The notes: generated by a model not told the origin, from the letters alone. Shown: positions 1 to 64,000, counted from the stretch's first letter. The stretch is 64,000 nucleotides of DNA from Phoronis australis (GCA_002633005.1 NMRA01000298.1:171887-235886); one strand, 5' to 3'. A program made the numbers and translations.

Positions 1-457
1 ATTGAAAGCGTAATTTTGCCATCACACTTTCCCCAATAACTTTCGAGCGTAATTTTTCGGTGACACTTTTGCCATTATGAGGCTCTCTTATGATGTTTTG
101 AATTGGTATCAATCTTGCTTAATCGTATTAGCACCACAAAGTGTGTTGCAATTGACACGTGATTTTAATTCTTTTGCCCTCATGTTCTTTTTCGTCATAA
201 CATTTGCACGTCATTAGGTTATGGGATGTCATTGGTGTATATGAACTGACAATCATCATACATGTACAATGCTGTAGAACGAGAACGTACAGATAAAACC
301 ACCCGAGTGTTGCACTGACGTGCAACGCCATTACAGTCTTTTGTGATTTTAGGTAGCCGTCAAAACATTCAAAATGCAAAAATATATAGACGGCATTCTT
401 CGCAAACCATTTTTGGAATTGTATTGATATTTGCTTTTCCGGTTTGATTAGCGCCTT

Positions 458-501
458 CCTCACGCTTCCCTCACGCTTACCTCACGCTTTCCTCACGCCT
501 T
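458..501. repeat. 11-bp tandem repeat, 4 units
   Basis: CCTCACGCTTN units at 458, 469, 480 and 491 (last unit CCTCACGCCTT). A degenerate array of the same CTCACGC motif with about 11-bp period lies at 5720-5840. Confidence 0.75.
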
Positions 502-2739
502 TGGTGCATTTAGCTGTGGTAACATACGGTACCATGATGGTGCACCGGACTAATAAAAATATCATTTAGACCTGCATGTACAGGGGACGTTGTTCGTGTA
601 GCTGTCGAGTAATCCGTTGTTTCGGCATTTTATACAACTTAGTTACGACAAACTCCGCATTTTCTCGCATTCGTCATACAAACGAACTCCTTTAACTCGC
701 GTGGCGTTACATTTATGTTGTCCAATTTACCACTGTGAATCCTGTCCCATCAACGACTTACCGTGGTTAGTAAAGATTTAGACCATTTTAATGGCCAAAG
801 GTAAAGAATAACAAACGCAACCCTCTACACTCTTTCACAGCTTAAACGGCTGCAGTCTTGACGAAACCCATTACTGCTGGATATTTATTTCGCCCTAAAA
901 ATAGCCTACCCATGTTGCTTGCGCACTCATGTAATCGGTCTCCGTGGATTCTTGCACCGAACTCAATGGAACAGAAAATTTCAGTTAGGTTGCGTGACGA
1001 CACGTAGCATCACGATGTCCTTCTGCGAGTGCATAATAAGTCCCAACCCCTAGTGCGGGTTTACATGTATTTGTAGCCCCATCCCAGTATTTCGTGCTCA
1101 TGTAGTCTACCTGTCTGACTCGTCAAATGGTCGTGTTCACTTTTACCGCATGGCGGAATTCGGTATAAATGCGCGTAGAATTCACGTGCTATGCTGTGGT
1201 TTATCGTGAAGACAATTGAATACTTCCTTTACACACGTGTGTCAACATTGATGTACCTTTATTTGAAAAGCAAATACATACAAGTGAGAAGTTGAGTACG
1301 GCGTTGTTTCATAAAGTGACATAAGATTTGAGAAAGGTATTTGGCTTTTCGACCCACTTAAGGATTTCGGAAAAATAGTCGAAACTCACCTGAGCAAAAT
1401 TCTATGAGAAAATACTTGTCACTCTTAGTTGCTGAGAAAGTTTTTGTAAATTAGTTTTCGACTGTGATGCGCTCATAATAAGTTGACTAAAATTGTATAC
1501 ATCAATAGTGAAATGGGAGCGTAAAACCGTCAAGTGTGTCCTTTATGAAACGTACCCAGGAACCGCGTGCATGTGTCAACAGAAAAAAAATTGTAGAGTA
1601 GGACTATTGTGGAATGCCACACAACTGGTTGCATGTCACTGACTTCTGCCTTTCGTTGTATACATTGACAAGTGATTACTTAAACATGTTGGTGTTGCTG
1701 CTTGAATAGCCAATATACTGTAACTGGAAACTTGGTCAAGCTGTCCCATCACACGTTCAGTTGTTAATTACGCTGTATTCTATGTTACTGAAGGTTACCT
1801 GATTGGAAAGTGAAATCTAATGAAACCGTCACTGTTATTGAAAAAACACACATCTTTAGTTTATATGATTCTATTCTGTAGACAAATTACTAGTGGTAAA
1901 TCCCCGGGGGGGGGGGGTGAATTACAGTTCAAAAAAGCTAGTTGAAAAGCTGGCTAATAGAAAAGTTCGCGTACAATTTTCATCGTGGTTTATCCAATAA
2001 AAGACAGGCAGTTAGCTATGTGATAAATACGCAGCAAGATTCAGAAGTCATTTCACCTAAAATATCTGATATTTTAATGATATCCGTGAAAAACATAATA
2101 ATTTTGGTGCGTTGTGTATACAGTGCTAAGAGTCATAGAAAATAGACAGGTTTAATATAGCTTACATTAAACCGAAAACCAATAATGATAAGTAACTAAG
2201 AGGGGCAATAGAACACCCACTATAGTAATAAAATTACAAATTGACACACTGGTGGACGACAAAAGGCCGAGTAATCTAAGGATTGATACGTTTAAAACAT
2301 CGAATGCACTTGATAACAAATATTTGATTTGGAATTATAGAGAGTACAACTGAATATGCAATTTTTTTCAAAAAATCAAAATTATCAAGTGATCAGGTAG
2401 CTTTATTATTCATGGACACATACCTAGGCATTACAAACAAACTCCCGGTGCAATAATGGGAGAAACTATAATAAGGTACAGATTAAGAATGATATAACTT
2501 AAACTTTAAATGGTTGGCTCAACAAAGGAAAAAACGAATGAATACGTTATGCATTATATTATACTAAGAGAAAAAAAAACATTTAAAAAGTAAAAAAGAT
2601 CTAAAAATAAAGAAGAAAAATGGCTGGGCAGGCAAAATTATATTGTTTTATGATTGAAGTTTATTAGGAAGCGCAGGGAAACAAGAATCAGGGTTATAGG
2701 TAAGACACATATCTCTCACACGTTTAAATTTTTAAAAAT

Positions 2740-3250
2740 TTAGCGACGGTGAGATGCACAGATTCTGCAGTTTGATATAGAACATTTTTCTGAATAGTTT
2801 TGTAACAGGTGAATTTTTGTGGCTGAGGAGAAGGCACGAATGGAGTGAGTAAATATCTTTTCAATTATGTTTCTGGAATAATTTGACGATTAATTAATAA
2901 GCTCTGGAAGAATGTTGCAGAGGCTCTTGGCTTGAGTGAGGGTATTGGTGATTACGGATTGAGCGGTGGAAATGTTACACAAAATCGGCGTATCTTGAGG
3001 GGACATTTCTTTAACGCTTGGATGAATCAAGATTGATATCATAATGAGAACCTGAGAAATGTGGGATAAGAGCTTATTACAATACTTTTAGAAAAATCTT
3101 TGACAGGGAATATGAAAATGTCGTTTTAGGAAAGAATATTCAGAGACCGAAAAAGGAGTCAGTATGAGATAGGAAGCATGATGAGGTATATTTCGAACAG
3201 CAAGTTTTTGTAATACTTGCAGTCCACGGCAGTTGTGGAAACCGCAGCAT
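2740..3250 (-). mobile_element. 3' end of ORF2 of a decayed CR1/L2-like LINE
   Basis: Frameshifted translation QVLQKLAVRNI...SHTDSFF..NILS...IEKIFTHSIRAFSSATKIHLLQNYSEKCSISNCRICASHRR-stop, typical of the post-RT C-terminus ending in CxxxxCxxC. Confidence 0.7.
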
Positions 3251-3399
3251 GTTACGTACAGCATAAGGTAAGTGTGTTAAAGTGAGAGTTTTATAAATCA
3301 AAAGGAAAACAGGTTGAAACGTTCCCTTTAACTTGTGCAGTAGGCTACACCACATGTTTCATCAGTCCTGTAGACTCGTCCTCGTGCAAAAGTGACGGG

Positions 3400-5610
3400 A
3401 AGTATCATTGTTACTATTCTTTCAAATACGGACATTGCCTATTAACAGACACGATGTTGACTAAAAACCTACTAGAAACAGTTCTGTTTACTATTTTTAA
3501 ATCAGATGCATTCAGATACAAATTACTGACGTACTTTCAAAATCTCTGGAAGAATTTGTGAACAAAATGCAGGAACAATTCATAAAGTAAAGTCCAAAAA
3601 CCTAGGAAAGTGGCCAACTAAACTACGAATTGTCACAGCTTCACGAGAAATCTAACCAAAATTGCTAACCTAATGATGGAATTAGATGATCTAAAACAGT
3701 TTACCCGTCTAAACTGTTTACTGGTTACTGGCGTCATGAAAATGTGAAACGACAATACGGACAAGCATGTAATGGATATTGTTCGCAAACTTAACCTACA
3801 TGTATATAACGTCATCACGGAAAAACCTTTACCGCAGTCATCGACTTGCAGACAGAATTGTTGTTAAATTTACTACCTACAATGCTCGTCAAGCATTTTC
3901 TAATAAGATAAAAGAAATAGGCCGCAGCATTTTTGTCAAAGAATACCTCACGAAAGAGCAAAGCGAACTCCTCTTTCAATGTTGACAGATGAAACAGGAA
4001 AGATACAAGCTACCGGCCTACTGCGCAGATGGTTCAATGCAGACGAGAGTCAACCACAAAACCGAGCAGAAATTTGGCGACGTGAATGAACTGATAATCC
4101 CTAGAGAATAATTAACTGAGAGCAACTCATAGTGCCAGTCAAGTAACTTTTCTTTACAAGAACTCCGCGCATCGGTATTTCCACTTCATTGGTATTGCGT
4201 AAGTAATGTACAGTATCAATAACTGACTGGCTCGCACTTTTGTGTGCCTATTTACGTAAACACCTAATCTAATCACTGGATGATTCAACCAATTATGTTT
4301 CCTTTTAAGTTTCCTACTTCATACTACACTAATTTTTCGATGTTAGTTTGTCTTAATAGTATGTATAGAATGTATATTTTCGTTAATCTCAATAGCAGAC
4401 CGCAAGCATTCACTTTTCAATTTGGCATGGCATTGTTGAAGAGCAGCGCAGTTGTGTCATTTCGTCCAACGTGAATGAACCCAATAACATGATAGGTGTC
4501 ATGTCTTTAGATTCAAAAGAGGTGTTAAACGCCTATGGTGGAAACGACAATTACAACATCATTGACATACCTAATTGACAAACTGAGACTGAATGATGAA
4601 GACAGTTTCAACAACGTGCGTATACTATGATACCAGTGGTTTCAAGAAATACCTTAAAGTAAATATGATAAGTTTTGCAAAATAAGTGTCAATATACAGT
4701 CTATCTCTTCCAGGTTTGCAGAATTTCAGGAAATGATTCATGAAGCACACAAGTGTATTGACATCAACTGCCTCCAGGAAACCTGGTTAAGCGATAATGA
4801 TAATCCGAATTTATTTCTACTTTCGGGGTATTATAATTGCATCAATGCCATCTCACGAGTCTTGTTCTCGTCAGAAAGACCTCATCACATATTAAGAAGG
4901 TCACTAGGCTTAACAGTTTTACTTCATGGGAAGGACTAATAGCGCATGTAAGAACGCCTGAGAATAAAACATTGACTATGGTTGATGTTTACTGACCACC
5001 CACAAATGAATTCAGACACGAAAATCTATTCCTCAATGAATATACGTACCCTTGAAGAAACCAATCTGTCTTCATACACAAAGAAATAATTATGTGGGGG
5101 ACTTCAACTTCGACTTTAAAAGCTTAAACCCCAATATGAAACTTTATGAATTTTTTGATGCAATGATAGCCAGTCTCAGGCCGGAATTCTATTCTGACCA
5201 TTGCCTAACCTTCATTATAATTGACACCAAAACAAACCATAAACCTCGAGTACCCAGGCACTTACATTGAAACACATACTTCATTGAATGAACGGTCAAT
5301 AGATGACCTCAAATAACAATTAATAAATGACTAACTCATACTGAATGAGGGTAACGAAGTTACATATATTACAACATTTTCTCTCAAGCTGGAACTGAAA
5401 CAATGAACAAACACTTGCCCTCAAAACCAAAAAATAAAATCAACAAACATCGGAATAAACTAACGGATGACAAGTGGCATTCTGTTATTGATATTTAAAG
5501 ACAAAGTGTATAGACAACGTATCTCCACACCTAAAGCGGGTTCTCAAGTTCAGTCAGAAATCTACACAAAACAATATAGTTGTTTACTATATGACTCTAG
5601 CACTGAGAAA
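3400..5610 (+). mobile_element. 5' half of a decayed CR1/L2-like LINE (ORF1 plus APE endonuclease, no RT domain)
   Basis: ORF1 relic LDDLKQFTRLNCLLVTGV...YRSHRL..RIVVKF...IFVKEYLTK. Endonuclease motifs SVNIQS, CLQETWL, VGDFN, SDH, then the MTSGIL...KDKVY linker. Many stops and frameshifts. Confidence 0.8.
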
Positions 5611-6582
5611 AAAATCTTCTTGAAATGCGATACAGCACTTTGTTCAAGTTGCGCTAAACAAGTGAGAATAGCAATTACGATTGTGCCGACTATAGAGAAG
5701 GCAGAAAAACTCAAGCATGGCTCACGCTTAACTCACACCTGGCTCACAGTCTGCTCGCGCTTCGTTCACGCCCAACTCATGGTAAGCTCTGGGCACAGTC
5801 ACGCTTAAGCTCACGCCAGTTGTCACGGTCGACTCAGGCCTCACTCTCCGATCCGTCTCCGGTCTGAGTCACGTCTAGCCAAGCGTGAGCTAGACTGGAG
5901 AAAGTCTAATAATTCAGTGGCTGTACTGTAGTATGTATCAGTAGAAAGCCTTCGTTTACACAAACTGAGTTAAAGACCCCGCTAGATTTCTTGTGAGCGA
6001 GCTTGATACTGGTCCGTCCGTAGTTTCCGTTCTTCTGGTGTGCTACATTCATACCTCTCTTCCCGTTGTCACATGTATTTCACTGTTTAGTTCGCTCTGT
6101 ATATGTTCATTCCACTCACTGGCTTACAATGTGTCATGAAGTCACGATATATAGCTTCTGTTTTTATTCGCCTGTTTGTTATGTCTCTCGGTCTTTGTAC
6201 ATGTACCTCTGCACCAGAAGAAATGAGACTGTTCCAAAATTAGGAACGTACCAGTATCGAGCTCGCTAACAAGAAATCTATTCGTGTCTTTAGCGAAGTT
6301 CATTATATCCATTATATACCTTTGTGGAAAGCACCAACTGGAAGCACCAACATTCGATAGCAATGTGGAATTGTTAAAAACAGTTCACAAAAGTAATTAA
6401 ATATCACGTACTCTCACAGGTTTCCCTAAAATCTGTTTGTACTATCTGAGATATGATGTTCTAGAGTTACCCGTAATATTTGCGTTTTCTTAGGATTACT
6501 CCGGACCTGAACAGTGCCCTATTATAAGTGATTAAACCTACACAGTATAGCAACTGTTTCAACATTAAACGACTGTACTTAC

Positions 6583-6784
6583 TTCCGCCGGTGCCGTCAT
6601 AGGTAAGATCAACAACATTCGTGTCCATGTGAGCGTAAATACCGTCTATGGCACCAGGGCTTGAACAGTCGTGACCGTCAAACCGCACCGTGTAGCGTAG
6701 TGCGCCTTCTGGGTAAATGCAGATGTTGGCTAGGAACAGAACTCGTATGGCGGTGTCCGTTGCTCTTTTGTAGTAATAGAACGT
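6583..6784 (-). CDS. Gene A exon 8: core of CTHRC1-type domain 2; gene continues beyond the left edge
   Basis: 202 nt, phase 0 to 1: TFYYYKRATDTAIRVLFLANICIYPEGALRYTVRFDGHDCSSPGAIDGIYAHMDTNVVDLTYDGTGG. Window positions 1-440 are homologous to gene B intron 49370-49790, so the next exon is expected a few hundred bases outside the window. Confidence 0.88.
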
Positions 6785-9193
6785 CTGAAATTAATAGGTT
6801 ATCGGCGTTCTCAAAGGAAAATGCGACCCGATTTAAATATTATTAGAACCGCCTTGATCTGTCTATATCCGAATCACCTCGTGGACAGACGATCTCACCT
6901 CGCCGAAAGATATCGCGTTAACCTGTGAAGAAGGTGATTACACGACGCAGCTACGCCAGTGGTTCTTCAGCTGAGTGTGTGCCGCTATGTTGGGGCGCAT
7001 TGTTCCTGTTTGTGCGAAGCATGACGCTGTGAGGATAGCGGGTATATTGTTTTCTTCGATTTCTTCGAGATCCCGAAATGCTTCGGAAGTGGTTCCCGGC
7101 AGTAAAAAATGAAAAGTACACCGTTAATACGAATCACGAAGCCTTGAATTATCTCCGTGTCTCTGGCCGTCAATGTTCCGTTTCAAAATGAGTTGTTCCC
7201 ATCCTAACCTAAATGTAATGTTTATGCAAAACTGAAAAAAAGCTCTGTCTCAGTAGTGTTCGTGAGAACAAATATTTTGAGACTGACATCAACAATAAAG
7301 AGATAACATACTGAGTCACTGGCTTGACTGAGATTCAATAAAACTAATTTCCCACCGTGTGAGCGCATACTGATTCAGTTTTTTCTGACAGAAGGACTTA
7401 GTGAAAATATAACTCCATTTCATGTGCTAAGGTCAGATGTTAGTAGAATTTTTATTTATTTACATAGATGTATATACACTATTCAAATCACTGTTATTGT
7501 ACCACTTTTTCCTGCATGGTTCTGTGGAAAGTGAGCGGTCCCCGACGAGTAAGTAGAATTGTAATTTCGCGGCGATATCACCAAAATATTCACAAGCACA
7601 TTATTCTTTGGTTCCCTAGACTAGTGTTTTTGTGACTGGAAGTTTAGTTTACGACTTTCGTAGCCGACTAACCCGGCTGTTTGATGTTCGGGTTCCGAAC
7701 TGCTGGGTTATAGCGAGCGTTTTGTGTTTAGAACTGAAAAAATCGCAAGTCTAAAAATACAACACACGTCTATGCTCTACTGTCTGTATTTGACGGAAGA
7801 ATAAGTCGAATTCATCATCAATCAGACCTTGGTAAATTGGCCTGCAAAACTAGGCAATGGTGTGTTAAAATTTTTTTATCAGTTCGTAAGAGCGAAATAC
7901 ATGTAACAACTCATTTGCTTAAGAACCCAATGTATTTGCGAGATTATTACATCGGCTATTAATGATTTATTGGTGTAAAACAATGAATTCAAACTATACG
8001 CTGACACCAATAAACGTCTTGCGAACTGTTGAGCAGACTGTGTTACAACATGTGACGTCATAGGTCAGCAACTCGTCCGCCGTCGTCCTTTAGCGATACA
8101 GTTTAAAGTGTTTAGTATTGACAAAGGTGTCCCATCAACGATTTCTAGTGAGGGAAATGAGCCATATATTGTATACATGTAAAAGTTTTGTGCAAAAGAA
8201 TGGATCGTGATACACGTAGAACCGATAGTAGCCTGTTTCTAAGTCAGCAGTCCTGTCGACTTTATATTACACAGTTTGACAAGAATTTTCAATCACCTGA
8301 CTTTACAAAAATAACTTCACTCTTCTTGTTTATTTAATCTTTTACCGTGGTTACTTTAGAGAATATTTCAGAAGAAATGACCTCTGTGTATAGGATGATG
8401 TGTCTCACTCATCAGAACACTTTTCTTCCTCTGAGATGACTTTTTGAACAGGCCATCCCTTTTGGATCTCGAAATGGTAGCAACAATGTCTTTCTTGTTA
8501 TTAGAGAATGTGTCCATTGGTTTGAGTGGTGCTTGTTGCTTTTGAAAAATACGCTGGATCAATGCCCTCGATTGTAGTAAACAAGTATTGGTTATGGGCG
8601 TTATTTGGGGATCACGTAGAATATTGAAATATACGTTTGTAGGACCTTATCGACAAGTCCGTGTATTGAACCCAATATCAGCAAAACCCTTGTCTTTAAC
8701 TCAATGAAAGTGTACATTTTTGAAAGAAGAAAGGTTTCGACATTTAATCAATCTGTCGCTAGTTGGGTTACTGGACTGTATCTTTTTATTAAAATCGAGC
8801 GCAAATGAAAGGTATATTCATAGCAGAACAAGGTTAAATGCGAAATCTGAAAAACTCTGAAGCTTTCTTAACATACTTTCAGTTTCACGAAATGCAATTT
8901 TCAATCTTTTCACAAAGGTAATTAAAGTCATATTTTGATACCCCTCATTCAAAGGTGAAACAATTCAAAAAATTCTAACTGGATGTTGGAGAATGCTGCA
9001 CGAACGATATCATCTTTACGTTACCTATGAATCCAGTCAGCAATATCTGAGATATGATGTTCCTAAGTTATCAAAATCTGGACATCTCCCTAGGGTTCTA
9101 TAAAGCCTGAACTCCACTTCATTAAGGCATGCCTGATGACACAGGGCTGTTCACAATATGATGAAGTATTCAACGACTGTTGTTAGCTAAGGA

Positions 9194-9332
9194 CATGGGC
9201 AGCGCACCATAGGGTGCTGGAGGGTTATAGCCCCACTTTTTCAGTGCTGCGTCGTCCGTGGTCTATGGCAGATGCACAACAGGGTGGCTGGAGGGGCTTT
9301 AACTCCCCAGTTAATTCAGTGCGGCGCCCATG
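9194..9332. mobile_element. 139-bp MITE with 14-bp TIR and probable 5-bp TSD
   Basis: CATGGGCAGCGCAC ... GTGCGGCGCCCATG, flanked by AAGGA and AATGA. The paralogous site near 51645-51660 is empty (GCT-AATCA-TTACTTAC). Confidence 0.7.
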
Positions 9333-9345
9333 AATGAGTACTTAC

Positions 9346-9428
9346 GTAAATATGACCATTGTCATCCCCCCTTACACCAGTCCACGTGAACTGCTTGATG
9401 TTTAATCGTGATAACTTCGGACAGGTTC
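9346..9428 (-). CDS. Gene A exon 7: start of CTHRC1-type domain 2
   Basis: 83 nt, phase 1 to 0: (G)TCPKLSRLNIKQFTWTGVRGDDNGHIY, compare CTHRC1 NYKQCSW...DLGKI. Acceptor is AAG (CAG in paralog), donor GTAAG. Confidence 0.87.
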
Positions 9429-9599
9429 CTTGAAGGAAAAATACATGTATTACGCACAGTTTAAACATACGGAAAAGTAGGCTATAAATAAGAAACGGCA
9501 TACCATTATCTTGAACTGTTCACTGACGAAGGCAGTTACCAATCCCGATGGTCTTAAATACAATTTGTTTTCCTTAAAAAGTAAACTAGCAACAAAACT

Positions 9600-11060
9600 G
9601 CATAAAAAGTTTTCCCTCCAAACCAGAACCCAACCTTGTCCTTGTTTTGGAGTTTGGTCTTAGAAAGCATTCATGTGAGCCCTGTATGACAGACTGAGGG
9701 GAGAGTTGACAGTCAAGGAACAGGCGGTGTCGGAGGTTTGAACAAGAACTCCTCAAATAAGAAAACCAAAACAATGTGGATTTCACAGTTTCAAGGCTAG
9801 GTTGGACTTGGCAATAAAGCCGTGCTTCATCGAACAAAGTGACNNNNNNNNNNNNNNNNNNNNNNNNNNNNNNNNNNNNNNNNNNNNNNNNNNNNNNNNN
9901 NNNNNNNNNNNNNNNNNNNNNNNNNNNNNNNNNNNNNNNNNNNNNNNNNNNNNNNNNNNNNNNNNNNNNNNNNNNNNNNNNNNNNNNNNNNNNNNNNNNN
10001 NNNNNNNNNNNNNNNNNNNNNNNNNNNNNNNCATTGTAGCTCCAATCGCATAGAACAACACTTTTGATAGTACAGTAAAAAATCTTGACTTGGCTAAACA
10101 ACTGGTATATAAAATAGGTACAACTAAATTTATTAAAACAATTCGTTGTTAACTACGTTACTGTTGGTAGTCACCAGGTGGTGCTCTTACAGACAAAACC
10201 AAAGGCATTCACATATACCCGGGGGTCCTTCCGTAGAGGGTCGAATAGCCCCAAGAAAGTCTAATTTTTCACACCAAGATCTCCAGGAAACGGTGACATT
10301 TGTCGGATTTTACTGACTAATGGTCGATGTTTAATCTTGGATTCCTCAAAAGGTGCAAATGTTTTGCAAATCAGCTCTCAAACGTGCACGCATTTGCACG
10401 TTATGCGTAATATGGATATAATACTTATACGTTTCTCCCTCTAAATTGGCAAGTCAACAAAAGTGGCAGCCACAGTTCTGTTTCTTCAAAACAATTGATT
10501 ACCCCCAGGTTCAGATTGTGTAGTGTTGCTGACCTTCCCCAATTTGCTCGATGCTAGACATGTGTTACTCCCAGGTTCCAACATGTAATTGTGTTTCAAA
10601 ATCATTGAATTTTTAGTTTAGATAAATAATATTTTTTACTATGAAGAAGCAAAAACAGAACAACCTGTACTCACAGAAATAGACAACTGAGACAGAATCA
10701 TTGATTCTTATACATGCAGGTACTATCCAGTTTTTTAAAGATTTTAAAATATTTTTTCAGGATTCCATCCGGAATGATCAACCGTAGCAATGAAATCTTT
10801 GTAGACCTAACCAGAGACATGTTTACTCAAATTGTCAAAACAGAAGCAAAAGCTAACCTCCTTCAACATAGATACAGGACCTCAATCACCCTAGTTGTTT
10901 TAAAATTTGCAAATAATGACATGGTAGCATGCCACACGGGCTTGAGTCATACATTTTTTCAGGTTTAGAGTGTCTTTGGGGATGCTGCTTTCCATCGTTC
11001 ATAAGTGTATAAATCCATACACGTTGTTTAAGGATCTGTTGGGTGCCTCATGCACGGTTT
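9600..11060 (-). pseudogene. Possible fossil intronless LRR/Toll-like receptor gene in intron 6 (paralogous relic at about 51950-54260)
   Basis: Scattered frameshifted LRR-like words (SIPKDTL, CFDNLSK, IIPDGIL, LHNLNLG.NQL), a cap-like ICECLW and TIR-like endings. Very decayed and recognised by eye only. Confidence 0.3.
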
Positions 11061-11163
11061 CAGAGTAGGAGTGATCTTAGCCTTATCTTTGCTAGAGGTA
11101 ATTAAATCAACATTTCTGAATGAAATACAGTGTAAACAACTTTCGTAATTCACGATTTCTCAC

Positions 11164-11331
11164 CTGGACAATTTCCCCATCGTCGGTCGTTGTCATAATC
11201 AGAGGTGGTTGAACACCACGGTTGGTTATGGTTCATCATAATACAATCACTGTACGTCACGGCCTTGTAAACGAACGGAAACGTGCACGATGATCCACCA
11301 GCATTACCGCCGTAAGTTGGCAGGTTAATTT
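11164..11331 (-). CDS. Gene A exon 6: fibronectin type II (FN2) domain
   Basis: 168 nt, phase 1 to 1: GGNAGGSSCTFPFVYKAVTYSDCIMMNHNQPWCSTTSDYDNDRRWGNC, the canonical FN2 CxFPF...WCxTTxxYDxDxxWGxC signature. Not in the ORF track. Confidence 0.93.
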
Positions 11332-12417
11332 CTGCGAATTAAATGTCTTAGAAATGTAGTAAAGTAGATCCCGTGGGCGATTCAGTAATTTTGTATCACG
11401 TGTCATACTAGTGAAATTTGTTGAGCTAAACAGACAATTATGAGTGTTAAGCTTGGTCCATCAATTTTGCCGAATACAGTTTAGTTGATGGCATGTAATA
11501 AAATGAATTTGTAATCGATCAGTTAATAAAATGGTCAAGTATGGTGCCTGTGATGTGTCCTTAATCTCGAGTGGTTGTTGAACCGCGCTTCGCGGTCCAC
11601 TGACCGATTGTTTCATTCAGAGCTAGCACATGTGTAAAATGATTCCAACTTGATCAAATAAGAAGTGATTTCTGGTCTTCGAAACAACTGTCAGTTTGTT
11701 TGTTTTTTGAGATTATTTTTGGTGCACGAAGTGAAAAGCCACAACATTCGAAATTTATAACCTAACTTTTAGCAATAACGATCTGATTATTCTAACAAAT
11801 CTCTGAAATCATCGGTTCCAGTTGGAAGAACTTGACAACTTGACACAAATTTCATAACGGAATATGGTCTACATTAAAACACGTTTTTGATGAAACTGAG
11901 ATTTACAAAGCCTTAAAACTTTAATTACCAACATCTACTTAATAGGCTCTATCATTTTTGTCACTCTCCAGAGGTGTCGAAATTTTTAAAACACCTCACG
12001 ATTTTTTAAAATTACAAATTATAGCTGTATTTGGCCCTATGTACAGTGGCTGACTAATAACAAAAAATGAATTAATCCATTTATTTCCATACAGTCTCCA
12101 TGTACCGTACCTTAATAGAATTCGATTTCTCTTGCAAACAAGAATATCGATTGGGTTAGGCCAAATCCAGAATGAAACATCTAGGCATTGATAGTGACTT
12201 GGCATGGCCATCCAATTGACAATAATTTGAGATAGGGAGAGTCCAAAACGTTTTTTTAAGAATTCAATCTTCACAGCAAAACAGTGCAATACGCCACCTT
12301 AAATGCACGTTGGGGTGACGAACCTCCCTTGGCCTTCAGTTGAGTTACACAATATACGTAACAAAAGTGTTAAAACGCCTCTCAGTATCCAAAAATAGTA
12401 CTCATAGCCAAGGTTTA

Positions 12418-15400
12418 TAGTCGGTGGGCCAGATCTCATAACGTTCATCCTTGTGAGTAATTTGGGGGGCAACCTAGTTTTTTGTATGTGGCTAGATAAC
12501 ATGCCTATAAATCAAATTCCAAAAAGATCCCACGTCCCAACTTGCACATTTTTTTAAAAAAGGTGTTTTTGTTGTACGAAATATTATGCACATTCCTGTC
12601 ACTTGGGTGCGCTTTTCTATTGAATTGACCAATCAGAGAGCCAGATTGTTGAGTTGTGCATCGTTACTTCAATATGGCAGCTCCCATGGAGTGTGATGCC
12701 TGTATCATTCAAGGTTTATCAAACAGCACAAAATTGTGATGCCAGAACCTGAAAAAGCTTAGAGAAGCATCCTGATGAAAGCTGGTGGACTGTGGAACTC
12801 TGTAGATCATTTGATCTAAAAGAAGAAGAGGTGTCACAAACGTTTGTGCAGGAAACAGCTGCATGTCCTGGTATAGCCTATACACAGTATACTGCTGTAG
12901 AAGACCAAATGTCGGACAAAAAATTGAAAGGACATAGAAAGGCATAGCAACGTTTCAAGACACCAGCAGTAGTACTAAATCGGAAGCAACTGAAAGTAAT
13001 ACAGATGTTACCCAAAATTTCCCAAGAAAATCAATTAGATTTCCAATATCTGAAATTTTAACTTGAACAAGATAGGAACATTGTGAAACACGAGTATTAT
13101 CATTTGTTAGCAGGAAAAGTATATTATGGACCACAGTTCAAGAAAGAGAAAGAAGTAACAGCTTTATAGCTTTGAAAAACAGGAACGTGTTTTCAAAGGT
13201 ACATCATGGTGTTTTCCATGTGTGTTTCAGTATTATCACCAGTTGTTTTTTAACTTGTTCAGCCCCATGGCTGCCTATGCCTTAGACAATACCGCTGAGC
13301 CAGCAGAGGCGGTGATCATACCATAGGTACTCCATATGCCGGATGCTTTTCGGCAAATTATGCATCACACTGGTTAAACCATAAGTCATGTTGCAATAAG
13401 TTTAGAGGTACCGCCTAGAGAGATGCCTCTGAGGAGGCTGTTAATGTTTTCATTTGTTCCAAATTTATAAAAATACTCCTGAAATCCTGTTTTTTGAACA
13501 CTCCCTTGTTCAGTTGCCACATCGACACTGCTAGCGCCAGGGGATAATCATATTGCGTTATACTGTGGGTGTGATTTTAAGCACTTTAAGTCAAAAATTT
13601 TTGAGAAGGTTAAATGGATTAGACGGTTTCCATCAACATGCCCAAATGGCCATCATCCCATGCCGTAATCCTAGGATAGGGGGAGCCTCTTCTCATTTCT
13701 TGCACTGTTCATTTTGTCAAACGTTGGTTACCTTAAATGTAAATCGATTGACTAAGGTATGAGTATCTGATTTAAAAAAATAAATTTCAATCACTGCACT
13801 GGTATATGACTGGTATATCAACTAATCTAATTATTAGACGATCAACATTTTTAGGCTACAGATCAGATTGTATGTAGATTCGTTATTCTGGTGGTGCAGT
13901 TTCTCATGAGTCCGTGTGAATAATTTGCATGCCAACTCGCTCATAGTTCAATGTTAAATTAGTGTTAACAGTTTATTATTTTTTCAGTTGGACTTGTATC
14001 GCAAGCTACAGCTCAATCCAGAGCCCTGATTATGGAAATGAAATTCAAAGATAAAGACCTTGTGTCTTAGAAGCCAAGTACCACAGATCATCATGCTATA
14101 AAAAATAGAAACACAAAGATTGTGAAGAGTGACGAATCCACAGATTTCAGAGATGTTTTTCTACAGTTTTGTTCGGAGTTCACTGAATCAAAGCTTCTAA
14201 CACATGGAGATGTCATTTGCCTTTCAAAGCTAAAGCCAGATTTTAAAGCTGTTCTTCAGAAAGCTGGTGTGCATGAAGTTATTTGGACTGGCAATCTTAA
14301 GAAACGACTGTTGAAGCTACTCAATATTGTAGTTTGTGACCGACTAAGAGATACGAAAGTGAATTGAGGCTAGTGTTCAATAATTCACTTGCTGACTCTA
14401 ATTAACACAGCCGATTAAAACATATTTTGAATCAAGCGTTTGCCCAAATCCTGCCCGCCTCCAAACAACGACTCAGTGTTTGACCCTTCATTGCATGCGG
14501 ACCAATTACTAGGGTGCAGGGCTGTACCCTCTCTATTCGACCATAGTTGGCTCATTGGCGGTAGAGCTTTTCAGTTAAAATGTACTAAATGATGAACACT
14601 GCAAATACAAAAAAGAACATTTGTGCTTGGAAACTGAGTTTGTGCTGCAATGCTGGCTCATACTGTACAGAAATGTGCAGCTGTGACAACTGTAGTAACA
14701 TCAGCAACACTGACTGAATAACACTGGATAGTTGTTTGACAAGTCAACCCTAAATAGACATCCAACCTTGTAATTTTTTTATTAAAACGTGAATTTAATT
14801 TGTTGATTAAGTCATAGAAATTACTTACTTTGATCATTGTCATGTATTTGTCTCATACTGCTTGCTAAACGCTGTCAGAATAACCTATTATTTTCATACA
14901 ATCTCTGTGCACATTCACAGAGATCATTCGACTATGTTGTTTTTGTACTAATACATGTATGTATTTCTGGTGTATTATACAAACACCCGACAGTTTACAC
15001 CATTAGTCAATGGTTCAGTCATTGAGGCACAAATTTTGCCAAGTCTCAATTGTTATGTGTTATTTTTGTTGCCAGACAATGCCAGAATAACCTCCTCGTA
15101 ACGTTCAGACTTAGTTTGCATTTCTACCACTAGGTGTCAATTTAATTTTTTTAAATTTCACTGTTTAAAATCAGTCTACAATAGTAAAACGTGTAATGTG
15201 AATGTATTATTGTTTAGTACAATGACATCGATGGGACCATATTACTTGTTTTACAAAAAAGATAGCAAAAACTGTTGTTTTTACAAATATATATTCTCTA
15301 AGGTCATGGTGGTCATTACGCAACCTCAAACTCAAAATTCTCAAAAATTTGCAACTGTATATGTGGGAACATTTTAGATATGGAAAACACTCTAGTAAGT

Positions 15401-15497
15401 GAATTAAAAAACACCAAAATGGAATTCCCCCCCCCCCACCTAAAGTACTCGCAAAAAACATTTTCTAGAAGCCCTACAAATTCTGGCCCACCGCCTA
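12418..15497 (+). mobile_element. Internally deleted Academ-like DNA transposon (3080 bp)
   Basis: TIR TAGTCGGTGGGCCAGA / TCTGGCCCACCGCCTA with imperfect extension, TTA target duplication (12415-12417, 15498-15500), empty paralogous site near 57995-58012, and transposase relics DKDLV..EAKYHRS and VFLQFC...LKKRL at about 14040-14330. Confidence 0.75.
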
Positions 15498-15914
15498 TTA
15501 CCTCAGCATCATTGACCACACTACGACAGCATGGAAGTGTAGTGATCGGATTACAATGCATTGTACACCAGAAAGGGGGTTGCGTTGGATGATCAATTCT
15601 TTAAATTGGGCTAGCAATTTGATCAGACAAGAAGGTTTGTAGAACCTTAGCTGGAAGTCAAAATGCCTGAATAGTGCAGTCAGGAGTAGTTTTCACCCAC
15701 TAGACATGCACTTCATAGACCATAAATTTAACCAAATATTGAACCAGACAGGTAGCAGCGTAACTAACACCTTGTTTACAAATGTCTTAAGGCACCACCT
15801 CCTTTGATAGCAGGGACAAAATAAACATCCGTTTAGGTTCTGTTGAAAGGGCCGCGAAAATTTAGCAATTCTAAAATATTAAGACGTAAGACATAGCCCG
15901 TTTTGTATACTTAC

Positions 15915-16082
15915 CGAATGACCGCCTGAGGTCGTTTTCTTCGACGGTTATGGACGCCCCCACATTACTATCCAATCCACCCCATCCTGTGTGAGAATTG
16001 CGAACACCAAATCCAAAGCAAGCACCAACGTTTAATTTGACGACTATGTCTCCCGCCTGTTCCAAATCGCAAATCCCGTCGA
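15915..16082 (-). CDS. Gene A exon 5: end of CTHRC1-type domain 1
   Basis: 168 nt, phase 1 to 1: (V)DGICDLEQAGDIVVKLNVGACFGFGVRNSHTGWGGLDSNVGASITVEENDLRRSF, compare CTHRC1 VEGLCEGIGAG...VGTC...STGWNSVSRIIIEEL. Confidence 0.9.
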
Positions 16083-16380
16083 CTAGAATGACAGTCAGAA
16101 CTTCTATGACCACTGATGTGACACAGCTTGGAAAGTTGTACTTACACCGTGATTGAATAATACACGTATTTAATTGAACTACATGTAACTATGTATTGAC
16201 CTCAGGAATAGCATTCCACTACAAAGATCTCTGAAGTACGTTGATAAGTCGTGATTTTAAAAATTTGCGTCATTATGAGACAATTCAAAAGCTCACAGTT
16301 CTGTGGAAATTCCGTTGAAAGATGTGCTGGCTTCTATCTAGTATGTTGCTTTGTCACGAATTAAGTGTGTTTTGTTACTT

Positions 16381-16629
16381 TTTTATTTTTTTAATTGCAG
16401 GCGGTATGATACATGTGTACACGTTGTACCAGACGTGCGCAGGCCTCGCATGTGGTCCCATTGTACTGATCACCTTGAAATATTTTTATGCTTTATTGAT
16501 ATATAGTTAAAACCGAGCTGAGGAGCTAGAAGCCTGGCTTAAGGGTTTAGCAGTGTGACCTGGTGGGACTAGAACCCACGACCTTGAGTAAAGAAAGTGG
16601 GCACTTATCAACCAGGCCACACTGCCTCC
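16381..16629 (-). mobile_element. tRNA-derived SINE with 10-bp TSD
   Basis: A box TGGCCTGGTTG, B box GGTTCTAGTCC, A-rich tail, TSD TTTGTTACTT at 16371-16380 and 16630-16639. Absent from the paralogous site near 58875. Confidence 0.8.
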
Positions 16630-17999
16630 TTTGTTACTTGGTGAAATGACACTTCTCCAAGTATTTTGATTTTTCATATTTGTTGCTTTGTTTTGTTTTT
16701 TTTTGTTTCCATACTGCAGAACTTAATTTTTATTGGGTCAACGTGAAATTTGCCCACAAGATTTGTCTTGAAAATGGCTTGAGCTTATTTTTTGGATGAA
16801 ATCGGATACAATATGGCACTCAGTTTTGATTCTGGGTGACATAGGTGTTGGGAATTTTAAGATCTTTTTCTTTCAATACATCATTCCAAAGGCTGTTACA
16901 AATGTGACATTTTTTCTCTAGGTCTTGCCGTTCTCGAGATTTTCCGAGCACAGATCTCCAGTTAACTTAGTTTTTGTGCAGTGCACGTATGTTTGGCGAC
17001 CCTTGACGGATCTGTCTGATATTTGATATTCGGATAACGGTAGATCTTTTCATTCGCGCTGTGAATCCCGTCTCTTGAAACGACTGATCGTTGTTGCGAT
17101 ATTCTAGATATGCATGTACTTGTCAAATGACTGCTGTTTTGCTGACGACACGTTTGTAGCGGGACATCGTTACCATTTAAGATAGAGATCGCATTTTTCA
17201 TGCTGATCGACAACAACTTCCCGACAGTCTTTATTTATTCAGTAGTATTTTTGTTCTTGGACGAAATCAGATACAAGACAGCACTGTGCCGGAGATTTTT
17301 CGATTTTACTTTGCAGAGCTTTAGTCCCGCACACCTTTGACCCAACCTTTTCAAATTAGAAATCCAAGCATACATGCATCTCATCAAGGGCTATCTAATA
17401 CCTAATACACCGCTAATTTTTTATTAGATATACCAAGTGTCACTTTTCAGAGCGTTTTCACTTGTTTGTCCATACCTATCCGGTTGCATTCCAGAGTCTG
17501 TTTTGTCTGCCGCAGGCTTTTTATTAATCAATAGTATGTTCTAAAATTAGCCAGAAACTTTAAAATCAACGCATTAGTAAATAGCAACATATTGATCGAC
17601 GTTTCGGTTTATTGTCCTTAAACCATTAACAAGACAACAGACAATGTTTTTGATGGTATTTGCTCAGATATCTGTGCCGGTCGATCACCAATCTACGGCC
17701 TCGGGGTCTTAAAGATCTGTGTGAGCAACTGTTGTCGACCGAGCGGTTTTTCTCCAACAAATGTAATTCTACCCTTTCATAACCTCTATTTTTAGAGATA
17801 TTTCTCAACATAAAGATCCATATTGTCAGACAACATAAAAACATTGCTTCGTCAATTGCAGCTTGCATGCTTACATGTATGTCTCGTACCCACAAGCCCA
17901 TTTTTATGTCTTTCTGGACATGCGCAAAAGCAATGTAAATAACACTATGTGCAAGAAACAGGCATTTCCACGCTCACCCATTCTTAAAATAGCACTCAC

Positions 18000-18198
18000 C
18001 TTGGGCGGGACGATAATCATTCCTTGACGTGCCTTTATACCATGCTATCTCTATTTTTCCTGGAGAGGCACACTCTTGGTCGTTAAAGGTAAAGAACCAT
18101 CGGGAGCAACATCCGCGGCAGTTGTAACTTGAGCGAACGACGCCGCGAAACCTCACTCTCAACGAAGTGTAAGAGTACTGCTTCTTGTAGACCTTTGT
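18000..18198 (-). CDS. Gene A exon 4: core of CTHRC1-type domain 1
   Basis: 199 nt, phase 0 to 1: TKVYKKQYSYTSLRVRFRGVVRSSYNCRGCCSRWFFTFNDQECASPGKIE... aligns by eye to vertebrate CTHRC1 [39 protein letters not shown]. Confidence 0.92.
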
Positions 18199-18415
18199 CT
18201 GAAACAGTGCAGCATTTTTTTTGAAACTGGGAATTACGTGTATAATTACAAAACTTGTTCTACCTCCAGAGCAAAGAATTCTGGGACCTAAGCACTCAAG
18301 CAAAAATTAGTCATTCCGAATCAAATATAAACGAAGCATCGAAATTGGTTCGCGTATCCCAAGTTTCACACTCACTAAAGAATTACTAGATGTTTCTTTC
18401 AGAAGTCAAACTTAC

Positions 18416-18528
18416 CATTAGATTTCCGTTGTCAGTTCCGCTGTTGTAGTTGGTGTAATAATAGTGTCGGATATTTGCAACCGGAATTTCATCACATTCT
18501 TTGAAGGGGGCTGTGTTTGAGAAGAGAA
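18416..18528 (-). CDS. Gene A exon 3: linker plus start of CTHRC1-type domain 1
   Basis: AG/GTAAG, 113 nt, phase 1 to 0: (V)LFSNTAPFKECDEIPVANIRHYYYTNYNSGTDNGNLM. Paralog of identical length at 62831-62943. Confidence 0.9.
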
Positions 18529-18788
18529 CTATTAGTGAATGACATTGGTTGACCTCCCACGAAATCATTTGACAGTGTTATGCGTGCGAACTGACGAATC
18601 TAGAATACTGAAAGCGCAAGGGGAGCCCAACTTCACATCATTTTTAAAATGTGTGTCCTAATTATTCGTTTATTTAACCAAGAGAGAAGTACCTTGAAAC
18701 CCAACTAGACGACACATTTACATCTAAGCTAGTAGCCAGAGTTTATTTCATCGAAGACGCGTGCTATTAATTTTAACTGCCATTTCAT

Positions 18789-21316
18789 GAGAGCACCAGA
18801 AGTTCGACTTCGGGGTCACTGACTCAAATCTCGAAAAAATGCTTGTATATACAGTACATCCCGGTGGGATAAGTTTAAAATGATTATTTGAATTTTTGGG
18901 AAATTATTTATTTTTAAATTATATTTTGGCCCAAAATAACTATTTTTGGTTCAAAACGTTTCAGTTACTAAAGTTCTTTTAAAACGGTTTGAAAGAACAA
19001 GAACGAAAAAAGTGTTTCAACGATTTTGTAGACATTGAACCTCTCCAACAGAAGACAGTCTTTGAATTTCCAAAGGGATTTCTGTTAGCCTTCAATAGAA
19101 CATCAAATTTCGGTAGTTTTTGCCCAATTTTTTGTCTGATTTTGAGGTGCTCAGGTTGGTAGTTATTTCCGATGGTATGTTCAGTGTCTGACTAAGAAAT
19201 GAATGTCATCTTTCGATTTGTTTTCATGCAACAGCCGAAAGAAAAACATAGCATCGCGTATTTTACGGTGCTTGACTGCGGGAAGTATGTAGCTGTATCT
19301 CGTAAACCTCATAAAGCGGCTTTGTTATTTTTTTTCAAATAACGTACATGTATTGATGGTGACCAGATCAGTGGACGTCAACTTGTAGATACTTTGCCTA
19401 CCTCTGGCCCCTGGTGGCAGTTTGTATACCTAATTTTCTTTGCTGAAAAATCATGAAACTTGGCCAAAATGTTTCCATTGATGAAACAATGGCACATGCT
19501 TCATTGAGAATGACGTTTCAGTATTAATCAAATTCCGTTACGATATATTTTGTTATCTGTCTAGTATTGTACCTTAGGGTGACTTTTGATTAATATCGAA
19601 ACAATGTTTTCATGCTGCACACTAACGTCGTTTATTGTTTTCCACTTCTTACTTCTAATTTAGCCAAAAACTAAGAGTATTTACACGCATAATTTCAAAT
19701 GAGACTAACCTAAAATGATCCTAACAGCTTTTTACCACAGAAAGTAACTTTGAGTGTGCTTTGGACGTTTTCAGCAATACAGGGAGAACCAAGCTGCCTC
19801 ACGTTAGGTCGTTAGGTACATGTATGAAAGTACATGTAGACATACATTATACCATGGCGACTGAATACCATAAAAGTTTTCGTCTTTAAACTAGAAACAT
19901 TGACTAGCGTGATAATAAATAATACGAACTTTGACTCAGATGGATTCGAATAAGCTTCCCACTTCACAAAAGTGAAAAAAATAAGATTTTTCACTTTTTG
20001 CTGCTTTGATATAATTTGAAGTAGAAAGTAACTAATTAAAAAACATGAATGAAGAACGCATTTAGTGCATAGGATTCAGAAAAGTATGTGTCCTGTTCTG
20101 ACACATAACCGTACCTTGAACAGAAGTTGACTTTCAAATAAAAAACGAATACGGAACATTTTCAACTGAATTCATCAGAATGATAGGTCAATTGAATGAC
20201 AATTCACATTTAAATAATTAGAAGATACACAATATTATGTCACAAGCACAGTAAAACTTCACAAAACTGCTTTTTGTAGCAGTGTGTCTGCAAATGTATT
20301 ATACTTAAATCTTCGTTGGTGGCAATGTATTGTAACCGGTTAAATATGCCTTTCAATTCAAAACAGTGGCAATGTTTTCGTACGTGAAGTGCGAGCACTT
20401 TAACTCCTTAATTCAATAAGTTACACCTGCGGGATTAAATTCTGGCGTAAATTCTTGGGTTGTACTTAAATATATCTATTTCGAAAATTTACTGCTAGAT
20501 TATCAGTTTTGTAAAATATTGTTTTTAGAACTTTAAATTCGTAACAACCACAAGATGGCCGACCCAACCAATAAAAAGTCAAAATGTTACACAAAATAAC
20601 AATAACTTTTGAATGCACCATGTGATTTTCATAAGTTTTTTATTTTTTTATTTCAAACATCGATGAATTTTCGATGATGCGGGCATTTTTCTTAAAAGTG
20701 AAAAAATAGTTTTCGGCTCGACCGCTTCTTACGATTTTGAACTCTTAATTCAAAAGCATTTTTTGTAAATAAAAGCTAAATTGCCTTGAAACATTGCACA
20801 AATCGAAATATTTTTTTTTTAAAAATCAAATGAATTATTCATGTTAGCTGAAAAACGTCTCTAATTTCGTAAACCGTTTTGGGAATTGGCACAATTCAAA
20901 TATGTCATCACTTGTGCCAGTGTAAAACTGCGTTACGGTCAGTTATGAACGGTGAGTTGGGGGAGTGGTAATATGGACATGTCAGACAGCATTATGGTCC
21001 CTAAATTGTTGCTATCCTTCTTGAAAGCATTTTAAATGTAACGAAGTTACAATAACCTTATTTTAAAAATGTTGGATACGCAAAACTGGGTCGATTTTAG
21101 AACAAAAAGGGAACAAAACCCATACAAGATATACTTCAAATCTGGTTACATATCCAAGATCTATCAAAAAACATAAAATTCATTGTCCACATCCCCGCCA
21201 ACTGGTTGTAGAAGTACTTGAGGAACACCCACTTCAACACTTCAAGAACGGGCTTACGGATTTACCTCCCCTGGATGCAACGAAATAACTAATATCAATT
21301 TTAGTTGGTAGCTCTC
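18789..21316. mobile_element. Possible non-autonomous DNA transposon with short TIRs
   Basis: GAGAGCACCA at 18789 and TGGTAGCTCTC ending 21316 are near-inverted, flanked by AT. No coding relic recognised. Confidence 0.3.
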
Positions 21317-22163
21317 ATGCCCCAGTTCCTAATCTCATTATGTGTTTTCTCTCATTGCATGCAATCCACCTGTTATTATATTAGAAACCGCTGTTTTTGT
21401 TGAGAACAAACGTTTCGTTTTCTTCAAACAAATTTGACGCCCTACTGGTAAAAAAGTAAGATACCAATGAGTGCAAAATTGGCGTTTTTTTGTGTCAGAG
21501 CCACACAATAATCACATACAGAAACTTAAGCTGAATCTGGAAGATAGCCTCATGAGAGATTTATTTTCATTTCTTTTTATTTTCTCTTGGAATTGCTCTT
21601 AAGAGTGACTTGTAAAAACCAATAGGTAACGTCTGTCCAGTGTACCCAAAATCACAAGTTTTTTGAGACTTCTAATTAGCACATGAGTTTGGTTTGTTTT
21701 TTCTTAAGAATTTTAATCAATTATTTCCCTTTTCATGACATGTGCCTCCATTTTGCAACAATATTAGGCTTCGAAATATAAAAGATTTCTTTTGATTTTC
21801 TCGTGGAATAGCTCTTAAAGACTGCCGCATGTCCAGTAAAACAACCAGTAGTGTCGGGCGATTTCGTAAGGCCGTGCAGTACCGAGTAGGAATTATCCAA
21901 GATTTTGCCAGTGTCTCCCAAATATATATTATATCTTTTAGTTAATCAGAGGCCGAAGTTAGTTAAAAAATTTCGAAGAACAAGTTACATGTAGCCACAA
22001 GTCTTGGCAACGCTTGCAAAGGTATTTCCCAGATATCGCCATGCATTAAAGTCAAATCACTTGATCTAACCAAGTTTCACTCTCGAATACCTTGCATTGA
22101 AGACCGAACCGAGGACGTTGCGTCGGAAAATGTTCCTTGCGTTTAATATAAACTCCATCTTAC

Positions 22164-22275
22164 CCACACAGATTCCGACGTTGTTAGTACAGTCTTTCAT
22201 ACAAGTCTGATCTCCACCCACGCAGTTGGCGTTCGTGCACTCGCTGCTGGTGTCCTCTTTGTTGTTGGTGTTGCC
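22164..22275 (-). CDS. Gene A exon 2: Cys-rich EGF-like module
   Basis: tttcAG acceptor, G|GTAAG donor, 112 nt, phase 0 to 1: GNTNNKEDTSSECTNANCVGGDQTCMKDCTNNVGICV. Not in the ORF track. Confidence 0.75.
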
Positions 22276-23506
22276 CTGAAAACAAGAAAGGCTTTCGTCT
22301 ACAATTTACGTCGCTATCGAAAAGGTTTCTAAAGAATTTTTAATGCAAATTATCTAATTTCAGTCACTTATTACCCCTTTTCCGTGATTTTATCACTCAG
22401 CTTGACTTAGTGTTCTATGTGTTGCCACTACGGACACAACACAAATTAAAAACCTGTTGTGTTCTATTCTTGGGGGACATTTTGCGACGACAGTTGTGAT
22501 TGAATCTCACACATCGTCCTAGATCCAACGCCATACAAGAGCATGGAAGATCTCTGCAAAACCAAAGAAGAAATTTCCCAATGGTCTGTACAAAGCTCCT
22601 TCACAATGAAGAGCGGTAGCAACTTAAGTTGGCCTGGTGGGTTTGTCTTCGGCAGTTTTACTCACACTAGACTGGTGCAATCAAGTCTGATACAGATCAG
22701 AGTTCACATAAGGGGCCTTCGACGGCAACAACTCAAAAGTAATTTTCTTCCTTAACGGTGAACAGAATTTCCCGCGGCTGGTCAGATTCATTATGTTTAT
22801 TACAATTATTGTGTAATGAAGTGGTGGTGATTTGAAACCGGATGTTTGATGTCAGCAGCATAAGTATTGTACATAAAAATGCCAAAATATAGAGGCAGCA
22901 TCTGGGTTGACGGCCACGCTGCACGAGATTTCCTCAAGGTATTGTACTTGCACTGAGTGCTTGGAGTCTGGGACAACTAATCCAGTACCACCGATAATGA
23001 AAACTCTCGTAGTTGTACATTCTTATTGTGTTACATGATCCCTGACCTTGGATTCAGTAATGAAATTAACGTTTTTTTCTTAAATTAGTGTTGATGACGG
23101 AATACTTTTATACGGACCATCTCTTTCATACTAACTCTGGTACAAATTCATTTACTCCTATAAACAATTTTCGAAAAGCTGTTGCGTCATTCATACATTT
23201 CGGCGAAAATTAATGACCACTGTCACCAAAGTAGTGGGCTGAACCAATAAACAAACAGAAAAGGATAACAGAAGGTGAGCTCTGCAACTAGACAGGTACT
23301 GAAATGGTCTGGCGATCAGTCGGTAATTGTATGTCAAAAGATTACCTCAAGTGCTTTGGTAACGCCTACCCTCTCCCATGTTACTAATTTATTAAATTTA
23401 TGCAAACACGACAACAACGTACAATGAGTCACACGTTCGGAACTAGATTTCCAGCAATTTATGTGTTTATTTCAAGACCGAAATAATCCTGATATGTATC
23501 ACGTAC

Positions 23507-23902
23507 TTTGGCTGATTCAAACTTGCCAACTTTAATGCTGCTTCTGATGTTTCAGCCTCGGGTTAGCTTCGTCCTCATGACTACATCTGGTGGTAGCTTT
23601 CCTGGGAGACGTAACACCTTTGCTTACATTTGTAATTTCTTCCTAATAAGCCGGAATGCAAGCTGGATTACCCCTGCAGTACAACACGCATTCTATTTGG
23701 TTTCTAATGCCACACCTTTTCCCAAAGAGTGATGGTGAAAACGAACCAGATATATGAGGCGTAGTAGCACTGAATCTATGCCTTAACGCTGAGCACTTAC
23801 AGTGTATGTGTCGATTGTTCCGGCAAATAATGTTTCGAACCCGCAAACAAATCAGATGACAATATCTGCCAAAGCAAGTAATACGATGTTACGTTTCTTT
23901 AT
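23507..23902 (-). pseudogene. Decayed paralogous copy of exon 1 (signal peptide plus PAN/Apple)
   Basis: ETLFAGTIDT...ISGSFSPSLFGKRCGIRNQIECVLYCRGNPAC...CYVSQESYHQM aligns to 32858-33226. No ATG at the equivalent start, several stops and at least two frameshifts. Confidence 0.82.
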
Positions 23903-24063
23903 CTTACTGAAACTAAAGCCCAATGTTTGTTGCAATGTTCCTATAGAATGCCTAAGTGACATGTCGGTCAATTTGTTTGGCTTAATATATTTCACACAAC
24001 GCCGTTATCGGTGTCCTATTATTATAATGATTGTTACTGTTATTGTTAATTGTATTATCATCA

Positions 24064-27000
24064 TTATTACTCTGCGCGTGAAAGCGCAGAGTATTGCTGT
24101 TCTACGTATTTTGACTTCTTATTACTATGCGCGTTCAAGCGCAGTTTTACTGTTCTACGTATTCTATCTTCTTATTAATTTGCGCGTGCAAGCGCAGAGT
24201 TTTACTGTTCTACGTATTTTATCATCTTATTCTTCTTATTATTATTGTTAATATTATTATTATTATTCTACCTTCCTTTTCCGATTGTTATTACTCTTAC
24301 ATCGACTCAGTTACAACAATCATATTCACTGTGATTGATATGATAGTTAAGGGATTTTTATTGATTATTTTTTTTACCCAAAACGCACTGGAATGACCTG
24401 AAACATGTCAAGGAGTGCATTCCGTCAAAATGCTTCTTCGTCTACGGATTTTTATATAGACTCTTTGAACTTTGTAAACAAATAGGGACTAAAGAAGTGC
24501 ATCAGAAATTTACACGGATTTCCTTTCGGACCAAGGGAACTGAGTTTCCTGGTCAAAGGTCATTAAGTGCAAAAGTGATTTTTGAGCTAGACTTTTCATA
24601 TTCATGCATGTGGCTTCTAGTCACCAGGGAAGTTCAATCGCAAACTTTTGGGTCGTTAGGTTAAACTCTGGGGTCATTTAATGCACTTTTTTCTTAAATT
24701 TCAGACTTTTTCAATCTGCTCATTCTTATATTATTCATTATTGAGAGGGTTCTTATTCATGGTGGTTCAAGCAATGGGCATTCTAATTCTATTGATTACT
24801 TGGGTTTGACTCAAAATGCACCGGAATGACCCGAAACGGGTCAAATAGTGCATTCCCTGAATTTGCTTCTTCTTGTACATTTTTTTAGATAGACTCCGAA
24901 TTTTGATAACAAGCAGATACTAGAGAAGTGCACCCGAAATTTACGTGGAATTTAAATAGGATAAAGGGAACCGAGTTTCCGGGTCAAAGGTCATTAGGTG
25001 CAAAAGATTGTTGAGCTAGAGCTTACACAATCGCGTATATTCTTTTCATTCGTAAAGGAAATTCAGTCACCAACTTTGGGGTCATTAGGTGCAGTTTTCC
25101 GTTGATATTCTTACTCTTTACTGTTGCTCTTTTATAGTTACCAGAGACATCTCTCTCTTTCACACAAAGGATGCAACTTCTATGCAGTGTAATGCTCCTA
25201 TACTTCACTATGCACATGCATACACCACGCACAGAGTTGTAAATGCGCATACGCAATTGCGTTATAGTTCTTATTCCTATTCTTCCTTCCTTTTCAGATT
25301 GCTATTACTCTTACGTCGATTTATTAATAACAATCATATTCACTGAGGTTGATACGATAATCAAGGGATTTCTATTAATGATATAGTTTGAACCCAAAAT
25401 GCACCGGAATGACCCGAAATGGGTCAAGGAGTGCATTAAATCAAAATGCTTCTCCTTCTACAGATTTTTAGATAGACTCTTCGAATTTTGTTAACAAGGA
25501 GGTACTAGAGATCTGCATCCAATGATTACTTGGAATTTAAATCGGATCAAGGGAACCGAGTTTCCGGGTCAAAGGTCATTCGATGAAAACGTCATTTTTG
25601 AGGTATACCTTTCATAGTCACGCACATGATTAACATTCATTAATGAAGTTCAGTCACAAACTGTGGGGTCACTAGGTGCATTTTTGGGGTCATTAAGTGC
25701 AGTTTTCTGCCAAATTTAAGACTTTTTTAATCAGCTTTTACTTACACGATACATTAGTGAGAGCGTTCATACTCATGGTGGTTCAACCAAGTACTAATCA
25801 AATTCTATCGATCACATGGGTTTGACTCAAAATGCACTGGAATGACCAGAAACGGGTAAAGGAATGAATTCTATAAATTCCTTTTTTCTTCTACAGGTTT
25901 TCAGATAGACTCTTCCAATTTTGATAACAAGCGGACACTAGAGAAGTGCACACGAAATTTACTTGGAAACTAAATCGGATAATAGGAATCGAGTTTCCGC
26001 ATCAAAGGTCATTAAGTGCAAAAGTGCTTTTTGCGCTAGATCTTACATAATCACGCATATAGTTTTCATTCGTAAATAAAATTAAGTCACAAAGTTTTGG
26101 GTCATTAGGTGCAACTGTGGGGTCATTAGGTGCAGTTTTCCGTTGATATACTTACTTTTCACCCTTGCTCTTAAATTATTACCAGGGACATCGCTCTCTT
26201 TCATACAAAAGATACAACTCCTATGCTATGTAATGCGCCAATACTTCAATACGCAAGTGCATACACCACGCGCAGTGTTGTAAGTGCGCAAACGCAATTG
26301 CATACTAGTTCTTCTTATTCTTATTCTTCCTTCCTTTTTCAGATTGTTATTACTCTTACATCGATTCGTTAACAACAATTATATTCATTGTGGTTGGTAC
26401 GATAATGAAATTATTTTTAGTCATTAGAATATTTTCATCCAAAATGCACTGGAATGACCCGTAACAGATCAAGGAGTGAATTCCCTTAAAATGCTTCTTC
26501 TTCTAGAGGTATTTAGACAGACTCTTTGACTTTTGTAAGTAGGCGCTAACGAAGTGGATCCAAAATTTACCTGGATTTCCAAGCGGATGAAGGGAACTGA
26601 GTTTCCGGTTCAAAGGTCATTAAGTGCAAAAGGGATTTTTGAGCTTGCATGTAATTACCATTCATAAAGGAAGTTCAGTCACAAACTTTGAGGTCACTAG
26701 GTGCAACTCAGGGTTCATTAAGTACAGTTTTTTGATAAATTTAAGATTTTTTCAATCAGCCTGTACAGGACTTACTTAATTAATAAGGGAGAGCGTTCAA
26801 ACTCATGGTGGTTCAACCATTTGCCCAACAAATTCTATTACTCACATGGATTTGACTCGAAATGCACCGGATTGACCGGAAATGGGTCAAGGAGTGCACT
26901 CCGTCAAATTGCTTCTCCTTCTACAGGCTTTTAGATATACTCTTCAAATTTCACTAACGAGCAGGCACTAGAGATCTGCATCCCAAATTTACTTGGAATT

Positions 27001-27908
27001 CCGATCGGATAAAGGGAACTGAGTTTCCGGGTCCAATTTCATTAAGTGCAAAATTGATTTTTGAGCTAGACCTTTCATAATCATGCATACGATTACAATT
27101 CAAAAAAGAAGTTCACTCACAAATTTGGGGGTTACTAGGTGCAACTTAGGGGTCATTGAGTGCAGTTTTCTGTTAAATTTGAGACTTTTTCAATCAGCTT
27201 GCACTTAAATTGATGCATTAGGGAGAGCGTTCATATTCATGGTGGCTCAACCAATTGCCAATCAAGTTCTATTGGTCACTTGGATTTGACTCAAAATGCT
27301 CCGCAGTGACTCGAAACAGGTCAAGGAGTGCATTCCGCCAAGTTATTTCTTCTTCTACATGGTTTTAGATTTTTGAAAAAGCAGGCACCCGTGATCTGTC
27401 GATCAGCTTCTATTGATCACATGGATTTGGCACAAAATGCACCGGAGTGACTCAAAACGGGTCATGGAGTGCATTCTGTCAAATTGCTTCTCCTTCTATA
27501 GGTTTTAGATAGACTCTTCAAATGTTGTTTACAAGTAGGCACTGGAGATCTGCATCCGTAATTTACAGGGAATTTACATCGGATAAAGGGAATCAAGTCG
27601 AAGGTCATTAAGGGCAAATTAGTGATCATTGAGCTAGACTTTCCATAATCAGGCATATACTTTTCATTCGTAAAGGATATTCAGTCACAGACTTTTGAGT
27701 CATTAGGTGCAAATGTGGGGTCACTTGGTGCAGTTTCCCCTTGATTTTCTTATTTTTCACTCTTGCTCTTTCATACTTACCAGGGACATCGCTTTCTGTC
27801 ACACAAAGTATGCAACTTTTATGCAATGTAATGCACCTATACTTCACAATGCTTGTGCAAAGACCACGCGCAGAGTTTTAAGTGTGCATACGCAATTGCA
27901 TTCTAGTT
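24064..27908 (+). mobile_element. Three nested DINE-1/Helentron-like non-autonomous elements with internal tandem repeats of about 430 bp
   Basis: Subterminal inverted repeat ACTCTGCGCGTG (24069-24080) / CACGCGCAGAGT (27865-27876), 5' hairpin, TTA/TTC microsatellite, 3' stem-loop. Three heads (24069, 24124, 24177) and three tails (25226, 26267, 27865). Internal units begin AAATGCAC.GGAATGACC near 24380, 24812, 25396, 25829, 26440, 26860 and 27292. Confidence 0.75.
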
Positions 27909-30900
27909 AATGCTGCTATTGTTCCTGTTTTAATATTAATTTTGTTGTTGTCAATTAGAGTACAGTTTCTGTTACTATTACTACTATTTTTAATTATATT
28001 ATTATTGTTACTGTTATTGTCAATTTTTATGCTGAAGCGAGATTAACTTATGTTTCCAAATTACATTGTAGTTATTTGGACCGCAGAGACAAAGTTGTGG
28101 GCTAAATCTCAAGTCACACCTCAAGAAACATTGTTTTATTTTTCGAGTAGAACAAAAATCATCTAGTTTTTCATTTATTGCCTTTGAGCACGGTGAAGCA
28201 AGTTCTGTAAGGGTATCACGGACCTCACTCAATTCTGACTACATGTTTCATGAACTAAACTTCACACCTGCTTAGGTCCAGGTAATTTTGTCATTTTTTT
28301 CACGATCGTTTTGTCGATTAGTGCTTAGACATTTTTCGAGAGCTAACAATTTTTGACAAACATGACGCTACATGTAGCTTTTAAGTCGACCTGTATTTAG
28401 ACCTCGCGGTGTGTATTGGGCGAAGAGGTTCGCTTCAGAGAAGTATAACAAAACCGAGAAAGCGAGCCAAAATTCCACTAAAAGGCAGGAAGTGACAAAA
28501 TTCGGAGAACGCTCTATTTACAGCTCATTTTTAACGTAATGGGTCCACATTCCCAAATATTCGAGCCCTATTTTTAGGCTGGTTCAGTGCATGCGCCGTG
28601 AATTCATTGTCACATAAACCGATTTACTCTTGCGCTTGACAGAGGCAAGCCTCTACTCTTTCGTTTAGGACCGTCGCTGTACTCTTTTGATGTGCAGGTT
28701 TGGGGAGGTGCGCATGATTAATTTCACAGACTAGAATCGCTGCAGTAGGCCTACATTTTTTCTTGGGAACAAATGTGAGTGAGGGATGACTCACATGATT
28801 GAGTAACGGATTTTTTTTACTTTTGTGGCTTCGTTCCACTTTTTTCTCAAAATATTGCTTTTCCCGCAGTGTGCATAAATTTCTGTCAATGGCACTCCTT
28901 AACCAGCCCAAACATTCCAATAATCCTGCAAATGCTTCCATGTTTCCTCTTCAGGATAAACATTTGAAAGAAATCGGCAGGTATGCCGTGAGTGATTTCC
29001 ATTCATTTCACGTGAAAGGATGTCAATAAAAACCACGTGCCTAAAAACGTCGTTCAAATCTCGCTGTTCTAACATAAGCACTTATAATACAGTCAACACG
29101 ACAATATCATAGGTCTTGCTCGAGTAACTGTGATATATTGGGTATTTTTCATATATTTAGGAACTTCAGGTGCAAGGGATTGATATTAGTGGCCTGTCGT
29201 TTGACAGAAAAACTAATAAACGAAAGCTTTGGAGCCTCTAACGCACTGGAATTCTTCAAGTAGTATGATTTGTCATCCAGGTTTTACAGTCATTGTATAC
29301 CAGGTAGTTTTTATTTTGTCATTAATCTACTCATCAATTTTAAGAATGTTTTAATTTTCTTTCTGTAACACAATGCAAATTGACATTTTTTTATTTGCAT
29401 GTTATAGTTCTAGTTAATTTATACAAATATGTTATTCTTGCTAATGTATAAATGTCCATTGTCATCCTAAATAATACTCAAACTTGCACTAAAGCTATGG
29501 CCACAAAATTTCACGTGTTTACTATCTTTCATAACTACTTCCTTATTGGAAATGAATGATAATAAAACATGTTCAGAACTTTGTTGATTGTATACAGTAT
29601 AATTTCAAAAAAGTTTTGTTGAATTTACAAAAAAATGGTGAACAATTTCAATAATGGTTATAGTGATTTTTTAACAGGAATGGCTGTTGGAACTGCAAAA
29701 CAGGCGGGAAAATCGAACTATTTTGAAAACTTCACACAGAGAATAAAGATTTTGCTTGGTGTTTTATTTTATGCTTGATACCACATGTTTATTTTTGGGT
29801 CAAAACCTGAATCAGACAAACAGTATTCATTATCTGTTAAAGCTGCAATATCAAGCGTATAGTTCCTTTTCTTTAATAATTCATGGAGTGACATTTCATA
29901 TTTTATTCAACTCATAACTTGCAATGACAACCAGACAACGGTATCAATATGTTTCGTTACGTATTTAAACTTGCCTTTTTAAAGCACGTTCAATTTCTAT
30001 TCAGGAATTCATCCAAGATTTCCAAAATAGCGTGTCGAAAAGGGCTTTCCAATACTTCAGGCTGCCCGCGATAACGACGACCCATTACCTCCACCGCCAT
30101 GCATCACCAACGCCCACAATGATTGTTTTTACAAAAAATACGTACATGTAGTTCAAGGCGTTTGCATCTGACTTTTCAAAATACCCCACTTGTAGAGAAC
30201 TCTTTTACTAAAAATTGCCGGACCTACACTTTTCGCTATACATTTACGAAAACAGTCAAGCAGCTTACCAAACAAATATTAGATATTTTCACAATGCACT
30301 TTGCGGATGATGTGTGGTCTATATTATGGCAACAGGTGTCATTGCCGTTCCAAATTAAAACAATAAATTTCACATTGAAGTGCATGAAACAGTATTAAAT
30401 TTGAATCGTTTGTATTAGGTTTGTCTAAACCTTACTTCGATCGGATCAGAGTGATGTTCAATCCCTGCAAAATCACAATAGTGACATTTGAAAGGAGGCA
30501 TTCAGTTTAAAATTCATTTTGAGGCCTCTATACTGAAAACGCAGACTTGATCTGAAACAGTGGAATTGAATTGACAGATGGAATAATACAAAGGCGAATT
30601 CTTTATTGACTCGGGTACCCTTATGGACTTGGAAGGGGTAACTAGACAAAATGCTGGTTTACAATTATGTTGATGATCGTAAATTATGGGTGTTGGTGGC
30701 CGTAAATTATGGGTGCCATGTGCACACACAATAGGCTTTTTGAAATTGACATGCAAGTGCTGTGAAAGAAGTTCTTTAAGAAGCCTGTTGTTGGTCATAA
30801 AATATCCCAGTTAGCTTCTGTAAGTTAACACTGAGTAACAAAGGGTCTGTGGTCCTGGATGAAGAGATAATTGTTTCATTACGCCTATTAATTTTGAATA

Positions 30901-32857
30901 GCCAAGCATAGAATGCTGCAAAATGGGCATGCCAAAAATTATTTTGGGACAGCTAAATCAATAAAAGGTTTTAAAAATCGTGGTTCCTCCACACTCCAAA
31001 ACGATTCACAGAATTTCAACCAGAAACTGGAGATAGACTGCAGTTATAGTAGCCAGTTGAAAGTTTTCATATTCAAATTAGTTACTTTACAACTTTCTTT
31101 ACTCAAATTCCATGAAGGGGTACATAAGATAAGACCAAGCACTTTCATCAAATTTCCCTGTCCCCAGCCATTTATTTACTCAAGACAAAATAACCAGTAG
31201 TAACCTGCTCAGCCGTTATTAATGCTCGTAATGATCTGTCTTTGGCTTATACCCCATTGCCTGTGTGGTCCCATTCATAGCACATTTTCCTGTAATAATG
31301 ATATGCAACTTGAGAATCAGATTTCTCCACTGAATAAAAAGGCATAAAATTGGTTGCCTCCCACCCCACGCAATGCTTTGTATGATCTCTTTTCTCGCAA
31401 CAAACCTCGGTCTACCACAACTACTCAAGTTTGCTTGCTTTCAACCTGAGGCTGTCATCGCTCATCAACTGCTTTATTTTCAAATGGACTAGCTAGCTGA
31501 CTAGTTGTGCATATAGTCCCTGGTGACAGACGATGGCAATGGAAATCAACGAATAAATACGCAATTCAAGTCCAAAGTCTTAAACTTTCCAGCGAGTAGA
31601 AATCCAACCCACAACCATAGACCGACAAACCCCATTAACATTACACTCAGTTTCAGTCACAAGGTTCGCCTAGGCCACACTTCAAATATTACTCCACTCG
31701 AGTAAAATCAGTACGTAATTTCCCCCTGGTAATGGTTTCATCTAAATTTAAGCGTAATAGTTAGACTGTTTAGCTCATACAGGGAGCAATATCGTCATCA
31801 AAGTGTTGCAGAAACGAATAAATTACCTAGCTAAGGCGAACTTGTTTTTGAAGAAGTACCTGAAACATTGACTATTTGTATCGCACAGCATTAAGGGTAG
31901 CATTCGTTTGTTTTGATCATGCATAATTTAAGAAAATAAAAAAATAAAAGGAAGAATATGTACAGGCAGTAGACCAACCTCATACTTACCAAAAGCGATA
32001 ATTAATTAAAAGAGAGTTTGTTTCAAATGTTTATGCATTAACGCAGATTCACCCTGTTTTTAAAACGGATCATCAATGGGTTTACTGTACGCAAAAAAAA
32101 TAAAATGGAACTTATTTGCTTCTACATGTAGGTTTTACTGTACATGTAGAACAAACGCCTCTAGATTTGTCTCAACCAGAGACTCAATCAACTTCACAAA
32201 AGCGCTAACTTGCTTGTGTCGCCCAGTATTAACATGCATTTATTTGTCATCAATATGAGCTCCTTGCTGCATGGTGACAATTTGTTAAAGCATAACTAAG
32301 CACTTTTTTGATGAGAAAGGAATTGCAAATTACTTCAGTCCTTCCATCAGCAGATCTCCCTACTTACTTTCAATGATATTCAAAAAAAAACGTAGAGTTC
32401 TCTCTTTGTTTTGTTTCAAAGGAAAAAAATCGCAACTAAACCTAAAATAATACACGGGCAAACAGTGTTTTACAGGTCCACGAATGTGAAAAACATTGAT
32501 GGAACTTGGTAAAGACTAATTTATATATCTGGGCGTACATCCCATCAGAGTAAAACCCTTTCTACATATTTGCTATTACTCGTAACGCGACATTGTATCG
32601 ACTTCGTAGGCAACCATCGCAAAAATGGGTCCCATACTACTTTCCTGAGACAAATCAGGTTGGAGCAAAACACTAAGATCGTAAAATTGTGTCGTAAACA
32701 TGTCAATGCATAATGATTAGTCTTATGACAGTCGTATACGAAATTATAAAAATCTGAATTGTAAACAGGGTTTTACGTGTCACAAACTGTCGCTGTACTC
32801 AAATAACGGCATTATGCGCAACCCACAGACCGTGTACTGTCGCAACCAGGTTCTAAC

Positions 32858-33226
32858 CTGATTTGTTATGAAGTTGTCAATTCTTATCTTGTTTCCAAGA
32901 TTTCTTCCCTGTTTCCTCGGTCTTCCCTGCGACTCCATATAGTGATAACTTTCCTGGGAGAAATAGCATATTCCTGTATTGTCTTCGTAGTAGGCCGAGG
33001 TGCAAGCTGCCTCTCTCCTGCAGTAGAGTGCGCATTCCATTTCACTTCTTGTGCCACTTCGTTTCGCGAAGTATGACGGTGAAAATGATCCTGTTATACT
33101 TGAAACAGAACAAGTAGATGCCAGTGAAATGGCCGAGCAGGTTTGGATTTTTTCAGCAAATAGTGTGTCAGATTGACCAAATTTAACGAAGTTTAAAAAT
33201 ACCGCTGTCCAAACGGACAAAAACAT
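32858..33226 (-). CDS. Gene A putative coding exon 1: signal peptide plus PAN/Apple-like module
   Basis: ATG at 33226, 369 nt open: MFLSVWTAVFLNFVKFGQS-DTLFAEK...SEMECALYCRREAACTSAYYEDNTGICYFS...NQ. The C-x3-C-x5-C...C spacing is PAN/Apple-like. Ends CAG|GTTAG, phase 0, matching the phase-0 exon at 22275. Joining across a 10.6 kb intron is inferred. Confidence 0.7.
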
Positions 33227-33906
33227 TTTACGTGTCCTTATGAGCCAGAACACCTCACGACTGTTTGCCGTTCCATGTATTTTTGAAAGTCATTCTCACA
33301 AACTAAACAAAAATACGATGTCCTTTGTGTCTCAAGTTTAATTATAGAGAAAATATTTAACATTTATTTTGTCATATTCTGAATGTTTGATTAATCTCGT
33401 GAACGGAAACCTTTCAAACCGTAACGCGTATTTCAATAATACATATTCACAATTGATTTTCCCCACGTTTTTTCGATACAATGTTTCTCAGTTTCAGAAC
33501 CACGAAATAATGTATATATGTAAAGATGGCCGAAAATTGTGCTTCTCACTGAAGATGAACTACATTTCCAGTAACCAGGGGTCTCTTTCTCGAGGCTTTT
33601 ATCTTTCAGCTGTATTCAGTCTAGGGATAGCTTAGCATGGTTCATGAAAACCCGACTTCGGTTGAAAGTGAGAAAACCTGACACAAATCCAAGACTTGCT
33701 TTACCAGACAAAAAAGAAAATGTTTTGTAGTCAGATTTCCGACTTTTGGCTGAAATCAAAAGACAGAAGTCAACAGTCTCTTCAAAAACTGTCCCCAGGT
33801 TTGCAAAAGGTACAAATTCATTGACAACATATTTTGGGAGGAACACGCGTGAAATAGGCCACTGTATAAGTTCAGCACAACTCTAGCGCTTATAAATCCA
33901 CGCGCG

Positions 33907-34063
33907 TAAGTTCAAGGTGAAGACTTCGTTGACCACCAGACGACGGCTGGATGGCAGCAGGTGTAAGCGTCGTTGTACATCTAGCAATAACCAGGACACG
34001 TCTGTGCTTACATGTTCAGTCTCATGTTAAAGCTTCATGCTGGAAGGTCGCAAAACCCGCCAT
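33907..34063 (-). pseudogene. Decayed copy of terminal exon 12
   Basis: Homologous to 41394-41539 (GGFCDLPA, QTCPGY, AYTC, RLVVNEVF). Acceptor mutated AG to AA, three in-frame stops and a frameshift. Confidence 0.85.
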
Positions 34064-34099
34064 TTGAAAAAGAGTTAGACATATAATCGGCTTAAAGTG

Positions 34100-36050
34100 G
34101 CGAATATCAAAGGATTAGGTTCTAACATCCAAGAGTGAAAACAGAAACCTGAATTAAAGAAGCGAGATATTTACTGAAAATCTGGCAATACAACCCACAC
34201 AATGATGAAAGTCTGACAAAACACTTATTATGCCCCGACAACATTCTAACAGATTGGTCAATTTGGTGCCGTAACACCTAATTTCAATAACGTCTGGATA
34301 GGTATTCTGTGTGGTGTGGAAAATCACAATACTGCCAGACTCGAAATACAGTATCACAACAACTTTGAATGGCCATATGATCAGGAGTACAATGTTCTGG
34401 ACCCAAACCTCAAATGTTGTCATGAATTCGACTTCCATGTAAGTATATGTAACCACAGCTCAGCAATCGATAACTTCAATCCGTGGTTTCTCGTGTAGGC
34501 CAAACTATAGTATCTGTTCAGTGCAGTGCATAATCCTACATGTACGTGTATCTCGTCATTGGTTTGCAGTCTACATTTACTAAAGATTAGACAGAAGCAC
34601 GTCAAGACAGGCAGAGTCACCGTCTCAACCATCAGTAGAAGTGTAGGCCATCCCATACACTGTAGGCCCGTCATCCGCCGGAAGCTTTTCGGGGAATTAC
34701 GCGAACAGAGGGACAACTTAGGAGGCCGCTAACAAATACTCTCTTAATCAAACTCATTTTTACAGAGGTCCTTCGCTCATTTGCTCAAATCGACAACTGG
34801 TTAATTTTACACTTCTCACGCCAAGTATGGCGTCATAACCCCAGGCACTGTCTCATGTCAGGTTGGAGCCGGTGTAAAACAGAACTGCTCTCACGTATGG
34901 GCCCATTCTTTGTTCCTGATTACTTAACAGTGATTCTTAGTGACACGACCCTGTACATGTATGTAGAATTTCTAAATGTTTTAAGTTTTAAGGCATGTTT
35001 CGGAGTCTCCGGCAAAAATATCGATAAAAGGGGGAGTGTCATGAAGGACAATCGACAGACAGCAGTGATTTTCCAGTGTCAATGTCCTATCACCTCTATT
35101 TAATTACATAATTGTTCAATTATAAGCGCTGCTTATTGGTTAGTAGGCGTACATGTACTTTCAAAGTATTCGAAATGAACGGGTCAATTTATGACAAATA
35201 CTCACTTGATACACAACAAATTGCAACAAAAGGTTTCAGTGATGTCTTATGCAAATGACCTGGANACGCGAACAGAGGGACAACTTAGGAGGCCGCTAAC
35301 AAATACTCTCTTAATCAAACTCATTTTTACAGAGGTCCGTCACTCATTTGCTCAAATCGACAACTGGTTAATTTTACACTTCTCACGCCAAGTATGGCGT
35401 CATAACCCCAGGCACTGTCTCATGTCAGGTTGGAGCCGGTGTAAAACAGAACTGCTCTCACGTAAGGGCCCATTCTTTGTTCCTGATTACTTAACAATGA
35501 TTCTTAGTGACACGACCCTGTACATGTATGTAGAATTTCTAAATGTTTTAAGTTTTAAGGCATGTTTCGGAGTCTCCGGCAAAAATATCGATAAAAGGGG
35601 AGTGTCATGAAGGACAATCGACAGACAGCAGTGATTTTCCAGTGTCAATGTCCTATCACCTCTATTTAATTACATAATTGTTCAATTATAAGCGCTGCTT
35701 ATTGGTTAGTAGGCGTACATGTACTTTCAAAGTATTCGAAATGAACGGGTCAATTTATGACAAATACTCACTTGATACACAACAAATTGCAACAAAAGGT
35801 TTCAGTGATGTCTTATGCAAATGACCTGGACCCTCCTGTCTGGGTCTGGAGACTTGAAGACAATCGATTTGTACCCAACCTTACCGCCATGAATGCTGGT
35901 GACGTAGTACGCCCCGTTGCAGTTACAGACTCGGAGAGGATGGGTTTGCATGTACATCTGCATGTCAGTGGTTTGTGCGAAGAGAGATATTGTGACAATC
36001 CGTCAAGCCAAGTCCATGAAGAACGTGAAGAGAGTGATGAGGATTGAACT
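34100..36050 (+). mobile_element. Heavily decayed Academ-like transposase relic
   Basis: Fragments EIFTENLAIQPT..MMK and a C-terminal LDPPVWVW...FVPNLT followed by Cys-rich RCSYR..GL.CTSAC..C..CDN and an acidic tail. Extensive stops and deletions. Confidence 0.45.
34699..35830. other. Probable assembly artefact: near-identical 565-bp tandem copies joined by a single N
   Basis: 34699-35264 and 35266-35830 differ at only a few bases; N at 35265. Confidence 0.85.
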
Positions 36051-37653
36051 GAGGTAGTACGTGTAATGGACATAACATTCTTAGACGAAATTGAAATCCA
36101 TAATTTCCATGTATTTTGTTTACAAATAAATATTTTATTGCCACATGGTGTTAGGTCGATTTGATACAAACATATACAGTTTAAGGAAAGAAGGTTTGCT
36201 GATTAATGTTATTGAGCTTAGTACAACCTTGTAACCTGGGTACTGACTCTCCGCCAGCGCATTCCGGACACTACAATCCATTAAATTGCAGTCAGGACAT
36301 GAATGCATCAAAAATTGATCCCTATTAACTCTTTCTCAGCGCCTTAAAACACCGTCTTTGACATGGTAGAAACTAGCTGAAAACATTTAATGACAACCAT
36401 TGAAAATAAATTGATTCCCACATTGCACCATACTTCATGATGACACTTTGTACAATTATGTAGGTTAATTCAGAATTGGCTCAGAGTTACAAATGTATCT
36501 TTACTGTCATGGAGCGAACACAGAGTGTATCAATATAGTTTTTATCGTGTGCAGACAATAGATTGATACACAAATGTGCAAAAATTTGCGCAATTCCAAT
36601 GAATGTTTTACGAAAAGTAAAGATTAATGTTCGGATTTTGTTTGGCCAACCGATATAGTGGACAACTTTTTCATATTTCATTCTTGATTTTTTTGTCGCC
36701 ATCCTGAATTTCATGTTAAATACTCATCGTATCTGAATTTTAACCACACCAGTGTGTGGCGCATCCCTTAAAACCATAGACTACAACCTAACAATATATC
36801 TCTATCACGATTGTTGTGGAAATTATACCAGTTTTTAGTAATTTCGAAACGTTGTTGCTGCCGTCTTGGAAATGACCCAGTTTTAAGCTATTTCCGGTGG
36901 TCATATTTCTAGTAGCTTTTTTCCTGCTAATAAGGGCATAAAATCACTGTAAACCTTTTGACGCAATGTGTTGTGCGTCATGTGGTATAATGACTCGTTC
37001 CAAATGGATGGCGCTTGATTTGGATAAAACGCGAAAAGTGAGATTGGCGACTTTTATTGTCAGTCATGATTACGTTACTTCTGGTGCGAAGGGAGGATCA
37101 AATGCAACAATGCTGTTGACCGGATGGGAGGGTGGGTGAAATGAGAAGCACCTTACAACGATTGCTGGGGCGGGGGGTAAATGCAATATTGAAATGGTTT
37201 TCGAAAGGGGAATGATTTTTTTTTGCATTGAACAGGTGGCATCGTCCCTTTTGCCCTAATCCCGTGACTATGCCAGTGAGCGGGACTATTGAAGAAAGTT
37301 TAGATAATGTTTCCAAGCTAGCCGCAATGAGATCCATGTTATCTAATAGGGTCTAACATGGCTTGTTGCAAAGAAGTGTGAGATGATTAACGTTCTTATT
37401 AATTTTTTTAATTATCAGAAAGTTAAGGTCTAACTTTGCACAAGTTAAGTTGAGAAAGTAAGATATCTGAAATGACCTAGCTCAACTGGCATATTTCAAT
37501 AACTATTTTTTGTTTGTGGATAACTGGTGTTGACGTAAGTGCTAGGCACTTGTGGACGCTGGCGAAACGTAACACTTCGTCAGCGTAATAATTAAGTCTA
37601 CTAGTTTTAACTCAACCGGTTTACTTAAATTATGCAATATTAATCGCACTTAC

Positions 37654-37879
37654 ACGATGAAGCGTGATGTTGGCTATCATCTACATTGTCCGTTCGATGG
37701 AACAGTCTTTGATAGACTGTTATAGAAACTTTCCAGGCGCGTCGAACATTCGGCCCCATTGACGTCGGATACAAACGGGCGCATCCTGGTGGGTCTTAAG
37801 TCGACTCGTATTGTTGCAAAACATCGGTGAAGTGTCATAATAGTTCACTTTGAGGTGATTTTATTCTGTAGTTGACTGA
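37654..37879 (-). pseudogene. Decayed copy of exon 11 (CTHRC1-type domain 3 core)
   Basis: Same 226-nt length and AG/GTAAG ends as 47256-47481, but in-frame TGA and TAA plus compensating indels. VYQRLFHRTDNVDD still readable. Confidence 0.85.
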
Positions 37880-37999
37880 CTGCGAATAACAAAGTAAAAA
37901 CGTTCAGTTTATGTACATGTACCTCCTGGCAAGCTGTTCGAATAATAGAGATCTATAGTCAGTTGGTAAAAACATCACGTACAGCTACTGGGGCCTGGA

Positions 38000-38800
38000 G
38001 GGTAATAAGTGTATTCGAAGTCAACGTGGAGATTTGTTTACCTTGTTTTCTGTGTGTAGTTTTTGAGAACTCAAGACAATTGTCTACTATTGTGTGCTGG
38101 AGTACCAGTCCGCCCACTAGTGACAATTTTAGTTTGTTACATTTACCTCAGTATTTTCAAAAGTCCTCAACGTATTTTCACAAAATTTGGAATGTAGACA
38201 TCTATTGCTAAGATGACGCTATTCTGTCGTTTTCGGATGGAATAGAGGTATTTTCCTTCACCTAGTGGCTTTTGTGATGTTTTGCTTCTGATTTTGTCGT
38301 CCAACCCTTTCTCAATCAAAATTGTCTGAGGATGATTTCGAAAATTGGCGAATACATGTTGGTTCTCAGTCTGAAGGAGACGGTTGAAGATGACGACGTC
38401 GACTACAGTGGCGCCTCCTAGTCTTAGTTTTGTTTTTTTGTGCTCATAGCTTATACCGACTCCACGTTCTTTATTAAATTTATAATAAGTTTAGTAGTTG
38501 TAATAAGATGAAGTTAACAATTGACGACCACAACTTTGAGACGGATCCAACGAACAATCTGCCCCTAGTGGCAATTTCATTTTTTCCGTTTTGTTTGTTT
38601 CTCTGAAGTTCCTTGATATATTTTATGAGGTTTGATAAATGACTTTCTGTTAAAAAAATCTATGGCATGTTTCCGTTTTTGGATGGATTAGGTGTTTTTG
38701 AGTCATCTAGTGGCCATTTTATGATACAAATAAACAAACCTAGAAGCACGTCGTCTGCGGTGCATTCGTGGGCGCAATTCAGCGCTCCATGTTGCTCTTG
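38000..38800. repeat. Degenerate tandem array of about 147 bp (5 units), probably inside a non-autonomous element
   Basis: CTAGT-centred motif recurs at 38117, 38262, 38418, 38565 and 38707 (spacings 145, 156, 147, 142), followed by a GC-rich possible hairpin near 38770-38790. Confidence 0.5.
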
Positions 38801-41054
38801 TTATCTATCAGAAAGCCTTTATCTGCAAATTTCAAAGTGTAGTTGGTGTAATGGGGTAATTTATGCATTGGTATTCTCTGGAGTATTTAGCGCAGGGAAG
38901 TGGCTTCCCTTTGATCCAGACTCAGAGTTGGTAGACAGGATTTCAATTACTGCATGTACATGTACATAGGTGTTAATACATGAAAAAACAGAGAAAGACA
39001 TTCCACTGTCAGCCACTCCCATTGTTTGATTAGTCAAAGTTCAGAAATTCACTTAACCTTTTTGACAACGTCTGGGATCGAAATTCCAACGCCGCTTTAT
39101 CAGCAGCAGCCACAGGCTTTGTCAAGGTTACAGTTACGAGGTGGGAACCGTACGGAATAGGGTGTCATTACTCATCAATTCATATTTCAAAAATTTTGCA
39201 TTTTCTTCTTAAAACATTGCTACACCTCACTGCACAGCAGTGGTGATTTGACGGCATTATAAAAGCATGAATGCGTTCAAACGTTGTTCATGCCAGTAGG
39301 ATGAAACATACCGAATGCAATACACGAGCTCTGTAGGGTGCGCTGAACTGAACCTGGTCGCCGTCCGGAGAGTTAAGTTAGTGAATTTCAATATGGCGCT
39401 ACTCATTCGAAAGTCAGCTACAGTAGTAATTTATTACATTCTTGTAAATGTCACTGACACCTGAATGTTTACTGAACAACTCTATCAAACGGCATCAAGG
39501 GTCCAATTAATATAGAAAGATGTAAACTTTTGGATGAATGTATGACTTAATACTTCACATTAAGTGTGAAGGTTCTGTATTCAAAAGTTTTTGTCTTCAT
39601 AGGATAGAAAAGCACTGAATTGATTGAAATCATCCCCCCTTGTTGAATTAAGCTATTATATAACATCTCTTGTTCATTTGTTATTTTGCTATTGCACCCT
39701 GTTATTTTTCGCATTTTGGAAACACTCTTGGCTTTTAGAATTAAACAAATTTTGTTGAAACATGTCTGTTATGTGAATTGATAGTATTTCTGTATTAACT
39801 TGCTTATTGATTCATTATGGTATAATCGTAAACCACCAAGAATGGGAGAAGAAGGACTTTTAACGACTCTACTTCTGCGCAATCCAGTTGTAAAATAATA
39901 AAGAAGTTTTATAAACTTCACATCTGAAAAATATAATTATTGTAAAATGGATCGGGCGACCTTTTATTCTAAAGATTTTTTGCTCTTTAAAAAGTAATAG
40001 AGATGAAAATGAGTACCACTTGTTTTTTGATTTGTGAAATTGAGTTTCCGGTGAAATTTGTGAGTGTACGTGTGATGCGTCATTGGCAATGTCTTCTGTC
40101 TTTGTTCTGCGTTGCTATTATTTTTGCAATAAATGCAAATAAGAACTTCAAAAACAAAGTTTTACTGACTGCAAATTCCAACGCAATAGCCAACACAAGA
40201 TCAAATACACCTCATCAGCGCCGTATTGAAATTGGCATTTCATGGCTAGAGTTCTGTGGTAGCAAGTAGTTGTATAAACTAAGGTCTTGTTTTATGAACA
40301 AGTCTGTGTCATCGGGTTTCATATTCAAATCGAAAACACTTTGTCTATACCGATATCTTGTAAATTTAGCAATGACTCGTCACCGGGTTGGATTGACTTG
40401 TAGTGTTACTGGAACTTCTTAGTCTTCTCTTTAACGTGTTTAAGGATATTTTTTCCTAACTGGTGATAACGGTCTATTTTATCGAGATCGAGAGACAGGT
40501 TTTTCCCCGACTTTTTTAAAAATACGGTCTCAGTTCACGTTTGACTGTTCACTAATGCAGTGGGTCATAACTGAGTTGCGCCAAGAGTGGTGCTCATACA
40601 TATTCCATTTCTTATTCAATTCGTGAATTTCCTGCCTTGTTTCCTGAAAGTCATTCTTCGCTATTCATCATCGTAATACATGTAAAGAAATCTTCATGAA
40701 ACGTTGTTTTGATGCTCACGAGGTTTAGGACACAAAAGAAAATGGGCGTTACCAACTTGGGCTATTTTAGTTCACGATTAGAACTTCTCAAAGTGGTGCA
40801 AATTTTAATATTACGTTTATACCGCTGCATTTCAGTGGATCACGATTATGTTACGTTGAAGGGATAGTGAAATAATTTAAGCTCGTCTTTAAAAAATTCA
40901 AAGTTGCCGTTTGAATTAAGTCACCTTTAACCTCTTCACTAGGGCCTCCGTAATCCTTGATGTGACGTCATTATGAACTTATATGTCGTGCGTTGTTATT
41001 AAGCGTCAGAGCAAAACTAAACTGAAGAAAAATCACCATTTCCAAAGTAGATAT

Positions 41055-41060
41055 TTTATT
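41055..41060 (-). promoter_or_regulatory. Candidate polyadenylation signal of gene B
   Basis: AATAAA on the minus strand about 335 nt after the stop codon. The hexamer is common in AT-rich DNA. Confidence 0.4.
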
Positions 41061-41393
41061 GGAAATAAAACAAAGTGGGTGTCTTAAAGCTTTGAATTCG
41101 TTACTACCTGTACGTTGCAGAACTCACGAGTAGATTATACCCAATTTAGAAAATTAACATTGACAAGCATGAGAGTTAGGCAATAACGCAATGAGTAAAC
41201 TACTATTCTAGCTTTGTTTAGTACAAGATCAAAGCCTGAACAAACCAAACCGATTTAACATAAATTTTTAACAATTTGTGTACATTTCCAGTCATCAAGT
41301 ATCTAGAGAGACGGGATCACATGGAACGCCCTACTGTGAGCGTTTCAGACATGAGGTCGGCAATTGCGTCACTTGTTCATTACTGCCCGTGAG

Positions 41394-41539
41394 TTAGTTC
41401 ACAGTGAAGACTTCGTTGACCACCAAACGACAACTGGAATCCCAGCAGGTGTAAGCGTTGTTGTAGCTATAACCAGGACACGTCTGCACATAAAGCCTTA
41501 TGTTATAGCTTCCCGCTGGAAGGTCGCAGAACCCACCAA
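41394..41539 (-). CDS. Gene B terminal exon 12: end of CTHRC1-type domain 3 and stop
   Basis: tttttcAG acceptor, 146 nt, phase 1: (F)GGFCDLPAGSYNIRLYVQTCPGYSYNNAYTCWDSSCRLVVNEVFTVN then TAA at 41396-41394. Not in the ORF track. Confidence 0.87.
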
Positions 41540-43699
41540 CTGAAAAAGATGTAGGCGTACGATATGCATACCATGGCAGAAATGAAAAGATAATGCCTGC
41601 TCAATTAAGGTTGACAGGTCTTCGTTTTTATTCAAATATCTACAAACGATATATCTGTTATTTTTGCAAATACAGAATCTGAAGAATGTGATTTTTGATT
41701 TTTAATAATTTGTCATTATTTGGTTAACGCGACTATTTATATTTGGTGAAATTTAGCAAAAACGATATATTGATAGTAGATCTACAGTATCAGCAACATG
41801 ATGGAAATATTTCTGTGATGGAAATATTTCTTTGATGTAAACGTTCAAGATCAGAATACAAAAAACTTTTCTAATATTTTCTAAGATATGTTGTACCTGC
41901 GAAAGTATTCACTTGAGTTAATACGATATTACCTCTCATTAAAAGATGATTAGTGAATTGTACGCGCTACCTCTTGGCTGTATCAAAAATACACGGAAGT
42001 ATTCTCCTCCTCCCAACAACAAGATAGGACTCTCCGTGATAATATAACGATGTCGTGAAAATCCGCGATATTTCGTGAATAGACATAAACATAAAAACAA
42101 ATCGTGGTGCGGATTTTCGAATTTGGAATTCAAGGCTGTAAGAATCAAAAATGTGACATGAATTTACCATTTTAAGCATCAATTGATACTCAAGCATTGT
42201 TTCGGATGTGTTAGTGTGTAATTTTTTATCCTGTGTCACGTAGTGGTTCTGTGCAATGCAAAGGCTTTCGATGAAACTTCATGCTCAACAATATTTAAGG
42301 TTATACAGACCTGATCGCCAGGTCTGTGGATTTAACCAACTGTCTAAAACTATAGATTTTGATGCATGAAAAATGAAAAACGAATGCAACTTGAGAAATT
42401 TGAAAGCCTTTTGAATTTCATGATTGACATTGCACCACTTAATAGGACCGTAGAATGCTGGGACTGGGGGGCACGGGCCCCAAAAGAATCTTTCAGGAGT
42501 CTGGGTTAAACCGTGGCAACCGACAAACCCGTGGGGCGAGGACAGTCGCGACGAAAGAAAGACTGCTAAATGCAGATAAGGAAGAAAATTCAACAGAACA
42601 CTTAACAACTCAGTGCATGGTTTACTTTTTGAGGACCCTCGCCAGGACATTGTTTTTTGGGTCGCCGCTTTCGCAACACAGGTCGTCTAAAAGCACTTGA
42701 AAACGTGCACGTAGTGATTCTTGCATATATTTCGAAAAATCGAAAAAAATGTAAAGGGGAGCTTTTGCGGAGCGTCTTAATTTACTGTATTTTTAAATTC
42801 AATAAGTCAAATTTGCGACTTAAAAACCACATTTTTCCAGAGGCCCCTCTCTGGCATCGGAGACAACTGTCTCTTTTTTCGCGAATTGTATGATCTGACA
42901 GATATTTCCAAATATAAATATTTTCATATTGAGGGGCCCCACCCCAGAAGGATTCCATTGATGATATTCAAGTGCCCACCGTTTATGTTTTTATTGATAA
43001 ATTCATAAGGGTCCACTCACGGACAGAGGACCCAAAGTTGGACTCGATTACGTCTAGTTTCCTGAACTCGTGCAACCGACTTTCAAGTTGAGAAAGGTTA
43101 GTTCCTGCACCGTCTTGAGACCACACGACGGTGGAATGAACTTTCACCTTTCCGAGTTTTATGATGTTAACCTTTCATAATTAAGGTGTCCCATTTCAGA
43201 AGGGACCCTCTCCCGGTGGAGCAGTCCAGGAATATGTCCCTTTGTCCCTCTATACATGTAAACCCGACACTGCCAATATTCACAAAGGAAAGCTGAGATT
43301 CCAAATTCATCAAAAACACAAAATATTCGTGCACAGCACAGTACTGTCAAGATACTCAACTCAAACAACCGAAATTGTAAAATAATACAATAAGAATGAA
43401 CGACATCGGAACTGTGGACTTTTGAAGAACGTGGAGACCGCTCTTTGTTTGTTACACAAAAGGACTGTTTCCGATGGTTAGTTATAGAATAATGTTACTG
43501 TTTCCAATAGTATCACAAGAATAGTGTCTCTTTTGAAAATAGTTACTATGAGTTGTTTGTGAGGAATTCCGACATGAAAAAAACACTGCTCTAGAGGCTA
43601 CCATTGGGGTAACCGTGTACAGTATATGTCGAACGAGTGTACTCAAATACAATTATACCACAATATTAGCTTCGAATGGCAAATGCAACCTAGTAATAA

Positions 43700-43814
43700 C
43701 CCATTTAGTTATCTCCCTAGTGAGATAACATTTAGGTGGGAAACCGAGGCCGGCTTCGAACCCAGGCCTCAAGAGTTTCGGGTAGCCGCCTTTACCACTG
43801 CACCACTCATCGGC
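43700..43814 (-). mobile_element. tRNA-derived SINE head
   Basis: Minus strand A box TGGTGCAGTGG and B box GGTTCGAAGCC. No clean acceptor stem. Confidence 0.6.
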
Positions 43815-44628
43815 TAACGTCATCGAACGTGAAAATAGAATGCATAGATGAGCACGCGCAACAATTGTATGTTTAGCAAAGAGCATTGTACCGACATTTG
43901 TATGCTATGAAAAGTAAGACGCATAATTTCCATAAAAACGATATTTTACTTAAGTGAAAATTTTCTCTCATGTTCTCTCACTTGTAAATCACCGATCTCT
44001 AATTTGAATGCGGGTATCGTGTCGTCGGGATACTTTGACTTGAGCATCAGACCAGTGGTAACCTACTTTAGCAGACAATATTTTTCCGATCGCAGCTTAG
44101 CGGGATAAAATTGTAGTAAGCCATAATAGTTGCTAAACCTTAATTTATAGATTCCCTTTATTTCTGTTTTGTATAGATTTTAAATTGGTTTTGAGTAAAA
44201 GCATTATTTGACAAAAATAGCTCGGCTTTTCTGAAATGGTCACGACCCTGGTTCTCTGACATACAAAAGTAGAAAGTAGTTACAAAGCCGAAGCGAGTCG
44301 AGAAAGGTAAATCGATTCATTGCAATGTTTGTTGTTCAGTGTGTGGTATAAATAGATTACTACATGTTCTCACTCGTTATTCCTCTTATCTAGAGCCGTC
44401 CTGGCGATAATTCGCCTAAATCCACTCGGGCTCTAGAATACGGGGGAAAACGACTTTGCCATGGCTGTACTTCTGGAGCAAGTTTTCGGTTATACAGAAT
44501 TGGTTAAACGCACGACACTTTTCATTGTTCACAGTCTTTATTCCGTTACGTTCATACCTGCGGAACAAAACTCTATTCTCAACTGAACATAGATAAAGTA
44601 ACTGATCTAGCGACATAATTAAAAGACA

Positions 44629-44666
44629 CACGATATTTCGAAGCATACTTGTTTCATTCTCAGGTG
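44629..44666 (-). ncRNA. Minimal type I hammerhead ribozyme motif in the Penelope pseudo-LTR (copy 1)
   Basis: CAC-CTGAGAA-tgaa(acaagtatgc)ttc-GAAA-TATC-GTG. CAC/GTG stem I and AUC cleavage triplet present; C3-A8 mismatch. Confidence 0.6.
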
Positions 44667-45213
44667 ATACCCCCACAGAGCATAAGCTGATGACACACAC
44701 ATTGGACACGGCGTGTGTGAAATACTGCAAAGAATGCTTAATGAATNNNNNNNNNNNNNNNNNNNNNNNNNNNNNGGGGTAACAGGAAAGTCACGCAAAC
44801 AAGTGTAACTTGCGGCGCGACCCTGTTTGCTGCTCATTCAAAACAGGCTTCTCAAAAGCAATTAAAAGGGTCTCTAATGCTTTCAATCGTAGCACATCAT
44901 GATCCACGTATATGTAGCGAATTGACGTGTTTTCCACAATTTCTTGACGGGTGACTTTACGTGCGTGACATTGCAGAGAATGGTCTTAGATGGCGCCTTT
45001 TTGAAGATGCATAGATAACCACCGGGGAAGACTGCAAACCGTTTGACCAATGTACCATTGTTTGACGTTTGAACGAAGACATTCGTTCATAGGGCATACA
45101 CATTCATAAACAACACTGCATTGTGCAACGGGACGAACTTTCGCTTTAGAAATGTTATTTTTCATGACCAAATTAGAGGACTTCCTATTCCGACAATAAA
45201 TAATAACATCAAG

Positions 45214-45448
45214 CAGAGGCAGATTTACAGGGCGTGTTCAGGGGTTAAAACCCACTCCCTCGGGACAGGATCAAAATTAAAAATTAAAAAATGGCCAGAA
45301 AAACGAAATCAGCTACTAAAAACCACAAAATATATTACACGGGAGGGAGGAAAGTCCCTCCCGACCTTCCTTCCGCTCGGCGCTACGCGCCTAGGATTCG
45401 CTCGAATTCCAAACCCCCACCCTTACTGAAAACGTAAATCTGACACTG
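45214..45448. mobile_element. 235-bp MITE inserted into the Penelope ORF
   Basis: TIR CAGAGGCAGATTTAC / GTAAATCTGACACTG, flanks TCAAG / TCGAG (possible 5-bp TSD). Penelope coding relic continues on both sides. Confidence 0.7.
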
Positions 45449-45711
45449 TCGAGGTATCAGGCTTACAAGCTTTAACATTATCCCTAATAATTTTCTTAAT
45501 GGCGTGTTCGTCCTGGATGTAATTATTGGACATGATGACATTTTTGTAAAATTGAATGAGCAGCAAACAGGGTGGCGCCACACTTGTTTGCGTTAATTTC
45601 CTGTTACCCCCCTTCATTAGTCATTTTTTGCAGTATTTCACACTTGCCGTGCCCCACTGTGTATGTCATCAGCTTATGCTCTGTGGCGGTATTACTGCGT
45701 CATTTTATCTT

Positions 45712-45749
45712 CACTTGAGAATGAAACAAGTATGTTGCGAAATAGCGTG
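45712..45749 (+). ncRNA. Minimal type I hammerhead ribozyme motif in the inverted pseudo-LTR (copy 2)
   Basis: CAC-TTGAGAA-tgaaacaagtatgttgc-GAAA-TAGC-GTG. U3-A8 core pair present; cleavage triplet mutated to AGC. Confidence 0.55.
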
Positions 45750-47255
45750 TGTCTTTTAATTATGTCGCTAGGTCAGTTACTTTATCTATGTTCAGTTGAG
45801 AGTAGAGTTTTGTTCCGCAGGTATGAACGTAACGGAATAAAGACTGTGAACAATGAAAAGTGTCGTGCGTTTAACTAATTCTTTATGTAATAATCTATAT
45901 ATTTTTCAGCCATTTTGAAATCAAACTCAACTCGTGAATACACCCGTTGCACCGGAGGTGCTTGTACAGCACACCCACATTATAAATCAGGTGTACATGT
46001 ACAAGTAACCATGTAGTAGGCCTGCGTTGAATCTCAGTTACCCAAGGGAACTGAATTTGAACTTCAGACGTTGAAGTGTGTACATTTTTGGGACACACTC
46101 TGTATCATTTCCCCCAGCAACGGGAAACAGGCTCTGTTTCATCTAAGGATTCTGAAACGGCCACAAAAGCACTCATACCAGTCACCTAGGGACCTCACCA
46201 TTCCAAAAAATATACTTCCAAGAATGGCCATTATGAAGTTTTCCCCGAAACTGGATCATAATAAAACAACCTTGCCTTTCAACCAAGAGCAGAGGAATAG
46301 GTACGATTCCACTAATGGAACCCAGCTATAGTTGCTTCACTCAGCTCCCAACTACCTGTCATTACGCTGGCCCTAGACCCATTCTTATTCTCCGTGAAAC
46401 TTTGTTGGTTCACGTCATTCAAATCGTGATGTCGGACGTGGGGTTTTGGTACAAATATGGAGACATACGGAGAACGGGGGAAGGAGGTGGTGATAGCAAG
46501 GGGCAGGTTGGCAAAGTCAAATTGGTTTGGGGCTCCCTAATATTTTTTCCTTCCAGCGGGCCTGGTAAAACATTAATTGGGTACCTTGATCACGTGTTTT
46601 AGTAAACCTTAGGGAAACATAAGATACATCCATAGGAAGACACCGATGTCAAGAACATGGGTAGAATTCGTTTGACGTAAATGTTCAAGACAGAATCTCA
46701 AAACGGTGTTACAATATTGTGAGTTTTCACTTGTTTACGTTTGATGCAAATTTTGAGCTTTCTCATAAAAGTTATGAAATTCATATTTTGATATCGCCTC
46801 GCACAAAAATCGAACACCTTAGTCGCATATACTAGTTGACTTACAGTGACTAATGCATAAAGCAATGTATTCGAAAGTGGTAACTGCAGTGGTCCACTTA
46901 TGGTTGGTCGTACGTCAAATGCAGAGACAATCGGGAATAAAAACTCACTGTGGTCTTAACCTTTCCGGACATTCTTTGCTTATTTTTTCTCGAACACGTT
47001 AAGCTACACCACGGCAAATCTCAAAGAGGTCGTGACACTGAGGCGTGAAATAAGTCGGCAACTGAAGGACCTAGCCAGAACGCCATAATTTGTCTCCGTG
47101 CAACCAGAAAGCACTCAGCCATGGGCTTGCATATACCTTCCTCATACCTGGGGAAGCTGACTGGGCGCATAGGTTTTTTATACTGTGCCATGCCTTTTCA
47201 ATTAGATATAGACGAACCAACTTAAAAAAGTAATGCAAAAATTGCTTGTACTTAC

Positions 47256-47481
47256 AAGATGAAGTATGGTGCTGGTTATCATCGACATTGTCTGTTCTGT
47301 GGAACAGTCTTTGATAGACAATAGTAGCAATTTTTCCAGGCGAGGAACATTCGACCCCATTAAAGGTCAGATACCAACGGGCGCAACCGGGTGTGCCGTG
47401 GGTTGACTCCCATTGTCGTAAATCACCGTTGTAATGAACAGATAGTAGACTTTGAGACGACTTCTTATTATAGGTTACCGA
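47256..47481 (-). CDS. Gene B exon 11: core of CTHRC1-type domain 3
   Basis: 226 nt, phase 0 to 1: SVTYNKKSSQSLLSVHYNGDLRQWESTHGTPGCARWYLTFNGVECSSPGKIATIVYQRLFHRTDNVDDNQHHTSS. Confidence 0.9.
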
Positions 47482-48150
47482 CTGTGTGGAAAGAGAAACA
47501 TATACGCTTGTCAGTAACATTAAGTTCAACACGCTCTGGTAATGTAAGCTCATAGTCCCACAACTGAGCTGATACCAGCAACAGAGCGAATCGTAACGTG
47601 CAATTGCAAGTCAACCCAAAGACTAGACAACTTCCAAACTTAAGCCGCCCGACAACGGGTATGCATCCAATTCCTACGAAACGCAATAGTCTATTTTGAG
47701 AGATGTGCAACACTTGCATAGATAATTTGTACTTTGTGATAAGCGATATAGAATGAAAAGACACTGGGTGTGAGTTACGTAGATATAAGAATCTCGCGAA
47801 AACGCAAGAACACCCACTAATTCGCGAGATACGCCATGTATAACAAGCAAAGACATTAATTACACTTGCTTCCGGAGCGAGTCCATTTTGACAACACAGG
47901 AACACTATCCGGGTCTCTTAAAAGAATTAATGCACACACTTAAGTCTTTGGATGGATGCAGGTTTCATACACACCTACATGTACTCTAGTGACTCAAAGT
48001 CCCATCAAGCATTTGGTCATTTGTTCAAAAAGACCAACATACCACATATCCGTCTATGGATATGCAAATATTTTCTGAATGCCAATAGCCCTACTCAACG
48101 TCAGTAATGATCATGATGAAAATGAGAGGGTGCGTGTGTTTAACACTCAC

Positions 48151-48257
48151 AATTTGCCCGACATGCCCGTTGTCTGTATTGTCGTTCAATGCCCACCACC
48201 ACCACTGGTGAAAGTTGTACTCCGGCAGTCGCTGGACGCTGGCGTCACGTGTCACGA
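48151..48257 (-). CDS. Gene B exon 10: start of CTHRC1-type domain 3
   Basis: 107 nt, phase 1 to 0, acAG/GTGAG: (V)VTRDASVQRLPEYNFHQWWWWALNDNTDNGHVGQI, with the N-x-x-Q-x-x-W...DNG motif as in domain 2. Not in the ORF track. Confidence 0.82.
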
Positions 48258-48866
48258 CTGTTATAAATCGAATAGGACAGAGTATGGATTAACTGAAGAC
48301 CAACTCATTACATTCGGTCTAATTTCTTCAGCACAGATGTCGATACTTACATGTATGCTCTGAGGTGCCGGTACATCTGTTGCAACGGACCTTCAACTAC
48401 CTACATTGTTTAACTGCTCTAAAATTGTATACACTTTTCACCAAGAGGAGTCATTTTTTCTACAATCACGATTTCAGTTGACCTTAATGGAACGGCTTAT
48501 TCGCTGTCACATTGTAATCTTAATCAGCGGTGTTTCGAAACTCAGACGCTGTTTTGATAGTTCCCAAGTTGCGTGTCTCATATTTTGTGGTTCTACGTAA
48601 ATATAACTTCATGCTCTGAAATCCTGGATTTCATGTTAGAACAAGTAAAACTTATTAGAGGCAGAGAAGAAACATTTCCATTTACAATGACGTGAATACA
48701 TACGCCAACGAAATACCGTGGAGACCTCCTTAAAGTGTACATGTGCATGTGTAAGCGTTGCCAAGAATGCCTCCCAATAGATGAAAACGTTAAACAACAA
48801 TTATACGAAACATATAGCCAGGAGAATAAATGATGCGCTGATCACAGAGAACAGGGAGTGATTTAC

Positions 48867-49019
48867 CTGCACTGACGTCTAGATCATAGCGGATCTCTTC
48901 GACAATAATTCTGTTTCGCTGATTCCAGCCCGTGTAACCATCCATGCTGCCATGGTACCTGGCGATATGTATCTCAATAGATCTCCGTCCTGCTCCGATG
49001 TTATTGCACAAGCCATCAA
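48867..49019 (-). CDS. Gene B exon 9: end of CTHRC1-type domain 2
   Basis: 153 nt, phase 1 to 1: (V)DGLCNNIGAGRRSIEIHIARYHGSMDGYTGWNQRNRIIVEEIRYDLDVSA, close to CTHRC1 VEGLCEGIGAG...TGWNSVSRIIIEEL. Confidence 0.92.
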
Positions 49020-50483
49020 CTGAGTAAAAAAGTATTTCATTTTATTAAAGTCTACATGTACCGTAGACGGTAGCGCATGTAATTGATTCCCATTTTATCA
49101 CTTTATACATCATCACCATAAGACGGCAAATTCAAGTGAATACCGTGTTGAATGGGCCAGCTTAAAAAAATATGCCATATCTGTGCCAGGACATCTATGA
49201 ACTGGCCACTCAGCTTTACGAAAACTCTCCAAATGCGTCCTGTAGATCTTTCCAAGTCGTCAAATGGGGAATGAAGTCTCCAAACCTCAGGTTCACCTCC
49301 TGGGCTACTAGCCTTTGCATAAGAAGCCGACTTCTGTCCGTTTGGTTCATGAACTAAATGGAGTTTGTAATTGCAAGCATAATTTTGCAACCACACGTTT
49401 CCAATAATTTTCGAACGTAATTTTACACTTACTCTTTTGCCATTATAAGGCTCTCTTTAAATTTTTTGATTTTGTTTAAATCTTGCTTAGTCGTATTTGC
49501 ATCAAAAAGCGGGCTTTCAACCCGTGCTTTTAATTCTGGCGCACTCGTGTATTTTCGTCATAATTTTGCACGTCATTAACGTAAGTGACGTTATTGCATG
49601 TTTACGAGATGACAACCGTACCAGATTGCTCTAGATAAAACCTGCCAAAGTGTTGCACTGACGTACAGCGACAATGCAATTTACTGAATCTCTAGATAGC
49701 CGTCAACTCATGTAAAATACGGAAAATGAGATTGATTGGCATGCTTCTTGGACCATTTTTTGCAATTTCTTAAGATTTGCTTTCCAACTATAATATCGGC
49801 GTATATCGGATATTGTCTGGGAGTACTTTTGGACAGAAAACGGTTAATTATAAATGCTGGCCTCATTTGCTGAGATGTCTGAATGAAATTCAAATTAGGT
49901 AACAATACTCTCTTTAGTTTACGAGTTATCTCATCATCAAGTTTTTTTCAATTGATTAAATATTCAAACAAACAAATACTTGCAATGAGGCTATTTAATG
50001 TTTACGAAAGTGGAAATCTGGCAAAAAATTTGATTAGAGAGTGATGATTTATTTGGTCAAATGGCCATGCGTTTTTGAAAAAATGAGCAAAAATGAACAT
50101 TAGCTCATCCCGATTGATAATCAGAATTATCAATTTGATGTTAATTTAAGAGCCAATATCAAGAATGCCTTTTTTGATGTAAATTTTAGGTACGCTTGTA
50201 AAAAGGATATACTGTAAGCACTGACATTTGATAGTTTCTAAAGCATGACTTTGTGGGATTTATGAAAGCAGTTGCCAAAGCTATTTAGAAAACCGATGTA
50301 GACATCCTATAATCTGAAAGGTTTACTTGAAATCTTATTTGCGATTGCTGAGATATAAAGTTTTGGAGTTACCCATATTTTTGGCATTTTCTTAGGGTTA
50401 CTTGGGACCTAAACAGTGCCCTGTTACAGTAAGTAAAATGTCACTGCAATAGCAACTATTTAACATTCATCAACTGTACTTAC

Positions 50484-50685
50484 CTCCGCCGGTGCCGTCA
50501 TGGGTGGCGTCAACAACATTCCCGTCCCAGTGAGCGTAAAGACCGTCTATGGCACCAGGACTTGAACAGGCGTGGCCGTCAAACCGCACCGTGTAGCGCA
50601 GGGCGCCTTGCTGGTACATGTAGATATTGGCCAGGAACAGTACTCTTATAGCCGTGTCACTTGCTCTTTTGTAGTAATAGAACGT
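50484..50685 (-). CDS. Gene B exon 8: core of CTHRC1-type domain 2
   Basis: 202 nt, phase 0 to 1: TFYYYKRASDTAIRVLFLANIYMYQQGALRYTVRFDGHACSSPGAIDGLYAHWDGNVVDATHDGTGG. Confidence 0.9.
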
Positions 50686-51660
50686 CTGAAATTAATACGT
50701 TACAGGTGTTCTTCACAAAACAACTTTGTGTCCTGAGATTGACAAAGGTGTCGCTCCATCATTTGTGGTGAGAGGCATGAGCCATGTAAATGTGAGAGTT
50801 TTCAGAAAAATATTGCATCGTGGCAGTTTTGATAGCCTTTTTCTAAGTCGACTTTCTACATGTATTACACAGTTTCACTTCACTATACATATATAAGTAG
50901 ACCATGCGTGTTGATATAGTAATTCACTCTTTTAGTGTGCTGATTTTGTAGATTATTTCAGAAGAAATGACCTCTGTGTAAAGGATGGTGAGTCTCATTT
51001 GCAGAACACTTTGCTTCCACTGAGATGACCTATTTGGCTCAAGCGCTCTCTTTTTGGATCTCAAAATGGTAGCAGCATTGTCTTCTTTCTTGCAGGAGAA
51101 CGTGTCCACGGTTTGTATTTTTAGGAAAATACGCGGTCTCAATTCGTTTATTTGCAATAAACAAGTATTGATCATCGGCGTTATGTAGAGGTGACGTTGA
51201 ATATTGAAATATACGTGTGAAGTAAAATTACCCAAGGTAATTGAAATCTTGGCACGATGGACATGACGTTACGTACACATATATCAGCCTTTATGTTTAA
51301 AGGTCAAGGCCATGTAGGAACTTATCGACAAGTCGGTGTATTTAGCCCATATCAACAAAACTGTAGACTTCAACTCAATAAAATTATCAAATTTTAATCA
51401 ATATGTCGTTAACTGGGTCACCGGACTATGCATTTTTATTGAAATTGAGCGCAAAAGGAAGGTATATTGATAGCAAAACAATGGTTCCAAAAACATGGAT
51501 TAACCAAAATTCTTTGAATGTAAATGTGCATATTTGGACATTTTTCAAAGGTTCTAGATAATCATAACACCAATTTAATGAGGCATGACCGATGACACAA
51601 GACTATTAACAAAATGGTGCAGACGTATTTAGTGCCTCTTGTCAGCTAATCATTACTTAC

Positions 51661-51743
51661 GTAAATATGACCATTGTCTTCCCCCTTTACACCAGTCCAC
51701 GTGAACTGCTTGATGTTGAATCTTGATAATTTCGGGCAGGTTC
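51661..51743 (-). CDS. Gene B exon 7: start of CTHRC1-type domain 2
   Basis: 83 nt, phase 1 to 0, ccAG/GTAAG: (G)TCPKLSRFNIKQFTWTGVKGEDNGHIY. Confidence 0.9.
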
Positions 51744-52016
51744 CTGGAAGGAAAAATATATATCTATATTGCGCATAAAACATACCAAAAATGAGGCTCT
51801 TAATGGAAAACAGCATACCATTAACTGGAAATGTTCACTGGTGAAAGCAGTTACCAACCCCGAGGGTCGTTATTACAATTTATTTCCTTGAAACATAAAA
51901 CAACGAAAGAATTGGAAAAAGTGCATGAAAAGTTTCCCAACCAGTTTGGAATCAGAGTTCGCGATTGTTTTCGGAGTTTGGTCTTATAAAACCTTCATGT
52001 CAGCATGCCTGTATGA

Positions 52017-53698
52017 CCGACTGAGCAGAGGGCCGTCAGTCGAAGAACTTATGGTATCGGCGGCTTGAAGAAGAATTCCTCAAATGAATAGACTAAGGCC
52101 AAATAGAAACCGCTTTTTCACGACTCGTTTGAACTCGTAAATTAACTTTTGACTTAAAACACTAGTACCTCTATCAAAGTGGTCTACACATGTTCCGTGG
52201 AAAGATGAAATTTTGGTTTTAAAAATGAACTTAACTTTCGTTCGGTCTTTTCTCGTCGCCACTCTCGGCGAATAGAATGACAACATGTAGCGCATAATTC
52301 CAAGCTTAACGGACAGTTTCAAAGCTCGTAACTAAGCAACAACGGTTGACTCAGGAACTACAGTGTATATAGGTTCAACTCGCATGTAGGCAGCGTTGGA
52401 ATGAATGAGTCTTATCCGGGTCTCATTAGCCATCATTCTAGACGGTCTGCAATCGTTTTAGTCATGGAAACTTTCGGATTGGGCACAAGTTGCCTACATA
52501 CCCAAATCCCAGTAAAAGACGAGGTATTGCAATAAAACGCGACAAGTGAGCACCAAAAAGTACGAGTATTATAGAGATCCAATACATATCTCCAATCGCG
52601 TAGAACAACATGTTTGGTTGTGAATGATTAACCTGGCTAAACAATGCCTGATATATACAACAGGTACAACTTCATTTATTAAACGTATTTCTTTCGTTGT
52701 TGACAACGTTACTTTAGGTAGTGCCCAGGTGGTGTTCTTACAGGCAAAATCAAAGGCTTTCACATACCGGGGGGTCCTTCAAGAGAGGGTTGCGTGGCCA
52801 CGTGAAGGTTGACTTTTTTAACACCAAAGTCGCCAGGAAAAGGTGAGGGTGTCTGACNCCGACTGAGCAGAGGGCCGTCAGTCGAAGAACTTATGGTATC
52901 GGCGGCTTGAAGAAGAATTCCTCAAATGAATAGACTAAGGCCAAATAGAAACCGCTTTTTCACGACTCGTTTGAACTCGTAAATTAACTTTTGGCTTAAA
53001 ACACTAGTACCTCTATCAAAGTGGTCTACACATGTTCCGTGGAAAGACGAATTTTTGGTTTTAAATTGAACTTAACTTTCGTTCGGTCTTTTCTCGTCGC
53101 CACTCTCGGCGAATAGAATGACAACCTGTAGCGCATAATTCCAAGCTTAACGGACAGTTTCAAAGCTCGTAACCTAGCAACAACGGTTGACTCAGGAACT
53201 ACAGTGTATATAGGTTCAACTCGCATGTAGGCAGCGTTGGAATGAACGAGTCTTATCCGGGTCTCATTAGCCATCATTCTAGACGGTCTGCAATCGTTTT
53301 AATCATGGAAACTTTCGGGTTGGGCAAAAGTTGCCTACATACCCAAATCCCAGTAAAAGACGAGGTATTGCAATAAAACGCGACAAGTGAGCACCAAAAA
53401 GTACGAGTATTATTGAGATCTAATACATATCTCCAATCGCGTAGAACAACATTTTTGGTTGTGAATGGTTAACCTGGCTAAACAAGGCCTGATATATACA
53501 ACAGGTACAACTTCATTTATTAAACGTATTGCTTTCGTTGTTGACAACGTTACTTTAGGTAGTGCCCGGGTGGTGTTCTTACAGGCAAAATCAAAGGCTT
53601 TCACATACCGGGGGGTCCTTCAAGAGAGGGTTGCTTGGCCACGAGAAGGTGGACTTTTTTAACACCAAAGTCGCCAGGAAAAGGTGGAGGTGTCTGAC
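52017..53698. other. Probable assembly artefact: near-identical 840-bp tandem copies joined by a single N
   Basis: 52017-52857 and 52859-53698 with scattered substitutions (likely two haplotypes); N at 52858. Confidence 0.85.
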
Positions 53699-54264
53699 TT
53701 ACTTTCCCTAATGGTCGTTGTTTTATCTTAAATTACTCAAAACGGTCACATATTTTGCAAGTCATCAATCACTCAAACGTGCACGTATTTTAGGTAGAAT
53801 TTTTATATGTTCATCCTCTAGATGGGTGAATCAACAAAAACGGCAGCCATAGTCCCATTTCACCAAAACAATGGAACATCCCCCAGGTTTATACTGTGCA
53901 GTGTTGCTGACATTCACCAGTTTGCTCGATGTTAGGGATGTGTTACTCCCAGATACCAAAGTGTTCTGCCATTACGGTTTTTCAAAATGAAAATATTAAA
54001 AAATAGTTTTCACAGAAATAGACAACTTGAATGATCAACTGTTATGAGTTAACGTTGAACTCTTCGCTATAGACCTAACAAGAGACATGTCTAGTACCCA
54101 AACTGATTAAACAGAGGCAGAATTTAACAACACAAACACAAAACCCGAATCTCCCTTGCGGTCTCAAAATTTGCAAAGTTTAAAGCATCATCGGTGATGC
54201 TGCTTGCCATTGTTCACCAATGCATGGACCCCATACACGCAGGGTTAAGAATCTGTTCGTTTTT

Positions 54265-54990
54265 CTTTAGATGAAACTGAGGCAACAAACACAAAACGAT
54301 GAACTTGGAACGTTTTAACCTATCTGAACCTCATGTCTACAATAAGTTTCGTACATGGACTCGTCCCATTTCCTTGCAATTCAAGGAGTCAGTTGTGTGG
54401 CTGACCTTCCCAAGAAGCGGTAAGGTTTCGTGCACCACTAAGTGTTCCAAGCCGAGAATCCCTACTATACACAAGAGTCATCTTAAATGGCAGAGGAATG
54501 ACGACTATGAAACCAAGAATACCAAAAGCCCAACAATAATTAACTCTTACAAGAATGGAAACAATATAAAAGCAGTTGCTGGTGTGACTCCTGATGGCCT
54601 TAGTTATGTTTCTGACAGTTACGCAGGCACCACCAGTGACAGGGACCGTTCGTAAAAAAGAGTAGATTGACAAATATGTATGATTCGGGTGATTTTGCTA
54701 TGACTGATTAAAGGCTCCACATTCTATGTTTGTTTATAGTTAGTGAAGTCCTTGTGAGTGAATAGTTCATCTACTTTTCTTTAAAACCCTAGTCACTTCG
54801 CCAACACCGAAGTTTTAAATGACAGACAAATCGCATCCAAGCGTTTGCCTATTGGGAGGATTATTGGCTTATTTATAGCATACGGAACTAAAATTGTCCC
54901 TTTGAACAAATATGAAACTTGTTTACCTCCTAATATTATTTATGCATGCGTGATATGTTCTGACATTTCACTCTGTGCATTTTCAACAGG
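54265..54990 (+). mobile_element. Decayed ISL2EU/Harbinger-type DDE transposase
   Basis: RFNLSE..V..KFRTW, SYKNGNNIKAVAGVTPDGLSYVSDSYAGTTSDR, DSGDFAMTD, NDRQIASKRLPIGRIIGL follow the DDE_Tnp_4 motif order. Absent from the paralogous intron of gene A. Confidence 0.8.
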
Positions 54991-55883
54991 CTTATGAGAA
55001 CTTACTCGAGTAAGCCTTATTGACATTCCTACCTAAAAGCCGACGATTTAATAGTTTCTCGACATTTCTCATTTTATTCTTCTACAGGATCCAGGCTTGC
55101 AACAGTGTTAATTACTATTAAAATTCATTTCCGAAATGACAGTTTTCAGTTCGGTAATCAGTTGCAGGGGCTTGAAATGGGCCGTCCTGCAAAGCTTTTC
55201 TGGGGCACATTTCCCGGCCTCCTTGACAAACACGCTGAACTACCCACGTCGTCTCTGATGGTAAGGTAAAATGGACATAAATACATGCACCAGTAGACGT
55301 TTCAAAAAGTAGTATCATCGTAATAGTCAGCTGAAGGTAAACGGTAAGTATTGCAGGTGTCATCATGTCGAAAAACGAAACTTTGTGTGACCTATCTTTA
55401 TTCCTTTATTGCCACAGCGCTGTGCTGTTGCATACATGTACATGTACAGAGATTTCAAACCCGGACACTTAGTTAATATATAAGCTGAATGATTGCAGAA
55501 ATCTGCAATGCGCTTGTCGTAAAATACATGTAAAACGGGTAACACCACACACGCCGTTTCCTATTTGTGGAATAATTAAACTACCACAATCATCGTGTTT
55601 ACAAGCAGAAGACACAAGTAGCGAAAAAATTCACAACTTGACGGAGTATTTTCCGATGCTGACACACCTTAGAACACAGATGACCCAAAGATCAACAATC
55701 ACTCTTTTGATAAAATTTAATAAAGATCAATGGTCTTGATCAGAGTTTGATTTCTGTCACTGAAGACAGTAGGGTATGGAGTGCAGACTATTTCAGTATG
55801 GATGGAAACCCCAATGTCGTGAATGAAATGCTCGAACTGATTGGGACAATGCATAGTCACACGAGTCTGTAAAACTTAACGCG

Positions 55884-56038
55884 CAGTGCTGCAGTGTTAA
55901 AATTAAAGGTCAGTAGGCGCCCAGAGCCCACCGTATCACCTTGAGCACTGAACGTAACTTACGGTGCATAGGCGCTATGTCCAAATGCCAAAACTGGTTG
56001 ACTGAGCCTACGTGCGCCTACGCTTCACTACAGCACTG
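55884..56038. mobile_element. 155-bp hAT-like MITE
   Basis: TIR CAGTGCTGCAGTG / CACTACAGCACTG, inner GTAGGCGC / GCGCCTAC, 8-bp TSD TTAACGCG / TTAACTCG. Confidence 0.7.
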
Positions 56039-56612
56039 TTAACTCGTTAGTTGGTTGGATTTCCGCTTGATCTTGTCATCTGGAGTCGTCTATCGGAGAT
56101 TTGTACCATTCGATACTTTCAAAAGCTGAACTCGGAGGATGCCGCGTCTGAGGGCTCACAGCGGGAGTGTTCTTTATATTTGTTTTATCTCTATTGAATT
56201 AGATATTTAACTCCGTATTTCACTTGATGGATTGACATGTTTCTCGACTTACAGTGCTTCAGTGTACAACAGGGTACTATCATCTTTGCAGTCCTTAAGT
56301 ATAATACTTCAATGACTACCAAAGCTATTTTCATATCGTTGTCTGAGTGCCCCGCTACACTAAGCAGCTGGAGTACAGCATGAAGCCTGTTAAGCAAAGA
56401 TAAGGATTATGGCTTTTAGGCCAGGACGAACTGTACATGTACATGTATTTCAACCAAGATGTACATGACATTGACGAAGGTTGGATAATTTAACGACAAC
56501 ACACGAGACTCCACTTGGACTGGGATGGTTTTCTTGAAGTATACAGCAAATGAATTAACTCTTTTTCATGGAATACATGTGATAACAACCTTTGGAATTT
56601 ACGATTTCTCAC

Positions 56613-56780
56613 CTGGACAATTTCCCCATCGTCGGTCGTTGTCATAATCAGAGGTGGTTGAACACCACGGTTTGTTATGGTTCATCTTGATACACTCACT
56701 GTACGTCACGCCCTTGTAAACGAACGGAAACTTGCACGATGATCCACCAGCATTACCGCCGTAAGTTGGCAGGTTAGTTT
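56613..56780 (-). CDS. Gene B exon 6: fibronectin type II (FN2) domain
   Basis: 168 nt, phase 1 to 1: (E)TNLPTYGGNAGGSSCKFPFVYKGVTYSECIKMNHNKPWCSTTSDYDNDRRWGNCP. Confidence 0.93.
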
Positions 56781-58435
56781 CTGCGAATTGAATGTTTTTG
56801 TAAACATAGTAAACATAGTAAACATGGTTATTTGGACACTTCAGCATCTTTTTATCGGATGCCATATACCATTGAAATTCGTTGACCCAAACGGAAAATT
56901 ATGATTGATAAGCTTTATACTTCGCCAAATGCAATTTAGTTAGTGGCATGTAATAGAATGAATTCACAACCAATCAATGAATCAAAATGGTGGAGTAAGG
57001 AACACGTAAAGCGTGCGTAATATTATCAATGGCTTTAATTAGCGATTCGAGATCCACTAAACGAATGCTTGATTCAGACCAACAAAAGTTATGGGAGTGT
57101 TTAACATGTATTTTTTGGACCCAGTATAACGACACGTCTATTTTTATTTCCGGGTCCAAATTGCGACATCTACTGCCATGGCATGCCATCACTAAACATC
57201 CGAATCAAAATGCTTTCAACTAAGTTCCTCCGCACTCTGATAAGAAGTAATATCAGGGCTTGCAAACAAGTGTCCGTTTATTTTTCTTTGAGATAGGCGC
57301 ACAATACGGCACTCCATAACATTCGAAATTTACACCCTAGACTTTAGAAATAACGATCTGGTAATTCTTTCAAATCCCCGAAATCACCAGTCCTCTAGTT
57401 GAAAAAGGAATAATTTTAGACCAGTTAGCATAACGGAATGTGGTCTACATCAAAACATGCTTTTTGATGAAACTGGGATTAACGATGGCTTTAAAACGTT
57501 AATTACCGACATCAACTTAGGCTCTGTAAATTTCTTCAACCCTCAAATGTTTTGAAAAAGTTTGAAAACCCCTTACAATTTCTAAAAACCACAAATTCAA
57601 GCTGTATTTGACCCTGTGCACAGTGTCCGACTACGTAAATTCGAATTAGAACGTAGATGCATATTTTCATACATTCTACATGTATCGTACCTTAATCGAA
57701 TTCAATTTCTGCTGCAAACAAGAATATCGATTGGGTTAAGCCAACTCCAGATTGACGCATGTGCGAATTGCTTGGGACTTGGGATGGCCTCGGCCATTCG
57801 ACAATAATTTAAAACAGAGTGAGTCCAAAAATGTTTTAGATACGATTCCAATGTCCATATCAAAACAGTGCAAAGCGCCGCTTTAATTTCCAGTTGTGGT
57901 GACGAACCACGTTCCAGCTTCAGTTGAAATACGTGGTACAAATGTACTCAAGAAAAATGTTCAAATGTCTTTCGGCATTCAAAAATTGTACACATAGCCA
58001 AGGATTACCTCAAGATCAGTGTCCACACTAGGACAGTATGCGAGCGTTTTGATCAGCCTACAATGAATTGTTCGCGAGAAAGCTGGCTGCGTTGGAAGCT
58101 CAATGCTTTAAATTCAGCGGGCAATTTGATCACACAAGTGGATTTGTAGAACATTTGCTGGATATCAAAATGCCTGATACGTTATAGTGTAGCCAAGGGT
58201 TGTTGTCACCTGCTAGGCGTCCACTACTAGTACATTTGTATATACTGTAAAGTTAACCAAGTATTAAACCAGACAGGTACCACAACATCTTGTTTACAAA
58301 CATCAAATGAGATTCACCTCTCAACGATAGCCGTGATTCACTAAACATCCGTTTGGCTTCTGACGATAGGGCCCAGAAACTTTCGAAAATCTAAAATTAT
58401 TAAATAGAAGGACATTCCCCGTTGTGTAAACTCAC

Positions 58436-58594
58436 CGAATGACCGCCTGAGGTCGTTTTCTTCAACAGTCATGGACGCTCCCACATTACTGCCCCATCCT
58501 GTTTGGGAATCTGGCGCACTGTATCCGGAGCATCCACCCACGTTGAATTTAATGACTATGTCCCCAGCTTGTTGCAAATCGCAAATGCCGTCGA
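58436..58594 (-). CDS. Gene B exon 5: end of CTHRC1-type domain 1
   Basis: 159 nt, phase 1 to 1: (V)DGICDLQQAGDIVIKFNVGGCSGYSAPDSQTGWGSNVGASMTVEENDLRRSF. Confidence 0.9.
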
Positions 58595-61500
58595 CTAGAA
58601 TGGACAGTCACAACTTCTTTAACCATTTGACAAGGCTTGAAAAGTTGTTCTAACACGTGATTGAATGACAGTATGTAATTCAGCTAACACTATGTTGACT
58701 GCAGGAATAGCGTTCCATTACAAAAAACTCTCAAGTACAATGTACTTTGACAAGTCGTGACTACAAATTCGCATCGTTCCAGGGCAACGCATAAGCTCAC
58801 AGTTCAGTGGAAATTTCATTGAAAGAGGCGGTGGCTTCTCTTTCGAATTTCGCTTTGTCATTAAACGAGTTTGTTTTGCTACATGGTGAAATGAAATTTT
58901 AAGAATGATGCTTTTTGATGTTTTTCTTTTGTTTTGTTTTTGTTTGTTTGTTTCTCTGTTTGCATACTACGGATAGCACATATAACTCTTACTGGATCCA
59001 CGTGAAATTTGCACACATGTGTCTAATACACTATACATGGGACGAAACTAATTGTTTTATGAAATCGGATGGAACATGGCACTGTGGTGGGCAGTTTGTG
59101 TTTGGGTTTGCAGGGACATTACTGGTGGGAATTTTCAGCTTTTTTATTTGGGTAGATCATTCTGCGCGCAGTTCCAACTCTTATCGTTCTTGAGTTATTC
59201 GAGATTTTTCTTGGACTGGTCTCCGTATGCTCAGAATCCCTTGACGCATCTGTCTGAAATTTGGTTTATGAAAAGATCTTTTTAACCGCTATCAGCATTG
59301 TCCAACCCGTTTCTTGACACGACTTACAGTTCTCGCAATATTGGAGATTTACTGCTTTTTTGCTGACTTGTTATTTGCAGCTGAGCATTGTTACCATATC
59401 ATATTTGCGCCAGAGATCGCATTTTTTCATGTGATCGACATGAATTTTACCAAAAGTGTTTGTTTATTCAGTAGACTGATGACTTTTGTTCCTGGGCAAA
59501 ATAAGGCGCAAGATGAGACTAAAGCGGGCATTTTTCAAATTATGTATGCACTCCCCAATCTCCGTTATTCTTCGAGCAAACATTTCCAGATTATATATGT
59601 AAATAGATCTCATCACGGCTATTTAATACGTTGGTTTCGTCAACCACCTCACCATTAAATTGGTATACTTTTTCACCTAGTGTCAGTGTTTAGAGTGCTT
59701 TCATATATTTGTCTAGAGCCAGCAGGTTGTATTTCTCGTCCAATAAAAACGGCAATGACGCATACGCACACATCAGCGGTCTCAACAAAAAGTAGAGCGT
59801 AACTCCTGAAGTCGACCTTTCGAGCTAACCGATTACAGCGCTCTTTTTGAACTTCACTGACAGTGTAAGAAATGAACAGTAAGTCGATATTATTGCTCTT
59901 ACCCTTTGGTACAAGTAACTGCGGAATATCTTCTATCCGGAACTATAGACAAGAATTCAATATATTTACAAGAAGATAATTATGAAGAACATTCACACCT
60001 GACTTCTTTGAAGTTTTTAAATCCGCCAAAATGTTATGTAAATGGGTTATGGAATAATAATCCACGTTCCCACCAAGCAGCGATTAAAGTGATATCTTCC
60101 GAATAGTCCAGATGTTACAGTATTAGCCGAATTCCAGCAAAATTTCAGTTACGTTTACAGTTCACTGTTACCAAAAACAGATTGAAAATTCGCTGAGCTA
60201 AGTTATGGAGAAAGCGTATATCGAAGAACAATTACTGACAGTGAGCTTCAGTTAAGTTTTGCTATCAATAATGCATTACCCCGTCGTCAGTAAATTCAAT
60301 AAGAAACAAAGTCACCTTGGTTGAAAAAGGGGCAACAAATGTTCCTCGGTGGGTGGGGGGGGGGNNNNNNNNNNNNNNNNNNNNNNNNNNNNNNNNNNTT
60401 CTCACAACTCGGTGCCCAGCTCACCGGCTACAGATGTGAACTTCACCAACCATGTTTATGGAAACCTTGACCTTGAGTGTAGTCCTTCTCAAATTCTTAC
60501 GTATTCGTTATTCGAATGTTTAATGTTCAGTTAAGCTCGTTCATTGTGAAAGTGTTATTGCTCTTGGTGTTGTTGTTCTTGTTGAAGGTTTCTGTCCGTC
60601 AAAAACTAACAGCTTTCCCTTCGTGTGACCAATACGGTGTACTGATTCATTTACAAGTGGTGTCTTGTGGTACCTCAAATGTTTGAGGCTTGCGGGTTCA
60701 ATTCTAGGGTTCGCGGTGGTACTGATCTTTGTGCGCTTTTTCATTCGGTGTTCAATGTGGTGCGATAGTTCCTTTTAAATCAATCCCGGGCGGCATTTTG
60801 AATGCCTAAGCTTGTTCAAAATTTCAGCAGAATTCTGTGGATGGATATTTCGGGGTTTCTGGAGGAACCAACTCAAGAAGTGTTCTGTCAGTTGCGTGCA
60901 CGGAATGACACGGAATTGTTTTGAATTACCTCGAATGTTTAGGTCATTAACAGGCGGACTTTTCTCGGTTGAATTTTGATGTCGTGCCGGTCATTCCGCG
61001 CTCAGTGTTTCATCATTGGCCATTATAAAGCAGGTCCAGCCGATACCTCAACTATCTAATCTAGCTTAAATCACAAACGCCATCTGTGGAAACATACACC
61101 TAAGAGTGTTATCTACCATTTACTGAATCGCATGGCCTTGTTTTGTGGCACTTGGAATGTTTGAGCTAACTCAATTTTCTAAGTCCATTTTGGGTACCTT
61201 GCAGGATCTTTCTAGAGTGCAAATTTTCTGGCATGGGTCATTTAATGAGTTAAGTATGTGATGGGAGCGCCGTCTATTGATGGAGCCGTGAGTGATGACG
61301 AGTCGTCAGTTTAGTTCCAGAAACTAGAGTGTGTTATTATATTTTAAAGGGGTACAAGATGGTCAATTCCTTATATGGAACTTCCGATGACGAAATTTTT
61401 AGTTCTATTCTGATTGGTTTTCACATTTATCTTGAAACCCCTATTTTAGCGTAATTTGGAACATTCGCGGTGCGAATAAGCCTATTAAAATGTGCCCCTC

Positions 61501-62420
61501 ATGCTAAAACTTCGGATTCTGCCAGGTCTCGACTCTATCCGCAAGGAATTTCAACCAAGCAAACTAACTGTTTGGGACTTTTAAATTTGGACTTTGACGT
61601 TTTTAGCGAATTCTTCTTGTTTATAAATTCTTTGGGTTAAAAGTTAAAAGCTGCGATGTCGACGGAAGTTAGCGATGAGTTGTAAGTTTGTAGATTTGTG
61701 TTTCATAGATATTGCATAATAAAATTCAGTATATTTATCTTCACTCTTGTTTCACTCTAAGTTGTCACCATGGTTCTCTCGTATGCGATTCAAACGAGTG
61801 AAAAAGTACACAACGCTTCAAATATGTTTATCGGCTAAGAACAGTTGACATTTTAGAAACTAAGTAGATCGGTGCTGGCCGCTCCACCGATTCCCGTTAC
61901 AAGTACAACGTGACACAATTGTTCATTTTAAATCAGTTTTGGCAAGAATCTTGAATATCTAATCCAGCTCTGTCGTCTACCATTAAGAGCAGTCCATGGC
62001 TTACATTTGGAGGTCTCTAGCAGGCCCAACTCGGGAGTTTACTTTTTTTTCTGCCATAGCCTACAAGTGCATGTTCAGAAATATTTTTCATGTTTTTTTA
62101 ATGTGTACCTTCAATGACTAATTGGCAGCCACCCGGTCTTAAAAATAGTTCTGTTTGAGAAAGTGTTGTAGAAAGCGAGATCCTTCTCCAACCAATAATC
62201 ATCCGACCTCTCATTCCCTCAACGTGTACATACAAACAGCCGCATTTGACTGACTACACAGAGAAATAGTGCTTTGCCCATTTCTCTCATGCTCAAGTCT
62301 CGTGCCCACACGCCTACTTCATGGGGTTTCTCGGCACGTGCATTACATGTAGCAAAGCAAAACACAATGTTTCAAAGAAACTAACAATACGCACACACCA
62401 CTGATTAAAATGAAACTCAC

Positions 62421-62619
62421 CTTGGCCTGGACGATAATCATCTCTTGCCTTGCCCTTATACCACGCTATCTCTATTTTTCCTGGAGAGGGACACTCTTGG
62501 TCGTTAAAGGTAAAGAACCATCGAGAGCAACAACCGCCGCAGTTGTAACCTGCGCGAATGACACCGCGGAATTTCACCCTCAACGAAGTGTAAGAGTATT
62601 GCTTCTTGAAGGTCCTTGT
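62421..62619 (-). CDS. Gene B exon 4: core of CTHRC1-type domain 1
   Basis: 199 nt, phase 0 to 1, tttcAG/GTGAG: TRTFKKQYSYTSLRVKFRGVIRAGYNCGGCCSRWFFTFNDQECPSPGKIEIAWYKGKARDDYRPGQ. Confidence 0.92.
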
Positions 62620-62830
62620 CTGAAACATTGGCAGCAATTCGATAAAGTATAGCGGACTATATGTGCAGCACGTTTTTCTAGCTCCTGAACAAAGAAGTCT
62701 TATATGTATCTAAAGCGAAATCCAGTCACTACAAATCAAATATAAGCGGAACATTAGAACTGGTTCGGATACCTCAAGATTTACGCTCACTATGAAATTA
62801 CTAGACTTTCCTTTCAGAAATCAAACTTAC

Positions 62831-62943
62831 CATTAAAACTCCGTTGTCGGTTCCACTACCGTAATTGGTGTAATAATAGTGTCGGATATTGGCAACCGGA
62901 ATTTCATCACATTCTTTGAAAGGGGCTGTGTTTGAGAAGAGAG
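62831..62943 (-). CDS. Gene B exon 3 (first in window): linker plus start of CTHRC1-type domain 1
   Basis: 113 nt, phase 1 to 0, AG/GTAAG: LFSNTAPFKECDEIPVANIRHYYYTNYGSGTDNGVLM. Confidence 0.9.
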
Positions 62944-64000
62944 CTATTAGTGAAATAATGAAATTGGTTGACACACCACGAGTTTGTTTTAGAGCAGTAA
63001 GCGTACTAACTTGTGGATCTAGGATATCGCTAGCCTTAGTACAAAGTTGTTTAATAAGCATACAGATTTGCACAGACGTGGGTAAAAAAGTGGTAAGATA
63101 AAATTTGACGGGAAGTTAATCTCAATAAAAAGTACAATCTTCGTTGAGTAAACTAAATTATTTAACAGTGTTGGAAAAAATGGCGTTCTACCGTTATTCT
63201 GCTGCTAAAGTTGTGAAGCGAGCTTTAGCGACGGCGTTCGGTGACATGAAATATTGCGTCACCTATTGGCCAGTTTATTTTTTCGCCTATTTTTCAATCA
63301 GTCGTTGCTCTGTCACGAGCTTGCATACACGTCCCAAAAATTATTGGAACTGGTTTCACTTCATTTTAAGTTTTTAGAAATTTGGTATCGAAAACCTTAA
63401 TTTCAGAACAACTTGCTGCTTCAAAGTTGTCGCAAAAAATTAGGAAATGGCGCGTGCTTGTGACACGAGCGTACTGTTTTCAAAATGACGACATACTTTT
63501 CATTGTTAGAAAAGGCAGAGAGTCACGCGAGAAAATGACGTTTGTTGTATTGTATTGCTTATCACTTAAACGGCTCTAACAGGCAAGGTGGGTGTCGGTT
63601 GATTCCCAGATTTAGCATGCGTCCCGTCTGGTCTTTAGCTCTACATGTTGATACAAGTTTCACGGCGAGGTGACGAGCAGAACAACACTGGCTGTATGCA
63701 ATATCCGGGTTTACGGAAAAAATACACACAATGGTACCTAGCTGTATTTTGACGACTGTCTTCATACAGCTAGATGGCTGGCTAGAAAAGCGCAATCGCA
63801 AGGGGGCCCAACTTCACTTTTTCTTGTATAGCGTCCACATTTAACTTTAAAAAGGCGTTCTACTTCTTCGTTTAGTTAGACCCAAGAGCAGTGCCCCTAA
63901 ACTAAGCCAGCCAGCTTTCTGTATGAAGACTTTAGTCAAAGTACAGCTATGTACGAAATAGCGTTTAAGTCTGGCTTAACGGTATTAAAATTCTAAGAAC

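Follow-up and report, generated by a model that had tools for sequence, protein, structure and literature searches.

The question raised by this locus is what kind of protein arises when three C-terminal domains of the CTHRC1 type (CTHRC1_C) are joined in one likely secreted chain that carries no collagen. Human CTHRC1 is a much-studied marker of cancer and fibrosis. CTHRC1 trimerises via its collagen region, and its head has been modelled as C1q-like, according to the available sections of PMC7058181. The window analysed here is a stretch of 64,000 nucleotides from Phoronis australis (GCA_002633005.1 NMRA01000298.1:171887-235886), with about 38% GC and 253 N.

Gene models of two tandem paralogs

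Eighteen exons were located on the minus strand of the window, eight in gene A (33226 to 6583) and ten in gene B (62925 to 41394). The splice donors are GT in all 17 cases (the last exon of gene B is exempt) and the acceptors are AG in all 17 (exon 1 of gene A is exempt), the intron phases agree throughout, and no in-frame stop occurs in either gene before the terminal TAA of gene B; these features uphold the two tandem paralogs with canonical splice sites and matching phases that the first-pass annotation had read from the sequence alone. Gene A begins with exon 1 (32858..33226), which carries an ATG, a hydrophobic N-terminus that is likely a signal peptide, and a PAN/Apple domain (PF00024, E 6e-5, above the cut-off), and continues with exon 2 (22164..22275), a Cys-rich linker module with five cysteines that is conserved in the Lingula homologs and has no Pfam match. 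CTHRC1_C repeat 1 is encoded by exon 3 (18416..18510; first third, phase 1 to 0), exon 4 (18000..18198; middle, phase 0 to 1; PF25815, E 3e-13) and exon 5 (15915..16082; end, phase 1 to 1; PF25815, E 2e-6), followed by a fibronectin type II (FN2) exon of symmetric phase 1-1 (exon 6, 11164..11331; PF00040, E 1e-17) and by the first third and the middle of repeat 2 (exon 7, 9346..9428, and exon 8, 6583..6784; PF25815 on the latter, E 3e-4). In gene B, repeat 1 is encoded by exon 3 (62831..62925; first third, with an alternative acceptor at 62943), exon 4 (62421..62619; middle; PF25815, E 4e-12) and exon 5 (58436..58594; end; PF25815, E 2e-7), and the FN2 exon again has symmetric phase 1-1 (exon 6, 56613..56780; PF00040, E 2e-18). 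Repeat 2 of gene B comprises exon 7 (51661..51743; first third), exon 8 (50484..50685; middle; PF25815, E 2e-4) and exon 9 (48867..49019; end; PF25815, E 5e-6), and repeat 3 comprises exon 10 (48151..48257; a linker and the first third), exon 11 (47256..47481; middle; PF25815, E 2e-13) and exon 12 (41394..41539; end and stop codon; PF25815, E 3e-6).

Splicing of exons 1-2 of gene A to exons 3-12 of gene B gives 2019 nt, encoding 672 aa plus a stop. The longer form given in the earlier annotation (2037 nt, 678 aa) arises when exon 3 of gene B starts at the AG 18 nt upstream (62943); its frame is open, as had been claimed, but the 672-aa form is preferred because it aligns to the homologs gap-free at the start of this exon. 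Because a window end cuts each gene, the full-length protein combines the two paralogs as a chimera. Its end-to-end alignment with Lingula anatina XP_013395411 (P0002) and with the unnamed protein P0003 makes the chimera credible. Gene A likely continues past the window start after exon 8, because positions 1-437 resemble, in a self-comparison, the intron directly upstream of exon 9 of gene B. Exons 1-2 of gene B likely lie beyond the window end, and tblastn within the window found no copy of them. We also considered, and rejected, one continuous gene that would extend from B into A: the stop in exon 12 of gene B matches the C-terminus of the homologs, and exon 1 of gene A has an ATG and a hydrophobic leader.

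Domain content

Pfam searches with single exons matched CTHRC1_C (PF25815) in 7 of 19 segments (E about 3e-13 to 2e-4), with matches on exons from all three repeats, fn2 on both FN2 exons (E about 1e-17), and PAN_1 on exon 1 of gene A (23.3 bits against a cut-off of 21.4). The PAN, FN2 and CTHRC1_C modules that had been proposed by eye are confirmed by these matches on separate exons. The EGF-like module proposed alongside them is unconfirmed: the Cys-rich exon (37 aa) has no Pfam match up to E 5, and this region has a pLDDT below 50 in the models of both homologs described below. Its cysteine spacing resembles the first half of the EGF pattern only. The absence of collagen and of a transmembrane helix also stood. 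Gly-X-Y runs of at least four are found in none of the six frames of the window, the full-length homologs P0002 and P0003 contain no Gly-X-Y collagen repeat, and the spliced models contain no transmembrane helix (top 19-residue hydropathy, 1.1). The proposed order of signal peptide, PAN, Cys-rich module, CTHRC1_C, FN2, CTHRC1_C and CTHRC1_C is borne out for PAN, FN2 and the three CTHRC1_C repeats in the form displayed by the two-paralog chimera, the signal peptide being assigned by eye only, from a moderately hydrophobic N-terminus (19-residue mean, 1.08).

Since the collagen repeat is absent, the genes are, as judged from their sequence, not Cthrc1 in the strict sense (sensu Leclere 2020). 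No match to C1q (PF00386) was obtained on the window exons or in 31 homologs; the protein is not a C1qDC protein by sequence, and its predicted mode of action is that of a single-chain C1q/TNF head. Repeat 2 of the window protein has three cysteines as against six in repeats 1 and 3, and it may be degenerate because several cysteines conserved in the homologs have been lost.

Homologs and known status

A profile of the five middle exons was searched against 1.84 billion representative proteins (E up to 0.001) and matched 514 proteins. Among the 150 matches listed, 25 have at least two matching stretches, and 10 of these 25 have exactly three; P0004 and P0009 are longer collagen-free multi-repeat proteins in which the repeats show a period of three in the tree. 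The 25 multi-repeat proteins and three single-stretch proteins (28 in all) were scanned with Pfam and, with three cluster members, make up 31 homologs. PAN occurs together with CTHRC1_C in 4 of the 28, namely Lingula anatina XP_013395411, XP_013399537 and XP_013419939 and P0003; FN2 occurs in one, the sponge protein Oscarella pearsei EP00118_P015510 (P0001); and PAN and FN2 occur together in none of the 31 homologs scanned. A word-indexed homolog search, which is insensitive, returned no protein with one exon as the query, two with P0003 and two with alignment A5.

The spliced model aligns with P0002 over residues 25-669 (30% identity, E 6e-79) and with P0003 over residues 59-668 (32% identity, E 3e-75). 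These alignments cover the Cys-rich module and the linkers, and FN2 appears in them as the only large insertion; with the two-paralog chimera as the query, PAN, the Cys-rich module, three CTHRC1_C repeats in order and the lack of collagen are shared with both proteins. These relationships also suggest a host of the lophophorate type. The three Lingula proteins and P0003 resemble the window protein in having a likely signal peptide, PAN, the Cys-rich module in some form and CTHRC1_C repeats in a collagen-free chain, the best two being colinear at about 30% identity; they differ in that FN2 is found only in the window protein, and they are themselves database predictions. P0001 likewise has several CTHRC1_C repeats with FN2 between two of them, but it contains collagen, has four repeats and no PAN, and its FN2 lies between repeats 2 and 3. 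The combination of FN2 and CTHRC1_C in P0001 is likely of independent origin, because its repeats are not grouped with those of the window in the tree, where support is weak. Compared with the CTHRC1 family (PMC7058181, PF25815), the window protein shares likely secretion, CTHRC1_C, lineage-specific tandem duplication and a predicted C1q-like head fold, and differs in lacking collagen, in having three diverged heads per chain, and in the added PAN, Cys-rich and FN2 modules.

A footnote to Table S3 of PMC7058181 records extra collagen-free proteins with the Cthrc1 C-terminal domain in Lingula anatina and Phoronis australis, and the available sections of that paper give no architecture or tandem repeats for them. 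No description of the PAN-3xCTHRC1_C architecture was found in the open-licence literature searched, and 2,055 characters of the supplement of PMC9484238 held no match. The family had been regarded as lineage-specific and undescribed. The second part agrees with the literature searched, whereas the PAN-Cys-3xCTHRC1_C core is already present in RefSeq as “uncharacterized” Lingula proteins, with no function described in the literature searched, and so is shared with Lingula anatina. The novelty claimed for the architecture narrows accordingly to the FN2 insertion, which alone is not seen in PAN-bearing homologs. What is new here is the FN2 cassette and, as a model-based proposal, the structural explanation as a single-chain trimer.

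Structure of a predicted single-chain trimeric head

The earlier reading gave no account of the three repeats and the missing collagen, and the models of the homologs point to a single-chain trimer. The proteins folded were P0002 and P0003, which lack FN2 and are about 30% identical to the window protein. AlphaFold2 without templates reached a pTM of 0.70 for P0003 (8 sequences) and 0.74 for P0002 (63 sequences), and the top three Foldseek matches to each of the two models are engineered single-chain C1q and adiponectin trimers. When the P0002 model was compared by VIA-align with 979 chains from Foldseek, five single-chain or trimer entries matched over all three repeats (Z 21.9-26.3, 333-350 residues, rmsd 3.3-3.9 Å), and the next best match had a Z of 7.4. 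The matched trimers are engineered single-chain forms of C1q, adiponectin and TNF-family proteins. In these predicted models, the three jelly-roll repeats pack as a trimeric head. A sequence search of the PDB with P0002 gave no matches at E up to 1, and a search of the ESM Atlas with the same protein gave no usable match; the three repeats of P0003 supplied as separate chains to a complex prediction without an alignment scored 0.20, against a mark of 0.34. Single-domain matches to the TNF-like lectins BC2L-C and PLTL (Z 6.6-6.7) are suggestive only of a lectin-like similarity, as this Z range possibly reflects a common arrangement.

The mechanism proposed is that the three CTHRC1_C repeats of one chain would fold into one C1q/TNF-like trimeric head, so that triplication would replace collagen-driven trimerisation and the collagen helix would become unnecessary. 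The product would be a head of three unlike subunits in a single chain, with PAN and FN2 as additional binding modules. Three C1q/TNF-fold domains per chain, as predicted here, are also found in the bivalve triple-gC1q proteins HcC1qDC6 and CfC1qDC-2, which are natural, secreted pattern-recognition proteins, and in engineered single-chain C1q, adiponectin and APRIL-BAFF trimers. By contrast with the window protein, these belong to another sequence family (C1q, PF00386), and identity in the structural alignments is 7-11%.

Proposed origin of the repeats and of the FN2 insertion

Every repeat is made of three exons with phases 1-0, 0-1 and 1-1, and the FN2 exon, of 168 nt and phase 1-1, lies between repeats 1 and 2. 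These phases fit a triplication of a symmetric module, followed by exon insertion. We infer that triplication acted on a CTHRC1_C module of three exons with phase-1 introns at its borders, that the three copies went on to become unlike subunits by divergence, and that the phase 1-1 FN2 exon was inserted later into the linker between repeats 1 and 2. In a tree of 31 repeats labelled by position, a minimum of three label changes was needed, and none of 200 shuffles was as low; support is modest, with 82/90 for repeat 1, 67/63 for repeat 3 and no supported group for repeat 2. The best pairwise score falls on the repeat of the same position in six of 12 cases, and position-by-position homology of the repeats is weak. 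In a larger quick tree, the multi-repeat proteins of bacteria and protists form a separate supported group, and for this reason triplication is likely to have happened more than once.

Paralog divergence, decayed copies and expression

In a self-comparison of the window, the region 1-18.6 kb is a diverged copy of 49.4-63.0 kb. Over 301 shared codons, gene A and gene B differ with a dS of 0.32 and a dN of 0.08 (dN/dS 0.25), from which it follows that purifying selection acts on the exons. We rejected an assembly duplicate as the explanation, the exon identity being 78-96% and the dS 0.32. Three decayed exon copies, all on the minus strand, lie within the cluster: a copy of exon 11 (37655..37879) with two in-frame stops and a local frameshift, a frameshifted copy of exon 12 (33909..34062), and, within intron 1 of gene A, a copy of exon 1 with its signal/PAN region (23520..23880) that contains stops and frameshifts. 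Given such stops and frameshifts, none of the three copies (37.8, 34.0 and 23.7 kb) was accepted as an alternative exon.

It is conceivable, and in our judgement unlikely, that the gene model is partly wrong, the FN2 exon being skipped or alternative, or one paralog being a recent pseudogene, so that the real product would be a Lingula-type PAN-3xCTHRC1_C protein. Skipping of the 168-nt phase 1-1 exon would keep the frame and yield exactly the linker of the homologs, the three decayed copies in the cluster are in keeping with such a reading, and the dN/dS of the FN2 exon is not below 1 (six non-synonymous changes and one synonymous). RNA reads from four runs chosen by species label, amounting to about 18-19% of each raw run, were mapped to 14.5-34.4 kb, on the gene A side only; none of the four predicted junctions in this region was present among the 15 joints listed, so that the check by junction reads suggested in the first-pass annotation came out negative there. 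Depth in exon bins was 0 to 0.9, and most mapped reads were 90-95% alike and fell on repeats; the result speaks mildly against expression in the sampled runs. Against skipping or decay, the reading frame is open in all 18 exons, each FN2 exon is intact, with four cysteines and consensus splice sites, and the two FN2 exons are identical at 161 of 168 nt between the paralogs, whereas the flanking introns are only about 60% alike. Gene conversion between paralogs in the cluster is likely.

Function

The explanation we favour, with moderate confidence, is that the two tandem paralogs encode a secreted protein with a predicted single-chain C1q/TNF-like trimeric head, whose role would be soluble recognition. 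The head would bind a putative ligand, for which glycans or molecules on the surface of microbes, cells or matrix are the likeliest candidates; further binding or anchoring would come from PAN and FN2. Triple-gC1q proteins of mussels bind bacteria, LPS and peptidoglycan (PMC5519582, available sections), and the available sections of PMC10672478 also report binding by a triple-gC1q mussel protein. The recognition role is proposed on the analogy with these proteins and on the duplication, decay and likely conversion in the cluster. More broadly, a secreted recognition or matrix-binding role may be inferred by analogy, and the protein may plausibly act in binding or as an adaptor.

The same fold might instead have a structural role, which appears rather doubtful: the protein would be a matrix adaptor in shell, tube or cuticle, using FN2 to link fibres of collagen or gelatin-like material to glycans or to matrix associated with mineral. 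Such an adaptor would agree with FN2, which binds gelatin in fibronectin and MMP-2/9. Vertebrate CTHRC1 is active at sites of collagen deposition (PMC7058181, available sections), and PAN domains are present in phosphate-shell matrix proteomes (PMC13425148, available sections). However, FN2 is missing from the PAN-bearing Lingula homologs, and the accessible part of the PMC13425148 supplement contains no CTHRC1, PF25815 or XP_013395411, its PAN rows (2 of 8 places) being other accessions. Still less probable is a signalling co-factor like vertebrate CTHRC1, which would offer its already assembled head to receptors of the Wnt-Frizzled-Ror or TGF-beta pathways. The domain truly belongs to PF25815, and a conserved signalling role of the family has been proposed by Leclere et al. 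(PMC7058181, available sections), but Lingula also has eight collagen-bearing Cthrc1 genes according to the same sections, and recognition families would be a better fit for paralogs that are present in several copies, diverge fast and have decayed exon copies nearby.

It is tempting to speculate, as a tentative extension, that natural single-chain CTHRC1 trimers are lophophorate-wide and form a diversifying secreted recognition system, like the multi-C1q proteins of bivalves, in which Cthrc1 has been lost, with modules such as FN2 gained by exon shuffling and spread between paralogs by gene conversion. The sequence search of the PDB gave no solved structure similar to P0002, and the trimer of the CTHRC1 head rests on modelling; a natural single-chain version, as predicted here, would support a trimeric C1q/TNF-like CTHRC1 head independently. 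A construct free of collagen should also lend itself better to expression, crystallisation and ligand screening. If true, the finding would open a first natural route to the structure of the CTHRC1 head and to its ligand, and would be a clean case of exon shuffling in the FN2 cassette. It also suggests that brachiopods and their relatives have an expanding family of secreted binding proteins that has been overlooked.

Probable recent gene conversion of the FN2 exon

In the tandem minus-strand paralogs (genes A and B), the FN2 exon (exon 6 of each gene) differs at only 1 of 36 synonymous sites, whereas the other shared exons differ at approximately 50 of 161 (Fisher p 2e-4). The near-identity of the two copies (window 11150-11345 and 56600-56795) stops just beyond the splice sites. 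The FN2 exons have therefore probably undergone recent gene conversion that was restricted to this exon.

Repeats, putative mobile-element remnants and probable assembly overlaps

Intron 1 of gene A contains an array of diverged repeats (window 24250-27930; unit roughly 500-600 bp, 72-83% alike). A short repeat at 16418-16630 is a transcribed interspersed repeat: all four RNA runs aligned to window 14.5-34.4 kb give it high coverage, in reads as well as contigs, with loose ends at both sides. Broken ORFs on the plus strand in intron 8 of gene A (3770-5300), which match the endonuclease/exonuclease/phosphatase domain (PF03372, E 9e-4), are likely to represent a decayed LINE-type element, and a 370-bp inverted repeat pair (79%; 44490-45890) flanking fragments with a faint GIY-YIG match (E 0.09) is possibly a Penelope-like remnant. 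Two head-to-tail duplications, at 34699-35830 (566 bp, 99%) and 52017-53698 (841 bp, 97%), each have a single N at the joint (35265 and 52858, respectively) and are likely to be assembly overlaps and not true repeats.

Other CTHRC1_C fusion proteins

Among the proteins found by homolog search, the CTHRC1 C-terminal domain (CTHRC1_C) occurs as four repeats with collagen and FN2 in the sponge Oscarella pearsei (P0001), as two tandem repeats in the bryozoan Bugula neritina (P0014), with folate-receptor repeats in the amphioxus Branchiostoma floridae (P0012), and with RING and a TRAF zinc finger in P0133.
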